Virus record (IMG/VR): IMGVR_UViG_3300023256_000002
Coordinates: 6,807-70,806 of that record
Source of the DNA: a virus
Lineage: Duplodnaviria; Caudoviricetes
Strand: one strand, 5' to 3'
Length of the DNA: 64,000 nt
Made by a program: the position numbers and the translations under genes. Numbering within the stretch: the stretch's first letter is position 1; the number at the start of each line of letters is the position of its first letter. The notes below the pieces were generated by a model. That model had not been told where the DNA came from. It did not search any database and was given only the letters and a program-made list of their open reading frames with translations. This document shows, one piece after another, positions 1 to 64,000 of the stretch.

Positions 1-109
1 TTGGTTCGTATCAAACAGAAAAATTATCGTAAGTATATTTTCCTGGCTTTCTTGGATCTAAATAAATATAATTATAATATTTATTTGATTGATTTTTAAT
101 AATTTTCAT
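1..109 (-). CDS. N-terminus of putative GIY-YIG-type homing endonuclease (runs off window; code 4)
   Basis: ATG at 109 after AGGAG; MKIIKNQSNKYYNYIYLDPRKPGKYTYDNFSV[TGA]YEP resembles the YLDPRKPG...YEPFYVG start of phage GIY-YIG endonucleases. Confidence 0.55.
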
Positions 110-239
110 AAAAAGTAAAGATTCTCCTATAATGTATTGAATTAGTAAATATAAATCTACTTTTAATTCTTATATATACATATACGAAAATTAAATAATT
201 TATTACTTTTTTATTGTTAATTGTATTGACAGTATATAA

Positions 240-365
240 TTATGGCAGTCCACACCACAAAGCATAAAAGTCAATTATTGCTGGTCTGTCTCCTAAAAAT
301 TTCCATTCTTTAGCATCTAATTTTGATATTTTTTTTTCAAATGATTCTTTTGTTAAATGTTCCAT
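240..365 (-). pseudogene. Thioredoxin 5' fragment (truncated, or first exon)
   Basis: AAGGAG then ATG; MEHLTKESFEKKISKLDAKEWKFLGDRPAIIDFYALWCG then LP-stop; similarity ends within the WCGPC active site. Confidence 0.65.
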
Positions 366-431
366 TTTAACTCCTTTACAGAATCAGTATTTTCAACCAA
401 TCCTCAGTTTATTTTATTTTGTCGCTCATAA

Positions 432-1421
432 TTAATTACCAAACCCCATTGTAGATTTTTCATCCTTACCATCTAATTTCTTTTGCCACTTGTTAGATTT
501 AATTTGCTTTTTACGCATCATATTTATTCTCTCCAACGCTTCTTTGTATGGTATATCATATATTTCAACTGACATGATAAGTTCCTTTATATGAGCGAAA
601 CTGAAATTTTTAGTATCGTCAAGCCATTTTTTTATATCTTCGTCTTTAACTTTTAGAGCCTTTTTATTGATATATATTTCACGCATTTCTCTTGTAGGCA
701 TATCGATTTCAACTATTCTGTCAATCCTTGAAGGCCTATTAATTATTCTATCAGGTAAGTTTTCTGGGTAATTTGTTGTTGCAATAATAACAGTATTTGA
801 GTGTTGAATGCCACCATCTAATAATTGCAATAATGCTTGTTCATCTTCATCATATTTTAATAAAGCATCAATGTCTTCAATAACTAACATTATTTTTCTG
901 TTATTTTCAACTTCCTTGAAGGCTTTAATTCCATCAATCGGGATATGATTAAATAAAAAAACAATATTACCTTGTTTAACAAATGAATCCATTAATTGCC
1001 TAATAATACAAGTTTTCCCACCACCAGGAGGCCCGCAAAACAAGTAGCCTCTTTTATGCGGCTCCTTTCTTTTATCGTACTCTTCCTTTCTATCCCAAAA
1101 ACTTTGAAATTCTCTCATGATTTCATCACTAACAGAATCTTCAAATCTGATTAAATCATAAATGTCAACTTTCTCTTCTTTAAACACCCAGTCGCCATTT
1201 CTATTCATTGTAATTATGAATATTCCAGGAGGCAGTGTCTTTGCGGTTTGCCCACAAGGAATATATTCATTTCCATTTACGCCATATTGATATAAATTTT
1301 TATTCATTTTTTTCTCTGTATCAACCGAACCTTTTGAGCTTGGAGCAACTGTCTGAATAGTTGGCAGTTGATTATTTAATGCTATATCTTTTACTTGTTT
1401 AATTAACTTTTCAAATTCCAT
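432..1421 (-). CDS. AAA+ ATPase (BCS1/FtsH-like ATPase domain)
   Basis: Walker A GPPGGGKT, Walker B IEDID, ATTNYPENL..RPSRID second region of homology. Confidence 0.85.
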   Translation of the reverse strand: MEFEKLIKQVKDIALNNQLPTIQTVAPSSKGSVDTEKKMNKNLYQYGVNGNEYIPCGQTAKTLPPGIFIITMNRNGDWVFKEEKVDIYDLIRFEDSVSDEIMREFQSFWDRKEEYDKRKEPHKRGYLFCGPPGGGKTCIIRQLMDSFVKQGNIVFLFNHIPIDGIKAFKEVENNRKIMLVIEDIDALLKYDEDEQALLQLLDGGIQHSNTVIIATTNYPENLPDRIINRPSRIDRIVEIDMPTREMREIYINKKALKVKDEDIKKWLDDTKNFSFAHIKELIMSVEIYDIPYKEALERINMMRKKQIKSNKWQKKLDGKDEKSTMGFGN

Positions 1422-1840
1422 TTATTCTCGCTCCATATTCTATTAAATTTTTCTTTCATTACAAAAGCTAACCAAAGTTGTTCCATTGTTTCCATACCCA
1501 TCTCACAATCAGATTCAGAAAATTCAATTAATTCTTTACAAATAACATTTGGACAGGCTACGAATCCTATATCATATAAATCTTTTTGATTGTATCTTTT
1601 GTCCGTTGGTAAAACATATAACATATTCTGCAACTGGTCTTGTCTTGGCAACCAAAATCTTTTACCCTCACAACAAGCACAATCATAATCACCATAATCA
1701 TTTCCATTTACATCTATCATAAGTAATTTGGATATAGTGTGTGCTTCATGTAAATAAATATCACCATGTTCATGTTCCCATTTATTTTGTATTTCTATTG
1801 CATCTTTGCACATTTTTATATATCGTTCTGAATAATCCAT
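1403..1840 (-). CDS. Conserved phage hypothetical protein
   Basis: 145-aa ORF with YIKMC..., WLPRQDQLQ and MEQLWLAFVMKEK motifs typical of a phage hypothetical family. Confidence 0.6.
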   Translation of the reverse strand: MDYSERYIKMCKDAIEIQNKWEHEHGDIYLHEAHTISKLLMIDVNGNDYGDYDCACCEGKRFWLPRQDQLQNMLYVLPTDKRYNQKDLYDIGFVACPNVICKELIEFSESDCEMGMETMEQLWLAFVMKEKFNRIWSENKWNLKS

Positions 1841-1859
1841 ATATTGTAACCTTCCTTAT

Positions 1860-2360
1860 TTATTTATATAGTGGCAAGTGCCCCGTAAACTTATCTATTT
1901 TTTCGTTATTCCAAGGGCCAATACCCAAACAAGTATATTCTGGTTTGCTAAATTCTGTTCTGCCAGCATCTTTAACTAATCCGATTGGAATATTGGTGTC
2001 TTTAAGTTTATTGTAAAGTTCAAGCAATTCTTCTTCAGAATCCACTCTTAACGTAACCTTTGTAAATGAGCCGTCAAACCATTTCGCAACATCGTAAGGT
2101 ATTTTTTCAACTTTATGCCCTACAATTCTACCGACTAACGAAATTTTAATATAATTGTCAAATATACATTTCATTGACGCATGCGAACCTTGAGCAACTA
2201 ATTTGCCACGAGACATTCCTAAATCTTTCCTCATTACCAAAATTTGCTTAGTTTTGCTTTCCATTGAACCTATACCGTTGCATTGTGGGCAATCAATAGT
2301 GCCGTGTGGAATTTCTATTGTTCCAGCGCCATTACATCTTGTGCATTTTATTTTTTCCAT
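1860..2360 (-). CDS. pth2: Peptidyl-tRNA hydrolase, Pth2 family, with N-terminal DnaJ-like zinc finger
   Basis: KQILVMRKDLGMSRGKLVAQGSHAS, DAGRTE, TCLGIGP, TGHL motifs; N-terminal CxxCxGxG repeats. Confidence 0.88.
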   Translation of the reverse strand: MEKIKCTRCNGAGTIEIPHGTIDCPQCNGIGSMESKTKQILVMRKDLGMSRGKLVAQGSHASMKCIFDNYIKISLVGRIVGHKVEKIPYDVAKWFDGSFTKVTLRVDSEEELLELYNKLKDTNIPIGLVKDAGRTEFSKPEYTCLGIGPWNNEKIDKFTGHLPLYK

Positions 2361-2700
2361 TTTAATCTCCTAACTCATTTTATTTACTTGATGGAAGTGC
2401 TTAACCCTTTCGAAAAAAAATACCTTGCAAGGCTATCTATTATAAATACTTACACGTTATTTTTTCTATTATTTTTACTGAAAAACTACTACTTTTTATA
2501 GAAAACGACTTTCACTTAGGCAATATACATCTTGATAAATCTTGAAACAATTTTTAGCGTTATGTGTTTACGTCGGCCATGTGAATGTGTTTCTCTTATT
2601 ATCTTTTTATCTTTCCAAATTGTAAGTCTATTTCCGCCATCGCCATCAATATCGTTTCTGATGTTCTAGACATATTCTGTATTATTTACTATTATTTTTC

Positions 2701-2889
2701 TTACCTTAGTTTTCTTTTTTTCGCCTGTTCGTTTTCAGACAATTCTAAAATTTCTAAGGAAATTATATGTTCTATAGACGTTATCTTTCCAGTACCTTTA
2801 CAGGCGTGACAATACTGTTCTTTATGGTCTATCTCGACCGTTTTATGTCCACCGCAACTAATACAAGTTTTTACTATTTTAATTTTCAT
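2701..2889 (-). CDS. Small DnaJ-type zinc-finger protein
   Basis: MKIKIVKTCISCGG...CHACKGTG; start at 2889 preferred to the long upstream extension in the ORF track. Confidence 0.55.
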   Translation of the reverse strand: MKIKIVKTCISCGGHKTVEIDHKEQYCHACKGTGKITSIEHIISLEILELSENEQAKKRKLR

Positions 2890-3210
2890 CTTTTTTAACT
2901 CCTTCTGTTTTTTTTCTCTTAGATAAATACAAATCATTTTCTCCAATATAAGATAAAATTGTATTCGTAGTAAAATTATTTTTTTTATTTTTATATGAAA
3001 GAAGGGACAAATTCCTTCACTAACATCAAATATGCACGATAACATGCTCGGTGTTAATGTGCAAATATTGCGTTATCGTGTTAATATAAAAACATTTAGA
3101 AATCTTTCCATAATCAGCTTTTTGTAATAAACGACTGATTATAATCTAATCTGTTGATAACAAAACATACATTTCAAAAATATCTATCAACAATACAACT
3201 GGATGAAGTG

Positions 3211-4413
3211 TTATGCGGGAAGATTGTTTTTAATATTATAAATATGTTTTAGATGATTTTGAAACTCAATATCTTCACACATTCCTTTCCCTAAACTGTC
3301 TGAAATTTTAGCTGTAGGTCTATGATTTTGTTCAACCATTTTCATAACTATTTGCAATGGAACAGGGCCACAATCATTCATTAGGTTGGTTCCGATTCCG
3401 AAACTAGTTTTGATTCTACCATTAAAGCGACTAAATATTCGAATGGCAAGTGGGAAATCTAATCCATCTGAAAATATAGCATTTTTTGTTTTTGGGTCAA
3501 TATCCATTAATACATAATGACTAATCAATTTTTCTCCCCACTCGAATGGATCGCCACTATCATGTCGGCATCCATCAAATAGTTTTGAGAAATGCAAATC
3601 GAAATCATTTAAGAATGCATCCATTCCAATAATATCACTTAATGCAATACCAAGCAATCCTCTGTATTCTTGAGACCACCGCTCCAAAGCTACTTTTTGA
3701 AAATCAAATAAACTAACGCCATGGGTTTGTTGATGCCCCTGAAACCATTCGTGTGCCATTGTGCCGATTGCTTTAATGTTATATTTGATTGCGAAATAAA
3801 CATTTGACGTACCAACAAAGAAATCATTTGTTCGTTGATTTTTTGAGAAAAACTTTAATGTTTTTTCTATAACTTCATCTTGCCATTTGAAAGAATATCT
3901 TCGTCTCGTTCCAAAATCAGCGAATGTAAAGCCATCAACGTATATTGCTTTGTCAAGTTTTGTATATAAATTAGCAATACCAACATCGTGTGTCATTTTT
4001 TCATCTGGCTTTAATGATAGAAAATAAAGCTCATTGACCATTGCTAATACAGGCACTTCAAACCAAATTGTATAACACCAAGGGCCTTCAACATATATTT
4101 TCAATTCACCATTAACATTCTTTACACTTATATATTTATAGTTCAATTTTAGTAAACGCAAAAATTCCATAAAATCATTTTTCAAATATGGAATTTTATC
4201 CTTCAATGCAATTAATTCTTTTTCACTAAACGATAGTTTGCATAATTTTTTTATTTCATCTTTAACTTGTTCGGCCAAATATCCTAATTTAACTCCTTTA
4301 TTACGACAGGTAAATTTATATTTAACCCAAGCATCTGGTTGCGTATGGAAAACGGCCATTGACATTGAAAATTTGTAACTATCTTGATCGAGCAATCTCT
4401 TAATAATACTCAT
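3211..4413 (-). CDS. pncB: Nicotinate phosphoribosyltransferase
   Basis: LLDQDSYKFSM, DFGTRRR, GTSNV, GTMAHEW, RHDSGDP, FSDGLD, FGIGTNL, KISD motifs. Confidence 0.95.
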   Translation of the reverse strand: MSIIKRLLDQDSYKFSMSMAVFHTQPDAWVKYKFTCRNKGVKLGYLAEQVKDEIKKLCKLSFSEKELIALKDKIPYLKNDFMEFLRLLKLNYKYISVKNVNGELKIYVEGPWCYTIWFEVPVLAMVNELYFLSLKPDEKMTHDVGIANLYTKLDKAIYVDGFTFADFGTRRRYSFKWQDEVIEKTLKFFSKNQRTNDFFVGTSNVYFAIKYNIKAIGTMAHEWFQGHQQTHGVSLFDFQKVALERWSQEYRGLLGIALSDIIGMDAFLNDFDLHFSKLFDGCRHDSGDPFEWGEKLISHYVLMDIDPKTKNAIFSDGLDFPLAIRIFSRFNGRIKTSFGIGTNLMNDCGPVPLQIVMKMVEQNHRPTAKISDSLGKGMCEDIEFQNHLKHIYNIKNNLPA

Positions 4414-4439
4414 TGTTCCTTCCTATTTATTTCGCTACA

Positions 4440-4492
4440 CATAACAGCCTATCTATGCTACGCTTCATTTGCATAGCATACTGGCAGTTATG
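4440..4492. repeat. attC-like imperfect palindrome, copy 1
   Basis: CATAAC-AGCC...TATGC-loop-GCATAG...GGCA-GTTATG; shares GCCTATCTATGCT and GCATACTGGCAGTTAT blocks with the 29.1 and 29.6 kb copies. Confidence 0.6.
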
Positions 4493-4494
4493 AG

Positions 4495-4761
4495 TCATAT
4501 ATCTATTTTCATATACAGCCAACAACCGAAAACTATAAATCCATATTCATGTATTGAGTTACTTTTTCGATGTCTGTTTATAATTTCAAATAGTGGATAT
4601 TCTTGCCAATACCAATGCAAACCGTACCAAACATGTTTGACATTAAAATCAAAACCATACTTATCCAAATAAAACTTTCTTCTTATGTTCATAATTGACT
4701 CCTTTTTTGATAGACGACTCATAACAAGCGTATCATCGCCGACACGCCGCATACACGGCAC
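4495..4761 (-). CDS. Hypothetical Trp-rich protein
   Basis: ORF track; ends at TGA, so under code 4 it extends ~14 codons into the hairpin; true start probably MNIRRK after AAGGAG. Confidence 0.4.
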   Translation of the reverse strand: MPCMRRVGDDTLVMSRLSKKESIMNIRRKFYLDKYGFDFNVKHVWYGLHWYWQEYPLFEIINRHRKSNSIHEYGFIVFGCWLYMKIDI

Positions 4762-4779
4762 ATTATTCTAATTTGATCT

Positions 4780-5259
4780 TTACCAAATTCCGCCATCATC
4801 TCTTCTCAACACCGAGTTGCCATCATATTCTATTCCCATTCTTTTACAGGTATCTGATTTAATTGTTTCGAGTGTAATCATAGTTTCACGATACCATTCC
4901 ACAGGGAATACAACTGAATCAATAGGATTTATCTTTCTTACTGCATCTATAGCAATATTGATTTTGTCCAATTCTTTTTTTAACCAATGTTCTTGCTCCC
5001 ATTTGTCGGCTTCATTTTTCATATCTGACAATTTAGCGTTAATATTGTCGAAATTTGCTGTTTTTTCAATCAAAGTTCTGTCGAAAACATCTCTCCAATA
5101 AGGACATTCTTCCTTATTATCATACTCTTTCTTTCTTGAAATTGAACAATCCCAAGGTTTACCTTCGTCTATACAACATGTCTCCAAACAATCGCCATCA
5201 ACTACACAACATTTAATTGTGATTGGAAACTTTTTTGCAAAATCTTCTTTTCTTATCAT
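4780..5259 (-). CDS. Hypothetical protein, Cys-rich N-terminus
   Basis: 159-aa ORF, AGGA before ATG, TAA stop. Confidence 0.55.
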   Translation of the reverse strand: MIRKEDFAKKFPITIKCCVVDGDCLETCCIDEGKPWDCSISRKKEYDNKEECPYWRDVFDRTLIEKTANFDNINAKLSDMKNEADKWEQEHWLKKELDKINIAIDAVRKINPIDSVVFPVEWYRETMITLETIKSDTCKRMGIEYDGNSVLRRDDGGIW

Positions 5260-5313
5260 ATCTTTTCCTTTTTTTAATCACATTACTATAATATTTATTC
5301 AAATTACTTCTTC

Positions 5314-5715
5314 TTATCTCAAATTGTTTGCAACGCTTAAGGCACTAAATTTATAACGTTTGTTTGTTCCAACTTCTTCAGCAACAATTTTAAATTTACG
5401 GGCACGTGTATTAAAGCCAATAATTCTAAAAGTTTGTGTACCAGAGAGAAATGTTCTACGAAGATCTGTAGCTTTCAATCCGTAAAATTCTGCGTTTAAT
5501 TTGAATGCAGTTGCTTCTGGAGAAAGAACCTCTCCATCTTGTATAACATTTGCCGACAATTTCATTGTATACGACGTATCAGAATAACTTCCATTTCCTC
5601 GTGTAAATTTGATATTAAATTTTTGTTCAACATCTTTTAGTGCTTTCAAAACTTCGTTGCTTATAATTCTACACATTGGCCTATTCATTTGCTGAATGTT
5701 TATTTGTTCGTTCAT
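5314..5715 (-). CDS. Hypothetical protein
   Basis: 133-aa ORF directly downstream of a sigma70-like promoter, GGGGA RBS. Confidence 0.6.
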   Translation of the reverse strand: MNEQINIQQMNRPMCRIISNEVLKALKDVEQKFNIKFTRGNGSYSDTSYTMKLSANVIQDGEVLSPEATAFKLNAEFYGLKATDLRRTFLSGTQTFRIIGFNTRARKFKIVAEEVGTNKRYKFSALSVANNLR

Positions 5716-5765
5716 ATCTTCCCCCTTTCTTTTTTTATCACTTTTTCTCTCTCACTTACATTACT

Positions 5766-5793
5766 ATAGTATTCTTTTATCAGTTTTTGTCAA
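5766..5793 (-). promoter_or_regulatory. sigma70-like promoter, repeat copy 1
   Basis: TTGACA (5793-5788)-N16-TACTAT (5771-5766), followed by AGTAATGTAAGTGAGAG as in the copies at 6.85 and 18.4 kb. Confidence 0.7.
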
Positions 5794-5834
5794 TATATTT
5801 TTTCATCTTTGCCTCTTTCCGTTATAGTCTCCTA

Positions 5835-6329
5835 TTAAATTAACTTTAATGCTTCCTGTAATCCTTTTTCAAAGGCTTCTTCGTATGTTTTGTAGATCTT
5901 GGTATCTTTTTGGCTATATCCTATTGTTTTATATAAATCTAATAATTCGTTAACAGGAAAATGAGATGTCTTTGAATTTGAAGCTACACGCAAATTTATG
6001 TCATGCTTTTCTCTTAACCATTTCTGTAAAAGTGATTGGGTGGGAGCAGAAAAGTGATTTTCAATTATATTATGTTGCAAGGGGAATAATTCTGAAAGTG
6101 TACGATATGGGTAACCATTCACATCTTTGTCATATCCATTGTGAGATATTCTTTTGTTTTCAGGTTCGGTTTCTCCATCAAATTCAGAATGCTGTTTACT
6201 CCATTTATAACACTCAATACAGAATATATTGAATCCTTTTTCTTTGGCTAATTTAGCTGTTTCAAATGATATTAATTGTTCTTTCATAAATTCGCCATAA
6301 CTCTCTGCTGTATATATTGTATTTTTCAT
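5835..6329 (-). CDS. Conserved phage hypothetical protein
   Basis: EQLISFETAKLAKEKGF and SAPTQSLLQKWLREKH motifs. Confidence 0.6.
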   Translation of the reverse strand: MKNTIYTAESYGEFMKEQLISFETAKLAKEKGFNIFCIECYKWSKQHSEFDGETEPENKRISHNGYDKDVNGYPYRTLSELFPLQHNIIENHFSAPTQSLLQKWLREKHDINLRVASNSKTSHFPVNELLDLYKTIGYSQKDTKIYKTYEEAFEKGLQEALKLI

Positions 6330-6353
6330 TTTACACTTCCTTATAATTTGGAA

Positions 6354-6506
6354 CTAATCAACTAATGAATCAAATTCTCTAATTGAGATAGTTTCAAAAT
6401 TAGAAAAGCAATAATCTTCTGCATTTGACAAATTTACAGCTTCAATAGTAATCCCAAATGGGTACCCGCCGTCGAAGTTTTTAACTAGACAAATAAATTT
6501 TTTCAT
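6354..6506 (-). CDS. Small hypothetical protein (50 aa, not in track)
   Basis: GAGGAGGG upstream; MKKFICLVKNFDGGYPFG...LVD-TAG. Confidence 0.45.
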   Translation of the reverse strand: MKKFICLVKNFDGGYPFGITIEAVNLSNAEDYCFSNFETISIREFDSLVD

Positions 6507-6524
6507 TTTACACCCTCCTCAAGG

Positions 6525-6800
6525 TTATTTACATATTACTTTAAAATCATCAAATTTAATAGGTATTTTAATATGCTTTTCTAATATTTCAATACCAATT
6601 TCAGAACCAGTTCTGCCACTATATGATTGGTAATATTTTTGGATGTAATCAGTTTTCAAGATTATCTGCCAATCACAATAGTTGGATTCAATACGCTCAA
6701 TAAATAGTTTATCACCCGAATCTATTTCAGGCGTATTAACATAAATTCTTTCCATTTTTTTAGTTCCAAAATCTTTTTCCCATAATCTCATTTTAATCAT
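6525..6800 (-). CDS. Hypothetical protein
   Basis: Start MIKMRLW after AAGGAG; the longer start in the track lies inside the repeated promoter leader. Confidence 0.5.
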   Translation of the reverse strand: MIKMRLWEKDFGTKKMERIYVNTPEIDSGDKLFIERIESNYCDWQIILKTDYIQKYYQSYSGRTGSEIGIEILEKHIKIPIKFDDFKVICK

Positions 6801-6851
6801 TTTATATCTCCCTTGTTTTTTTATCTCTTTCACTCTCTCACTTACATTACT

Positions 6852-6879
6852 ATAGTATTCTTATTGGTGGTTTTGTCAA
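6852..6879 (-). promoter_or_regulatory. sigma70-like promoter, repeat copy 2
   Basis: TTGACA-N16-TACTAT; about 70 bp identical to 18355-18425. Confidence 0.72.
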
Positions 6880-6888
6880 GTTTATTTA

Positions 6889-7011
6889 TTATATTCTATT
6901 GTAAAATTGTACGAACTTTTTTTGTTGTGCTTTGTAACTTAATTTGTCTCAAGCTTTAATACTAAAGAAAATGCCTATTACAAATACTGCCACTATAATT
7001 ATTTTTCCCAT
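6889..7011 (-). CDS. Small membrane protein (code 4, 40 aa)
   Basis: AAGGAG RBS; MGKIIIVAVFVIGIFFSIKA[TGA]DKLSYKAQQKKFVQFYNRI-TAA. Confidence 0.5.
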
Positions 7012-7058
7012 TTATTCTCCTTCAATATATTTAAGTTCTGGCTTATTTAATTCAAATG

Positions 7059-7286
7059 TTATTGCAATTTACACTCGTCTTTGTCTTCGCTACAAAGGTG
7101 TAAGTTGTCCTCAATATACCAAGCTGGTTGATAATTATCATCGTCAGGAATAACATAATATTCATAGCAACCATCAGCGAAGTTCCATCTGTGAAGTATA
7201 ATTTCCAAAGTTACATAATCATCATAAGTGTCAGGGTATACTTTGTCGCCATTCCTAAATTTTGATTTTTTAACCTTTTTACTCAT
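7059..7286 (-). CDS. Hypothetical protein
   Basis: 75-aa ORF with RBS and TAA stop. Confidence 0.5.
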   Translation of the reverse strand: MSKKVKKSKFRNGDKVYPDTYDDYVTLEIILHRWNFADGCYEYYVIPDDDNYQPAWYIEDNLHLCSEDKDECKLQ

Positions 7287-7388
7287 TTTGTTTTCCTTAT
7301 TTTAACTTTTTACGTTTATTTATTAAATATTTGAATGACACTATATTGTGTATATCTTCGAAACTGACATATTCGGAAAAAAGTGGTG

Positions 7389-8309
7389 TTATATATTTTG
7401 TTTCAAACATTTTTTCTTACCCATAAAGTAAGCATATAATCTGCTACTCAAAATATAATCATTTTCCTTTGCATCTTTTTCAAGTTTTTCTAATATTGTA
7501 TCATCAAGTTTAACCAATTCCCATTCAATTTTTTCTTCATCATCTAGCCTTTGTTTGCCATTTGTATCAGTAACTAACATTTCTACAAAATATAACATTT
7601 CGGTTGTTAGTCCGGCAGACGATGCAATTGGGGGTGATACAGATAATACTTCACCACTACAGCCCGTTTCTTCTGTAAGTTCTCGTATAGCAGTTTCGGA
7701 TGGAGTTTCACCTTCATCGATTAATCCAGCAGGAAATTCAATAACAGTTTTATCAAATGGGTATCTGTGTTGCTTGATTAAAACAATTTCATTTTTAGGT
7801 GTAATACCTATAATTACTGCCGCTTCGCTTTGGCTTTTTCTTTCAACATATTCCCAATGTCCTGTTGGCGTTTTCCTATCATAAATAGACAACCAATCGC
7901 CTTTCCATAATAATTTTTTACTCATATAATTATCTCCATATATTGTATATTTTTTGTTATTTTTAATAAATACTTCTGGAGTTGCCGGTAATGGCTCAAG
8001 GGCTTCGTCAGGAACGCCCCAAACATCATCAGCTGTAATTGATGTTATACAATCAATTGAAACAACTATTGACCAATTAGGCGAGGTGTGATAACCAAGA
8101 ACATTATTGTGGCGTTGCTTAAAGGTCCCAGCTAATAATCTGACTTGACGGCCAACCCTATATCCATAATGATTGTTAATTTTTGGCGAAGATCTTACAG
8201 CAAAAATTTCTTTTGATGCAAATCTTTTTTCATTTACTATTGCATTACCATTATCATCCATATATTGTAATTCTATATCATTAGGTTTCACTTTACGACT
8301 AAAATTCAT
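7389..8309 (-). CDS. Nudix hydrolase (ADP-ribose pyrophosphatase-like) with N-terminal extension
   Basis: Nudix box EFPAGLIDEGETPSETAIRELTEETG, KQHRYP, SSAGLT; internal GGAG plus ATG at 7925. Confidence 0.85.
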   Translation of the reverse strand: MNFSRKVKPNDIELQYMDDNGNAIVNEKRFASKEIFAVRSSPKINNHYGYRVGRQVRLLAGTFKQRHNNVLGYHTSPNWSIVVSIDCITSITADDVWGVPDEALEPLPATPEVFIKNNKKYTIYGDNYMSKKLLWKGDWLSIYDRKTPTGHWEYVERKSQSEAAVIIGITPKNEIVLIKQHRYPFDKTVIEFPAGLIDEGETPSETAIRELTEETGCSGEVLSVSPPIASSAGLTTEMLYFVEMLVTDTNGKQRLDDEEKIEWELVKLDDTILEKLEKDAKENDYILSSRLYAYFMGKKKCLKQNI

Positions 8310-8311
8310 TT

Positions 8312-9034
8312 TTATATCTCCTGAATATTTTGGAACAAAACGGTTAATTTTTTATCTGGATATGTTCTGTCTTCGTGGTAATGTCCACAAAACCACCATT
8401 TGTAATCTATAACGTGGTCATACAAAATATCATCAAGATATTTGCTTAATGGATCATAATATTTTGGATGCCTTGTTGCGTAGCAACCTAAAATGCCTTT
8501 AAGTGCTGATTGCGGTGCAACGTGCGTAATTATATAATCAACTTTCCCATCAACTTTTGCCAAACAATCCATACCTCTTTCGTGTTCATCGTGGTTTGGT
8601 TGCTCCTCTATCCACCAATCAATGCCGTATGTTCTTCGGGCTCTATCTATAGAAAGTCCGCCGCCCATAGTCCAAATTGTCTTACCATTAATTGTATAAA
8701 TTGCACCTCTTTCTAAAATGAATACTGATTCACTAACTTTCAAAACTTCACCACCAAATTTTTTAACTTTAGGTAATTGATTTATTTGATAATAGTTCTC
8801 ATGGTTGCCAAGAACAATTACGGTAGTCCACGGCTTATTTTCGTACCAATTACGAAGCATTTTGCTGTGATTCTTATCGCTTGCACTTGGTCCAAAATAC
8901 GCCCCCCAATCTCCAGCAATGACAAGAATGTCTTCCTTATTCAATGTAACTCCTGCTGGCCATAAAATTGGAAATAATTTACTGAAATCTCTGGTTGAGT
9001 GCGTATCTCCCGTAATGAATGTTCTTCCCATCAT
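8312..9034 (-). CDS. Calcineurin-like metallophosphoesterase
   Basis: ITGDTH, AGDWG, LGNHEN, ITH, GHYH motifs. Confidence 0.88.
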   Translation of the reverse strand: MMGRTFITGDTHSTRDFSKLFPILWPAGVTLNKEDILVIAGDWGAYFGPSASDKNHSKMLRNWYENKPWTTVIVLGNHENYYQINQLPKVKKFGGEVLKVSESVFILERGAIYTINGKTIWTMGGGLSIDRARRTYGIDWWIEEQPNHDEHERGMDCLAKVDGKVDYIITHVAPQSALKGILGCYATRHPKYYDPLSKYLDDILYDHVIDYKWWFCGHYHEDRTYPDKKLTVLFQNIQEI

Positions 9035-9046
9035 ACCCTCTTATTT

Positions 9047-10262
9047 TTATTTAGTTTGAAGCCTCTTAAGCTCTTTTTTGTAAAATATACAATTTACCTC
9101 TGCTCTGTCAAGTTCTTTTTTTGCTTCGTTGATTAAATATTCGGTATCTTTATTTTTTAATTTAATAATTTTTGTAATAAGTGTCAGTAATACAAGCATC
9201 ATAAAAATTGCACAAACGCCCCAAATTTTTAGGCCATTAATTCCATTATTAAACATTGGATAGATTAGCGAAAGGGCCATAGCGCCTAAAGTAATTTTAT
9301 ACCAAGTTCCAAGTTTTTCTCATAATTTTTTCTTTTGTTTCATTCTCTCTCCTATTTCTCTAATTCGTTTATATTAATTTCACCACACCAATGTTGTTTT
9401 AATAAATCAAAAACATATCGTTTCATCATGTAGTCGTTCGGTTCCATCCACTTATTCCAAAAATTTTTATCATTAAGCGTTAATAGAAATTCACAAAATC
9501 TGCTTAAACGGGTTGCAACTAAAACTGAACTGGCCGTCGCATCTATTGGCAACCACCAGGTTAAGGCTACGTATCCATTATGAGCATCAATCAACACCTT
9601 TGTTCTTTCTTCTCTTGTTAGCTTGATCATTATACCTCCTTATTATCCACTTGTATGCTTGTAATTATGGACTTAAATTCCATAAGTACGAAAAATCTAA
9701 AAACTATCCGATGATCGTAAATAAAGCTACTATAAGTATCCAAAATAATATCCACTTATTTCCTACTTTACAACGCCAAGTATTAAAAGTGCTGTGAGTA
9801 CAACACCTACAAAATTACCGTAAAGAAACCATCCAAAATAACTCTCAATTACTTTGTTCTTTTCCATATACGCTCCGATACATGCAAACAGTATTGCCGC
9901 AACCAATAATAAAAAGATTTCCATTATATACCTGCCCCACATAACCATCGAACCCATCTTGGAATTCTTTTAAGCTTTTCCTCATAAATCTCACTTAATG
10001 CCTCTTTCTGAATCATTGCCACTTTAGTTTGTTTAAGTTCTCTTTTGGTTTCCAAATGTTTTTCGGCGTGTTGATTACATTTTGTTGCTATTTTTTGAAC
10101 TGTATCGTCAATCGTGCAATAGTGTATCGTTGTTCGCACGCAAGCGGTGCCAGCAGTATATTCGCAAACCTTTACTTCATTTTCTTCAAGTGCTTTTTTG
10201 TCTTTCAGCAAATCTAAATAATCATCTACTGGGATTTCTACTTTTCCTTCTCTCATTTTCAA
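9047..10262 (-). CDS. Cluster of four small hypothetical ORFs (9047-9280, 9352-9630, 9763-9957, 9924-10262), two predicted membrane proteins
   Basis: Tandem ORFs with RBS motifs; hydrophobic stretches in the first and third. Confidence 0.45.
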
Positions 10263-10270
10263 TTCCTTAA

Positions 10271-11155
10271 TTAAATATATTCTTTTCTTTCAATGTTAAA
10301 TGGATGGTTGCGTTTGAAATCACTTGTAACATGACGTTTAATAACTGGATGATTTATAAGTTCAGGCCAAGAATTTATATCAATCATGCCGCCCAACATT
10401 CCGTTGATATACAGTTTCAATATGTTATCAACTTCTTCATATGTGGCAGCACCCAATTGTGCCAAATCGCCATTGCTTACTCCAAGCCCATCAGTAGGTT
10501 TTTTTGCAATAGAAGATTTAATCCATTTTTCTACTGATTCGCCTTTATATTTGCTTTCGCATATCCACTCTGTCAATTCATAAACTTCTGATTTCCATAA
10601 TTTTTGAATCATACCGTAATCACCTACGTCACCATGTAAAGTCCAAAATCCCAAAAGATATTCTGTTAAGTTATCAGTTGACAATACAAGACCATGTGTT
10701 GCTTGGGCCAGATTGTATAAATATATCATTCGCATTCTTGCCATCAAATTTCCTCTGCGGATTTTATATTCTAAATTTGTTTCTTCTGGCATAATATCTC
10801 TATCAACTTCTCCTATCATATCCCACAAAGCATTAAATTCATCACTTAAATCGGCGACACAAAATGAATTGCATAAATCAATACCAAGTTCAATTGCAAC
10901 GTCATTTGATTCCCAACCACTTCCGCCAGCATTTTTTGGTCTGATTGGAATGTTTACCCCAATTAAATCAATATTGGCATCATTGCAAACTGCTTTCGCA
11001 AGTAAAGCGACTAAAGTGCTATCAATTCCGCCAGATATTCCTAATACTAATGATTTAATATTATGTTTTTTAACATACTTGATTGTGGTATTTTTAATGT
11101 TTTCAAATACTTTACCATAATCTTTAATTGGCTTTAACATATTTTTTGTATACAT
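10271..11155 (-). CDS. nadE: NH3-dependent NAD+ synthetase
   Basis: LGISGGIDS, GNLMARMRM, STDNLTE..LGFWTLHGD, KPTDGL motifs; no glutaminase domain. Confidence 0.92.
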   Translation of the reverse strand: MYTKNMLKPIKDYGKVFENIKNTTIKYVKKHNIKSLVLGISGGIDSTLVALLAKAVCNDANIDLIGVNIPIRPKNAGGSGWESNDVAIELGIDLCNSFCVADLSDEFNALWDMIGEVDRDIMPEETNLEYKIRRGNLMARMRMIYLYNLAQATHGLVLSTDNLTEYLLGFWTLHGDVGDYGMIQKLWKSEVYELTEWICESKYKGESVEKWIKSSIAKKPTDGLGVSNGDLAQLGAATYEEVDNILKLYINGMLGGMIDINSWPELINHPVIKRHVTSDFKRNHPFNIERKEYI

Positions 11156-11164
11156 CTTTCCCCC

Positions 11165-11374
11165 TTATTTAATTAAAATAGTTTGTAGCGTGTCAACGAT
11201 AACTATCGTAGTATCAACCATAGTTGAGTCTTGGCCATTCCATACGTTTTCGACAATGTTTTTAATACCCCGTTCTTGGATACATTTTGCAATGTCAATA
11301 GCACCCCATATAAGCAATACAAGTATAATGATGTAGACAAGACACCCCGCTCTCATAATTCTTTCTAATTTCAT
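11165..11374 (-). CDS. Small membrane protein
   Basis: 69 aa with a hydrophobic N-terminal helix; AAGGAG RBS. Confidence 0.5.
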   Translation of the reverse strand: MKLERIMRAGCLVYIIILVLLIWGAIDIAKCIQERGIKNIVENVWNGQDSTMVDTTIVIVDTLQTILIK

Positions 11375-11410
11375 ATCTTGCTCCTTTATTTCCTTTTTAC
11401 TAATATTGTT

Positions 11411-11438
11411 ATACTAATATTGTTAATTATTTTGTCAA
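11411..11438 (-). promoter_or_regulatory. sigma70-like promoter
   Basis: TTGACA (11438-11433)-N16-TAGTAT (11416-11411). Confidence 0.5.
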
Positions 11439-11447
11439 ATTGTTTTT

Positions 11448-11999
11448 TTATATTGTGGCATATCTTATTAATATTGTACCATTTTCATTAACTTGAAAGT
11501 AGCCTCCATAAAACGCCATCTCTTTTCCCCTAATCAAATAATTTAATTCATAAATTAATTTTGCCATTTGAATACATGGGTGACCATTTGGAATTGTTCT
11601 ATGTATTTTTGTTTTTAATTTTTTCGTTTTCGCTATGAACACTTTTCCACCAACCATTCCAGTCACGCCTACAATACGAGTTTTAAAATTAATATCTTTA
11701 TGCTTAAGAATGCTATCAATAAATCATCCAAGATTTGGCTCAAAAGGAAGTACTGTTAATTCTTTCATTTCTTGCATATACTTCAATACTTTGCCTAACA
11801 TATATATATCATTTGACATGGCAAGGTATGATATCTCTTTTTCCTCTATTGTTCCGGTTACAAGTGTTTCTTCGTATTGTGCTTGTATTTGTTTAATTTT
11901 ATCTAAAACCTTTTTTTCTGTTTTATATGTTAGAAGTCACCATTCTCATTCAAGCATAGATTCTTTTGACCTATCCATTTCTGTATCTGTAACGTTCAT
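11448..11999 (-). CDS. Hypothetical protein (code 4, 183 aa, 3 TGA)
   Basis: ATG overlaps the dut TAA; frame stays open through three TGA codons into track ORF 11448-11666. Confidence 0.6.
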
Positions 12000-12457
12000 T
12001 ATTTAACTCCTGTATGCCCAATTCCGCCAACACCTCTATCAGTTTTGGATAATTCATTAACTTCTTCCCATTCAATTTTCGGAACTTTTTGTAATACGAG
12101 TTGTGCAATTCTATCGCCTTTTTGAATTTGGAATGTATTGCTTTCTGATTTTGTGCCTTGGGGTTTTGTATTATGTAATATAATCATTATTTCGCCTCTA
12201 TAATTTTCATCAATTATTCCAGGTGCATTTAATACAGTAATCCCATATTTGGCTGCCAATCCACTACGAGGACAAACATTTGCACTATAACCTTCTGGTA
12301 TTTCCATATATAATCCTGTATTGACCATAGCAGTTTCGTTACCTTTTATTGCCATTGCATACATCGCTCTAACATCCATTCCAGCATCGCCAAGCTTTTT
12401 ATACTCTGGCAAAGGATTGTCTGATTTGTTAATAATTTTTACTTTTATTTTATTCAT
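11999..12457 (-). CDS. dut: dUTP pyrophosphatase (trimeric)
   Basis: AGMDVRA, PRSGLAAK, GIIDENYRGEI, RIAQLV, RGVGGIGHTG motifs. Confidence 0.95.
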   Translation of the reverse strand: MNKIKVKIINKSDNPLPEYKKLGDAGMDVRAMYAMAIKGNETAMVNTGLYMEIPEGYSANVCPRSGLAAKYGITVLNAPGIIDENYRGEIMIILHNTKPQGTKSESNTFQIQKGDRIAQLVLQKVPKIEWEEVNELSKTDRGVGGIGHTGVK

Positions 12458-13444
12458 CTGTATCTCCAATTAAAATATTCCATAAATCATCCAATGTGCT
12501 TAATGGTATCTCGCTATCATCCTTATCGTAAACCTGCAATCTATTATTTTCTTTACCGAAATCTAATTCATAAACAAAATATGTAATCCATTCACCTTTA
12601 TCATTTGTTGCCGTTTCTAAAAAATCTATAATGACATCATATAATACATTTTTTACATTACTGACAAAATCATTTTCAAGAATGACAGAAAAAGCTTTAT
12701 TGTTTTTGGCATCTATATCTGCTTGTTTTTTAATACCGTTCATGATTTTTATAAATTGTTCTTTAGTTATGTTCATCCATTTCTCCTTTTTTTTATTTAT
12801 AATGTTTGTCTTTTGGATATCTTAATCCAAACCAATTATTTTTATTTAGGTCATACATAAATTTACAAGAATATTTATTATATCTTTTATCATTCGTATA
12901 AATCCAATTAGTTCTAATTTTATAAACTGTACTAATTCTAAATAATTGATAAATAATATAACAAATTCCCATTGCAAAAAGCATTATCATCATCATATTA
13001 AATCTCCTTTAATATACCTTTTTTAATTTTAACTGAAACATAATCAACCGTTACTATTCTGTCATAACCAAATTTACTGTCGCAATATTCACATATTTCT
13101 TCGTCAGAATCGTCTGGCATTTCCCAACTATCTGTATTTTTATGCCCGCAGTATGGGCAAGTTATGTCATCTGTATATTCGTAATAAACTTTAACATCAA
13201 CTGGCGTTTTTTCGCAAATAGCAACTTTGGATTGTTTACTAAATTGGCACGGTGAGTAAATGAGTCCATTATGAATAAACGGAGTTAAATGTTCGCAAAC
13301 TGAATCTTCAACTTCGAGGTCACTTGTAATATCTTTGAAATCATCTTCGCCCATTTTATATCGTCTATCTCTTGGGATAAGTTTTTTGTCAATAATTCTA
13401 ATCATTATTATCTCCTTATTTTTGAAATATGAATACTGGTTCAT
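12450..13444 (-). CDS. Three hypothetical ORFs (12450-12776, 12793-12996, 12998-13444); the last has a CPYC...CEYC zinc ribbon
   Basis: ORF track, tight packing. Confidence 0.5.
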
Positions 13445-14681
13445 ATTTTTGAAATTTATTATTTATTTCTAATGCAGGGAATCTTCCTTCTGCAACCATT
13501 TTTTCGATTGTTTGGTCTCTGCCAGCCATTGACCTCATTAACATATATAATTTTTCCTTTTCTTTGAATCCCATATTGTCAGCAATTTTGTGAGCATCAC
13601 TTTCTAATGGATGAGACCTCGTTTTTGTAATTTTAATATTTGCAATGTTAAAGAAAAATAATCCATTCTTGCCTAACGCATTGTATACATTTTGCATAGT
13701 ATCAGTTAAAAATCCATCACGCCATAAATCATAATTACTATATTTTCTAAATGATTGTGTTTCTTCTGAACTATACCTTTCTCTATTGAAGTAAGGTGGG
13801 GATGTATATGCCATACTAATCTTACCAGCATATTTTTTATACATGTTAGTTTTATGGAAATCTTCTGAACCAACCGCCTCATGATATACTTCCGCTGTAC
13901 ATGTCGGGTCAATATATTTCTTCCAATATGCAACTATTGCCGCATATCTGTCATGTAATATAGAGTTAGGGTCAACTCCCAAGTAAATACATTTTCTGTC
14001 CTTAAACTTTTCATTTGAAGATGCTGATAGGAAAGCAATTAACCTTCCGCCCCAACCCATACTTGGATCGTAAACAACAATTTCATCAGCCTTTGACAAA
14101 CTCATGCCGAATGTATAAATCCATTTAGCAACCATTCCACGAATATTAGTTACCGCTTGGATTCCATTTCCTATTTTGAATACGCTTGCCATAGCAGGCA
14201 TAAATTGTTTGTCTGGCTTCTTCTTCATTATTTTCATTCTATCATTTTTAACAAGCATTGTCATAAAATGTATAAATTTTTCATCATCGTAATAAAAAAC
14301 ACCAATTGGTGATTCCGTAACTCTATTACTTGCACCTCTTGTTGTTTCTGTACTCATAATTTCAGGAAACCAATGATTGACGGCTAAAGCTAAATTACTA
14401 TAACCCTTAAGCACTCTCTTACCATCTAAATTAAAATATACTTTTTCATCATTAATATCGGCATTATGGAATCCTTTGAGTTTGCTAATAATTTGTTCTT
14501 CTGTTTTATTACTTGCCATTATTGGCGTTGTTGTTTGCTCCCATAAATCTCTGCCGACTTGCCTAAACTCCAAACACCACTTGGCGAATGTTTCGTCATC
14601 CATTTGGCTGATTGTACTCCATGGTAAATTGATTTCATCTGGTATTGGAATTGTTGTGTAAATTGGTTTGATACTTTTCAT
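13416..14681 (-). CDS. DNA methyltransferase (N4C/N6A type, SPPY)
   Basis: VYDPSMGWGGRL motif I; YTSPPYF motif IV. Confidence 0.85.
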   Translation of the reverse strand: MKSIKPIYTTIPIPDEINLPWSTISQMDDETFAKWCLEFRQVGRDLWEQTTTPIMASNKTEEQIISKLKGFHNADINDEKVYFNLDGKRVLKGYSNLALAVNHWFPEIMSTETTRGASNRVTESPIGVFYYDDEKFIHFMTMLVKNDRMKIMKKKPDKQFMPAMASVFKIGNGIQAVTNIRGMVAKWIYTFGMSLSKADEIVVYDPSMGWGGRLIAFLSASSNEKFKDRKCIYLGVDPNSILHDRYAAIVAYWKKYIDPTCTAEVYHEAVGSEDFHKTNMYKKYAGKISMAYTSPPYFNRERYSSEETQSFRKYSNYDLWRDGFLTDTMQNVYNALGKNGLFFFNIANIKITKTRSHPLESDAHKIADNMGFKEKEKLYMLMRSMAGRDQTIEKMVAEGRFPALEINNKFQKYEPVFIFQK

Positions 14682-14744
14682 TTTATAACCTCTTTGTCTA
14701 TTTCTTAATATGTATGGTTTAACTTTTCCGAAATGTGATTTTTT

Positions 14745-15995
14745 TTAATTTAATAATTTGCCATATATGTCGTATGCATTGACACAAACGGCATTTAATA
14801 ATTTACTCATAAATGTATCTGTATTGATAATTATATTTTCGTGACCTGGCTCACGTGTCCCATGTATTATATTTGGGTTTCCGCCCATGTCTCTTTTCGA
14901 AAAATATAAATGTTTAAAATAGTGAACAACACATTCATTTTTATATAAAATATCACAAACATTATATCCAGCATCGTATAATGTTTTGCAAAGTTTCTTA
15001 AATTCAGGTTTGCTTAATTCTTCCGTTGCAATGTGATTTAATTTTTTTGCGTCAGATTCGGCAATTTCCTTTGTGATTTGCACATTACACCCCCAATATC
15101 TGATTTAGTAAAGTATATATGTCCAAAGTGTTGGTTAACGCATCCATTTTTATATATACACTTATCTTTTCGCCGTATATTGTAAACCCAGGCTTAATAT
15201 GAGTTAAATCCCGAAAACCTTTTTGGGTTCCACTTGTTAAATATTCTTCAAAAGGAATTTTTTCTGTATCTCTTTGTAATTCCATTTTACTTTACTATCT
15301 TGTTTAATTCTACTATCTTCTTTGCTATATTTTCTTTACAACAATTCACAACGGATTCTACGGAACTATAACTTTCCAATCCACTATGAAATATTCTAAT
15401 AACATCAACGCCATCAGCAATCAATATTACAAAATCCATACCAATTACATTATCAGCATCATCATCACTATTTATTAGTGATATTTCAACATTATCTATC
15501 CCTAATTTGCATTTAATTTCATTAAAAAAATTCATCATTTTCATATTAACCTCGTTACTCCTTTTCTATTATATTGCCACAAGTTATTTTTGCGATACTA
15601 TATACAATTGTAATGTGATCGCCATCATAAAAAATTATAAAACTATTATCTGTGTGGCATTCAACAATTTTTCGTTCGCTTATAACTTTACGGACTTCGT
15701 GTGCAAGGAAATGCCTAATTACATTTTCAGTTGGTACACTTGACATAACTTCGCCGGTTTGAGTATCTAACCAAGGCTGCCCTGTTATTTCAAGATAATC
15801 TTGTACTAATTCAACATCAAATGTTTTTACAGCTTCAATCGCCGCATTTCGCATTTTCAAATTCTTAAGTTGATTGACAATTACAGTCCCAAAATTTTGT
15901 CTTAATAATTTTTCAATATCATTAGGAACATCATGAAGTTCCGCTATCCCGCCTGAGACTAATATATCACTTACAAAATCATTATTTATTTCCAA
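14745..15995 (-). CDS. Four hypothetical ORFs (14745-15083, 15085-15285, 15287-15544, 15555-15995)
   Basis: Tightly packed ORFs with 1-10 nt gaps. Confidence 0.5.
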
Positions 15996-16005
15996 AATAT
16001 CCCCC

Positions 16006-16941
16006 TTATATTAATTCTAATTCATCAGCGCCATTAATAAAAATAACACCCATTTTTTCCAAATCTTCGATTGCCTTGGCTGTAGTATCAGGAGCTACAC
16101 CAGCGGTTGCTTCGAGATTAACAATTATTCTGCAATCATATTCCTCACACATATCAAGGAACATTTTGAGTTGTCGTACTGATTCGTAAACACAATAATC
16201 AAGTGCTAACCCACCAATAATAAATGTATCGATTTCAATATTTGCCATTAAATATTCAATGAGACCAGTTGACAATATATTCCCCAAATCATGATAGAAA
16301 ATCCCGTAAGGGTGTAAATTTGGCTCCATTCCCTTCCAAACGAAAAAGTTATATTCTTCTGGAGCAGGTAGGCCGTCTAACAACTCAGCTCCTACAGTTC
16401 CACTCAAGCAATGAGCAGGCCAATGTATATCAACATTTTCGCCATGTCCTTCAACGGGAGAAAAAACTGGCATTTCATCAGTGGCAATCCAAACAGCATT
16501 TGCCGGATGCAGGTCTTTACTGCCAACCCGTAATTTTGCGAATTCAGCATTTTTATTTAATTCGTCAACTATTAAATCACCACCTTCAACTGGCAATTCA
16601 TTTTGGCAAACTGGAGTAAATCCTTTTTGCGAATCTATATCAATTGACATAGTATATTCACGATTAATTAAATGTTTAGTTTTTTCCATAATATTCTCCT
16701 TAATTATAGCGAAATTAAATCCATATTTTTCAGTGTTTCTGGCAAACAAACATTTCATACCTATGTATGGTTCAATTGACTGCCGAGCTACCACTCCGCC
16801 TCCACCTACGGCTTTGGCGTCTATTAGTACTTCTGAATAACCATTTTCAGTAGTTCCTCTTACTGGTAATAAAAAGAGACGACCATCATCTGTTTCTACT
16901 TTCCCATCTTTATTAATGAATCCAATTTCTTGTACTTGCAT
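16006..16941 (-). CDS. pncA: Nicotinamidase with N-terminal extension
   Basis: IDIDSQKGF, ELPVEGG, SKDLH, WPAHC, VWKG, GGLALDYCV motifs; internal AAGGAG plus ATG at 16689. Confidence 0.9.
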   Translation of the reverse strand: MQVQEIGFINKDGKVETDDGRLFLLPVRGTTENGYSEVLIDAKAVGGGGVVARQSIEPYIGMKCLFARNTEKYGFNFAIIKENIMEKTKHLINREYTMSIDIDSQKGFTPVCQNELPVEGGDLIVDELNKNAEFAKLRVGSKDLHPANAVWIATDEMPVFSPVEGHGENVDIHWPAHCLSGTVGAELLDGLPAPEEYNFFVWKGMEPNLHPYGIFYHDLGNILSTGLIEYLMANIEIDTFIIGGLALDYCVYESVRQLKMFLDMCEEYDCRIIVNLEATAGVAPDTTAKAIEDLEKMGVIFINGADELELI

Positions 16942-16950
16942 AACTACTCC

Positions 16951-18339
16951 TTATTTTATTTTATCTTGTATTGTAATAAGTAGACTATTTCTTTTAATTG
17001 TTGGGTTGTCAAGAAAAATCTCTTCAGCAACTTTAAGTAATTCGCCAACTCTTGCGCCAGTCTTGACATCAAAGAATTCCATAACGTCAACGCCAGTGAT
17101 AGGCATTTTTGCAGGTTCTTTTCTTGCTTTGATAGTAGACAATCGTTTTCTAATGTTGGTAACTTGATTTGCCAATACGAATTCTGAAGCATGTGAAAGG
17201 TTATCTGCATGGATGAGTCCAAGCAAATCTTCTAAATCATCACCAGCTTTTTTAGTAAATCTACGTAAAGTTTTGTCTTTAACATCTTTACATTCGTCTC
17301 CCCAAGATTTTGTCAACATATGTAGTCCAATAATTTTAGAAACTTTCTCAGTAATGGCATTCGGGAATTTCAGTTCAGTAAGAATTTTTGTTGCCATTTC
17401 TGCACTAACTTTTTCATGTCCGTGAAACGAATGAGTTCCCTCTTCATTATCTGCTACAACTTTTTGTTTGCCAATATCATGTAGTAATGCGGCAAGCCTT
17501 TGTACCAAAACTTTTGGTGTTTTGATAATTGTTAGCAAAGTATGCCCGTATACATCGTGATCATGAAATTTATTTTGTGTCAAACCAACAAGTGCTTTAA
17601 ATTCTGGAATAACGAAATCAATAAGCCCTGTGTATACAAGCAAATCAATTCCTAAAATAGGATTCTCTGATGTTAGCATTTTAATCAATTCGACTTGAAT
17701 TCTTTCTTTGGAAATATTAACAAGTTCATGAGCATTACTCGTCATTGCTTTCAAAGTAGTTTCATCTATTTCAAATTGTTCTGCCCCAGTTAGTTGTCCA
17801 GCAAATCTTGCGGCTCTTAACATTCTTAATGGGTCTTCTTTGAAGATTGATGTTGGATTTGAAGTAGTTCTAATTCTACTATCTTTCAAATCTTGCAATC
17901 CTGTAGCAGTTAGGTCTTGTAGGTTGTTAGTTGAAACATTCAATGATAGAGAATTAATAGTCAAATCTCTACGAAATGCATCTTGTAGCATTGTTCCAAA
18001 TTTAACAGCAGGTTTCCTTGACCCTGGTTCGTATGCTTCTTGACGGGACATTACAGATTCCAACTCAACGCCGAAAGCTCTGAATTGAGCAGTTCCAAAT
18101 CTACCGTAGATAATTGGATTTGAACCTGATTTGTGAACGCCAAGTTTTCTTGTAAGCCATTCTGCAAAAGCAATTCCGCCCATTGGCATATTAATAACTA
18201 TATCTATATCATTAATAGGTCGTTTCAAAACAAAATCACGAACGGCACCACCGACCACAAATACATGGTTCTCAAATGGACTACCTATGATTTCAGCACT
18301 TAGGTTTCCAACTACTTCTTTAAATTTTTGTTCTGTCAT
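16951..18339 (-). CDS. cca: CCA-adding tRNA nucleotidyltransferase with HD domain
   Basis: VGGAVRD, DIDI, DAFRRDLTINS, EDPLRMLRAARF, ISKERI, LLHDIGK. Confidence 0.92.
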   Translation of the reverse strand: MTEQKFKEVVGNLSAEIIGSPFENHVFVVGGAVRDFVLKRPINDIDIVINMPMGGIAFAEWLTRKLGVHKSGSNPIIYGRFGTAQFRAFGVELESVMSRQEAYEPGSRKPAVKFGTMLQDAFRRDLTINSLSLNVSTNNLQDLTATGLQDLKDSRIRTTSNPTSIFKEDPLRMLRAARFAGQLTGAEQFEIDETTLKAMTSNAHELVNISKERIQVELIKMLTSENPILGIDLLVYTGLIDFVIPEFKALVGLTQNKFHDHDVYGHTLLTIIKTPKVLVQRLAALLHDIGKQKVVADNEEGTHSFHGHEKVSAEMATKILTELKFPNAITEKVSKIIGLHMLTKSWGDECKDVKDKTLRRFTKKAGDDLEDLLGLIHADNLSHASEFVLANQVTNIRKRLSTIKARKEPAKMPITGVDVMEFFDVKTGARVGELLKVAEEIFLDNPTIKRNSLLITIQDKIK

Positions 18340-18390
18340 ATTTTTCCCCTTATCTTTTTTTATCTCTTTCACTCTCTCACTTACATTACT

Positions 18391-18418
18391 ATAGTATTCT
18401 TATTGGTGGTTTTGTCAA
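18391..18418 (-). promoter_or_regulatory. sigma70-like promoter, repeat copy 3
   Basis: TTGACA-N16-TACTAT, identical to copy 2. Confidence 0.72.
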
Positions 18419-18444
18419 GTTTATTTTAATTTATTTCTTTGCCT

Positions 18445-20898
18445 TTATTTTAAGAAACCAAACTTGTATACATAAGGTCTTAATCTATCTTCAAACAATT
18501 TATATTTTGTATTAAATGCTTTTAACTCTTTTTTGTAATTGTCTTTTAATACTTTTTTGATTTGATACCATCCTGCATCCCAAGCTTGTAAATGCCAATC
18601 TGTTTCATATTCACTCAATGCACTTCTCATTTCAAATGATTTTTTTACTAACTCTTTGGACATATCCAATAATTCTTGTGCATCGGGACTTAACTTGGTG
18701 TTTTGTAATAAGGTGTAAACATACCTTTCTTCTGAATTTTTGGCATCTTTGTATAATTCGTTGAAATAGTATTTATCAGCCAAATCCATCATTTCTCTTT
18801 TAGATAACCAAAAGAATTCGTTTTTAATATCCCATAGTTTATTTTTATATTCTATTTGACGCATTGAACTTTGGCTGGATGATGTATTAAATAAGGAATA
18901 TACTATTGCATCATTGTTCCATTGTTTGTATTCTGGTGAATTTAATACCGCTTCGGTTGGGGCTATATATTCGTCTTTATCATTTATCCAGTTTTGTTTA
19001 ATGGATTTCCTCGCAAGGAATAATGCCATACATTTTTTATAGTTCTCCCCTATAATTGATAACCCAGATTTATTACTAAAACAAGATGAAAATAATGAGA
19101 TATTTGTTCCATTATAATATACATTATTTCCAGCATTAAAAAAATACCCAAATGCTTTTGGTATTAAATTACTATATCCTTTTTGTTTGACTTTTAAGGC
19201 ACTACTTAATTTTGGTAAATCCTCTGTGGCCTTTATACCTTTCGTTTCCTCTCTAATCCATATGTTGCATCCTTTTTTGCTGTCCATATTATATAAGAAT
19301 TTTTTTTCTTTGGTGCAAATTTCCAAATCTTTAATATCTTTCACAGATATTTTAAATTCATTTGTTGTTTTGAATTTGTTTGTGTCAAAAATAGTGAAAC
19401 TTATTCCCCAACTACTAACATCTGCAAAATTTTTACTATCAAATAGCATGCCATCAACATAGCCAAAACTATTTAAAAATTTTTTTCTAAATAGTTTAAA
19501 ATCACTACCTGTTAAAAATAATAGTGGCGAGAATAAACATATTTTTGATTTTGTTTGCGAACTCATTATTCTGTATAAAAATTGAGAATAAAGATTTTTT
19601 ACAGAAAGCCCCATTTTATCATTATTCATTATTTTTTTAATTTTTGTGTTTTCTATTTTCTTTTTTGATTTGCCGCCATTTTGTTTAATGTTATCAAAAG
19701 ATTGAACTGAACCATAAGGCGGATTAATAAAAAATATAATTTCCTTACCTTCCTGTATCGCATCCCATAAGCCAGGAGCCTTAGTCTGTAAATCATCCAA
19801 ACTATCATTTAAGAAATCAAATGGAAATTTAGTTGCCTCTGGATTAATATTCATTTGATTTGCGGTTCCAATATCAGAATTATTTAATGTTGAGCAATAC
19901 AATTCTTTGAATTTGTAATCTCTGGTTAAATTACCAGTTCCTCAAGCACAATCCCATACTATATATTTTTCCTTCCAATCATCACCAAATTGTTCGGCAA
20001 TCATTTTGTGAGCTTCGTCAACCCAAATTGTTGGAGTGAAAAATTCACCTTGACGTTTACGAGTTTCGTCTTGAATTAACCTATCAATAATTGCAACCAA
20101 ATCTTCTTTTTGTTTATGCGTATATTGTTCGCCATTAAAGTGTTTAAAGAAGGATATAAACTTTCTTTGGGCAACTCTAATTTCTCCAAATGTTTTTGAT
20201 ACCATTATATTTTTTTTTGTAGGATGCAAATAATTATCAAATTGATTAATAATTAAATCCATAAATAAATTTACTTGCTCATTGACATTAAGTTTATTTT
20301 TACGTAAAACGTCTGTAGAAAAATATTCAAATACTTGCTGTAAATTCTTGTCAGTTATTTTGATTAATTTTTTTACATCTTTGTTAAGATTAATAATGTT
20401 GTTTTTCAATTCGTCAAAATTGAAATTTTTTGATAGTTTATAAACAAATGGATTTATATCTTTATCTTTGGATATATCCATCATCATTGCTTGATAATTT
20501 TTATAAGCATTACTTGGAGCGGAATCCCAATCAATATTCTCATACTCTAAATATTTTACCAAAGCATTTGTGTGTATAATAAATACCTCATCTTCGTCAG
20601 CAATAAAAACTATTCTTGGCAATTTTTTACCTTTTACTTCAAATTGTTTAATATAAAAAATTGATTGAATTAATGCTTTCGCTTGATTAATCGGATTAGT
20701 AAAATCAAAATTACTTTTGGTTTCTATTAGCATTTTTAAGTTGTTATTGCTTTTGTCAATCACGACACCATCAGTTTTTTTGCCAACTGCATTTGCTTGG
20801 ATATCGCCGTTGGGAAAAGCACTATGTATAAAATTCCACCAAAAATGTTCAACCTCTTTTTCTGAATATAAGCTTTCTTTGTTATACGTTATTTTCAT
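18445..20898 (-). CDS. Type IIG-like restriction-modification protein (nuclease-like N-terminus + N6-adenine MTase; code 4, 817 aa)
   Basis: KTDG...IETK PD-(D/E)xK-like motif, GEFFTP, motif I WDCA[TGA]GTGNL joining two track ORFs in frame, INPPY motif IV. Confidence 0.8.
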
Positions 20899-20993
20899 TT
20901 TTCTCCTCTTTTTCCCTTTTTTATATCGTTACAATAACACTATTAATTATTTTGCCAAATCATTTCTTATATAAATACAACTTCATAAATCAA

Positions 20994-21025
20994 AAACACG
21001 GATATTGAGGATAATATCCGTGTTT
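20994..21025. terminator. Intrinsic terminator
   Basis: Perfect 13-bp stem AAACACGGATATT/AATATCCGTGTTT with 6-nt loop; T-rich tail on the - strand. Confidence 0.75.
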
Positions 21026-21047
21026 CTGTGCTACCGAGCGGTCGAAT

Positions 21048-21455
21048 TTAGGCAGTCAAAGCTAATCTAAATTTTTCATCAGTCGCATCGTGACCAGGGA
21101 TTTTAATCCACTTGTCAATATTTTTCATTGCACGTGCATAAACTTCAAAACAATGTTTTACATCTTCCTTCTCTACATACATATGAGTATTGAAAATAAC
21201 AACATAAGTTGTTTTGTCGTCTTCTTTGAAAATTGTTTTATTTGCACTAAAATTAACCACATGCGAAAAAACAACATTTTCAGTTTCCCCCAAACTAAGG
21301 TAAGAATTTTTTTCAAAATTTTTGTCCTCTTCAATTTCAGGTTTTGGTTTGAAGACTATCAAAACCAATGGCTCTCCATTATCATTTTTGTCTTCACTTA
21401 ATTGTATCGTTGCATCCAAACCATAATTATCATTAAGCATTGCATCCCCCCCCAT
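21048..21455 (-). CDS. Hypothetical protein
   Basis: 135-aa ORF, AAGGAG RBS, downstream of a promoter. Confidence 0.55.
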   Translation of the reverse strand: MGGDAMLNDNYGLDATIQLSEDKNDNGEPLVLIVFKPKPEIEEDKNFEKNSYLSLGETENVVFSHVVNFSANKTIFKEDDKTTYVVIFNTHMYVEKEDVKHCFEVYARAMKNIDKWIKIPGHDATDEKFRLALTA

Positions 21456-21479
21456 ATCTCCTTTTTAATCTCAGAGACA

Positions 21480-21507
21480 ATCATACATATATAGCCAATC
21501 TTGTCAA
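21480..21507 (-). promoter_or_regulatory. sigma70-like promoter
   Basis: TTGACA (21507-21502)-N16-TATGAT (21485-21480). Confidence 0.6.
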
Positions 21508-21519
21508 ATTATTTTTTTT

Positions 21520-21756
21520 TTACCCTTGCAATAATTCAACGACAACACACTTCAAATCAATAACTGGGTTATCAATAGGAAATTTAGTTTTGTTTTTAAA
21601 ATCTGTATAATTTTGCTCTGTCATTTGCAAAACAACAAAGCTGTTATTTACAAATGTAAATTTTATTTTTACCGAAGTTTGTCTGTGTTCGACCAGCTGT
21701 TCGTCAATTACATTGTCATAATTAATACGCCTTTCATTATTAATATTTATTATCAT
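21520..21756 (-). CDS. Hypothetical protein
   Basis: 78-aa ORF, AAGGAG RBS. Confidence 0.5.
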   Translation of the reverse strand: MIININNERRINYDNVIDEQLVEHRQTSVKIKFTFVNNSFVVLQMTEQNYTDFKNKTKFPIDNPVIDLKCVVVELLQG

Positions 21757-21778
21757 TATTTATCTCCTTTTATTTAAC

Positions 21779-24466
21779 TTAACATTTTGAATATCCGCAA
21801 TTAATTCTATCTATACATTCAATACATCCATTAATATATATTAGGTCAGAACCGCAATGTGGACATATATTCTGCGTTTTTGTTCCATCTTTAATAAGTT
21901 CCATTAATGTTTTTCTAATTCAATATATTAAAGAACTTATGTGTTTTGTATATTTCTCAAGTAAATTACATAATTGTCTTAAATCAATATTATGTCTTAA
22001 AGCCATTGAAATTAATCGTGCAATTTTGTCAACATTTGATTGTTTTTCTATTTTAGATTTTACACGTTCAATTAATATTTTATCAACATTATTATTTTCT
22101 AATAATTGGCTAATATCATCAATAAGTTCATCTACAATAGCCGTTTTTTCATGCGAGTTTGTTAAAATAAAAAATTCATAAGGAATTTCAAATTTTTTAG
22201 TAAGATACCCAATAAAAAAGTAATATTTTTTACCATCAGAAACTTTTCTTTTTTTCAAAAATGATTTATTTGGAGGTTTAATGCCATTCGTAACAACATT
22301 CTTTCCATTTTTTCTATAAAAATCATATAATTGTTTATTTTCGCTTGGCAATTTATCACTATTTTTTGCTACAGCAATTTCAGTTAAAACGCCCTCACGG
22401 CACTTATCTCTATATACTGTTACTCCTTTTAATTCACTTAAATATGCATTGCAAAATACATTTTGTACATCTTGTAATGACGCATCAGATGGTAAATTTA
22501 TTGTTTTGCTAATACTGCTGTCAACATATTTTTGAAATACTCCCTGCGTTTTAATATGACGTTCTGGATTAATATCTTGAGATGAAACTAAACATTTTTT
22601 GTTTTTTGCTTCATTAATGATACCAACTTTTATAATTCTTTTACCCAAAATATCATTTCTTTCATATTCAAATCTAAAGTACGGTTCAATTCCACCATTT
22701 ACATTACAAAGCATTGCAATACTTCCAGTCGGAGCAATTGATAATACATTACTATTTCTTAATCCATATTGCCTAACTACCAATTGTGTTTCTTTTGAAC
22801 ATAAATTTAAATAATGTTCGTGTAATTTCGTTACATTGTATACTGGAGCCTTCCCTAATTTTTTCGCCAACATTGCAGAATAATAATAGGATTTGTCTAG
22901 CATAAATTTCATTATTTTATCAGTAAAAGAAATTGCTTCTTGTGTTCCATATGTTATTCCTAATTTAATTAATAAATCTGCATACCCCATAATACCAAGC
23001 CCAATTTGTCTATAATATTTTTGATTTTTTTCTATTTGTTCGTCAAAATATTTTTCTGCATCAATTGACATATCTAAGAATTCAACACCAACTTTAATTG
23101 CTAAATCAAATTTACTTCAATTTATATAATCTGGTTTCGTGTCATCGTAAATTTGTAAAAAATTTATTGAACCTAAATTACAACTTGTACCACCACCATC
23201 ATCGCCAACTGGCAATGTTTGCTCACCGCAATTATGAATCAAAATATTGTTTGCAAAAAAGTTACAGTTATCTTTTACTGTAATATCATAAACGTCTTCC
23301 TTATTATTAAGGATAGTAATATTTTCCAATAAACACTCTTTAATTTTATCATCTAAGAAAACATCAGTTGTTTCTAGTTTTGAAGATTCAATATAATTTC
23401 TATATTTTGTATATATTTTATGATCTGGCGTTAATCTTATACTTTTTCCGTTATTAAACTTAATCTTAATAATGTTTGTATTTTTTCTAGTCAACATTCC
23501 ATTTATTATTTTTTTAAATTCATTCTTTTTTGTTTTTTCATTATATGACAATACCAATATTTCTTCATCATTGTCAAATTTTCCAATACAATCTTTAATT
23601 GTTAAAATGCCAAAATTTGTAGTTAATTTTGTATCTCCAGTAACGCATGGGTTTACTGTATTTATTTTAGCATCATTTTTATAATTTAAGTGTTTGTTAA
23701 TATTGTCTTTAAATAAAATACCTGGTTCTCCAGTTGCTCATGCATTGCTAATAATAATATCTCATAACTTTCTTGCTTTTATTGTTCTATGTATTTTGAC
23801 TGGATAACCTTTTGCAATTCAATCTTCAATAAATCCATTTCATTCTGCATCATAAATATCTTTACTTATTTTATCAATATCTGGAAAAATTAAATTTCAA
23901 TCATCTTCATTTTTTAATGCAATCATAAATTCATCAGATACCAATGGCGATATATTCATATTATTTATTTCGCCCAAATCATTCTTAACATTTAAGAAGT
24001 CAATAATTGACGGGTGCCACATATCTAAAATTCCAATTAACGCTCCTCTTCTGCTACCACCTTGCGTAATAACGCTTTGCATATATGCAAATCTTTTCAT
24101 AAACGAAACGGCGCCAGATGATACCGAATCTTTATAATGACATCGCTCTGTGTCTGCCGGTCTTAATATTGAAAAGTTTGTTCCAATCCCGCCGCCCCTT
24201 GACGAGACCAAATCAGATCTCGCTTCAAATTTTGAAATTGCCTCTAATGAATCATTTTTATAGCCAAGGGCATAACAATTAAATAATGTTTTTTTTATTT
24301 TATTTTCTCGTGCTATTAGTTGTCTGCCAGCAGGCATAAATAACATTTGCGTCATTAATTCATATTGTTCGTCATTGTAAGCGACTCTTTTACACATATC
24401 GTCAAATGTTTCTGTATCATACATTTGGTATTTCTTCTTGAATATTTGTTGATTAACTTTTTGCAT
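21779..24466 (-). CDS. nrdJ: Class II (B12-dependent-like) ribonucleotide reductase with mini-intein (code 4, 895 aa precursor)
   Basis: FMPAGR, NCY, GGGIGTNFS, SRRGA, A[W]ATGEPG, NP|CGEQ, CNLGSIN, IAPTG, SKTINLP, TVYRD, C-terminal CPHCGS..GC..C..CGYSKC; 7 in-frame TGA. Confidence 0.85.
23231..23647 (-). mobile_element. Mini-intein (139 aa, no endonuclease) at the RNR NP/CGE active site
   Basis: Starts CVTGDT, block B LTPDH, ends VYDITV..NFFANNILIHN followed by Cys. Confidence 0.88.
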
Positions 24467-24479
24467 ATACCCTTATCTC

Positions 24480-25025
24480 CTACTTTTTGCTGTCTATCAT
24501 TTCGGCCACTATTTGTTTGGCAATTATTTGTATATTCTCTGACGTTGCTTTTTCTTTAGTTTGAATTTCCATAATGCCTGTTTTATTCCAATGATATAAT
24601 TTTTTATCTTCTTTAGAATAACCAATTACAGAAAAATCATTTGCACCATCACCATAAAACTCTGTTATATTTTTTTCTTCTATCAATCTCATTACTTTAT
24701 ATGGCGAACCAATATAAGAATCGTCTTGTTTTGAATAGCAAGATACTAATAATGTATTTTTGCCATTCATTACAGATATATCTTTTTCTTCTAAAAATTT
24801 CTTATTGCCAACATTCGTCACTTCATTAATGGCAACTGAAACATATTGCATCAAAAACTCTATCGCTTCCTTGCGATAGAATTGTGTATTTTTCTTATAA
24901 TAAATAGTTCATCAAAAGTCGCCGAATAGTTTTTTTATTGGTGTATAGAAGTATTTTTTTGATTTTCCGTGTCATGCGGATCTGCCATAATATTTTGGAA
25001 ATATAATTCCTTTGTAAACTCTCAT
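24480..25025 (-). CDS. Hypothetical protein (code 4, 181 aa)
   Basis: GAGG RBS; open through three TGA including a TGA-TGA pair (GDF[W][W]TIYY). Confidence 0.6.
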
Positions 25026-25040
25026 TGTATAACCTCTTAT

Positions 25041-25220
25041 TTATTTTTTTGTTATTTTATATTCTTGAATTTGCTTAATATTTTTAATTTGCTCGTTAAG
25101 TTTATTGCCTATAAAACTTAATAACTCTTCTTCTTTTAGACCAAAATATTCGCAATCAAAAGAAAAGGGCATCGATGCCCCTGTATCTTTTAGAACGACA
25201 TAACCTTTATATTTGTACAT
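25041..25220 (-). CDS. Small hypothetical protein (59 aa)
   Basis: MYKYKGYVVLKDTG...; fills the gap between neighbours. Confidence 0.45.
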   Translation of the reverse strand: MYKYKGYVVLKDTGASMPFSFDCEYFGLKEEELLSFIGNKLNEQIKNIKQIQEYKITKK

Positions 25221-25223
25221 ATA

Positions 25224-25865
25224 TTAATCCTCTGGCATGTCTCGCCAATCTTTTTTTGCCATAATATGTAATGCCCACCAGCCAAAACCATTTCCTGGGA
25301 ACTCACACATTTTTCCCTCTACTAAAAAAATAAACGGTCTGCCATTAACATAAGATGTATAAATTGGGCTAGAGACTCCCATCTTGGCTTTATTAAATAG
25401 TATTTTTTGACCATAATTAAGTTCATTACCTGGGCAATGATTCGTACCAACTAAATATGCTTTCGCTTTATTTTCAATTGCTTTCTTAGGAACAAATAAT
25501 ATTGAATCTTGGTCAAACATTTCACCGATTTTTCTTAAATTTTTCTCAAGATTGCCAATATCATTCAAATCAACTACAAAAAACGCTATTTCTTTTACGG
25601 GCACTCCTTCCTCAGTACTTTTGCCAACCAGTCTTGTAATCCCATATCCTTTGCTTCGCAATTTTGCCGATAAAGATTTATTTCTCTTCTGTTTGTCGCT
25701 ACGAGAATATTTGCCGCCCTTGCCACAATCTGCCGCCGTTCTATACGCAGTTATGGCTCCGCAATCATGTTCGTGATTATGCGACCAAATTCTACTTAGG
25801 GAGCTTTCTTTCAATACATCTTTAATTTCTTCTTTAATAAATTTTCTTATCTTTACGTCTTCCAT
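25224..25865 (-). CDS. Conserved phage hypothetical protein
   Basis: ESSLSRIW...ITAYR...FDQDSILF motifs; N-terminal KFIKEEI motif. Confidence 0.65.
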   Translation of the reverse strand: MEDVKIRKFIKEEIKDVLKESSLSRIWSHNHEHDCGAITAYRTAADCGKGGKYSRSDKQKRNKSLSAKLRSKGYGITRLVGKSTEEGVPVKEIAFFVVDLNDIGNLEKNLRKIGEMFDQDSILFVPKKAIENKAKAYLVGTNHCPGNELNYGQKILFNKAKMGVSSPIYTSYVNGRPFIFLVEGKMCEFPGNGFGWWALHIMAKKDWRDMPED

Positions 25866-25869
25866 TTTA

Positions 25870-27282
25870 TTAACCTTCTTGTAAGTGTTTATTTCTCATT
25901 TCTTTGCCCATATCTTTTCAAATCTTTTTCAATAAAGGAACATAATCATCTGGGTAAAAACCAAATCCTGAAATATTTGTAATATCTTTGTGGCCGCCTG
26001 ATGATGCTTTTATTATATCCCAAACTGAAATTTTTACATTTTCTAATACAGCCTTTTGTTTGGCTGACATTCATTTGTAATCTTTTTTCGATATATTTTG
26101 TAATACTTTGCCGAATCCTGAGTCTAATTGTACATTAATTTGCTTACCAAAGAGATTAACGAAATCTGTAAATTGAAAATTCATTGTGTCTCTTGGGGCA
26201 TACATTGTTTTGCCCTTTCTAATGTCGCCTTCAAATTGTCTTTTGACATCGGCCAAACTAATCTTCACACTAAGCTTTGATTTATATTTATTCATTACGC
26301 TCCATGCTATATCCGCCAAATGATACGGATTGACCGCTTTCTTAAATGGGTTCTTTGAAATTTGTACAAGCCCCATTGGCCATGCAATACAAATATAATC
26401 AGCTTCAGGATATAATTTGAAAGGCGTATATCTATCATAAGAACCTGGCTTAAGTGCCCCAGCAGACAATCCATATACCATCACGGTGGTTCCTTCCAAA
26501 TATAATTTATCACTTTCTTTATTTAGAATTGCCTTTTTAACATAATTTGCACTATTTGCTTTTAACTTTGCCGGATCGAACCCTAACTTCTTTGCTTCAT
26601 TTTTCATATTAAGATATATGTTTTTCAATGATGGATTTGATTTCATAACTATGTTGGATAAGAATTGTTTTTTGTTTTTGTATGCTAATAACATTTTATT
26701 TACCACCAAACCGAAAAAAATTGTATTCTTATTAACGCTTAATTTTTTATTATACTTAAATACTGTATTCATTACATTGTCTGGCGTTATATCGTTAACC
26801 GCAAAATCAGCAGAATCAACCATATTAATAACTTTCGCATCTTCTGCCGAATATATATTGCTCGTTGCCACTTTATCAGAAATTGCTGTTGCGTTTGAAG
26901 GTGATTTTACAAAGTAATTTGCCGCCTTTTTATCAACACCAGCTTGATTATCATGGTGGTCTGTATGTATTCTTATATCTGGCTTTGAATGTGCAAAGTC
27001 AACCAAAACATGAAGCCATCCAGGAGTCATGTTATGAGTTGTAAATTCTTTATTTCCATATTGAATTGGATATGCGTCTTTAAGCTTTATACCATTTTTC
27101 TTTAAATATTCTTTCATAGCAATTGCCGTTGCAATGCCGTCAAGGTCAATATGGAACCACATCTCTGCATTTTTATATTGTTTTGCTAATTTTTTTATAT
27201 TTTGCAATCCCGATTCGGTAAATAATTCTCTATGTTCACTGAATACTTCTGACACTATTTCTCTTCTTTCACTTGTTTTCAT
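25870..27282 (-). CDS. DHH-family phosphoesterase-like protein (code 4, 470 aa)
   Basis: HIDLDG, VDFAH, TDHH motifs; TGA read-through restores a DHHA1-type SGGH motif. Confidence 0.7.
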
Positions 27283-27323
27283 TAAAAAATCTCCTATCCA
27301 TTTAATATAAATATTAATAAATT

Positions 27324-28736
27324 TTAGTTTTTTTGCTCTTTATTTGAATTATCTTCGATTTCTTTATTTTCTTTAACTTCATTGCCATTTAATTCATTAA
27401 ATTTTTGTCTGTAATAGTCTCTCTTTAGACCATCTTTTTTGAATGCTTTCTCAGTTTCTTTCCTACCTGCAACAGTCGCTTTGTCGTGTACCGTGAAGTT
27501 GCCGTTTGCCGCATTAACTGATGTGCCGTATGTAAGACCATCTGGCCCAAATCTATTTTTAACAATGTGAACCCTTCCAGTTCCAGAAACTTTGTCCTCA
27601 ACCGTTCTTGAAATTGATATAATAAAATCTGAAATCATTATTTTCTTATAACTATCTGCAACCTGGTGTCCTTGAACTATTTCAGACTCAGCTGAGGAAC
27701 GTTGGGCCTGACTTGCGGTTCATACAGGGACTTCAAATACACCAGCCAAACCTCTAAGTTCTTTGAATATATTGCCACCTATATGATAACTATTGTCTTG
27801 CCCTTTGAGAGTTTTTGTGGATAGTAAATCGCCATAATCAACTATAATTAAATCTGGTTTGAATTTTAGCATTTCATGTTTTTTTATATGTGCGTATAAA
27901 GTTTGAACACTCGCCGTTGATGTCGGGAAAAATTTGACAGTTAGATCGCCTTTCAATTGTTCAACTTTTTTGATTGTAGCTTCTTTGTGATATTTTAAGT
28001 CTTGTGATTGTATTCCAGTTAAAATTGCGTCATATCTAAGTCCAGTATATGCTTCGCTTAATTCAAGTGTATAATGTAAAACATTTTTACCCAAACGTAA
28101 AGCATGCATTCCTATATTTGCAAGCAACCAACTTTTTCCCGTTCCAGGACCCCCAATAACACATCCTAATTCGCCCTTACCAATTCCGCCATCTGTCAAT
28201 TCATTAACAACATTCCATGGTGTGATTATACATTTTCTCAAAGCTTCGTTATATCTTTCCTCGAATTGTGTCTTGTATTCAAGACCAACGCTTTTAATTT
28301 CGCCTTTCTTCATTACTTCGGCAAACATTTCGTGTATAGCAGAATAATCACCAGCTTTTAATAAGTCTACTGATTGTAATATTGCACCTTTCATTTCTTG
28401 ATTTTTAAAAAATTTGACTGCTTCGTCTTTTATATATGGTAAATCTGTTGCTTTTAAGTTTCTAATAACATCTTTGATTGAAGAGACTACTTGGGACTTT
28501 TCAACTTCGCCTGCAATCTTCCTAATTTCATTTTTCAATGCGTCAAGGCTCATTACATTTCTATATGTTTCAAAGTATTCTAATTGTTTTCCAACTATTC
28601 ATTGATTTGAGTCCGAATCAAAATAATCAGTTTTAATAACATCACTTACTTGTTCTAAAAATTCTTTATCTGTTAATAATGATGTTATTAATTTTATTTG
28701 AAAAGCATATCCAAATGTACTTAAAGTATCTGCCAT
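27324..28736 (-). CDS. Replicative DnaB/gp41-like helicase (code 4, 470 aa)
   Basis: GGPGTGKS Walker A, IIVDYGDLL, VPV[TGA]TASQ, KNRFG. Confidence 0.9.
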
Positions 28737-28836
28737 AACCTATATCTCCTATTTAATATTTCTTGCTGTATAATATATATACTTTGGTTTATCTTAAATA
28801 GTAGTTATCTTTAGATTTTTGGCGGCCCCTATATCG

Positions 28837-29820
28837 TTAATGAATTGTTTCAATTATTACGCCAAGTTCTTCTAATTTTTTATCTATTTGAGCTAATACA
28901 TTTTTAAGTTCTGTTTTTGTACTGCCTTCTGTGTATTTTTTTGTGGCCTTGTAAAATTTGCTATAATTATATTTTGACCAGTCATCCAATGTTTCATATC
29001 CGGCTTCATGTGCTAACTCTTTCATTTCTTTGAACATTTTCATATACTTCATTTACTTACTCCTTTCTGTTTTTTCTCTCATCTTTCTCCCTCAAAACTG
29101 CCTATCTTGCATACTGGCAGTTATCTACCATCTCCCAATATTTAGATCATTGTAAATATGACTTTTGTGAATTATGATAAACTCTTTATCTGAAACTTTA
29201 TATTTTTCCCACGTATTTATTGTACTTCCATCTGAAAAAGTACATGCTAGAAGAGTTGTTCCACCGCCACTAACCATATTGTAACTTGTATAATTGCATC
29301 CATCATAACTTTGCACAAGTTTAGCAACAGTTCCCTTAGGTGGCGTTTCACCATTATAATAATTTGTGGTTACAATTCCATCTTTTTCTTCAATTACAAT
29401 GTTTTCATTTGCCATTAGTAAACCTCCGATTAAAATTAATACTACAATTAAACATTTCATCTTTCCCCCTTAAAACTGCAATTCAGTTTGAACAACATAA
29501 TTTTCAATTCTACTTTTAGCAATCTCAAAATAATTTCTTCAACATTTTCTCTCATTTTCCCCCTCAAAACTGCCTATCTATGCTCTTGCATGGCATATAG
29601 CCGTTATGTGTAATTAAACTGCCCACCATATTTTAAATACCCACATTGTTCTTGTTTTGTGGCAATTTATATGATAATTGCGCCCCCTACTATGCATTTT
29701 ATGTCCAGTCCCCTTTTTGGTTATTTCTGGATTTCCAGCATAATATAATATATAATCTTCTACTATCCTGCATTGTTGTAAAAGACTTATTCCATTTACT
29801 GCTTCAATTTTTATTTTCAT
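28837..29820 (-). CDS. Three small hypothetical ORFs (28837-29052, 29125-29460, 29614-29820) separated by attC-like hairpins
   Basis: ORF track with RBS motifs. Confidence 0.5.
29094..29124. repeat. attC-like hairpin, copy 2
   Basis: AACTGCC...GGCAGTT perfect 7-bp arms, directly after the TAG of 29125-29460. Confidence 0.55.
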
Positions 29821-29883
29821 CTTTCCCCCTTAAAACTCCAATTTAATTTAAACAACATAATTTTCAATTCTACTTTTAGCAAT
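29455..29883. repeat. 69-bp direct repeat (29455-29523 and 29815-29883)
   Basis: 65/69 identical by eye; copies the 3' end of the MTase gene plus the following RBS and ATG. Confidence 0.8.
29566..29610. repeat. attC-like hairpin, copy 3
   Basis: AAC-TGCC-TATCTATGC...GCATAT-AGCC-GTTATG, directly after the TAA of 29614-29820. Confidence 0.55.
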
Positions 29884-31158
29884 ATTAAAATAATCCTCAT
29901 CTAACTCGATTCCGATGAAGTTAAAGTTTTCAAGTTTAGCACCTATTCCAGTTGAGCCTGAACCCATAAACGGGTCGAGGATAGTTCCGCCTTTCGGAGT
30001 TATAAGCCTGCATAGATATCTCATTAAGTTAATAGGTTTTATAGTTGGATGATTATTTTTCATTGGTTTAGATAATTTATATTCAAATTTACCAGAGCAT
30101 TTCGAATGGTCATTTTTATAATTATCAGTTAATCCGCAATCAACACAATATCTAACTCCCTGATTGTTTCCTCTTGGTGTTCGCTCTTTCTCTTCAAACC
30201 CATCAAGCCCTTTATTCCGCTCACTTTTTGAAGCCTTCGCACAATAAAAAAAGCGGGAGGCAGAGCCAGAACCAGCGTCGGGGAGCTTAACCTCATCAGC
30301 AGAGTTCTTATTCATACCCCAACCATCTTGTTCGGGTTTAACACTTCGTTGTAATTTACGAGCCTTACCGCTACCATTACTATCAGGAAACAGCCCAACC
30401 ACTTCATCACTTCCATCGTGGATTAGGTTGGCTGGGAAACGACCGAGTGAACTTGTTTTATTACCGCCATTTCCGCCACTTGATTTAGCAACATCCCAAC
30501 TGGTAGCATTTTCACCACAACTATTCCCACTTCCCGTTGGTTGTTTTTCCCCATTAAGATTTACCCTGCACCCATCAATATTAATTCCACCAGTCCCATA
30601 TTTCAGCACATTCTTAGCTATAGTTTTTTCAGATAAAGGCTTTCTACATAGTGTCCACAGCTCCATCGCAGGTTTTAGAGCTGTTCCCCAACCTTCGTAT
30701 TTAGAGTTTCCTTTGGTATGTTTATTTATTCCACGACCATCTGGTTCTTCTCCAACGCTAAAAGAATTTCCACCCCATCTCTTTTTCCCATCTGGTGCAA
30801 CATAATCAGTTTCTTCTCTCTCATTACCCTGTAATTTATCCACTGCTTTTCCTATATTCAAACTCTTTGGAAATCCCGAACCATATACCCAAGCCACAAT
30901 ATCACGTATTTCAAAGCCAGCGTCTTCAAGATTAACTGCCATTCTATGCTGAGTTCTCGTTCCACAAGCTACCAAAGCGTGTCCACCTGCTTTCAAAACT
31001 CTTAGAGCTTCCTGCCAGACTTCAACTTTTGGAACGTTATAATCCCACTTTTTTCCCATAAATGATATACCGTAAGGTGGATCAACAACAATAGAGTCTA
31101 CACTATTATCTTCTAATTTCTGCATCTCGATTAAGCAATCACCTTGTATTAATTTCAT
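29848..31158 (-). CDS. DNA methyltransferase (N6A/N4C, beta class)
   Basis: VDPPYG motif IV, HPTIKP, ILDPFMGSGSTG motif I. Confidence 0.92.
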   Translation of the reverse strand: MKLIQGDCLIEMQKLEDNSVDSIVVDPPYGISFMGKKWDYNVPKVEVWQEALRVLKAGGHALVACGTRTQHRMAVNLEDAGFEIRDIVAWVYGSGFPKSLNIGKAVDKLQGNEREETDYVAPDGKKRWGGNSFSVGEEPDGRGINKHTKGNSKYEGWGTALKPAMELWTLCRKPLSEKTIAKNVLKYGTGGINIDGCRVNLNGEKQPTGSGNSCGENATSWDVAKSSGGNGGNKTSSLGRFPANLIHDGSDEVVGLFPDSNGSGKARKLQRSVKPEQDGWGMNKNSADEVKLPDAGSGSASRFFYCAKASKSERNKGLDGFEEKERTPRGNNQGVRYCVDCGLTDNYKNDHSKCSGKFEYKLSKPMKNNHPTIKPINLMRYLCRLITPKGGTILDPFMGSGSTGIGAKLENFNFIGIELDEDYFNIAKSRIENYVV

Positions 31159-31308
31159 TTACTTGCTCCTTTCTGCTTCTTTCTCTTTTGCAATCCCTTC
31201 TTTAATGAGGTCAGAAGCCACCTCATAAATTTTTTTGTTCTCTACGGCGCAATACACTTTTAAATCGTGAAATGCGTCCTCGTTAATCTTAACATTTTTT
31301 TTGTTCAT
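31159..31308 (-). CDS. Small ribbon-helix-helix-like DNA-binding protein (49 aa)
   Basis: KNVKINEDAFHDLKVYCAVENKKIYEVASDLIKEG; stop abuts the MTase ATG. Confidence 0.5.
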   Translation of the reverse strand: MNKKNVKINEDAFHDLKVYCAVENKKIYEVASDLIKEGIAKEKEAERSK

Positions 31309-31379
31309 ATTTCCACTCCATAACCTTTCTCATATATACATATCAAAAAGTCAAAAGATAAAAAAATCTATAAAATATT

Positions 31380-32444
31380 TTATCTTCCGTCTAATTCTTT
31401 GTTATATTTTATGGCAAATAAGTTTAACTTATTGAATAATAAAATTCAGGTGTTAATATTTTTTATTACCATAAATAGTTTATCTTTCAATGACAAAAGG
31501 TGGATTTGATACTTATTTAGTTCAGTAATTTGATTATCTAATAACGCCAATATATCTAATTTTGATTTGCCGGATATTATTGATGTTTCTAATTGCATTA
31601 ATTCATAATTTCTATCTAAAACTTTTTTATTTTTAACCATTGTCTGACATTTCTTTGACTTCTCATATTTCTTTGCTTCTGTAATTAAATCATCAGAACA
31701 ATATTGTTTCTCTTCTTCTAAGAATTCAAAATATTTTTTTATAGTTGATAAGCCGAAACCTTTAACTCCAGGAATATTATCGCTTACATCTCCATTTATT
31801 GCTTTATATAAAGCAAAGTTATTTGGATGTATACCATACTCATGAAGTACTTTCGCCACTGTGTAAACTTCTTTTTTTGTAGGGCTCCATACCTTTACCC
31901 TATCACTAACCAATTGTAGGAAATCCCTATCGGCTGACATAATAATATAATTTGCATCTTTTCTTAATGCAGTTATATACGCAATTGTATCATCAGCTTC
32001 AATGTTATCAATACTGATAAGTGTAACAGGTAACGCTTGCAAGTATTCAATGAGACGTTCTAACTGAAGCTCTTTCATCTTATCATCATTAACGTCATCT
32101 TGGAAATCATACGCTCTGTTGTATTTGGTTTTCTTTTTGGTTGGATGTCTATGGGCTTTGTATTCTGGGAAAAGTTTCTTTCTTCTTTGCGAACCGCCAA
32201 CGCCATCAAAAACTATAACACATCTTGTCGGTGTAAATCTTTTAATTGCATAACCTATTGAATATAAGAAGCCAGAAATGCCACCAATATGAGCCCCATC
32301 GTCGTTAGATGCTGGCGAAACTGCATAAGCTCTGAGAAAGGTATTAAGGCCATCTATTATTAGAACTTTACTATTGATACTTTCTGGCTTCTTATCTTTA
32401 GATAATTCTTTTAGAATATCAGCGTAACTTTTTTTCATTAACAT
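31380..32444 (-). CDS. 5'-3' exonuclease / FEN-RNase H (code 4, 354 aa)
   Basis: LIIDGLN, VFDG, YKAHR, EADD, SADRDF, GDVSDNIPGVKG; one TGA near the C-terminus. Confidence 0.9.
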
Positions 32445-32455
32445 TACGAGAAATC

Positions 32456-33562
32456 CTAATTTTCTACATGTTCGTCTGAGATTTCTATTTCATCAATATC
32501 AATTACTTCTTTGGGTTTATACTTCATAATACACGCATCGCATAAAAGTCCATAAACATAATCATACATACCTTTTTTTGAAAGCATATCGCCCCAACTT
32601 TTTGATTGAAATTTTTTAATCGTACCATCTTCAAGTGGTATTGAATACCAAGCTCCAGCACTCGTAACAACGCCTCTTTCTTTCAATGTTTGTAGCCAAG
32701 AACTGAGATCGTCTATACCCCTATCAAAATAAATTTGAAAAATTGCTTGTCTTAATGGTGGACCTAATCTATTCTTGGCAATCTTTGCTCGAATATTCAT
32801 TCCAATAACGTCTTTCATTTTATTAAATATCTTAGTTGATTTGTCAAGTCTAATACGTACACTGGAATGGAAACCAAGTGCTTTACCGCCACTTGTGGTA
32901 TATTTGTCCCCAAATGTAACTCCTAAATTTACTCTTAATTGCTGAGTAAAAATAAGTGCTATATTTTGAGTGCCAATCATATCAGTTATTTTACGCATTG
33001 CTTTTGATGTAATAATTGCTTTAGCTGTAGACCAACCATCTTTATCAAAATCACTTTCCATTTCAACCTTTGTTGTTGCACCAGCAAGTGAGTCAACCAA
33101 GATTGCTAATTTAATATCTTTATCGGTCTCTCTTACTTTGGTTATCATGCTTTCAATTGTTTCAAATATATCTTCCACTAAGCTCAATCTAATATATAAT
33201 AGTTTTTTCAAATCAATGCCAATTACTTCCAAAAATGGTCTAAAAACTGACGTTTCTGTATCTATATATACAGCTATTCCGCCTTGTTTTTGACATGATG
33301 CAAGTAAGTGCGCACCTACTAATGATTTGCCTGAGCTTTCTAATCCTTGTAATTCTGTTATACGTCCATATGGAACACCGCCATTTGGGATGTTTGATAT
33401 GGCCAAATCAAGAACGGAGGAACCGGTGCCTAATCAGTCCCTCACGTCTGTTGGAGTATAAATATCATCGTCAAGAAAGTATGCAACCTTTTGTGTTTTG
33501 TGTTTTTTATTTAATGCGTCATGCAAAGCTGATGTTAAAGCATTTCTATCTGTTTTACCCAT
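32456..33562 (-). CDS. recA: RecA/UvsX recombinase (code 4, 368 aa)
   Basis: RD[TGA]LGTGS...LDLA, GLESSGKS, DTE, VDSLA, SGGKALGFHSSVRIRL, KNR. Confidence 0.92.
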
Positions 33563-33590
33563 TTGTAATACTCCCGTTGTTTTTTTATTT

Positions 33591-34364
33591 TTAATCTACC
33601 AAGCTATCGAAATCGTCCATTACAGAATCTAAATCATCATCAGTTGAATCTTCGATGTCTTCTAATTCTGGTGTTGAAGTTGCTTCATCTACGCTTTCCT
33701 CTTCGGCTGTTGGGCCATTCAAGTAAAGACCGAGTTCTTTCTTAAGTTCATCATAAGTAGAAACTACATAAACTTGTGTGATTTCTATTTGGTCATTTAA
33801 AAACTTTTTAAGTTCTTTTGCTTCTGATGTAAGTTTAGTTTGTGAAGGACTAACTCTAATAGTTGTTTCTGGGTAATCCTTTTTTAGTTCTTTTGCAGTT
33901 TTGAACTCAACGGTAATATCTCTTCCTGCGTTAGGGTGCGTGATGTCGCCCCATTCTGGGTCTGAAATTAATTTTAACAATGCTTCGTAAATTTTAATTC
34001 CGAATCCCCAATATTTAACGCCTTCTTCTTCTTCGCCTCTTACTATAATTGGAACATAAGTTCTCAATTTGGGTTCAAGGGCTCTTGCATTTTTCCAATC
34101 GTCGCTCTCGCCTGTTGACTTAAGTTTTTCAGCGAATTCTTGAATTGGGTCCGGATCTCCGAATGAAAATGGTGATACATAGTTTTTGTTATTAAAACCA
34201 TAATGCCAATACAACTCAATGAAAGGGTTCTCTCTATTGAATTTGTAAGGTACGATTCTAATACGTGTTTCTCCTGAGGTAGGTTTCCAGATGTTTGATT
34301 GTACGTTGCGTTTGGATTGTAATTGATTAAGCCTTTTCTTTAAAAAATCAGTGTTAATTCCCAT
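33591..34364 (-). CDS. Single-stranded DNA-binding protein (gp32-like)
   Basis: WKP..G..RIRIVP, DPIQEF, WGFG, GRDI, acidic C-terminal tail. Confidence 0.85.
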   Translation of the reverse strand: MGINTDFLKKRLNQLQSKRNVQSNIWKPTSGETRIRIVPYKFNRENPFIELYWHYGFNNKNYVSPFSFGDPDPIQEFAEKLKSTGESDDWKNARALEPKLRTYVPIIVRGEEEEGVKYWGFGIKIYEALLKLISDPEWGDITHPNAGRDITVEFKTAKELKKDYPETTIRVSPSQTKLTSEAKELKKFLNDQIEITQVYVVSTYDELKKELGLYLNGPTAEEESVDEATSTPELEDIEDSTDDDLDSVMDDFDSLVD

Positions 34365-34556
34365 TTTTTTTCTCCTTTTTTCTTTTGTTTTTTTATTTTT
34401 TGTCATTTACCATTCATTACTTTTGTAACTATGTAACCTTGACTATAATATATATAGCTCTGAATCTCTTTGCGTCGTTTTTTCTTGTTATTTTTGTATT
34501 TTTATTTACTTCGTTAAACTTTTGCATATCAATAAAATAACCTTGTTTATGGTTCT

Positions 34557-34883
34557 CTATTTTTTTGGCGTTCCATATTCCGCCGAATGTTGTGTCTTTT
34601 GCGCAATTGCTATAATTGTTCATAAATCATTATGTATACTAAGCCATAATGCTTTGTCATCTTTGTTTTTCTCTAACTTTTTGATGTCACTATTAAGCGT
34701 CTTAACTCATTTGTTTAAGCCAGTATTGCCAGCATTAACATTGCTAATTATATTAGGTTTAGAGTTAGCACCAGTATTGGGTAATCATTTGACTCCCGAA
34801 GCTTTTAGCTGAGTAGGAAGCTTAGACTGGAATTTCTCTTCGCTCATAATGTTTCTAATTTCATTTAATTCTGATTTTTTCAT
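34557..34883 (-). CDS. Hypothetical protein (code 4, 108 aa)
   Basis: AAGGAG RBS; MKKSELNEIR...; 3 TGA; TAG stop. Confidence 0.5.
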
Positions 34884-34897
34884 TTTGTGTTCTCCTT

Positions 34898-35224
34898 TTA
34901 TTTGTTTAAAGCTTTGCGTATTAATAAGATAAGTTTCTTTCTATTTTTCTTTAACCACTTATCAACATTGGTGTCTTCTGGCAATGAATCGCCAACATCA
35001 TCATAAATATCTTCTATAAAGTTATCAAGGCTATCTTCGATAAATTCAATTTGCGTTTTGCTATCGCCATCCATAAATTCGGTCATGTCAATTTCAAGTC
35101 ATAACCCAACCGTATTAAAAGCATCTTCTGCTAAATCTTTTAATAAGCTACTTTCGCTATATCCTTCGGACAACATTTTACTTCTATATTCTTTTAATAA
35201 TTTCTTAAAACTGTTATTGTTCAT
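34898..35224 (-). CDS. Hypothetical protein (code 4, 108 aa)
   Basis: AGGAG RBS; one TGA joins it to track ORF 34898-35086. Confidence 0.55.
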
Positions 35225-35360
35225 TTTATTTTCTCCTAATAAATATACTTATTTATTTGTTTTGTTTTTATTTTCATTGCATCAAGCAATATTAATATTT
35301 CGGCCAAACATTTGGTCTTGCCGCCGCCACATATACTTGCGCCATTATATATCCTAAATA

Positions 35361-35600
35361 TTACGAAACAACTTTAGAGAAATCAATCTTGGTTGTTAAA
35401 TCAAGAATTTGAATTCTTGTTTTTTTTGCACCATATTTTGTAGACAATATTTTGGCAACTTTTTTGGCTTCGCCTTCGCTTTTAGCTTTTGTATAAAGAA
35501 CTTCCTCATCAGTTTTCCCATGTGGAACGCCTCAAACAATATATTCTTTATTTGTATTTAATTCTTCTCTTATCATTGCTCTTATTTCTGATTTTTTCAT
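35361..35600 (-). CDS. Hypothetical protein (code 4, 79 aa)
   Basis: MKKSEIRAMIREEL...EYIV[TGA]GVPHGKTDEEVL. Confidence 0.55.
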
Positions 35601-35611
35601 TAACTTTCTCC

Positions 35612-36019
35612 TTAATCGAACTTAAAAGTTTTGTATAATTTTGTTTCAATTTTTAATAAGTCATTATCACGAATTAACAATAAAGTATTTCTATAATTTT
35701 CTCATGGTACAATGAAATCATGGCTAAATTTACCATCATTTAAAAGTCAAATCAAAGAGTTTAAGCTGTTAATTGTATATAATGTGTTAGTCTTTCTTTT
35801 TCTATGTATTAATATTGTATTTGGATAGTTTGTGTTTCTATCTTCTACAACAATATTATAAATACAAAATAATTCATCTTCGTTTTCAATGTTTTGTATT
35901 GCAATAATCTTCTCATTAATCAAATTATATTGAGTTTTAATATCTTTAATATTTTGCTCTAAATATTTTGGTTTGCTAAATGTGCATAGCAGTTGATTTT
36001 TTACATATTGTTTGCTCAT
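35612..36019 (-). CDS. Conserved phage hypothetical protein (code 4, 135 aa)
   Basis: QLLCTF, TILIHRK, TNTLYTINSLN; two TGA, including P[W]ENY. Confidence 0.7.
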
Positions 36020-36041
36020 ATTATTTATTTCCTAATTATAT

Positions 36042-37946
36042 TTATTCTGGATTCTTTTGGTCTCTAATATCTTTAATTTTTTTAATAAAATCTTTATGCA
36101 ACTTAACGTCAAATAAAAAGCTACCACTGCCTCTTGGCTTTTGTCTTGTTTTGAGCGTAGCGATTGTAATTGGTTTGTCATTAACGTTGTCAGTCTTATA
36201 GATTAATATTGGCGTTGCTGGCAAGCCCCCTTTCGCTGGGCGCATTGCTGGGACAATATGTTTACGTAAAGTTGAAATATCATCGGTTCCAAGAATTTTC
36301 TTTAATGTTGGGCCGTCTATATAAATATCACCTAAAACAATAACTTCTTCATTGTCAGCTACAGAACTAAGTGGTAATTTTTCATCAATCATTTTTAGTG
36401 TTGCTTTCTTTGCTTCATCACCATCAACCATACTTGATATTATTTTAGTACGTGTATCTGTATAATTTTTTCTATCATTATCCATGAACACCTTAGAAGT
36501 TTTGTTTCCCGCTTTTGCCTTTACACTTATAGCCTGGTACACCGCATACGTGTCTGCATATACTTGTGGCTTATTGTTTTCATAATTCTCTAATATGGCT
36601 TGAACTCTTTTGGCTAATTTTGGAAATTTTGCAAGTTCCTTGTCTGTAAAAATATTATTTTTTATTGCTTTTACAACTTCGCTGTTTGTTTCATGTCTAT
36701 AATCTGTTGCCATTTTTGTTAAATCATGACCTTCGCCATATACTTGACTAATAGTCGAATTCAATAAAAAAGTTTCAGTATCTTTTTTTAATGAAACTTC
36801 TAAAAGTTCCTCATCACCGTTTGCGTCCTTTACTTTAAGATATATATCTGTACTATAACCTTTGTTATCTTTGTATTTTTGCCCACCTATTAATTTAAAA
36901 TCTTTTTCTGTATCTCAAACGGCAGTCATAACCTTAGCACCTTCGCCATATTTGTCTGCAATAACTCTTTCAATTGATTCCGCTGACTTTGTAGCCGCAT
37001 CAATCCAGCTCAATTTAACAATTGAATTTTTATCTTTTTTATTTTCAGGTAAATCTTTGCCTTGCCCTGCTATATAAGCTTCTATTGTTTTAGCAAATTC
37101 TGACCAATCTTCTCTTGGCTTGAATGCTACTGCGACCATTGTTAATATCTCTCCAGCTTGAGAATTAATAGTCCCAGCACCAGCACTTTCTCCAGTAAAA
37201 GCACTAATTCCTCCAGTTTCTTTAGAAGGTGTAACGCTCATTATACGTTCTAATAACTTTCTATATTTTGTTGGAATATTTGCTTGAAATTTTTCTGCAT
37301 CAATTTTAAATGGTGGTTCTTTTATCGCTACTCCGGCCTTTTTCATATTTTTAACAAAATCATCATCACTAATTGCCAAATCTTCGTTCCAAACTTTATC
37401 ACTTGTTGGGTCGCCTGGCGTTAATGTTTTTGTTTTCCCTTTAATTACTACTTCTTTAGGTTTCTTAGGTTCTTTTATATTTGTGTTGCCATTAGCTTGC
37501 TTATCGTCAGGAGTGTCTGACTTCCCATCGCTATTAGGGTCCGTTGACGTTCCGGCCTTTGGCTCTATTTTCTCTGGTTCCTTCCCCTTTTCGGCATTTT
37601 TTTGGTCTACTTCGCTTCAATCTTCCAAAGTTTCACCATCAGCAGAATTTTTTGCAACCACTTTGCCATTCTCTTTATCCAATCACACATCGCCACCTTT
37701 ATAAACGTATTTTAATTTTTTTGCTTTTTTTGTGGCGGGCGAATCTTCTTCTTCAGTCAATTGATTTGGGGTTTTTTGTAATTGAAGTACTAATTCGTTT
37801 ATAAGGTAAAATGGAATGCCATCTTCTATTAGAATTTCTTCCAAAGCCAATATATGTTCGGCTTCACTTCAATCTATCAAAGCGTTATTTGTCTTTATGA
37901 TAACTCTTTCAGTTATACTTTCTATATATTCAGATACATTGTCCAT
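36042..37946 (-). CDS. Large hypothetical protein (code 4, 634 aa)
   Basis: Single frame open through four TGA; Lys/Pro/Glu-rich linker; STDIY and EVSLKK in the C-terminal part. Confidence 0.6.
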
Positions 37947-38012
37947 AATTCTATTCCCTTATTATATTTTCACTTACAATAATAAATATCAAAGTTTCAA
38001 AATTTTATCTTT

Positions 38013-39338
38013 TTATTTAATGACTTTATAATTTTTGCCATGTTTAATTTTAACTGGGAATCTATCATCTTCTGTTAAAATATCTCTTATTGCTTTTATA
38101 AGTTCTTTGCCATCGCTAACATGATAGTCAATTAAAAATGAGTCATAAGTATACAACACTAAACAACTTTTGTAATTCTCAAGTAATTCATTCACTTTTA
38201 TCATTAAGGGAATATTTCTCTTTGTTTCATAGTTCTGAACAAAATAATTAAACAACTTTTGTTTGTTATCTATAACTGAAGTTTTTCTTTCAATTACTGG
38301 AATAACATCTTTATTTGAGTAATGTTCTATCCATATTACATTAATAAATTCTTTTAATTGTTTGTAAAATTCAATATGCTCATACTCTTTACTAATATGG
38401 CCATACATCTGTTTGAATGTAATACCTTTTGATTTGTCAATCATTTTTTGTGTTGGGGCTTTAACATTAAAATATTGTGATGCCATATACTCATGCCCCG
38501 TTAGCCCATCTGGGAATTCATATCCAATAATATCAGCAATCAAATATAAATGGCAGGCAACATAATCAAGTTCAACTAAAGTTCCACTTTTGCCAAATCT
38601 ACTAATAAAACATTCTCTGCTTTCGTCTGATTTGTTTAGTGCCGCATAATTGATTCCGCCAAAAGCATTTGAAGGCCTTCCTGTGATAGTGTTAAAATTA
38701 TACTTCGTATAAACTTTGTTGTCTGTAATATGTTTTGCGACATTGTACCCAAAGCTACGCATTAATTTATCTTTATCTACATACAATCCATTAGACTCAA
38801 GCTTGCTAAACGCTATTGACGCATCTTCATTATAAAATTGAAATTCTCTACTATCGGTATGTTTGTTAATCATTGGTATAAATTTATTAACCAAGTTTGT
38901 ACACATTTCGAGGTGCTTAACAATTGGAACTAATCGATTGTTTGATTTATATGTCTCATATTGTTTGTAAAAAAAGTGATGCGCTTTCGTTAAAAGTTTT
39001 TCAATATTTATGTTTCTGTTTATCCTGAGGTACTGCATAAGTGAAATATCAACCAGACCTTCAAATTCATATATCTGGAGCATCTCCTTTTTATCATAGA
39101 CGTATTTTATATTATTTATGTTCAATGCTTTCAAATCGTTTAATTTTAAGTGTGATTTTGTATCAATATGAGTAAAGGATAAAATGTATTCATTTTTTGT
39201 TTTGAGTTCATACACATACAATACGCAAAGTGGATTAATACTTGCGTGTTCAACATTATTGTTAAGAATTGGTATTACAATAATATCGTTCTCTAACTCA
39301 ATATCGTTTAATTGTTTTGTAGTATGAATAATTTGCAT
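38013..39338 (-). CDS. Family A DNA polymerase-like protein
   Basis: TGRPSN, motif A LVELDY, motif B K..TFKQMYG, NYFVQ, motif C LYTYDS. Confidence 0.75.
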   Translation of the reverse strand: MQIIHTTKQLNDIELENDIIVIPILNNNVEHASINPLCVLYVYELKTKNEYILSFTHIDTKSHLKLNDLKALNINNIKYVYDKKEMLQIYEFEGLVDISLMQYLRINRNINIEKLLTKAHHFFYKQYETYKSNNRLVPIVKHLEMCTNLVNKFIPMINKHTDSREFQFYNEDASIAFSKLESNGLYVDKDKLMRSFGYNVAKHITDNKVYTKYNFNTITGRPSNAFGGINYAALNKSDESRECFISRFGKSGTLVELDYVACHLYLIADIIGYEFPDGLTGHEYMASQYFNVKAPTQKMIDKSKGITFKQMYGHISKEYEHIEFYKQLKEFINVIWIEHYSNKDVIPVIERKTSVIDNKQKLFNYFVQNYETKRNIPLMIKVNELLENYKSCLVLYTYDSFLIDYHVSDGKELIKAIRDILTEDDRFPVKIKHGKNYKVIK

Positions 39339-39389
39339 CTATAACCTCTTATTATATTTTCTATAAATATATGCTTTTTTGCCGAAACG

Positions 39390-39917
39390 TTAAATTATAT
39401 CTGTACGTTGTAAATTATATAACTCTATTGTGTTGTTTAACTTTGAACTAATTTTTGGCATTGTTTTTGATATTCTATTAATTTCATCTAAATTTTTACT
39501 TGAAACTTTTGCGATATCTCCAGCAACCATTCATTTTAATTTAATCGCTCTATAAAACCCTTTATCAATTTCGCTAAATTGGTCGCCTTTAATTTCTATT
39601 ATACGAGCATTCAAATCGTTTCATTGTTGTGCAAAATATCTATATATAAATTCTTTCTTAATATTGGCCTCAGTAATAGTTGGGTAGAAATCCTTTGCAT
39701 AATTTATTTCCCTTTGTGAAAATGTACTTTCAAGTTTATCGTAATCTTCATCGCCAACTCTATACCCAATACTCTCTATATTAATTAATGTTAAGAGTTT
39801 TGAAACACCAAAAATATATGAGTCGCCTGTATAATAATTATCATCAGGACCCTTACTATATATTCCAATATAAGGTAAGTCGTTTAATAAAAATTTATTT
39901 CCGTTAGTATGTCCCAT
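39390..39917 (-). CDS. Hypothetical virion/baseplate-region protein (code 4, 175 aa)
   Basis: Open through two TGA; YRYFAQQ[W]N, KLK[W]MVAG. Confidence 0.55.
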
Positions 39918-39919
39918 TA

Positions 39920-42088
39920 TTATTCCCTATGTCTGGATGGTCTTGAACCGTTTACCGGAATATAATTTCAATAATTCAATTTAATCTTGTCTTTAGTTTC
40001 ATTTGTTGTATTTTTGATTGGTGTAACTCTAAATTGAGTTCCGAGAGTTGTTGTTCAACCGTCTCTACCTATATTATGCGAAATGCTTGTGATGATAAAC
40101 CCAGAATTATTTTTATATCTTTCTGGCAAATAATCAATTGCTATTACATTGCCATATTCCAACCCTTCAATGCCATCTATTGTTAATGATAAGTCTAATG
40201 GAATTAATAGTGCGCTTGTATATCCAGCAGTGTTATCTTCGGAAAGTCCTCACTGGGTTGCGATATACGCCCAATATTTTGAATCAATTTTAACATTTGT
40301 GAAATATTTTCCCTTTTTAGTAAATTTGATAGCTTTTTCGTTCTCTTCGTTTGCCGTGGATTTTTTTATTGTTCCAGGATATCTTGTTATGCCTCCAAAT
40401 CCTTTGTTATAGTCATCTCTTATATTGCCATATAAAGTTCCAAAACCAGATTTGGTTTTGGAGTTTTGATTACCAACTCCACTATACGCCGCCGCATTTT
40501 TCATTTGGTCGGGCAAAGCCGATGCAACGGTAACACTTTGTGCCATTGAATATTGCCCAACTGCTGGAAATTTATATGTATCATTTACTTCGTCAATTTC
40601 TGTTGGATCAAAATTTTTATCTACTATCCTTACGAATCCAGCATCATCATTTTCAAGCTTTAATTCTCAAAATCCATTTGAGAACTCATTTAATTGTGCT
40701 AAAATATTTTTTACCGCATCTGCATATGTATTCGAATTCTCAAAAGCAGTTTTGACCACCTCCAAATTAACCAATATACGATCGACGGGTTCTGCAATTC
40801 ACCCAGTACTATCAACTCCAGCATATCCTTTTCAGGTTTTTACGCCAATCTTTCCCCAATATCCACTTGTCTTGTCCGCCAACTTAAGTGTTGGGTTCAT
40901 TCTTTCTCTTGGTATTATAAATATATCTCTGTCTAATGACCTAAGAATTGGCGAATCTGTTCTATTGCCTATAAGAACTGGAAGTTCAGTAGTTTTATTG
41001 TATGATCCTCCACTAGTAAGCACTTCCTTTTTTGTAAATCATTTATTCTTGAAAACTTCGCCATTATAACCAGCATCATCAGAATAAAATATATTAATTA
41101 AATTAAATATGAATTGAATAGATAAATAATGTTTCTGATCGTATTGTATTGCTTCGCCTTTATACTCTGTGTCAAGAAACAATGGTTTCAATTTATCCCC
41201 AAAGTTAGTTCGATAATCTTCGTAGGTTGCACTTGAATCTAATTCTACCAAATAATCATTATTACCAATACCCTCAAGTACATCGGTAATCGTTCTTGCA
41301 TCTTCATCATCAAAAAGGGTTTTTGAATTTTCTTTTATATTTTCAAATGGCTCAATATACCCTCTCGAAACTATCTCCGTTGAGCATGCAATACTTCCAT
41401 CATCTTGTATGTTTCAACTAAATTTTCCAATCACGCCGAGAAGCGCTCCGTAATTTCCGCCAGAACTTCGTATTTTTTTCTTAATGGTTTCAGATTTATA
41501 TAGTTCGCTTTTATTTTCAAATGTTTCTGCTTCAACCGAACTTTCTGTTGTATTTCATCCTCATTGTACGACGATAGACGCACCTGGCGACATATATAAT
41601 TTTTCCATATCTTCTAATTGTTGAAATGTATAACATGTAAATTCAATTGTTGATTTTCTAACTGCACCTTTATCATCAAGATTTTCAACGGTCAATCCTT
41701 CCAAAGTAGGTACTGGCCTTAATGCATATGGGTCCGATAAATCATTTTTATATATTTCATCAAACGTTTCTCTATCTTTCCCTCCGATTGAAAGCAATCC
41801 TCTAAATGTGTTTTGTTTGGCAAGTTTTCCCCCATCGTAATCACTTTCTTGGTCTCTTCAGCGTTTTGTTTTGCCATTTATATTACCTTCAAGTATCAAT
41901 GTAATTTCTGGACTTTGTTTTCTTTCTAAAACATTTGAATATACAGTAATCCAAGGCGTTTTCGCATTCCATTGTTGATAATCATTATCACTTAATCCTT
42001 CTCCGAAATTATAACTTAAATATTTTTTTCTTTTGTTTAATTCTTCTTCAATTTCAGGTTGAATTTTTTTTACTCATAATTGTGGCAT
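39920..42088 (-). CDS. Putative baseplate hub/tail protein (code 4, 722 aa)
   Basis: Joins four track fragments; VQ[W]G[W], FS[W]..DG, IPLDLSLTIDGI...DYLPERY...SH...[W]TTTL. Confidence 0.7.
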
Positions 42089-42089
42089 A

Positions 42090-42362
42090 TTAACCTCTTA
42101 ATGTTTTAATTATATCAATATAATCAGTTGGTATTCTTATTGTTTGCTCTGTGCTTATATAATATGAATCGCCAGGCAATCCATTTGCTTTCGCTATAAT
42201 CCATCATAAAGTACTATCACTATAATATTGCCCTGCAAATAAATCAAGTCTATCTCCATATTTAACTTCTATTACAATATCATCTTCACGTGGTTCTATC
42301 TTGGGATATTTTGTAGTGGAATATTTACTATTTTTTTGATTTGTGTATCTATATCTATTCAT
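42090..42362 (-). CDS. LysM-like baseplate protein (gpX/gp53-like; code 4, 90 aa)
   Basis: GDRLDLFA..YY.DSTL[TGA]WIIA.AN...IRIP. Confidence 0.8.
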
Positions 42363-42377
42363 TATTAATTACCTCCA

Positions 42378-44456
42378 TTAACCTCTAGTAACTTTTGGGA
42401 ATCAAGTTTCTGGTGCGCCAAATATATGTTGAGAAGTCGAATGTAATAGTTTATTTGGTATAATTGTAAAATCAATAGTTAATTCAAAACCCATTGGCAA
42501 TTGTATATTATAATCGAGTGGGGCTACGCCATCTGGAAAGCCATCATCGGCAGTATATCCTCCAAGCTCCCATGGGAAATCATCTGGATAAGTAATTGTA
42601 AGAGAGTTAATATATCCGTATGTATCCTTCAAAAAACTACCAAGTGTCAATTTAATAAATGGAGCAATCATTTTTGGATTTTCTTCGCTTGTCTTATGTG
42701 GGTATTGTAATCCAATTAAATAATTTAATTTTCTCCATAATGGTTTCATTTCTGCTAATGAATATGCCATTGCTTTCAAACTAAAGTTAAAGTTTCTACT
42801 TACGCCTGTATAGATATGTACTTTATCTTGTCTGCCAACATAACTTTTTTCTGACCATTCTGCTTTAGGAGAGTCAACAATTGAAGTAATTAAACTTCTG
42901 AATATTATATATTTATCATTATAAATATCATGAATTTTAAATGGTATAACATCCTTTAGACCGCTTTTCATAAGGCCAGTCTTTTTATCTATATCTGGGT
43001 CGTCATAATCAAGCATATTAATTTTATCAACAGCATCTCTTCAATCATTACCCTCAACTTTACTTACATCGCCACCTTCGCCAAACATACTCCCCATTTT
43101 ACGAATATCTAAATCTTTTTGATATTGCGAATAACCAAAATTAGTATATGATAATCTACTGCCCGAAGTAATTTGCCTAATACTTTTAACATTTTTGGCA
43201 CCATCTGGATGTATAAAATCTATGGCACTATATTTTTTTAATTCACCTCTTGCTACTTGCCCTATCTGTTCGTAATCATATGCAAAATATTTATGTGCAG
43301 TCGTTGTCGCTACATCCTTTGCATCTGGTCAATCTTTTTTAAAATCTGTGAATTCTGGAGCAAGTGATGATGCATCATAAAGTTGAATTCAATCTGTCAA
43401 GAAACTTCCCCCACCAGGAGCTTTCGCCCTCGGACTTGTTAGCTCAGGATTTTCATTTTTTCTTGTGATGTATGGAGAACCATCATCTCGGACATAAATT
43501 TTCGGAAATTGAGTTTTAGTAAGATTATCTTTACTATAAGACCAAGGATTTATAAATGCTTGCGAACCTTCATTATAAAATAAATTTTTAGCGTTATACT
43601 TGGACGTATTGTTTGAACTTAATTCTGTTGAAATCCCCCCATCTTCTATATATCTTTCAAATAAAGTTCTGTCGTCCGTTTTAACTCCAAGTGCCGCTGT
43701 AACTGCCAAAACGGCTCTTGTGAACGCATTCGGTATTGGGGGAGTTACGGTATTTGGTTCTTTCTCAATTTTCTGTTCCATTCATTTGGTGTAATGATGG
43801 TTTCCTCATGGAAAGTCTCTTTTTATATCAATAAAGCTTGGAAGTTGATAATGAGGTGATAACCCACGCACTCTAAAGAGTGAAAATGGATTATATATTT
43901 TAGTACTTGTTCTTGCACTAAATGTTTGTAAGAATTGTTGATTTGCTAAAAACCAAAATCCGCCAGTCTCACCAAAGAAATTCTTACCAACTGGATTTAA
44001 ATATTTTGCCATCCATATTACATCTTTTGTCGCTCTATCAACAAAATCGCCAAGAGCTTCGCCAACTCCTCCGCCAGCACCAGTACCAAGAAATCCACCT
44101 TTTGGTACATCTATCTTTGGAATATACGGAGCACTTTGCCCACTCTTATATTCAGTTTCAATATTTTTTTCTATTGTATCAAGTCCTGTCAATGGTGGGG
44201 GTGCATTATACGTTGTGTCTTCTTGGTTCCCTATTTCAACCGTAAATGGTTTTTGAATATCTTCATTACTTGTATCGCCCAAATCTTTTACATATCTACT
44301 CACTATTGTTGCTGATTTCAAAAAAATAATATTGTTCTCGCCTAAAGTATCAAACAATCCACTTGTAAATATCTCTTCTGTTTGTGGACGTGTTGATGTT
44401 TCTTTTACTCCAAAGTTACCGTTTGAGAATTCAGTTTTTATATCAATAAATGCCAT
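42378..44456 (-). CDS. Tail-tube cap/initiator-like baseplate protein (code 4, 692 aa)
   Basis: Three track ORFs in one frame; DKINM, FRSLI..D...WSE..YVGR, KLNYL, APF..LTLG, PWE. Confidence 0.65.
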
Positions 44457-44468
44457 ATTTTCTTCCTA

Positions 44469-47400
44469 TTAATTTCCAGTTGTATTTGCTATTGCCCTAC
44501 TTACTTTTCTGCCATCCATGGTCATACCCTGCTGTACGTCCTTTCTTAACAATTTTATTTGATTAATTAACTCATCAAATTTTATTGACTGTTGTTTTGT
44601 TTCTGTTGCTGTTACTGTCGCTGGCCCATTTACTTTTGTAGGGTCAAACGCTGTTTCAATTTTATGAATTGTTTTTAATACTGGCTTTATATCATTAAGA
44701 CTATCATTTACTCCAGCCAATTCTTGCATTGACTGTGCAAGCATACTTAATGAGCTCGCTAAATAATTTACACCATCTGCATTTTTTGAAAGAACTCCTA
44801 AAGCTGTGCCAAACTTCATTAACGCACCACTTAAACTAATTAATGCCAAAATACCAGCTCCAAAAACTAAAGCGCCGACACCAGTTGCCATTATTGCACC
44901 AAGTTTTATTATAGCCCAAGAAAGTCCGCTCAATGCTTTGCCTGCTCCCTTAAGATTTTCTCATTTAACACCTTGTAATTTACTCATAGCAACACTAAAT
45001 GGAATCAATGCCAATCCCATAGCACCTAACGCTATTGACCCTGCTAAAATAAGAGGCATAATTGCACCAAGTCCAGATACTATAATGCCAAGACCTACTA
45101 TGCCTGCCCCTGCTATTGCAAGTGTTTTTCAGCTAGCGCCTTCCATTAAACCTAAAGCAAATGCAAATGGAATCAATGCCAATCCCATAGCACCTAACGC
45201 CAATGCTCCCGATAATATAAGAGGCATAATTGCACCAAGCCCTGCAACTACGAGCGCAAGTCCAACTAATCCTACGCCGGCAATCGCAAGTGTTTTTCAG
45301 CTAACACCTTCCATCAAACTTAAAGCAAATGCAAATGGAATCAATGCGGCGCCTATAAGTACCATTGCGGCCGCACCCCTAACAAGACTCTTCATGTCAA
45401 TCTTTTTTGATATTTTTGATATAGCCCAAATTGAAGCCATAAGCCCAACCATCATTACTCCTGCCGCAAGATATTGCGCTGGATCTGTTGGTAATGATGC
45501 TATTACTTTTCCAAACCCAAATATTGCAACTCCAATAATCAAAAGTGCTGTTGCTATCTTACCTAAAGTTTCTCATTTAACGCCATCTCAACTCTTTATT
45601 CACCCTGCAACTCCACCCTTACCACCAGATTTATCGACTTTAGTTACTTTGCTACCGACACCCTTCGTTGCTGGTGTCGTTTTTATATCTTTGCCTCTTG
45701 CGGCTGCACCAAGCTTTGACTTAGTTACGCCGGCGGTCTTTGATTGGGCTACAGTTTCAGCTTTTGATTGGGCTACAGTTTTAGCTTTTGCCTTGACTGC
45801 ATTAGCGGTCTGTGATTTGGCTTCTTTATTGGCAAGTTTTAGACTTTTTTTGGCTAATAAATCTTTTGCTTTCTTTCCGCCAAGTCCAATTCCTATTTGT
45901 TTATCAGAATATGATTTTTGTGCTTGTTTAAGCGCATTACCGCCAGGCATCAAAGCTCCAACTTTTCCTCAAAGATTTTTAACACCTGTCGTTAATCCCA
46001 TTCATACTTTTGTTTGCCCAATAATTTTATCAAGACCTAAGTTTTTTATAGTACCTACTAAAGAGCCCATCATAATAATATTGTCTTTGTTAATAAGCGA
46101 AAACCCGCCCTTCACTATTCCGCCTATTTCTTCTAAAAGCTTGCTATATTTTCCAGTTTCTTTTCCAAGTTTGTTTTGATTTATAATCATATCCTTTAAA
46201 CTACCAACCGATGTATTTAACATATCAGCCATTGATTGCCTTTGGTATGCATTCATTTGTAAGAACTCTTGTTCTGTACCTAATTGTGAAACTATATTTT
46301 TCAACGCACCTTCGTGGTCACCAGCAAATGCTAACATTCTTGCTTGCTCAAAATTAAAACTTCTACCTGTCATTACCGATGCCGTCATTTGCTTTTCAAT
46401 TGAACTTTCAAAATCCAATATACCTTCTGTCATTGCTAACGTATCTCCCATGGATAATCCCAATTGTCTTGATGATACAGAAAGTCCAATCATATTCTTG
46501 CCACTTGCGTCTAATCATTTTGCCATTGCTTCGGCATTACTTGATAAATCTTCAAATACTGCCGTTGGTGCAACTTTGCTCAAGTTAGCCATTTCTGCCA
46601 CTGATGAGCGCAATTCTTCATTTGTTTGTCCAGTTAATTTACCTATTTGTGAAAATTCTTTTGTTATTTTTGCCGCAGAACTCGCATCCATATCATAAAG
46701 TTTCATTAATTTAACGGCACCTTTAACATTTTCGTGAGTGGCATGTTCAATCGAACCCATTTCTTGAGTTATAGCTTTCGTTGCTTCTAAAACTTCTTTG
46801 GCCGACGCTCCATATTTCAAACTTGCTAAGGTAGCCGTACCCATACTTAATCCCATTTCACCTATTACATTTTCAACACTAATTCCAGTATTTAATATAT
46901 CACCAAATGATTTACCAAGCTCTATGGCTTTTTTTCCAACCTCATACCCAAATATACTTGCTGATAACGCAGGATTATTAAGCAATCCAGAAACTAAATC
47001 TTTAACATCTGTAACGCCCTTTTTCGTTTTGTCTCATCTTCCGGCCATTTCGCTTAATTGAGAATTTACATTTACTAAACTTTCTAAATTTTCCCCTGTC
47101 ATGTCAGATAATTTTTGATGTGCGATTTGGAAAGGTGCAATTATTCCTTCGGCATACTTACGTTGGCTTTCGCTCATTGATTCTAAATTTGTGCCCATTT
47201 GTTGAGCGTACTCCTCTAACAATGCGGCCTTGCTTCTGTCTATTACATTGCCAGCTTCAGCTTCGTCGTTTAACCTTTGTTGCATCTCATAAAGAATTTT
47301 CGCACCTTTGCCTTGATTAATTGCTTCTTCACTTGCGCCATTAGCATAAGAATCTTGTATTTTATTTAACAAAGCTTGTTTTGTTGACAAGTCCAATCCA

Positions 47401-47750
47401 ATTTCAACAGAACGATTTTGTTTTTTAAGTTCTTTCGACATTTTCAATGCGTAACTTTTCATTCCTGACGCCCAACTAAGTTTGTCCTCTTCTGCTTTTG
47501 CTTTTTGTTGTAAAACTTTTAAATCTTTAGAATTAAATGCCCTTTGCACTTTCAAATCTTTAAGTATTTTTTCGTTTTCCGCTCTTGTCTTCTCTTGTCA
47601 TTTATCCTTTTCCTTTTCCATCTCCAATATTTTTTCGTCTTGCTTGGATATTTCATCTTTTATCTTACTCTGTTTTTCAAGTTCTTGTCTTCTGGATTCA
47701 GTTAAGGTCAAAAGGGTTTCTTCGTGCTTTACTTCTATAATGTCGGCCAT
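44469..47750 (-). CDS. Tape measure protein (code 4, 1093 aa)
   Basis: Six track fragments share one frame; at least 11 TGA; Ala/Gly/Leu-rich repeats ([W]KTLAIAG, VK[W]ENL); lies downstream of the chaperone. Confidence 0.85.
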
Positions 47751-47760
47751 TTACATTTCC

Positions 47761-47937
47761 TTATTTATTGGAACTTTTATTAAGAAAGTCTTCCAATTCT
47801 TGAGACGCTTGATGGATTTGATCTAGCTTCTTGCCTAGCTCAGGATTGGTCTTTTTAAAATTTTTTATTATTTTGTCTGCTTGTTTCTTTTTAATTCTAT
47901 CAAAGAATTTGTCTATGAAATTATCAACTTTACTCAT
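47761..47937 (-). CDS. Small hypothetical protein (58 aa)
   Basis: MSKVDNFIDKFFDRIKK..., just upstream of the tape measure gene. Confidence 0.5.
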   Translation of the reverse strand: MSKVDNFIDKFFDRIKKKQADKIIKNFKKTNPELGKKLDQIHQASQELEDFLNKSSNK

Positions 47938-48013
47938 AAGTTATCTCCTATATATAATTGTACGCATCTATTGTATATAAATATCAAAATAATAATTTTT
48001 TTGAAAAACAAAA

Positions 48014-48033
48014 AGCCCAGTTTTCACTGGGCT
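48014..48033 (-). terminator. Intrinsic terminator
   Basis: 8-bp stem AGCCCAGT/ACTGGGCT with T-run on the - strand. Confidence 0.7.
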
Positions 48034-48038
48034 CTCTT

Positions 48039-48338
48039 TTATTTAGGTCTTGAGACCGATTTGCCTAATTTAGGCGGTCTTGCTATAGTTTTTCCAGAAC
48101 CAGAACCAGAAGCGGTTGCTTGTTTGTTTTCTGCTTCACGTGCGTCATTTAAGAATTTAATATTTAAGCTTCTTACTCATATTGGCATATTATAAATTAT
48201 TTCTCAATTAAATGCACCTTTGCTATAATAACTTAAATTAAATATTTCCTTATACAAGTTACGCTTTGACATCATTATTGCTGATGATTCTTTTCCTGTT
48301 AATTCCCTATTTCCTTGAATGTTTGGTAGGCCAAAAAA
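48039..48338 (-). CDS. Tail assembly chaperone-like C-terminal ORF (GT-like; code 4)
   Basis: IFNLSYY..GAFN[W]EIIYNMPI[W]; overlaps the upstream gene at a T7 run. Confidence 0.55.
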
Positions 48339-49092
48339 AGTTCGCATCAAGCGGCACCTCAATGATATCTTCAAAATTACATTCAACGCATACGAAATCA
48401 TAACTTGTATTTACAGAAGGTGCTATTGTCAAAAGATAATCTCTAAAATCACGTGAATCTTGCAAAAGAAATTCTTTATCAACAAATAAATTAATAGTCC
48501 TTCTATCTGCATCGCCATCTATTGCAGTTATCATATATTTGTATCTACTCGTCATTTCTGGTTGTACGCCTGTCGCACCATAAAGTTTTTTCATACGTTT
48601 CAATTCAATTTCAACATCCTTACTATCCTTGTAAGTTAATAACTTAAATGTTAATTCTTTCTTACTTACTGGTAACTTAAATGTGAATTCATTTTTCCCG
48701 ATAGTATAATTTTTTTCCTTCATCGATACGTGTTCCCATTTCATTACATCAATTGAAATATCATTACGTGTTCCGCAATTCGGACAATTAATTTTTGTAT
48801 CATACTTGCCACCGTATGCTAATATTCTTGCAGCCATCATTACTTTATCATAATCGCCCAAAAGCATATCGTTTAATACATTTTTATCACCGATAAATAT
48901 TGCCTCAATAAACTTATCCAAAACGATACCTTTCTGTATTAAATTTTTTGATGTTAATATATCTTCATCTGCCGCCGTTGGGTATCTTAATTCTACTGAC
49001 CCTTTATTTAGTGGATGTTCCGCTGGATATAATCACCCTTTACTCGGTAACTCTATCATTTCTGTTGGAAATGTTGCTTTTTCTTCTGCCAT
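48307..49092 (-). CDS. Tail/baseplate assembly chaperone (gp26-like; code 4, 261 aa)
   Basis: FPTEMIELPSKG[W]LYP, EDILTS, ARILAYG, CxxC, KLLT, DSRDFR, FFWP. Confidence 0.75.
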
Positions 49093-49182
49093 AACTTTCT
49101 CCTATATTCATTTTGGTTTGTTTTATTGATTTACATAACCCATTTCTTATATATATTATGTTATTACTTTTTTCTTGTTTTT

Positions 49183-50381
49183 TTATATTAAATGCCCGCC
49201 TTTCAAATTGCCAACGCCAAATTTGCTTGCCCTTTGAAGATTATATTCAGCATTATGATGCAAATAATTATGCTTTTTTTGGTGTATGATATTCATTTCA
49301 TTTCCATAAATGTCGTACTCTCTTTCGGATGCCAATTTACGGCCCAAATCAAGCATTAACTTTTTAAGTGGCATTTCTATTTCATCTTTCTTGCGTGTAA
49401 TCATTTTTCCCTGCCATTTAAGTTTTACGTAACCTGCCATTTTACGTGCTTCATCTATGGCCAATACATTGTTTGAGACCATAGTCCACAAACTAGCCAC
49501 ACTTCCACTTGTTATAGATTGTGCGTCAACTGTTTCCGTAACGTCCATTTCGCCAATTTTATTTCCATAAATATCATAAGTAGAATACTTGCATGTTCTA
49601 GACATATAATCATTATTTTTCAATTCATTAATCAAATCATCTACGCTTTTACAGAATGCATTAGAATTTGCTGGCATTGGAACGTCCCACGTCGGTGCTG
49701 TACTTGCCATTGTATTAACATAATTCCCCTTAGTAGCACAAAAAGAAGTTTTTTTCTTAAATAATTTAGAAAGAAAGCTCATTGTATTCCTCTAATTGTT
49801 TTGCTAATCTCATTGTTTCACTTATTACATATCTTTTATTATAAACTGTTAACGAATCATTCCCATGTGCTGTATCAAATCCAAAACACCAACCATGTTT
49901 TACATATAAATCCCCAATTTTTTTATCATTCATTTCTTCTGAATATGTAATGCCGCCATGAACATCCACTCCTTCAAGATACTTTTTGCCATATGCTGGA
50001 TGATATTTATCAACAACAACATAACCATTGCCCCAACCAAAATCCATTGACTTTGTTCTTTGAAGCCAAGTAGTTTTGACAACGGTTAAACCAACTAATT
50101 TATATTTATCTTTAGATGTCATAAACTCATCACCGTAAATCGTAAATGCTTTTATTTTTGACATAATTTCTCCATACTTTTTCTTTCGTTATAAGCTTTT
50201 ATTTTCTTTTTTTTACTGTCAAACATTCCCTATATGTATATTGCTTGACTCCCAATACGGCAACTGGATATGCTTTCCAATTAATATTGTCTATGCCTAT
50301 CCACTTTCCATGTTCTGTGATTACCATCGTAAATTCTTCTTGTGCTACGTTTCCGTAAATGTCATATGTTTTTAAGTCCAT
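49183..50381 (-). CDS. Three accessory hypothetical ORFs (49183-49782, 49766-50164, 50199-50381)
   Basis: ORF track; the middle one has the VHGGITY...GFDTAH phage motif. Confidence 0.55.
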
Positions 50382-50553
50382 AGTATTAAAGTCAAAATTT
50401 AGTCAATCAGGAATATATGTCGGGTCGTCAAATGGCGAGGTTTTCTTAAACAACTTTACAACCTTATCTAAAAACTTCATCAATGTAACCCCCTATACTT
50501 TTATTTCTATCTATATGTATTTCAAACAAATTCAAAAACTCTTATTTTTATAT

Positions 50554-50577
50554 AAAAAAACTCCGCACAAGGCGGAG
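50554..50577 (-). terminator. Intrinsic terminator
   Basis: CTCCGC/GCGGAG stem followed by T7 on the - strand. Confidence 0.6.
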
Positions 50578-50603
50578 CTAATATTTTTAACAATCTTTTA
50601 TGA

Positions 50604-50780
50604 TTAAGCTTTACATAAAAACTTCGTGTATCGCTTAATCATAAGTAAGTCTATTGGAATATAATTATCATTTTTATCCCTAATCCATGCATCCACTACG
50701 TCATTTTCGGAGCAATTTCTTCTTACTGTCCATAAAATTTGTTCTTTTTTCTTCTTAAAAATTTTCTTAAATATACCCAT
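50604..50780 (-). CDS. Small hypothetical protein
   Basis: GGAGG RBS; MGIFKKIFKKKK... Confidence 0.45.
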   Translation of the reverse strand: MGIFKKIFKKKKEQILWTVRRNCSENDVVDAWIRDKNDNYIPIDLLMIKRYTKFLCKA

Positions 50781-50840
50781 CAAATAACCTCCATACAAAT
50801 ATATATGCTTAATTTAAATCGCAAACTCTTGTTTTTTTTA

Positions 50841-51635
50841 TTAGAAATTAAAACTATTGTGAAGTTCTCGGTGACATTCTCTGCATAATGCAACGCCTGA
50901 TATTTCATTGTCCGTATGATAATTTATAATTGCATCAATAAATTTAGTTCTGTCTAACTTATCATCAAAATTGTTCTTTTTTCTAATAATATTTATTATT
51001 TCTGACATTATTATTTGATTGTGATGAACATCTAATTTGCCGCCAGCACCACACTTTGAACATTTGAATTCATATTTTTTTAATATTGGAAATTTTCATT
51101 CATTATATAATTTTCTACTTCCGTGACATGCCGCATTTATTGAACTATTACCGCCACATCATGCGGGAGATTCCGCACCATATTCAACTTTAAGCACGCC
51201 ATCTTTCCACATTTTTTTCATACGTTCTGATTTTCTTTTTAATAAATCTTTATCAGCTAAAATTGTTTTTCTTGAATTTTCGGCATTTAATCTAACACGT
51301 TCGTCTGTAATGTCCAATCCTTTATTCCAAGGCTCTCTTACGCCGTCTTTATATTGTTGCCTTCTTGTTTCTGCGGAATGTTCAATTGCTTTTGGATTAT
51401 GGCCCCAATTATTTTTTACTCTTGAAATGTGTCCTCTTTTGTAATCGCAAAACCCATGCGAATTAAAGTTAGTTTCTTCTCCACATCCGCATTTGCATGT
51501 TGGTCTTATTCCATTTAGATAAAATTCTAAATGAAAATCCTCTGATTTAATTCCATGAAGCCAACCCACATGTTTCCTAAGACTATTATAGTTATCAAAT
51601 ATTCGGCTACATCTTTTACACTTAAATTTTTCCAT
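50841..51635 (-). CDS. HNH homing endonuclease with zinc-finger/NUMOD N-terminus (code 4, 264 aa)
   Basis: CKCGCGEET, PWNKG, PA[W]CGG, CSKC..LDVHH, LCRECHRELH. Confidence 0.8.
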
Positions 51636-51734
51636 AAAAAAATCCTCCATACAATTATATATATGGAGGAATATTGTTTTTAACAATCTTTTATGATTAA
51701 GCAGTAAAAAGATTTAAGAACCGCTTAATCATAT

Positions 51735-52226
51735 CTAATACTCCATTACTGGGTAGTCGTAGCGGAGAGAAATCGTGATTTCTTGTGCTGTTGCATCTCC
51801 CCAATCTAATTCGCCAAAGTTTGCACTTTTAATTCATGCTTTCTTTAATGTCCAAGCACTAATTTTATCGCCAACTGGTCCTAATTCAAGTATAGTTACA
51901 TCCTTTTGATACATTGCTCCGTATCCGTCTCTGCCTGTTTCAGCTTCGTGATGTGCTCTAATTCAATTCATTACAATTTGAGCACCTGATGGTGATATTG
52001 GGTCATATAAAGTTAAACTAATTTCGTCATAAGAAACTTTACCCATAGAATATTTTGTTATATTAATATGAGGCAATTCAACCTCATCAATAGTTATGCT
52101 TGGTCTCGCCGCACCTTTAATTAAAAATGAAGGTATTCCATCTATTTCTAATATAAATCTATTCTTTAATCTTGGCTCAAACTTATCAAATAACATTTCG
52201 TTAACGTCTAGTATATTTTCTGCCAT
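51735..52226 (-). CDS. Tail tube protein (gp19-like; code 4, 163 aa)
   Basis: FEPRLKNRF, LYDPISPSGAQ.VMN[W]IR, TGRDGY, GPVGD...W..K.A[W]I..ANFGELDW, LRYDY. Confidence 0.9.
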
Positions 52227-52418
52227 TTTGCATTCTCCTTTTTTTTGTTTTAATAATTATATACATTACTCTGTATATTAATAAATATTCAAAATGTAAA
52301 TTTTTTGGCAATAATCTTCCAATAATACTTAACAAAAAACTCTGTTTTGGGGATTTTATATAATAGTTATGTTTGAATAGGGACGTATTAATATTTTATA
52401 TGAAAAATAGGGGACAAT

Positions 52419-53030
52419 ATGAGGGAATGCAATATAGATATAAGTTTGTTAGAAAAGGTTGTATTAAATGAGGCCAACATTAAGGCATTAACAAATAAGA
52501 AATCGGACGACTACAATATATCAAAATTATTAGGGATAAAATTAACACAATCCCAAAGTATTAGATTTGGAAAAAAATTTGAGAAAATAGTTGGAGATTT
52601 AATTCTTCTTGCTAAAGATACAGAATTAGAGGAAAAAACTATTTTTGATATTTATGAACTTAATGATAAAAATAGCATCAAAACAAAGGGCAAAAAAAAT
52701 GTTGATATGATTTTTAAAAAAAATAATAAACGTTATTATTTCGAATTAAAAACAAACATGAATTTAGATAGTGAAAAAAGTAAAATAACAGATGAAAAAA
52801 TAAAACAAGTAACCAATTATTTTGAAAAAAAATATAATGAAAAAATAATATCAGGATGCTTAACTTGTTGGTATGGACCTGAGAAAAAGATAGTTAATAA
52901 ATTAAAAACTGATATATATTATATGAAAGACTTGTTTGAAATATTAGATTTCAAAATAACAAAAGAAGAGTATTATACTACTTTTAAAAAATTAGGACAA
53001 AAAATAATAAAAATGGAGAATACACAATAA
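52419..53030 (+). CDS. Putative type II restriction endonuclease (PD-(D/E)xK)
   Basis: VDMIF...FELKTN motif; directly upstream of an MTase. Confidence 0.55.
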   Translation: MRECNIDISLLEKVVLNEANIKALTNKKSDDYNISKLLGIKLTQSQSIRFGKKFEKIVGDLILLAKDTELEEKTIFDIYELNDKNSIKTKGKKNVDMIFKKNNKRYYFELKTNMNLDSEKSKITDEKIKQVTNYFEKKYNEKIISGCLTCWYGPEKKIVNKLKTDIYYMKDLFEILDFKITKEEYYTTFKKLGQKIIKMENTQ

Positions 53031-53031
53031 T

Positions 53032-53826
53032 ATGAGACCTATGATTAAGTGAACCGGAGGCAAACGCAGAGAATTAAAACATTTAATTCAAATGTTACCA
53101 GAAAATATAGAAAGATTCGTCGAGCCCTTTGTTGGGGGCGGAGCGTTATATTTCCATTTAGAACATAAAAATTCAATCATTAATGATTGAGATTACGATT
53201 TAATAAACTTTTATAAAAATGCCACCAACTCTAAATTCTTAAAAAGTATATCTGAATTGGAATTATTAAATGAAAATCACGATGCTATGTCAGAAAAATA
53301 TTATGAACTTAGAGCGTTAGATAGAGGTGGGTTACATAACCACTCCAATATGACTAGGGCGATACGCTTCTTTTATGTCAATCAATTAGCGTTTAGCGGT
53401 ATGCGAAGGTTTAATAAAAGCGGTGAGTTTAACGTTCCATTCGGACATTACAAAAGGTTATCAAATCAAATAACCAATAAGCATTTGGAATTACTCAAAA
53501 CAACCGACATTAAGAACGAACATGCTGTTAATATTATTATTAATGAAGATAATGAAGGAACGTTCATATTTCTTGACCCTCCATATACTAAAGTATTCAA
53601 AACTTACTCTCCTGGAAATGAATTTACTATGGGAGAACAGCGAAAACTATGCGATAGTCTTAAAGCATTACACAAAGCAAAGTTTATGTTGGTAATTAAT
53701 AAAGAACCAGAAATACTTAAAATGTATAACGGCTTTAACGTTGCAGAATATGATGTAAAGTATGGAGTAAACATTAGGAATAGGTTTAATACAGATAGCA
53801 CCCATGTAGTAATAACAAATTATTAA
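53032..53826 (+). CDS. Dam/D12-class adenine methyltransferase (code 4, 264 aa)
   Basis: MIK[TGA]TGGK, VEPFVGGGA, IND[TGA], FLDPPY. Confidence 0.88.
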
Positions 53827-53901
53827 TAACAAAAAAAAGAAAGAAAAAATAAAGTTTTATCTTATTTCATAATATATATTATTAATAAAAACAAAGGAGG
53901 G

Positions 53902-54243
53902 TTGCAAATGAAAAAAATAAAAAAAGTAATGTCTGTTGGTGTGGGGTATATAGATGGTGGTGGAAGTCCACTATATGACAAATTGAATCCAGAATTTCCA
54001 GAATTTGAGGAGAATATTTTAGAAATAGCGTATAAAATACTAGAAAAACTTGAATTCAAATTAGGGAAAAACATTTTAAATAACAATACATGTAATAACA
54101 TTATTGATTTAATGATTGGGGATAGTCATATGCCTGCCCACATAAGTATAGAGTTTGTTGAAGATAATATGAAATACAATATATCCTTTAATGGATATTG
54201 CAAAAACAATAATGAGTATCTTGTAGAAAAGATACAAGAATAA
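53902..54243 (+). CDS. Hypothetical protein
   Basis: 113-aa ORF with AAGGAGG RBS. Confidence 0.5.
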   Translation: MQMKKIKKVMSVGVGYIDGGGSPLYDKLNPEFPEFEENILEIAYKILEKLEFKLGKNILNNNTCNNIIDLMIGDSHMPAHISIEFVEDNMKYNISFNGYCKNNNEYLVEKIQE

Positions 54244-54553
54244 ATATATTTGACTATATAATAATTCCAAATAATGTAGATTTCGATTTTACTTCAATAA
54301 CCTTCGAAGACTTAATGGAGTTTTTGTCAAAAACGAAATCAAAAAAAATAAATATGATAAGTATTTAAAACTTTAAGTTTAGCCATATAATAACAAAAAG
54401 AGAGAATAGGAAACCGTTCTCTCTTTTCTATTTAACTTAAGTTAATATTGAAAGTGAAATTATACTTTATGCTTAAAATAAATAGTGAATTATTATTTAA
54501 TAAAAACAATTTACACCATAATTATATTCAAAGAGAACGGGAGTGTTATTACT

Positions 54554-56305
54554 ATGAACAAAACAAAAATAGTTAAATGTAAAAACTGTGAAAATGAATT
54601 CAAAACATATATAAATAGACCAAAACAATTTTGTAGTAAAATTTGCTATGATGATTATAGACATAAAGAAATTAAATGTAAAAGTTGTAATAAAATATTT
54701 ATCGTTGGTAAAAAATCAAAAAGAATATATTGCTCCAACCAATGTGCGGCTGACGACTTAAAAGAATTAAGGGCTATGAAAATTAAAGAAACCTTTAATA
54801 AAAAATATGGTGTAAATTCACCAGCACAATTACAATCTGTAAAAGATAAAATTATAGAACATAGAAATAATGGCGCCTATGATAATATGATTGAAAAGGG
54901 AAAAGAAACGAGATTATTAAAATATGGTGATAAAAATTACAACAATCTTGATAAAAATAAAACAACAAAATTAGAAAGATATGGTGATGAAAATTATAAC
55001 AATAGAAAAAAATGGTTAGATACATTAAAATCCAGATATGGAAAAGGCATACACCCAAATACTGAAGCGAAACTTATGAAATCATTGGAGGAAAACAAAA
55101 TTGGATTTAAATCAGATAAATTTAAAGAATATCTTAAAGACAACAATGTATTAAACGTTTCTCAAATCTTATCAGTAAAAGAAGCAATATTAAAAAAAAG
55201 ACGAATTGCTGATTTCAATAATTTGTATAAAAAGCCAAATAAATTTTTAAGAACAATACCTTTATTCAATGTTAATGATTATATTTCGCAAGATAAAAAT
55301 GAATTATATAAATTTCAATGCTTAAAATGTAAAAAAATATTTGAAGACCACATACATCAAAATCATATACCTTCATGCCCAGATTGTTATAATATTAAAT
55401 ATGGAACTTCAATGGTTGAAGATGAAATCGCATCCTTTATTAAAGAAATTTTGCCCAATTATAAAATTTTAACAAATGTTAGAGATATTTTAGATGGTAA
55501 GGAGCTTGACATTTATATCCCAAATAAGAATATTGCAATAGAAATTAATGGATTATATTGGCATTCAGAATTATCTGGCAAAAAGAGTAAAACTTATCAT
55601 TTAGAAAAAACAAATATATGCCATAATTTAGGAATTGATTTGATACACATATTCGATGTGGAATGGGCCTTAAAAAAAGAAATAGTAATGAGCAGATTAA
55701 AAGCAATTCTTGGCGTCAATATAAATATAGATAGAGTATACGCAAGAAATTGTGAAATAAAAGAAATATCACCAACAGAAAAAAATAAATTTTTAATTAA
55801 TTTTCATTTACAGGGTGAAGATAAATCAAAATATAAACTTGGATTATTTCATAAAAATAAATTGGTTTCGGTTATGACTTTCGGTAGACCTAGAATTGCG
55901 TTAGGAAATAAAAAAGATAAAAGTAATTCTTATGAATTAAGTAGATTTGTTTCTGATAGTAATGTTGCAGTCGTTGGTGGGGCGTCAAAACTTTTATCAT
56001 ATTTTATCAAAAATTACAATCCAACAAAAATCATTTCGTATGCTGACAGACGATGGAGTAAAGGCAACTTGTATGAAAAGTTAGGGTTCAAAAAAGTATC
56101 GGATGGGACGCCCAATTATTGGTATACCGCACCAAAAAGATATGGCGCGCCATTAAAACATAGATTTAATTTTAGAAAAAATGTATTAAAGAGTAAATTA
56201 AGCGTATTTGACGAAAATCTAACTGAATGGCAAAACATGCAATTAAATGGATACGATAGGGTTTGGGATTGTGGAAGTCTAAAGTATGAAATGATATTAA
56301 AATAA
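54554..56305 (+). CDS. Hef/Vsr-like homing endonuclease-related protein
   Basis: Zinc fingers, ELDIYIP..IAIEINGLYWHS, YARNC, ELSRF, GGASKLL, SYADRRW, VWDCG. Confidence 0.75.
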   Translation: MNKTKIVKCKNCENEFKTYINRPKQFCSKICYDDYRHKEIKCKSCNKIFIVGKKSKRIYCSNQCAADDLKELRAMKIKETFNKKYGVNSPAQLQSVKDKIIEHRNNGAYDNMIEKGKETRLLKYGDKNYNNLDKNKTTKLERYGDENYNNRKKWLDTLKSRYGKGIHPNTEAKLMKSLEENKIGFKSDKFKEYLKDNNVLNVSQILSVKEAILKKRRIADFNNLYKKPNKFLRTIPLFNVNDYISQDKNELYKFQCLKCKKIFEDHIHQNHIPSCPDCYNIKYGTSMVEDEIASFIKEILPNYKILTNVRDILDGKELDIYIPNKNIAIEINGLYWHSELSGKKSKTYHLEKTNICHNLGIDLIHIFDVEWALKKEIVMSRLKAILGVNINIDRVYARNCEIKEISPTEKNKFLINFHLQGEDKSKYKLGLFHKNKLVSVMTFGRPRIALGNKKDKSNSYELSRFVSDSNVAVVGGASKLLSYFIKNYNPTKIISYADRRWSKGNLYEKLGFKKVSDGTPNYWYTAPKRYGAPLKHRFNFRKNVLKSKLSVFDENLTEWQNMQLNGYDRVWDCGSLKYEMILK

Positions 56306-56331
56306 AAAACCCGAGCCTCGTAAGGCTCGGG
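56304..56331 (-). terminator. Terminator between convergent sheath and Hef-like genes
   Basis: 9-bp stem CCCGAGCCT/AGGCTCGGG with T6 on the - strand. Confidence 0.75.
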
Positions 56332-56386
56332 GTCCTATGGAGTTAAATCCATAAGTATTGTTTATATTTAACCTATGTAAATATTG

Positions 56387-58663
56387 TTATGCACCAAAAG
56401 TTGCCCCAGTGCGAGTAATATTAAAGTCAATTATAATGAATTCGGCAACCCTTGAAGGTTGAATCCATATTTCACCTCTCATAATATTTCTATCAATATC
56501 ATCAGGTGTATTATTTGTATCATCCATTACAACCTTAAATGCATAGAGACCATTTTTAGATTGAATACTTTCCATGTATGGAGTAATCATATTAACCCAT
56601 TTTTGTCTTTCTGAATTTGTATTGTTTTGGAAGTTTAATTGCTTACTTACGTAATTAACATATTCTTTCATTTTAATTAAAAGTCTTCTAACGTTAATTC
56701 TATCAGTTGCACTCGCAAGTGCTTGTAATGTTTTTTGACCTCAAACAACTGTACCAATATTAGGGAATGATGCAATTGGGTTAATTCTTGCTGTATATAA
56801 ATCATCTCTCTCTAAATGTGTAAGTCTTGTTTTCGCTTCAATAACCGAAGTAAGTCCGCCTCTGTTAAGTCCAGCAGGAGCATACCATTCGTATCCAATC
56901 TTGTCATTAAATGCAATAACGCCTGGAATAACCACTGAAGGTGGAACTCAAACGTATCTATTTGTATTTGTATCTACAATTTTTACCCAAGGATAATATG
57001 TTGCCGCATAACTACTGTCAAGTGTTGTTGTTTGCGAAACTGCGTCTGCTACGCCCTGAGTGCTACTGCCGCAATCTATTATAAAGAATGTATCGCCTCT
57101 ATCTTCGCAAATGTTTTTCGCATAATGATAAAGGGTGCTTTGGTCAACTAAGTTAACACCAGGTGCGGCCAATAAATTCATTACGATTTCATCTTTATTT
57201 GATACAGTGTCAAATGCTTTTTTATAAGACATACTTCCCGAAGATGTATGGTCGCTTGTATCAAATCCCATTAATGTTGATGGACTGCCAGATGTGGTAA
57301 GTCTATTTGATGGGTTTTTCCCGTCGAATCCGCCTTGCATTGGAATTGTAAATTGTTTGTAAGATGAATCTGAGGCTAGGGAAACTGGGTCTTCATTTGA
57401 GCCTGAAATTGTATCTTCCAAATGGAAGGGATTATTTCCCCCCACTCAATCATTTGGGATTGCTTTTAAGAATTGTTTGTTATCATCTTCATAATCTGAA
57501 TGAAGATCAACGCCTTTATATATTTTTGCATTTACTGCGTCATTTTCTATTGATGACGTAATATAATGCATTGCTGGTGGGTTTGCTGAAGCTGTAAAAG
57601 GTACGTAAGGTGCGGCAAATCCGAAAGGTACAAGACCCTTTGAAACTCCGCCTCTATCAACTGCCTCTACCATTTTTACACGAATATAAGCACTTTTTGG
57701 CTCATAATCTCCAACCATTCTTAATTTTGTCTCGCCATTTGCATCTGCGGCAAATGTTCCGTATCTATTGCCAATTTTCTTAGCAACATAATTTGTTGCA
57801 AGTGGGTCAATAGAACATTCTGTGAAAGTTTCTAATACTTTCGGTGAGTTATCTGTATCGCTAAGTTTTCTAACTACTACGCCAAATGTTCCGTACTCGG
57901 AAACTCCTGCTACGGCTTGCTTAACATCAAAAATACCTATCTTAATTTCTCCATTTGTGTAATCTCCGTCTGATAATGAATGAAATTGGAATAAATTTTG
58001 TGACGTGTCGTCTACCTTTTGTGAAATGATGTATGGGGTTGTTGCTTCTGAATAACCTTGCTCGTCAAAGTTAAGGCCGTTTGTATTTACCGAAGCCGTT
58101 ATGTCTGTTCCTGTTATTGTTTCAATTGCTTTATCAAATATTGATTGTACATACACCATTTTATCACCTCATGGGCTTGTGCCAAATAAGTTTACAATGT
58201 AATTGGAGTCTGCCGAACTAAGTGATGCTGTATATCCAATTTCTCCATATACTGATGCTGACAATGTAAATTCTAAAGCGCCACTGCTCGATACATCCCC
58301 AAGAGTTATTCCCAATGTGCCATCAGTAGCACTTGTTGGCGCTAAAATACAATATGAAGTGTCCACTTCACTAAACTCGATAGTGTCTGCTTGATAGCCT
58401 TCCTCTCAAAGAACCCTAACAACTTGCACACTTCCTGCATTTTTTAAATATTCTTGAACTGCATATGGTGTATAAAATTTATCATAGGTATTTCCGAATT
58501 TTTGAATGGCTTCGTTTCTACTTGTCAATACGGTTGGATAAAATGCTGGTCCTTTTAAGAAAGGCCCAATTATTACCCCCCCCGCTTCATTGAGTGCTGG
58601 TGGTAAATACGACAAATCATTTTCGTTTATAAATACACCAGGACTTACTATTCTTTCTGACAT
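56387..58663 (-). CDS. Contractile tail sheath protein (code 4, 758 aa)
   Basis: MSERIVSPGV, YPWV, YV[W]VPPS, WYAPAGLNRG, INPIA, VV[W]GQKTL, RINVRRL, IQP; 5 TGA join six fragments. Confidence 0.93.
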
Positions 58664-58688
58664 TTTTTTTCTCCTCTTTTTGTTTTTT

Positions 58689-59000
58689 TTATAACTTCTT
58701 TGCTAAACCAAGAAGTTCTTTATTATATTGTTTATAATTTTTAATTTTACCATTTCTAATGTCTTTTTGAAAATCTGAAATTACTGCTAAAAATTTTTCT
58801 TTATCTTCTTGTTCTAAACTTTCCGCTTTCTTTTTCATAGTCTCGCCAACATTGTTGGCCATTTTATCACGGCCTTCTTTTGTTTGAAGTAATTTAGTAA
58901 TTAATTGCCCAGCTATTAACTCAAGCAACCCTTCATTTAGTGTATTCACCTTTACTTCTTTTTTAATCATTTCTCTAATTTCTGATTTCTTCATTTTCAA
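58689..59000 (-). CDS. Hypothetical protein with KKSEIR N-terminal motif
   Basis: AGGAG RBS; 103 aa. Confidence 0.55.
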   Translation of the reverse strand: MKMKKSEIREMIKKEVKVNTLNEGLLELIAGQLITKLLQTKEGRDKMANNVGETMKKKAESLEQEDKEKFLAVISDFQKDIRNGKIKNYKQYNKELLGLAKKL

Positions 59001-59119
59001 ATGTCTCCTATTTTTGTTTTTTTTAAAAAACTTTTTATCGTGTTTTTAATAAAAATATTCTTTTATATAAATATCTCTTTCAAACACGTAACTGCATATT
59101 TTCTTTGCATATTGAGTAG

Positions 59120-59374
59120 TTATTCAGTATTTTTTTCGAATTCCCAAGTAGTAGGGTTTAATTGACCTTCGCCGTATTTTTTCAAAAATGTTTCTGCGAT
59201 TTCTTTTTCTTTTTCTTTTAATTTTGCATATTCATCTAATAAAACTTTTTTCTGTGTGTTCATATCAACTATTCGTAACTCTAATTGCCCAAGAGTTAAT
59301 GCAACTTGTTGAAAATCTGTCCTAAGTTTTTGAATTAATTTGATGTCCTCTTCTTTAATTTTTTCGTTTGTCAT
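59120..59374 (-). CDS. Conserved coiled-coil phage protein
   Basis: LGQLEL...KYGEGQLN. Confidence 0.65.
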   Translation of the reverse strand: MTNEKIKEEDIKLIQKLRTDFQQVALTLGQLELRIVDMNTQKKVLLDEYAKLKEKEKEIAETFLKKYGEGQLNPTTWEFEKNTE

Positions 59375-59516
59375 TGTAAGCTCCTTTTTATTTTGTTATT
59401 ATTCTTATTTCCTAAAAATTTTTTGTTTTTTGACTTGTGATTCCATATATAATTTATGATATATGGAATAAATTATTCTAATTTTTACAATTATAGTAAA
59501 AAAAAATATTAAAACT

Positions 59517-59765
59517 TTACTCATCATATAATGAATCAACCTCAATTTCTTCTATCGCTTTTTTGCCATCATCTATACTTACAATGCCAGCTTTAGCATC
59601 AACTTCAAACAATCTTATATCATACTTTTTATAAATAAAACCTAATGCTTTGGTTAATGTGTCACCAACAATTATTTCAGGAAAAACGTGCTCTGAAACA
59701 CCAACATCCGAAGTCTCTGCTCACCTATCGCCAGGTGGAATTCTTTTTAATACTTGTTTTTTCAT
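59517..59765 (-). CDS. Hypothetical protein (code 4, 82 aa)
   Basis: AGGTG RBS; KRIPPGDR[TGA]. Confidence 0.55.
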
Positions 59766-59774
59766 TTTATCACC

Positions 59775-59948
59775 TTATTTCAAATATTCCATAACAGCGT
59801 CAATTGATTTTAGAAATGCTTTGTTTTGAAGTGGCATTATATCTTTTGTCTTGGCAGTTGAATTATGCTTAAATCTTATATCATTTTCTGCTTGTTCAAT
59901 TTTTGATTCTTCAATAAGTTTATGAATTTGTTCTTTTGTAATTTTCAT
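59775..59948 (-). CDS. Small hypothetical protein (57 aa)
   Basis: AAGGTG RBS; MKITKEQIHKLIEES. Confidence 0.5.
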   Translation of the reverse strand: MKITKEQIHKLIEESKIEQAENDIRFKHNSTAKTKDIMPLQNKAFLKSIDAVMEYLK

Positions 59949-60035
59949 TTTATCACCTTATATAAAATATTCCATAACTTAATAATATATATGTTGGTAT
60001 AGAACGAAAGTATATATTATTTTAATATTTATAAT

Positions 60036-60929
60036 TTATTTTTTAACAATCAATATTTCGTGTGATTGTTTTGGATTGTTGTTTGTTTTATTTTTACCAA
60101 TTCTTGTTTCTCCTTGCCCGTATGAATACATCCATTCTGGGTAATAAATATCAAAATCTTCATACCATTCATTAATGTTTTCGCAATTATTATAGCTTAA
60201 TATAAATCCTCCATTATGGTTGTATAGCAAATCTCTTAACTTTTTATGATTAAAGTTATTATGATGTATTGCATAATTGGGATTGGGATACATACCCTTA
60301 AACATTTTGTTATCTTTACTCTCTCCAAGTAAATACGGAGGGTCTAAATATAAGAAATCATTATTATGTTTCTTTAATACTTTTTCAAAATCTGATTGAT
60401 ATACTGATAGATTTCTACACTTAAAGTTTTTAACTCTATTTATCATTGCCTTATATTTTTTTTCATTATCTTTATATATAGACGACAGCCAACCCATATA
60501 CATTGGGCCATAAGATAGATTGTGATTAAAGTAATAATATGCCGCTCCCTGTATGTCTGTCAATTCTATTGGATTGTCATTGTAATAGGTTGTTTTTAAT
60601 TCTAAAAACAAATTTTGTGATTTACCCCATTTCTTTAGTTTGTCTTTGATTTTATCATACACATCTTTTGTTGGTTTTAATTTATTCAATTCGTTATATA
60701 ACTCAACTGGATTGCTTAATTGTATTTGCCAGAAATTAACTAATATATCAAACACGTCATAGCCTATAACTTTCTTATTTAATTCATTTGCCAAATATAC
60801 TTCTAATGAACCGCCACCAACAAAGGGAGATACAATCGTATCAATATTATTGGGGATATGTTTGATTATATGTTTGATTGCTTTTGACTTACCGCCTGCA
60901 TATCTAATTGTTGTTTTTATTTTAGCCAT
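60036..60929 (-). CDS. D12-class adenine methyltransferase
   Basis: RYAGGKS, SPFVGGGS, YLDPPY. Confidence 0.9.
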   Translation of the reverse strand: MAKIKTTIRYAGGKSKAIKHIIKHIPNNIDTIVSPFVGGGSLEVYLANELNKKVIGYDVFDILVNFWQIQLSNPVELYNELNKLKPTKDVYDKIKDKLKKWGKSQNLFLELKTTYYNDNPIELTDIQGAAYYYFNHNLSYGPMYMGWLSSIYKDNEKKYKAMINRVKNFKCRNLSVYQSDFEKVLKKHNNDFLYLDPPYLLGESKDNKMFKGMYPNPNYAIHHNNFNHKKLRDLLYNHNGGFILSYNNCENINEWYEDFDIYYPEWMYSYGQGETRIGKNKTNNNPKQSHEILIVKK

Positions 60930-60937
60930 TTACTTCC

Positions 60938-61489
60938 CTATATTTTTGTTTTCTTTATTCTATATTCGGCATACAAAATCTCATATCTTGTAGGAAATGT
61001 TTTGTGATTTTCTTGGAAGTTCCATATTGGATATCTACCGATTTTATTTTTATACTCTCTTTTGCAATCATCTTCACATACCATTGGGTCAATAGGAACC
61101 AATTTGTTTATAATAGTAGATAATGATGGAATATTTGCATATGTTTCAGGAACTTGTATTAGATAAATTCCCACTTTGTTTCCTTTTTCTAATTCGTCTT
61201 TAATTAATAATTGCATAATAAATCTATTTGGGCCTGGAGCGCCGCTCATTGAATTTTCATAAAAGTTCATTGTTGCTTTAATACCACCTTTACTTGCTGA
61301 CTTACCTATTTTGGCTATTTTGCCATTAATGGTAAATAAATAAACCCTACCGTTATTATTTGTTAGTATTTCTTTTTCGATTTTGTCGTTTAACTTACAT
61401 TTTATAAAATTTTTAGTTTCATCGTCTCGCAAAACAAACTCACCGACCATTTGTGCCGTTTTAGCATTTTTAATATGAAATTCAGACAT
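60938..61489 (-). CDS. Putative GIY-YIG-family restriction endonuclease
   Basis: RVYLF...KIGKS motif; coupled to the downstream MTase. Confidence 0.55.
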   Translation of the reverse strand: MSEFHIKNAKTAQMVGEFVLRDDETKNFIKCKLNDKIEKEILTNNNGRVYLFTINGKIAKIGKSASKGGIKATMNFYENSMSGAPGPNRFIMQLLIKDELEKGNKVGIYLIQVPETYANIPSLSTIINKLVPIDPMVCEDDCKREYKNKIGRYPIWNFQENHKTFPTRYEILYAEYRIKKTKI

Positions 61490-61518
61490 AAAGCCCCCTT
61501 TATTTAACTTACTATACT

Positions 61519-61546
61519 ACTATAATACGTTATTGGGGTTTGTCAA
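61519..61546 (-). promoter_or_regulatory. sigma70-like promoter for the R-M pair
   Basis: TTGACA (61546-61541)-N16-TATAGT (61524-61519). Confidence 0.6.
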
Positions 61547-61558
61547 ATTATTTCTAAA

Positions 61559-62386
61559 TTATTTTTTAATAGCATTTCTTCTCATCATGCTATTTGAAAT
61601 TTTTTGCTTTGTTTTGGCTGTATGTCTTGGTCTGCCAAATTCTCAATTGGTATTTTTACTAAGATATTCATCTACAAGTTTTTTTGTAATTTTTTTTGTT
61701 TCGCCTGTTTTTGGGTCTCAAACTCATTTCGTTCCATATTGAGAATTTTTGTTCCCAACATGAGCCCCCCTTGCAGAATTTTTCATTTTTTGTTTAGTCT
61801 TTTCCGAATGCGACGTAAAACCACCGTATCCACCTATATTAATATTATATGTATTTCCTTTTTTAATAAAATTTATATTAACTAGTTCAAATTCTTTGTC
61901 ATAGGCTTCTTTTTCAGTTATAAATTCATATAATATTTCTCTTTTGAAATTGCCATTGCCATATTTTTTTATAGCTTTGTTAATTAATTTGCCAGAACCC
62001 ATATATAAATCTGTATTAATATTTTTTGAACCTCTTACCCCAATATAAATTTTGTTATTAATTGTGTTTGTTGTTTTATAAACATAAAAGACAACATCAT
62101 TTGCATTTATCTGATTTTTTCAAGGAATTAATATTGATGCATTAAAATTATAACAATCAATATTATAGTCTATTCTTTTTTTGTTGTTATGTATTATACT
62201 TGATAAGGTTGCACCATTTATAATTCTGCCAACATATCATTTGCCCTCTTTTGATCATTTCTCTATATCTTCTCGTTGAATTAATTTATTTTTTTTACCA
62301 TTTGTAATTCATTTTGTTCCAGTAGTGCCACGCCTTCCGCTAGTTTTTTTGTCTAAGTCTTCATTAAAGTTATTCATTTTATACAT
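61559..62386 (-). CDS. Free-standing GIY-YIG (Seg-like) homing endonuclease (code 4, 275 aa, 7 TGA)
   Basis: YVYKTTN..NNKIYIG, YMGSG...AIKKYG..NFKREIL, YNI..GG; GTK[W]ITNG and [W]EFGR NUMOD-like motifs. Confidence 0.85.
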
Positions 62387-62476
62387 TTAACCCCTTCTCT
62401 AATAAGTATTGAAGAAATTATTTTTTTTGATTTTAATTTAATTTGTTAAATGATTGGTATGTTTGCGTTTACAAAA

Positions 62477-62789
62477 TGGCAGGGAGTGTGGGACTCGAAC
62501 CCACTTTGACTCCTTGGACGGATACGGGTTTGCTTACCACTATAGTTTTCACTACCAATTCTAAAAATTGTTTGTGGTCTGGACTTTCTCTTCATCATAT
62601 TATAAAAAAATAATTTAGATGTTCTCCCGTTAAGTCTCTACACTTTCCTTATATTAAGGCTTAGCTCGGGATTGCCATTTCAAAGGTTTCCCCGAATTTG
62701 AGAGAATTCAATATACACATTTCTATGTATACGCTCCAATTTGTTATATAGCTAAAGCCCGCCGTAATCACCTACTATACCAACTCCCT
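62477..62789 (-). tRNA. Intron-split tRNA, spliced anticodon UCA (UGA-decoding, probably Trp)
   Basis: Exon 1 62789-62755 AGGGAGT TG GTAT AGTAGGTGA TTAC G GCGGG CTT; exon 2 62532-62477 CAAA CCCGT var(19 nt) GTGGG TTCGAGT CCCAC ACTCCCT G CCA; 7/5 cloverleaf, A1-U72, G73, encoded CCA. Confidence 0.85.
62533..62754 (-). ncRNA. Group I intron (IC3-like), 222 nt, no ORF
   Basis: AAATTCGGGGAAACC (P), GGCAATCCCGAGC (Q), GTAGAGACTTAACGGG (R), AAGAGAAAGTCC (S); terminal G; IGS UUGGAGC forms P1 (U.G at the splice site) and P10. Confidence 0.88.
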
Positions 62790-62897
62790 ACATTATAAAA
62801 TTTTTAATTCATTCTAATTGCTTTTTCTTTATGATTTCTATTTCATTCTACGTCTATATATATATGCAAAAATCTAAAAGCATCAATAATAATTACA

Positions 62898-63245
62898 TTA
62901 CATGAAAGTTTTATAATCTTTAATAAATTTATTCATTACAGACAAATGCCATTTAACTTCATCAAGCTTTTTAACTGATTCGTTATGATGTTCCATAATC
63001 CACATTACATGTGTTGCTTTGTTAAATATCTTACCCTCGAATTTCTCAGCAGGATAGTAACCATTTTCTTTAGATATTTTGTCAATTTCGTCTTGTGATA
63101 TACTCAACTCTTTCATTGTATTGTTAAATAAATTTTCCATAAAATTAAATGTTTCGTTAATATTTTCAATATGTTCGTCATTTAATTTTTCATCAATCAT
63201 TTCTTCAATTAATTCTTCAATATCAATCATTTCTTCATCTTTCAT
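62898..63245 (-). CDS. Hypothetical protein
   Basis: 115 aa, GGAG RBS, acidic N-terminus. Confidence 0.5.
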   Translation of the reverse strand: MKDEEMIDIEELIEEMIDEKLNDEHIENINETFNFMENLFNNTMKELSISQDEIDKISKENGYYPAEKFEGKIFNKATHVMWIMEHHNESVKKLDEVKWHLSVMNKFIKDYKTFM

Positions 63246-63313
63246 TTACTCTCCAATCCTTTTTGTTTCACTTGTTTATAAGTAGTTGGATTTTACTTCA
63301 AAGCTAATTTTTT

Positions 63314-64000
63314 TTACTTAACAATAAAATATGTATCTAGATTAACTTCTGATAATACATTCCCTGGATTAAATTGAATACGCCCTGTATCATACGAAAT
63401 ACCAAGTGCATTTATTCATTGCCCTTCTTCGGCTGGTTTTGTTTGCGAAATACTGCCAGCAGAAGCACTTAAATAAAGTGCGCCGCCAATAGTAAAATTT
63501 CAATCATCATTTCTAACATATCCAGATCTAAGTATCGTTGGCGTATTGCCTAATAATGCACTAACAACAACCATTCCAAATACAAATGATGTTGCCGAAC
63601 TACTGGCATTTGCCTTAGCAAGTTCGCCGCTTGCACTAACAAATACAACATCGCCAAAATTTACAGCTATAGCGGTTGGCAAATTGCTCGTTACTAACCC
63701 AGAATAGGTGTAATTTCCAGACATTAATTGAGAATTTTCATTATAAATTTCTGTATCGCCGGCATTTTCTGCATAAGATGCCGTAACTGCATAACTTGCC
63801 GTTCCTGCTAAGTCTCCAGAAAAGGCACTAGCCGTTACAGAACCACTTAACGTTAAATTACCTAATCAATCTAAAGTTAAAGCATTTGCTCTTAAAACAT
63901 TACTAGTTCCATTACCAATTATATATGCATAATCTGTATTTACAAAAGAACTTGGATTTCCTTGAGATATATTATATCTACCAGCTACATGTTGGCCATA
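63314..64000 (-). CDS. C-terminus of tail-fibre-like virion protein (partial; code 4)
   Basis: GQHVAGRYN, NALTLD[W]LGN, TASYAVTASYA, RNDD[W]NFT..G..LYLS; 3 TGA. Confidence 0.6.

Follow-up and report, generated by a model that had tools for sequence, protein, structure and literature searches.

Selection appears to exclude TGA from one gene set of a T4-like myovirus that reads TGA as tryptophan

Introduction

Why should a phage that reads TGA as tryptophan keep this codon out of some of its genes and use it freely in others? The question is raised by a 64,000-nt stretch of viral DNA (hereafter the window; positions 6,807 to 70,806 of IMG/VR record IMGVR_UViG_3300023256_000002), for which the first-pass annotation described TGA use as bimodal and offered two explanations: that genes behind sigma70-like promoters are readable by a standard-code host while replication and virion genes wait for a suppressor tRNA, or that TGA-free genes are recent acquisitions not yet ameliorated. 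The contig is AT-rich (31% GC) with uniform composition along its length and represents about a third to half of a large T4-like myovirus. The full genome probably measures 140-230 kb, as estimated from a 139.6-kb relative rated 60% complete. No lysis gene, RF1 or other release factor, TrpRS or terminase was recognised on this partial contig.

Results

TGA is decoded as tryptophan

Codon 243 of nrdJ and codon 7 of Dam are TGA at invariant Trp positions. In alignments with standard-code relatives, TGA and TGG fell on Trp equally often (11 of 23 and 13 of 27 sites), with Gly at just one of the 23 TGA sites, and Trp codons are similarly frequent in TGA-free and TGA-using genes (15.6 versus 16.1 per 1000). 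These alignments show, at the level of sequence comparison, that TGA stands for Trp in this phage.

Detection of a candidate tRNA for this codon needed intron-aware ARAGORN and a permissive Rfam scan; standard ARAGORN and an Rfam scan at gathering threshold found neither tRNA nor intron. The tRNA carries the anticodon UCA, which would read UGA, and is split in its anticodon loop by a 222-nt group I intron (RF00028, 67.5 bits versus a gathering score of 50). Once spliced it is 91 nt long with a long variable arm, G73 and an encoded CCA, and it qualifies as a predicted phage-encoded suppressor tRNA. It resembles a class II tRNA and is unlike the expected shape of a Trp tRNA. Because of this shape and G73, Gly or Ser was considered as the meaning of TGA, and both were ruled out by alignment to standard-code relatives.

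TGA use is strongly overdispersed among genes

Under code 4, all TGA:TGG hand counts of the first-pass annotation were reproduced, including a summed 0:62 for the nine genes that it had named TGA-free (Table 1). The whole 70.8-kb contig holds 93 TGA and 209 TGG codons in 86 genes, and their distribution was markedly heterogeneous (chi-square 169, df 74, p 2e-9; reached in 0 of 20,000 label shuffles). A strand-aware second set of 108 genes (104:232) gave chi-square 197, df 89, p 4e-10, and a single binomial rate thus failed in both sets. A two-class binomial mixture, with a TGA fraction of 0.05 in 62% of genes and 0.64 in 38%, was preferred over one class by 61 BIC units, but a J-shaped continuous beta-binomial fitted as well as two classes, so the claimed bimodality stands as strong overdispersion and not as strict bimodality. 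In-frame TGA occurs in 33 of 86 and 39 of 108 genes (36-38%), and 42 TGA-free genes contain 131 TGG codons and no TGA. The TGA fraction was not correlated with GC, GC3, purine-ending bias or gene length, and GC, which the first-pass annotation had named together with gene age as a possible full explanation, does not account for it. Within genes, the mean relative position was 0.48 for TGA and 0.55 for TGG, a 5' shift that was not significant (p 0.105), and the first Trp codon was TGA in 18 of 27 genes (13.3 expected).

Table 1 Features of the window and their TGA and TGG codon counts
Feature	Coordinates	Strand	TGA:TGG	Remarks
Second GIY-YIG endonuclease, 3' end	1..109	-	3:0	277 aa; PF22945, E 4.7e-8
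Accessory block, nearly TGA-free	432..21455	-	13:118; 19:135 with second gene set	AAA ATPase, PncB, Nudix, metallophosphoesterase, NadE, dUTPase, DNA MTase, PncA-like protein, CCA-adding enzyme, 817-aa R-M-like gene, many small ORFs
pncB	3211-4413		0:7	
Promoter, conserved family	5763..5793	-		Upstream of unit ending with pncB
Promoter, conserved family	6849..6879	-		Identical copy of 18388-18418 site
Nudix	7389-8309		0:6	
Metallophosphoesterase	8312-9034		0:9	
nadE	10271-11155		0:7	
Promoter-like site, conserved family	11405..11438	-		TTGACAAAATAATTAACAATATTAGTATAAC; upstream of nadE unit
Accessory ORF	11448-11999		3:1	
MTase	13416-14681		0:8	
Sigma70-like promoter, conserved family	18388..18418	-		TTGACAAAACC..TACTATAGTAATGTAAGTGAGAGAG; upstream of CCA-adding enzyme operon
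Promoter-like site	21475..21507	-		TTGACAAG..TATGAT; boundary where TGA use stops
Nucleotide-metabolism and replication block, intermediate TGA	21779..34406	-	17:33 (regional)	Tad6-like 3:1, DHH-like 2:5, DnaB 2:2, 5'-3' exonuclease 1:1, RecA 1:4
nrdJ with intein (in 21779..34406)			7:1	
MTase	29848-31158		0:8	
gp32-like SSB	33591-34406		0:5	
Virion block (tail, baseplate, sheath, tube), high TGA	34557..59000	-	54:50; 58:50 with second gene set	
Gene in virion block	39920-42088		12:4	
1093-aa gene	44469-47750		11:3	
Sheath			5:4	
Tube			2:2	
Low-GC island between tube and sheath genes	52419..56305	+		Opposite strand; unknown protein 0:1, Dam MTase 2:0
HNH/Mom-like gene (in island)	54485-56305	+	0:7	Matches homing/HNH-endonuclease families
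TGA-free island inside TGA-using region	60036..61489	-		Endonuclease 0:1
MTase (Dam-type)	60036-60929		0:5	
Promoter, conserved family	61519..61546	-		TTGACA-16-TATAGT, 11/12 consensus bases
GIY-YIG homing-type endonuclease	61559..62386	-	7:0	Directly downstream of tRNA; TGA-only
tRNA, anticodon UCA	62477..62789	-		ARAGORN, introns allowed
tRNA exon 1	62789-62755	-		
Group I intron	62754-62533	-		Rfam match at 62561-62764
tRNA exon 2	62532-62477	-		

TGA-free and TGA-using genes lie largely in separate blocks

The nearly TGA-free accessory block, which extends about 6.8 kb past the window start, is followed by a block of intermediate TGA use, in which replication genes have 0-2 TGA codons each, and by the TGA-rich virion block (Table 1). 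Within the TGA-free block sits a second GIY-YIG gene, which reaches 724 bases past the start of the window and encodes Trp by TGA only. Two names given in the first-pass annotation were not retained. The gene called Hef-like (54485-56305) matched PHROG homing/HNH-endonuclease families and, weakly, a Mom-like domain, and the putative tape measure gene (44469-47750) had no family match, which leaves that name unconfirmed. Like it, 36042-37946, 39920-42088 and 42378-44456 matched no family in Pfam, PHROGs or NCBIfam.

It is conceivable that TGA still acts as a stop codon in early genes: a few small ORFs have TGA close to their 3' end, and the pncB of one relative (L103) terminates ...NAI-TGA-TGG-GCG-TAA.

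TGA-poor genes are associated with one conserved promoter family

A generic sigma70 scan gave no excess of matches (28, versus 33.6 in shuffled sequence), and the ATATTTAT motif was enriched just 2.6-fold in intergenic DNA. The strict pattern TTGRCA-N16-TAYTAT matched three times against 0.15 expected, and among the promoter scans only this conserved family was informative. Genes behind TTGACA-16-TAYTAT sites had TGA:TGG of 10:111, and those that follow ATATTTAT had 72:88 (Fisher p 3.6e-12, with classes defined after the data had been seen and genes clustered by position). One member of the family precedes the TGA-free island at 60036..61489. The same promoter type recurs at the accessory loci of relatives and is nearly absent at their virion and replication loci. 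No conserved-family promoter was present at the tRNA(UCA), whose neighbours use TGA.

Selection, not gene age or composition, appears to hold genes TGA-free

A recent origin of the TGA-free genes, as the second explanation of the first-pass annotation had it, was contradicted by both composition and relatedness. GC3 is 0.231 in TGA-free and 0.224 in TGA-using genes, and both classes spell Lys, Glu, Gln and Arg with A-ending codons 83-86% of the time. The PncB protein has at most 54-56% identity to cellular homologues and 70-79% to relatives in the phage lineage, a clade as deep as that of gp32 (70-82%). Its nearest cellular homologues come from MAGs of Gamma- and Betaproteobacteria (~54%) and are uninformative on the host.

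Comparison with recoded relatives, some of which were found in an Ace Lake (Antarctica) metagenome, separated drift from constraint. In most genes about 25-40% of conserved Lys/Glu/Gln codons differ from those of recoded relatives, a share that equals or exceeds the equilibrium expectation of 25.5%. At conserved Trp sites, 20 of 20 in pncB and 14 of 15 in gp32 are TGG in both members of the pair, versus 13 TGA/TGA, 11 mixed and 2 TGG/TGG sites in virion genes. Furthermore, pncB is all-TGG in three diverged relatives. These codon comparisons demonstrate selection against TGA in pncB and gp32, and they indicate that it is selection, rather than gene age or base composition, that excludes TGA from one gene set.

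The host most likely uses the standard code

The standard code is used by two IMG/VR relatives, G001 and G002, which have only virion genes in common with this phage; no group I intron was found when they were searched. The nearest isolates by sheath protein (42-45% identity) infect Microcystis and Flavobacterium, and together with the Ace Lake relatives they suggest that the phage probably belongs to an aquatic lineage. The share of genes with TGA falls within the 26-71% of genes recoded in phages of standard-code hosts, versus ~90% in phages of recoded hosts (Borges et al., bioRxiv 10.1101/2021.08.26.457843). Phages of code 4 or code 25 hosts are characterized by TGA throughout and no suppressor of their own, whereas here TGA is confined to a minority of genes, it means Trp rather than Gly, and the tRNA is phage-supplied. 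We infer from these indirect signs, together with the strict absence of TGA from 42 genes and the sigma70-consensus promoters, that the host most likely uses the standard code.

Discussion

It is probable, in our judgement, that this is a TGA-to-Trp myovirus in which TGA is barred from the accessory genes and gp32 for early translation in a standard-code host. The TGA-free genes for NAD salvage, methylation, tRNA repair and other accessory functions would be transcribed from the conserved host-sigma70-type promoters and, with gp32, translated while host RF2 still terminates at UGA; this is the likely reason why TGA is kept out of them. The tRNA(UCA) would be transcribed and then freed by self-splicing of its group I intron. 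Virion genes and homing endonucleases would have drifted to TGA, or been selected for it, and their full-length products would therefore need the phage tRNA(UCA), with replication genes intermediate between the two sets. We infer the order of these events during infection from promoter type alone. The code switch proposed in the first-pass annotation is partly, and indirectly, supported: the conserved promoter family, the intron-split tRNA(UCA) and the conserved avoidance of TGA in pncB and gp32 are consistent with it, whereas the tRNA lacks a conserved-family promoter and TGA occurs in replication genes. DnaB, nrdJ (7 TGA) and the Tad6-like gene contain TGA though arguably expected early.

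Efficiency rather than timing offers a possible, if unlikely, explanation. If UGA suppression were incomplete throughout infection, with no temporal switch, TGA would be purged where truncation is harmful or yield must hold, and tolerated elsewhere. Such an effect of dosage also predicts conserved gene-specific avoidance of TGA and a continuous distribution, and a tRNA(UCA) without an early-type promoter agrees with it; however, the most abundant proteins use TGA freely (sheath and tube in Table 1; TGA:TGG 17:0 and 5:0 in virion genes of the relative L093), and the coincidence of TGA-free genes with one promoter family would be left unexplained. Recent acquisition from standard-code donors, with too little time for drift, is very improbable and largely refuted. 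Although many TGA-free accessory genes have cellular homologues (pncB, nadE, MTases) and the classes differ slightly in overall codon usage (p about 0.01), they cannot be told apart by GC, GC3 or purine-ending bias, and pncB is distant from cellular proteins and all-TGG in diverged relatives. In addition, TGA is missing from gp32, a core gene, and is the only Trp codon of the mobile GIY-YIG genes.

An incidental pattern in the phage of a code 4 or code 25 host is also hard to credit. The low GC content would fit such a host, but the phage carries its own tRNA(UCA), restricts TGA to 36-38% of genes, uses only TGG in 42 genes although their A-ending bias is 85%, and aligns TGA to Trp and almost never to Gly, and its relatives and nearest isolates are tied to the standard code. 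That the contig is an assembly chimera, or a one-time mosaic of standard-code and recoded phages, is barely conceivable: TGA use is roughly positional, but composition is uniform, the TGA-rich part contains a promoter-led TGA-free island and the TGA-free part a TGA-only GIY-YIG gene, independent contigs of other samples show the same partition, and virion Trp codons are still flipping.

Returning to the early-translation reading, the TGA count of each gene might in addition act as a graded translational timer, an extension that we regard as rather improbable. Each further TGA codon would multiply full-length yield by approximately the suppression efficiency, and gene sets would therefore come on in sequence as tRNA(UCA) accumulates: counter-defence and accessory genes (0 TGA), then replication (1-2), virion genes (5-12) and finally the TGA-only homing endonucleases. 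The tRNA(UCA) would be ribozyme-gated, existing only after group I self-splicing. If this were true, a genetic-code switch would be timed by an RNA-splicing step, and this in an aquatic lineage outside the studied gut systems.

The codon partition itself has already been published for other phages and matches the model of Borges et al. (10.1101/2021.08.26.457843), in which recoded phages, including the TGA-to-Trp Agate and Jade clades, keep early genes compatible with the standard code. As in those phages, TGA means Trp here, recoding affects a minority of genes, including virion genes and, variably, replication genes, a suppressor tRNA is encoded and GC is low; a homing endonuclease is among the most TGA-biased genes, as reported for a group I intron endonuclease of Agate. 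In contrast, those phages come from human and animal guts and this one has the aquatic ties described above; its TGA-free set consists mostly of NAD-salvage, methylase and tRNA-repair genes tied to one promoter family, and a group I intron interrupts its suppressor tRNA. In the published model, structural and lysis genes are the recoded ones; structural genes are recoded here (54:50), and no lysis genes, RF1 or TrpRS were found on the partial contig. Yutin et al. 2021 (PMC7886860) reportedly describe TGA- or TAG-recoded crAss-like phages with a block structure and a phage suppressor tRNA, and reassignment confined to gene blocks is similar here; however, those are podovirus-like Crassvirales and this is a contractile-tailed T4-like phage with sheath, tube and gp32. 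Theta (HDV-like) ribozymes are reported to adjoin suppressor tRNAs of recoded gut phages (PMC10879173). Both cases physically couple a self-processing RNA to a suppressor tRNA, whose maturation could therefore control the code switch, but the ribozyme here is a group I intron in the anticodon loop rather than a flanking HDV-like one.

Standard gene callers split the genes of this TGA-recoded phage, and standard tRNA finders miss its tRNA. The proposal of a code switch during phage infection has its main evidence in such a codon-level partition into host-readable and suppressor-dependent genes. To this the present phage adds a clean test indicating that selection, not age or composition, holds the TGA-free state, a direct association of TGA-free genes with a single conserved family of host-type promoters, and a probable non-gut example whose suppressor tRNA would need self-splicing.

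Gene content of the contig

The source is a single virus contig of 70,806 bp, of which the window covers bases 6807-70806; its GC content is 31%, and it lacks a terminal repeat. The minus strand carries almost all genes, and transcription is therefore directed towards lower coordinates. One plus-strand island departs from this and resembles an R-M or mobile cassette that has been inserted. Family searches show a contractile-tailed, T4-like phage with virion genes (sheath, gp19-type tube and T4-type baseplate proteins) and genes for replication and nucleotide metabolism (gp32-like SSB, RecA/UvsX, DnaB, 5'-3' exonuclease and an intein-containing NrdJ). The accessory genes include at least three DNA methylases, two GIY-YIG endonucleases, Nudix, metallophosphoesterase, dUTPase, CCA-adding enzyme and AAA ATPase, together with the NAD-related PncB, NadE and PncA-like isochorismatase. 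The NAD+ salvage set, Nudix, metallophosphoesterase, CCA-adding enzyme and Lar-like match look like counter-defence functions. Family searches recognised no gene for capsid, portal or terminase on the contig, and a 139.6-kb distant relative has a completeness rating of just 60%; the contig therefore probably represents between a third and a half of the complete genome.

Features of the window and of relatives' contigs (TGA:TGG, in-frame counts)
Feature	Position	Strand	Observation
pncB	3211-4413	-	TGA-free
nadE	10271-11155	-	TGA-free
Lar-like gene	12998-13444	-	weak match; TGA-free
PncA-like gene	16006-16941	-	TGA-free
CCA-adding enzyme	16951-18372	-	TGA-free
NAD+ salvage region	3211-18372	-	also holds Nudix and metallophosphoesterase, TGA-free
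R-M-like gene	18445-20898	-	817 aa; 1:16
nrdJ	21779-24466	-	residues about 279-412 match NrdJ-1 intein (PDB 8ubs) and Pfam Intein_splicing
Tad6-like gene	24480-25025	-	181 aa; Thoeris-inhibitor family Tad6 (PF25188), 28.1 bits, cutoff 27
Two small genes	29125-29460; 29614-29820	-	paralogous-looking; upstream sequences almost identical (ATTG[C/G]AGTTTTAAGGGGGAAAG)
Island	52419-56305	+	22-32% GC, between tube and sheath genes; uncharacterised 203-aa protein, Dam methylase (codon 7 TGA), 606-aa HNH/Mom-like protein
Stretch between Dam island and sheath operon	59001-60035		about 1 kb without a convincing coding-strand gene; only short minus-strand ORFs and TGA-filled plus-strand ORFs
tRNA(UCA) with group I intron	62477-62789	-	intron at 67.5 bits (gathering score 50), plus T-arm
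Promoter-type copies	61546, 21507, 18418, 11438, 6879, 5793		weaker copy at 20958; three further copies outside the window, in the preceding 6.8 kb
Identical promoter copies	18388-18418; 6849-6879	-	no mismatch across promoter plus leader for at least 46 nt (TTGACAAAACCACCAATAAGAATACTATAGTAATGTAAGTGAGAGAG)
L103 pncB 3' end	3770-3787		...NAI-TGA-TGG-GCG-TAA
RecA-splitting ORF, L097; L098	2044-3126; 1798-2880		360-aa DUF559-type endonuclease, 9:1

TGA is used unevenly as a Trp codon

In NrdJ, codon 243 is a TGA where the 'NAW..GDPG' segment of RNRs has its invariant Trp, and codon 7 of the Dam methylase is a TGA at the Trp of the 'KWxGGK' motif. In alignments with two IMG/VR relatives that use the standard code (G001 and G002), Trp was found opposite TGA at 11 of 23 sites and opposite TGG at 13 of 27, with Gly and Ser once each among the aligned sites. 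Moreover, Trp codons are equally dense in TGA-free and TGA-using genes (15.6 and 16.1 per 1000). These data indicate that TGA is read as Trp, and TGA:TGG is therefore a valid synonymous-codon measure.

The TGA:TGG hand counts of the first-pass annotation were all reproduced under code 4, and the partition of TGA among genes is confirmed. The contig holds 93 TGA and 209 TGG codons in 86 genes, and a single binomial rate fails (heterogeneity chi-square 169, 74 df; none of 20,000 codon-label shuffles as high). A second gene set, giving priority to the coding strand, comprised 108 genes (104:232; chi-square 197, 89 df). Counts by region were 13:118 in the accessory block below 21.5 kb (with the 6.8 kb that precede the window included), 17:33 in the block for nucleotide metabolism and replication and 54:50 in the virion block. 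A mixture of two binomial classes, with TGA fractions of 0.05 and 0.64, fitted far better than one class, but a J-shaped beta-binomial fitted equally well. Therefore, of the bimodality originally proposed, it can be safely claimed that the counts are strongly overdispersed and that a large class of genes lies near zero, but not that the distribution is strictly bimodal.

Gene age and composition do not explain the TGA-free genes

The idea that TGA-free genes are recent imports from standard-code donors was rejected, since composition is equal in both classes, the phage clade of pncB is deep and TGG is kept at saturated divergence. Among genes with Trp codons, 42 use TGG alone (131 codons); their A-ending shares are 85% for Lys, 83% for Glu, 86% for Gln and 86% for AGR-Arg, the same as in TGA-using genes, and their GC3 is 0.231 versus 0.224. 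Neither gene length, GC, GC3 nor purine-ending bias correlated with the TGA fraction per gene. The identity of PncB does not exceed 54% to proteins of GTDB species representatives and 56% to cellular-type proteins in a large protein collection; its relatives form a separate clade at 70-79% identity, comparable to the core gene gp32 (70-82%). The contigs carrying these relatives are themselves TGA-recoded with the same gene-by-gene pattern. L093, from an Ace Lake (Antarctica) sample (IMG metagenome 3300031227), has 17:0 in the orthologue of a 722-aa virion gene, 0:6 in gp32, 0:6 in RecA and 2:2 in DnaB. In three lineages pncB has 0:7, 0:10 and 0:9, the last plus one terminal TGA; this TGA, in L103, may be a true stop in a putative early gene, which would then be extended by three codons of read-through after the code switch.

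Codon flux was compared at residues conserved between this phage and its recoded relatives. In most genes, roughly 25-40% of the Lys, Glu and Gln sites had different codons, and silent sites are therefore about saturated. Trp was nonetheless TGG in both phage and relatives at 20 of 20 sites in pncB and 14 of 15 in gp32, whereas four virion genes had 13 TGA/TGA, 11 mixed and 2 TGG/TGG sites. Such a pattern is the hallmark of purifying selection that keeps TGA out of particular genes, and it is conserved across the lineage.

TGA-poor genes follow a promoter-type element

Intergenic k-mers revealed a repeated element, TTGACAAA-N-TA(C/T)TATAGTAATGTAAGTGAGAGAG, which reads as a predicted consensus -35 box, 16-nt spacer, TAYTAT -10 box and conserved leader; the strict pattern matched 3 times versus 0.15 expected by chance. 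The leader holds ATG-TAA, a minimal ORF. Genes with this element as nearest upstream signal had 10:111, versus 72:88 behind the 'ATATTTAT' motif (Fisher p 3.6e-12, with motif classes set after viewing the data and genes spatially clustered). Several of those 10 TGA codons are doubtful, being codon 2 of a mis-started ORF or near the 3' ends of small ORFs. The 'ATATTTAT' sites lie upstream of sheath, tube, baseplate and other virion operons, with only 2.6-fold enrichment in intergenic DNA. The copy at 61546, within a TGA-rich region, precedes a TGA-free island of an endonuclease and a Dam methylase, which it is predicted to drive. Relatives carry the same promoter type in their accessory loci, in L103 immediately upstream of pncB, and have almost none of it in their 19.6-kb locus of virion and replication genes.

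A tRNA(UCA) is split by a group I intron

Standard tools reported no tRNA, default ARAGORN and the Rfam gathering scan both being blind to tRNA(UCA). A permissive Rfam scan found the group I intron, and intron-aware ARAGORN gave a 91-nt tRNA with anticodon UCA and a 222-nt intron following position 35. By sequence, the intron separates positions 34 and 35 of the anticodon, as does the intron of cyanobacterial tRNA-Leu(UAA). A variable region of 19 nt together with G73 is unusual in a Trp acceptor, and the spliced tRNA looks class II-like, although TGA occupies Trp positions. No TTGACA-16-TAYTAT-type promoter was found at this tRNA, whose neighbours are TGA-using genes. A full-text search of a literature collection found no description of a group I intron within a phage suppressor tRNA; the nearest concept is the theta ribozyme adjoining suppressor tRNAs (PMC10879173).

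Proposed timing of expression and comparison with published recoded phages

The proposal that TGA-free genes are readable early by a standard-code host, while TGA genes await the suppressor tRNA, is the best-supported explanation and, on indirect evidence from sequence, probably the right one. The promoter class coincides with TGA-poor genes as it predicts, but TGA also occurs in NrdJ (7:1), DnaB (2:2) and the Tad6-like gene (3:1). Therefore, unless these proteins are late products, the suppressor must act before replication or while it proceeds. The Tad6-like gene thus differs from the NAD-salvage genes, and it has 4:0 in L093. The main rival, that TGA is avoided through selection for yield instead of timing, appears rather unlikely.

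Both GIY-YIG endonucleases encode Trp by TGA only (7:0 and 3:0), one of them within the TGA-free block. Counts in relatives are 9:1 for a DUF559 endonuclease that interrupts RecA, and 2:1 and 4:1 for GIY-YIG genes adjoining pncB. RecA is 504 aa in L093 versus 368 aa here, and may contain an insertion there too. The lone TGA of the R-M-like gene is codon 319, in methylase motif I ('VWDCAWGTG'). At this position Cys is the usual residue of homologous motifs (consensus DPACGSG), so this TGA may derive from TGY, and may represent either a defect or a switch.

In a published model, only 26-71% of genes contain the recoded stop in recoded phages whose hosts use the standard code; recoding affects structural and lysis genes and, to a variable extent, replication genes, and the phage encodes the suppressor tRNAs (Borges et al., bioRxiv 10.1101/2021.08.26.457843). 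Here, 36-38% of genes contain TGA, and both pattern and interpretation match that model of code switching during infection. The bias of the GIY-YIG genes resembles that of an intron endonuclease in Agate phages, read as delaying endonuclease production (Borges et al., bioRxiv 10.1101/2021.08.26.457843). The TGA-free versus TGA-using pattern is thus an already known kind of system, of which this contig is another member. By sheath protein, the nearest isolates infect Microcystis and Flavobacterium (42-45% identity). The contig adds this lineage, whose recoded relatives come from an Antarctic lake, as well as an explicit selection test and a promoter association.

Follow-up and report, generated by a model that had tools for sequence, protein, structure and literature searches.

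The window analysed here is a stretch of 64,000 nucleotides, bases 6807-70806 of a 70.8-kb IMG/VR record that is about 32% complete according to CheckV. On its minus strand the window contains a tRNA gene, which is interrupted in the anticodon loop by a group I intron (Table 1). When introns are allowed, ARAGORN predicts one tRNA, with the anticodon TCA and a 222-nt intron at ggctt|intron|caaac. This call is obtained both on the 64-kb window and on the whole 70.8-kb record, and the split tRNA(UCA) is the sole tRNA that the program finds in the record. In its default mode, ARAGORN finds zero tRNAs in the 64-kb window. A scan for promoters and terminators around the tRNA gene gave none that exceeded the shuffled background.

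Table 1. Features of the split tRNA gene and its surroundings, in window coordinates.
Feature	Position	Strand	Basis or remark
tRNA 5' exon, 35 nt	62755..62789	(-)	ARAGORN intron mode
Group I intron, 222 nt, begins UAG, terminal G at 62533	62533..62754	(-)	RF00028
Internal guide UUG|GAGC	62733..62739	(-)	P1 with exon GCUU, P10 with exon-2 CAA
P2 tip, GAAA tetraloop	62718..62725	(-)	GAAA invariant in alignment A1; P2 pairs covary
P7 5' strand, GACUU within GAGACUUAA	62630..62638	(-)	pairs with 62581-62587
P7 3' strand, AAGUC	62581..62587	(-)	pairs with 62630-62638
P9 (ACCAC/GUGGU) around GAAA-capped hairpin, then AAG with terminal G	62533..62578	(-)	beyond Rfam match
tRNA 3' exon, 56 nt	62477..62532	(-)	ARAGORN intron mode
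Variable-arm hairpin UCC-GUCCAA-GGA, loop U-CCA-A	62511..62522	(-)	fold
GIY-YIG homing endonuclease gene, free-standing, 90 nt from the 3' end of the tRNA gene	61559..62386	(-)	phrog_314, E 7e-34

The 5' exon contains the acceptor strand AGGGAGU, the D arm, the 5' strand GCGGG of the anticodon stem and the loop bases C32, U33 and U34. The 3' exon resumes the loop with C35, A36, A37 and A38 and continues through the anticodon stem strand CCCGU, a variable region of 19 nt, the T arm GUGGG/CCCAC, the acceptor strand ACUCCCU, G73 and an encoded CCA. Joined, the exons give a 91-nt tRNA with the anticodon loop CUUCAAA and the anticodon UCA. Its cloverleaf has 7/5 arms, a D stem of 3-4 bp, a 9-nt D loop with G18-G19, and a normal T loop, and its acceptor end is formed by A1-U72, G2-C71, G3-C70 and G73. 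The cloverleaf, with the anticodon UCA and with A36-A37-A38, is the one expected of an opal suppressor tRNA-Trp(UCA).

The intron interrupts the anticodon loop between U34 and C35, at the site used by the IC3 introns of class Leu.3Ug. Read on the sequence, CUU|CAAA is the only register that places U at position -1 and G at the end of the intron, and the predicted splice junction is fixed by this register rule, by the pairings of the internal guide and by the uninterrupted form of the gene in another phage contig, L001. The first-pass annotation had described a cloverleaf at 62477-62789, split as CUU|CAAA, with a UCA anticodon that exists only after splicing; the coordinates are exact, the ARAGORN call has the same split, and the ARAGORN junction and the intron-free copy agree on that anticodon.

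The last bases of the intron are AAG. It matches the Rfam family RF00028 over 62764..62561 (-) with 67.5 bits (E 6e-17), above the gathering score of 50. The match aligns the U.G pair of P1 at ...GGGCUU|UAG and stops 28 nt before the true terminal G, so that P9 lies beyond it; P9 and its GAAA-capped inner hairpin are nevertheless kept in relatives with compensatory changes. In alignment A1, which consists of the window intron and 18 members of its family that lie in phage tRNA genes, RNAalifold predicts 44 pairs that make up P2, P3, P4, P5, P6, P6a, P8, P9 and P9a. All 44 are present in the window intron, and 30 of them covary within the family by changes on both sides. Since P3 and P7 form a pseudoknot that the program cannot draw, P7 was checked apart from RNAalifold, in columns 137-141 and 188-192 of A1, where 5/5 pairs are kept and two of the five show compensatory changes. 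The catalytic core of a group I intron, P3-P9 with the P3/P7 pseudoknot, is accordingly present, as are all 80 invariant core positions of the intron family (80/80), and when the intron is folded as a single sequence most of the family helices are recovered, with z = -2.8 against shuffles. That tRNA and intron are a chance match is excluded by the E-value of the Rfam match together with the intron-free copy in L001. The earlier description of an ORF-less group I intron of 222 nt with a terminal G thus stands, since no endonuclease-sized ORF was found within these 222 nt. A 50-codon frame at 62446-62598 was taken as spurious, as it crosses both the conserved core and a tRNA exon.

The RF00028 match appears only when a short stretch, of 700 nt, is searched; two Rfam scans of the whole window, with gathering and with E-value thresholds, missed the intron. 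Speed filters in this way hide AT-rich introns like this one, in spite of its 67.5 bits, in routine whole-window annotation.

The internal guide forms P1 by pairing GAGC with exon GCUU (4/4 pairs, with U.G at the splice site) and P10 by pairing UUG with CAA of exon 2 (3/3 pairs), with the terminal G at 62533, as in group I introns generally. Both helices had been proposed at the outset, and they are found as described. Position by position, the guide-exon pairs of the window intron are C35:G, A36:U, A37:U and G31:C. To see how the guide relates to the anticodon, consider the corresponding pairs in the family as a whole. The guide base that adjoins GAG pairs with N35 in 21/21 distinct members (A:U in 17, C:G in 4), and the next guide base pairs with N36 in 20 of the 21 (A:U in 17, U:A in 3). 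From this covariation it follows that the guide tracks the anticodon, and in the window it fits C35-A36, that is UCA and not UAA. This tracking also provides a means to confirm splice sites from sequence alone.

In the contig IMGVR_UViG_3300035698_018540 (L001), the same tRNA occurs uninterrupted, with a length of 93 nt and the anticodon TCA, so that the intronless version in a related phage which the first-pass annotation had suggested searching for does exist; RF00005 gives it 57.3 bits. The alignment of this tRNA to the window breaks at 62755|62532, precisely at the predicted junction, with 90% identity in the 5' exon and 95% in the 3' exon. All differences between the exons come down to U31-A39 in place of G31-C39 and one extra G-C pair in the stem of the variable arm, and both preserve structure. 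The proteins that L001 and the window have in common are 47-59% identical and their gene order differs. By these identities the tRNA has diverged far less than the remainder of the two genomes, and it follows that the exons are under strong constraint. The ORFs of L001 likewise contain in-frame TGA. Two further exact-pattern scans of IMG/VR for close relatives of the tRNA returned L001 alone, a metagenome scan for close relatives of the window tRNA found none, and blastn with the uninterrupted tRNA as the query gave zero matches in 50,697 phage records.

Directly after the tRNA of L001, at 6008-6070 (-), there is a 7-bp hairpin with the loop GUCCAAA, and about 30 nt beyond it the string CUGCCA, which resembles a piece of a second Trp-type tRNA. 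The overall fold of 6008-6070 is not better than that of shuffles, and the segment has no Rfam match.

The meaning of TGA in this phage can be read from its genes. Across 50 ORFs, TGA occurs in frame 88 times and TGG 163 times, all ORFs end with TAA or TAG and none with TGA, and the cover of the sequence by long ORFs rises from 0.77 to 0.91 when TGA is read as sense. In NrdJ, TGA stands at a conserved Trp (naWatgepg against naWksgdpg in Thermotoga); in the tail sheath it stands at W572 when T4 gp18 is the reference, and at W572 and W641 when the reference is Microcystis phage Mel-JY01; in a Dam-type methylase it stands at a Trp conserved with DpnM (ikWtggkr), and in a gp41-type helicase at the conserved Trp of vWtasq. 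The remaining aligned TGA positions are mostly F/Y, some are L or variable, and conserved Ser is never among them. With TGA at invariant Trp in four unrelated protein families and with no ORF that ends in TGA, the code TGA=Trp that was assumed earlier is well supported by codon positions, and in-frame TGA is found where an opal suppressor carrying tryptophan would be needed. The genes that contain TGA include those for helicase, RecA and ribonucleotide reductase, and read-through would therefore be needed from the stage of replication, beyond the virion genes. A gene for TrpRS or for a release factor was not found in this fragment, which represents about 32% of the genome.

The use of TGA is bimodal along the window. 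Between 1 and 18400, 15 of 17 ORFs lack TGA, with 65 TGG codons over those 17 ORFs; between 18400 and 64000, many ORFs spell most of their Trp codons as TGA, and the TGA-free ORFs there are the methylases at 29848 and 60036 and the ORFs at 38013 and 54485. The gene at 21779-24466 (-), for a B12-dependent ribonucleotide reductase, has seven TGA and one TGG and carries an intein at approximately residues 275-412, which matches the solved NrdJ-1 and DnaX mini-inteins and after which the match to ribonucleotide reductase resumes.

In tRNA-Trp of E. coli, the identity elements at the acceptor end are G73, A1-U72, G2-C71 and G3-C70. All of them are present in the spliced tRNA of the window, and from these Trp-like elements and the codon positions we infer that it is charged with tryptophan. 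Its 19-nt variable region is unusual for a tRNA-Trp and contains a hairpin whose loop displays CCA, the tryptophan anticodon. The variable arm in L001 (6089-6114), UCCG-GUCCAA-CGGA, has an identical loop and one pair more. In 10 of 12 other distinct split tRNA(UCA) genes, picked by the 3' end of their introns alone and thus blind to the variable arm, CCA likewise lies in a hairpin loop at the variable arm, often as CUCCAAA, and a motif-based scan gave 12 further examples of such a hairpin in intron-free tRNAs. CUCCAAA is the usual anticodon loop of tRNA-Trp.

Among 50,697 annotated phage records, the nearest relative of the intron is the tRNA-Leu(UAA) intron of a 735-kb uncultured phage, LR756501, which splits its host tRNA as CUU|AAAA and is 72% identical over 221 nt. 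A 35-nt core motif occurs at 39 IMG/VR loci, most of them tRNA-Leu(UAA) and tRNA-Arg(UCU) genes, one with the anticodon UAU (Ile-like), and some of them protein genes. A 22-nt core motif occurs in at least 120 bacterial genomes; in 92 of the 120 listed it lies in a tRNA-Leu(UAA) split as CUU|AAAA, and in a few of those listed in Leu(CAA), Arg(CCU) or Met/fMet(CAU). The intron classes of Leu(UAA), Leu(CAA), Arg(CCU) and Met/fMet(CAU) are all listed by Williams 2020 (bioRxiv 10.1101/2020.01.27.920355), who notes that the four classical tRNA intron classes are assigned to subgroup IC3. The label IC3 rests in that work on a citation of the group I intron database, and it is extended to the window intron by kinship.

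The class closest in kind, Leu.3Ug (CUU/a...g/AAAA), is known from cyanobacteria, plastids, other bacteria and phages (Williams 2020, bioRxiv 10.1101/2020.01.27.920355). The window intron shares with it the site after U34, the U.G pair at the 5' splice site, the terminal G, the core helices and the GAAA loops on P2 and P9, and the core of the window intron is 70-78% identical to phage introns in tRNA-Leu(UAA) and tRNA-Arg(UCU). In contrast to Leu.3Ug introns, which have the guide UUU/AUU|GAGU/C, it has UUG|GAGC, which fits C35 and G31, and its L1 is longer. The kinship with the IC3 tRNA-Leu(UAA) intron after U34, to which the first-pass annotation had pointed, is thus apparent both from LR756501 and from the 92 bacterial genomes, and among the features that define the group the sole one that the window intron lacks is the host, which is a Trp-like UCA suppressor and not tRNA-Leu(UAA). 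The nomenclature of Williams would call for a class of its own, a new 'Sup(UCA).3Ug', and the host range of the tRNA-Leu-type intron is with this extended to a tRNA that reads a stop codon. A profile of the family, searched with nhmmer, found no second copy in the 70.8-kb record.

The GIY-YIG gene downstream of the tRNA spells 7/7 of its Trp codons as TGA, with zero TGG, and its match to the Pfam family SegE_GIY-YIG is weak. It is the first gene of a block at 60036-62386 (-), directly downstream of the tRNA, which also contains an endonuclease-like ORF (phrog_1111) and a D12-class (Dam-type) adenine methylase, both of them TGA-free. In L001 this block of about 2.5 kb is absent between the tRNA and the homologue of window position 59.8 kb, which fits an insertion of mobile DNA at the spot beside the tRNA.

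Taken together, the locus is very probably the functional gene for an opal-suppressor tRNA of a myovirus in which TGA is recoded to Trp, split by a mobile, ORF-less group I intron that is not a regulatory device. Splicing would then be an obligatory maturation step. The intron itself would most likely be selfish, a passenger that this lineage probably gained from tRNA introns of a neighbouring class and adapted to the UCA loop. Transcription of the minus strand would give a 313-nt precursor, in which the ribozyme core would fold into P2-P9 with the P3/P7 pseudoknot. Pairing of the guide GAGC with exon GCUU would place U34 in the U.G wobble, where free guanosine would cut after 62755; the guide UUG would pair with C35-A36-A37 of exon 2 as P10, the terminal G at 62533 would enter the site in P7, and the exons would be joined. 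The resulting 91-nt tRNA, with the loop CUUCAAA, would be charged with tryptophan by the host enzyme, which would fit G73, A1-U72, G2-C71, G3-C70 and perhaps the CCA-bearing hairpin of the variable arm, and the charged tRNA would read the 88 in-frame UGA codons of the fragment. Splicing, its rate and the junction in the RNA are what we infer here from the DNA.

That the spliced tRNA instead carries serine or selenocysteine is hardly credible. A long variable arm and G73 are features of SerRS recognition, and the tRNA has G73 and a variable region of 19 nt, but the hairpin in that region has just 3 bp and displays CCA, and the acceptor end is Trp-like; moreover, TGA is found at invariant Trp in four protein families and elsewhere mostly at aromatic positions. 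The label tRNA-SeC, which ARAGORN prints for the window tRNA, is printed for any TCA anticodon. A tRNA-Sec was also rejected on the geometry of the arms, which are 7/5 with a D stem of 3-4 bp and a 9-nt D loop, whereas bacterial tRNA-Sec has 8/5 arms, a 6-bp D stem and a 4-nt loop. Suppose, on the other hand, that the intron is dead and the locus a relic, so that UGA is read by a tRNA encoded elsewhere in the genome or by a host in which UGA means Trp. With just about 32% of the genome in the record, a further suppressor tRNA, TrpRS or release factor may be encoded outside it, but a relic would hardly have kept all consensus helices, the 80 invariant core positions and a perfect match of P1 and P10 to the exons, nor would its exons be 90-95% identical to an intact homologue, with every change preserving structure, when the proteins are about 50% identical. 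This reading is very unlikely.

The first-pass annotation had proposed that self-splicing acts as a timer or condition-dependent switch: slow or conditional splicing would gate the appearance of the UCA tRNA and in this way turn on read-through of the TGA-containing genes. No UCA anticodon can exist before splicing, the ORFs between 1 and 18.4 kb are nearly TGA-free and those beyond are rich in TGA, and the guide is fitted to the UCA anticodon loop, as expected if the intron has been kept functional in its UCA setting; all this would suit a switch. Against it, however, the related recoded phage L001 has the tRNA without the intron, introns of this family interrupt ordinary Leu, Arg and Ile-like tRNA genes in many phages and bacteria, none of which calls for a switch, and the TGA codons in the genes for helicase, RecA and ribonucleotide reductase mean that the tRNA is needed from replication onward. 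The homing endonuclease gene that adjoins the tRNA fits mobility, and no feature of regulated splicing was seen in the sequence. Regulated splicing would be important if true, but the evidence does not favour it, and the proposal appears improbable. A more elaborate version, in which intron, GIY-YIG endonuclease and suppressor tRNA form one interdependent unit, is equally doubtful. Splicing would here set the time or the condition of UGA decoding, the endonuclease, with its seven TGA codons, would be made only after spliced tRNA exists, and it would cut the intron-free suppressor alleles of co-infecting relatives, so that the split gene would be both a gate on the change of code and a weapon between recoded phages.

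The split gene of the window is not alone of its kind. A search with the pattern 'P9 end + CAAA' gave 44 further IMG/VR contigs of 18-233 kb, in 21 of which ARAGORN calls a tRNA(UCA) split at CUU|CAAA, most of the others being mis-split. These genes share with the window gene the split CUU|CAAA, the type of intron, the Trp-like acceptor and usually the CCA hairpin of the variable arm. Their introns often carry inserts of 350-700 nt, and the window tRNA differs from theirs in its body, with a variable stem of 3 bp and the 6-nt loop GUCCAA. In a tree of ribozyme cores, from which three partly aligned rows (L026, L163 and L187) are omitted, the other UCA-hosted introns come out as a single clade with strong support, while the window intron falls among Leu, Arg and Ile-like introns, and 0 bootstrap trees unite all UCA-hosted introns. 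An AU test does not reject a single clade of UCA-hosted introns (p 0.17; p 0.066 once the columns used to fish the sequences are removed). The placement of the window intron suggests that a suppressor tRNA was likely invaded a second time, independently.

Suppressor tRNAs with the anticodon UCA are known from phages that have recoded TGA to Trp (Borges et al., bioRxiv 10.1101/2021.08.26.457843; Yutin et al. 2021, PMC7886860), and the window resembles these phages in the anticodon, in having TGA at Trp positions and in lacking TrpRS and a release factor in the fragment at hand. Unlike the suppressor genes described there, the gene of the window is split by an intron and hence invisible to default tRNA finders, and unlike in those phages the replication genes are recoded as well. 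The window phage is, moreover, a myovirus with a T4-like sheath and not a gut crAss-like or Agate phage. The nearest annotated homologues of its sheath belong to a Microcystis phage, a 484-kb uncultured metagenomic phage and Flavobacterium phages, from which an aquatic setting is likely.

Borges et al. (bioRxiv 10.1101/2021.08.26.457843) could detect a TGA suppressor tRNA in just about 35% of the genomes recoded at TGA, and for recoded phages without a detectable suppressor, non-canonical tRNAs have been suspected by Borges et al., by Yutin et al. (PMC7886860) and in the Zeta crAss-like study. A screen from 2025 covered 213 phage suppressor tRNAs; it relied on tRNAscan-SE, and predictions longer than 100 nt were flagged there as being of low confidence, so that split genes would probably have been missed. 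Among open-access papers and bioRxiv, none was found that describes a phage suppressor tRNA split by a group I intron. The statement in the first-pass annotation that no such case had been described therefore agrees with this literature, but the 44 further contigs make clear that the combination is not rare in the data. Searches for tRNAs that allow for group I introns should recover a part of the missing suppressors, and thereby improve code calling and annotation.

In intron mode (contigs L005-L043 and L163-L206), ARAGORN often misplaces the junction when the flanks are long or when there is a second anticodon-like arm, and the misplaced calls read Tyr(ata), Phe(gaa), tcg or tta where the rule of U at -1 and terminal G gives UAA or UCA. 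Four IMG/VR contigs of 83-281 kb (L014, L020, L035 and L038) contain two related introns about 600 nt apart, from which it is seen that the intron family can interrupt two adjacent tRNA genes within a single phage.
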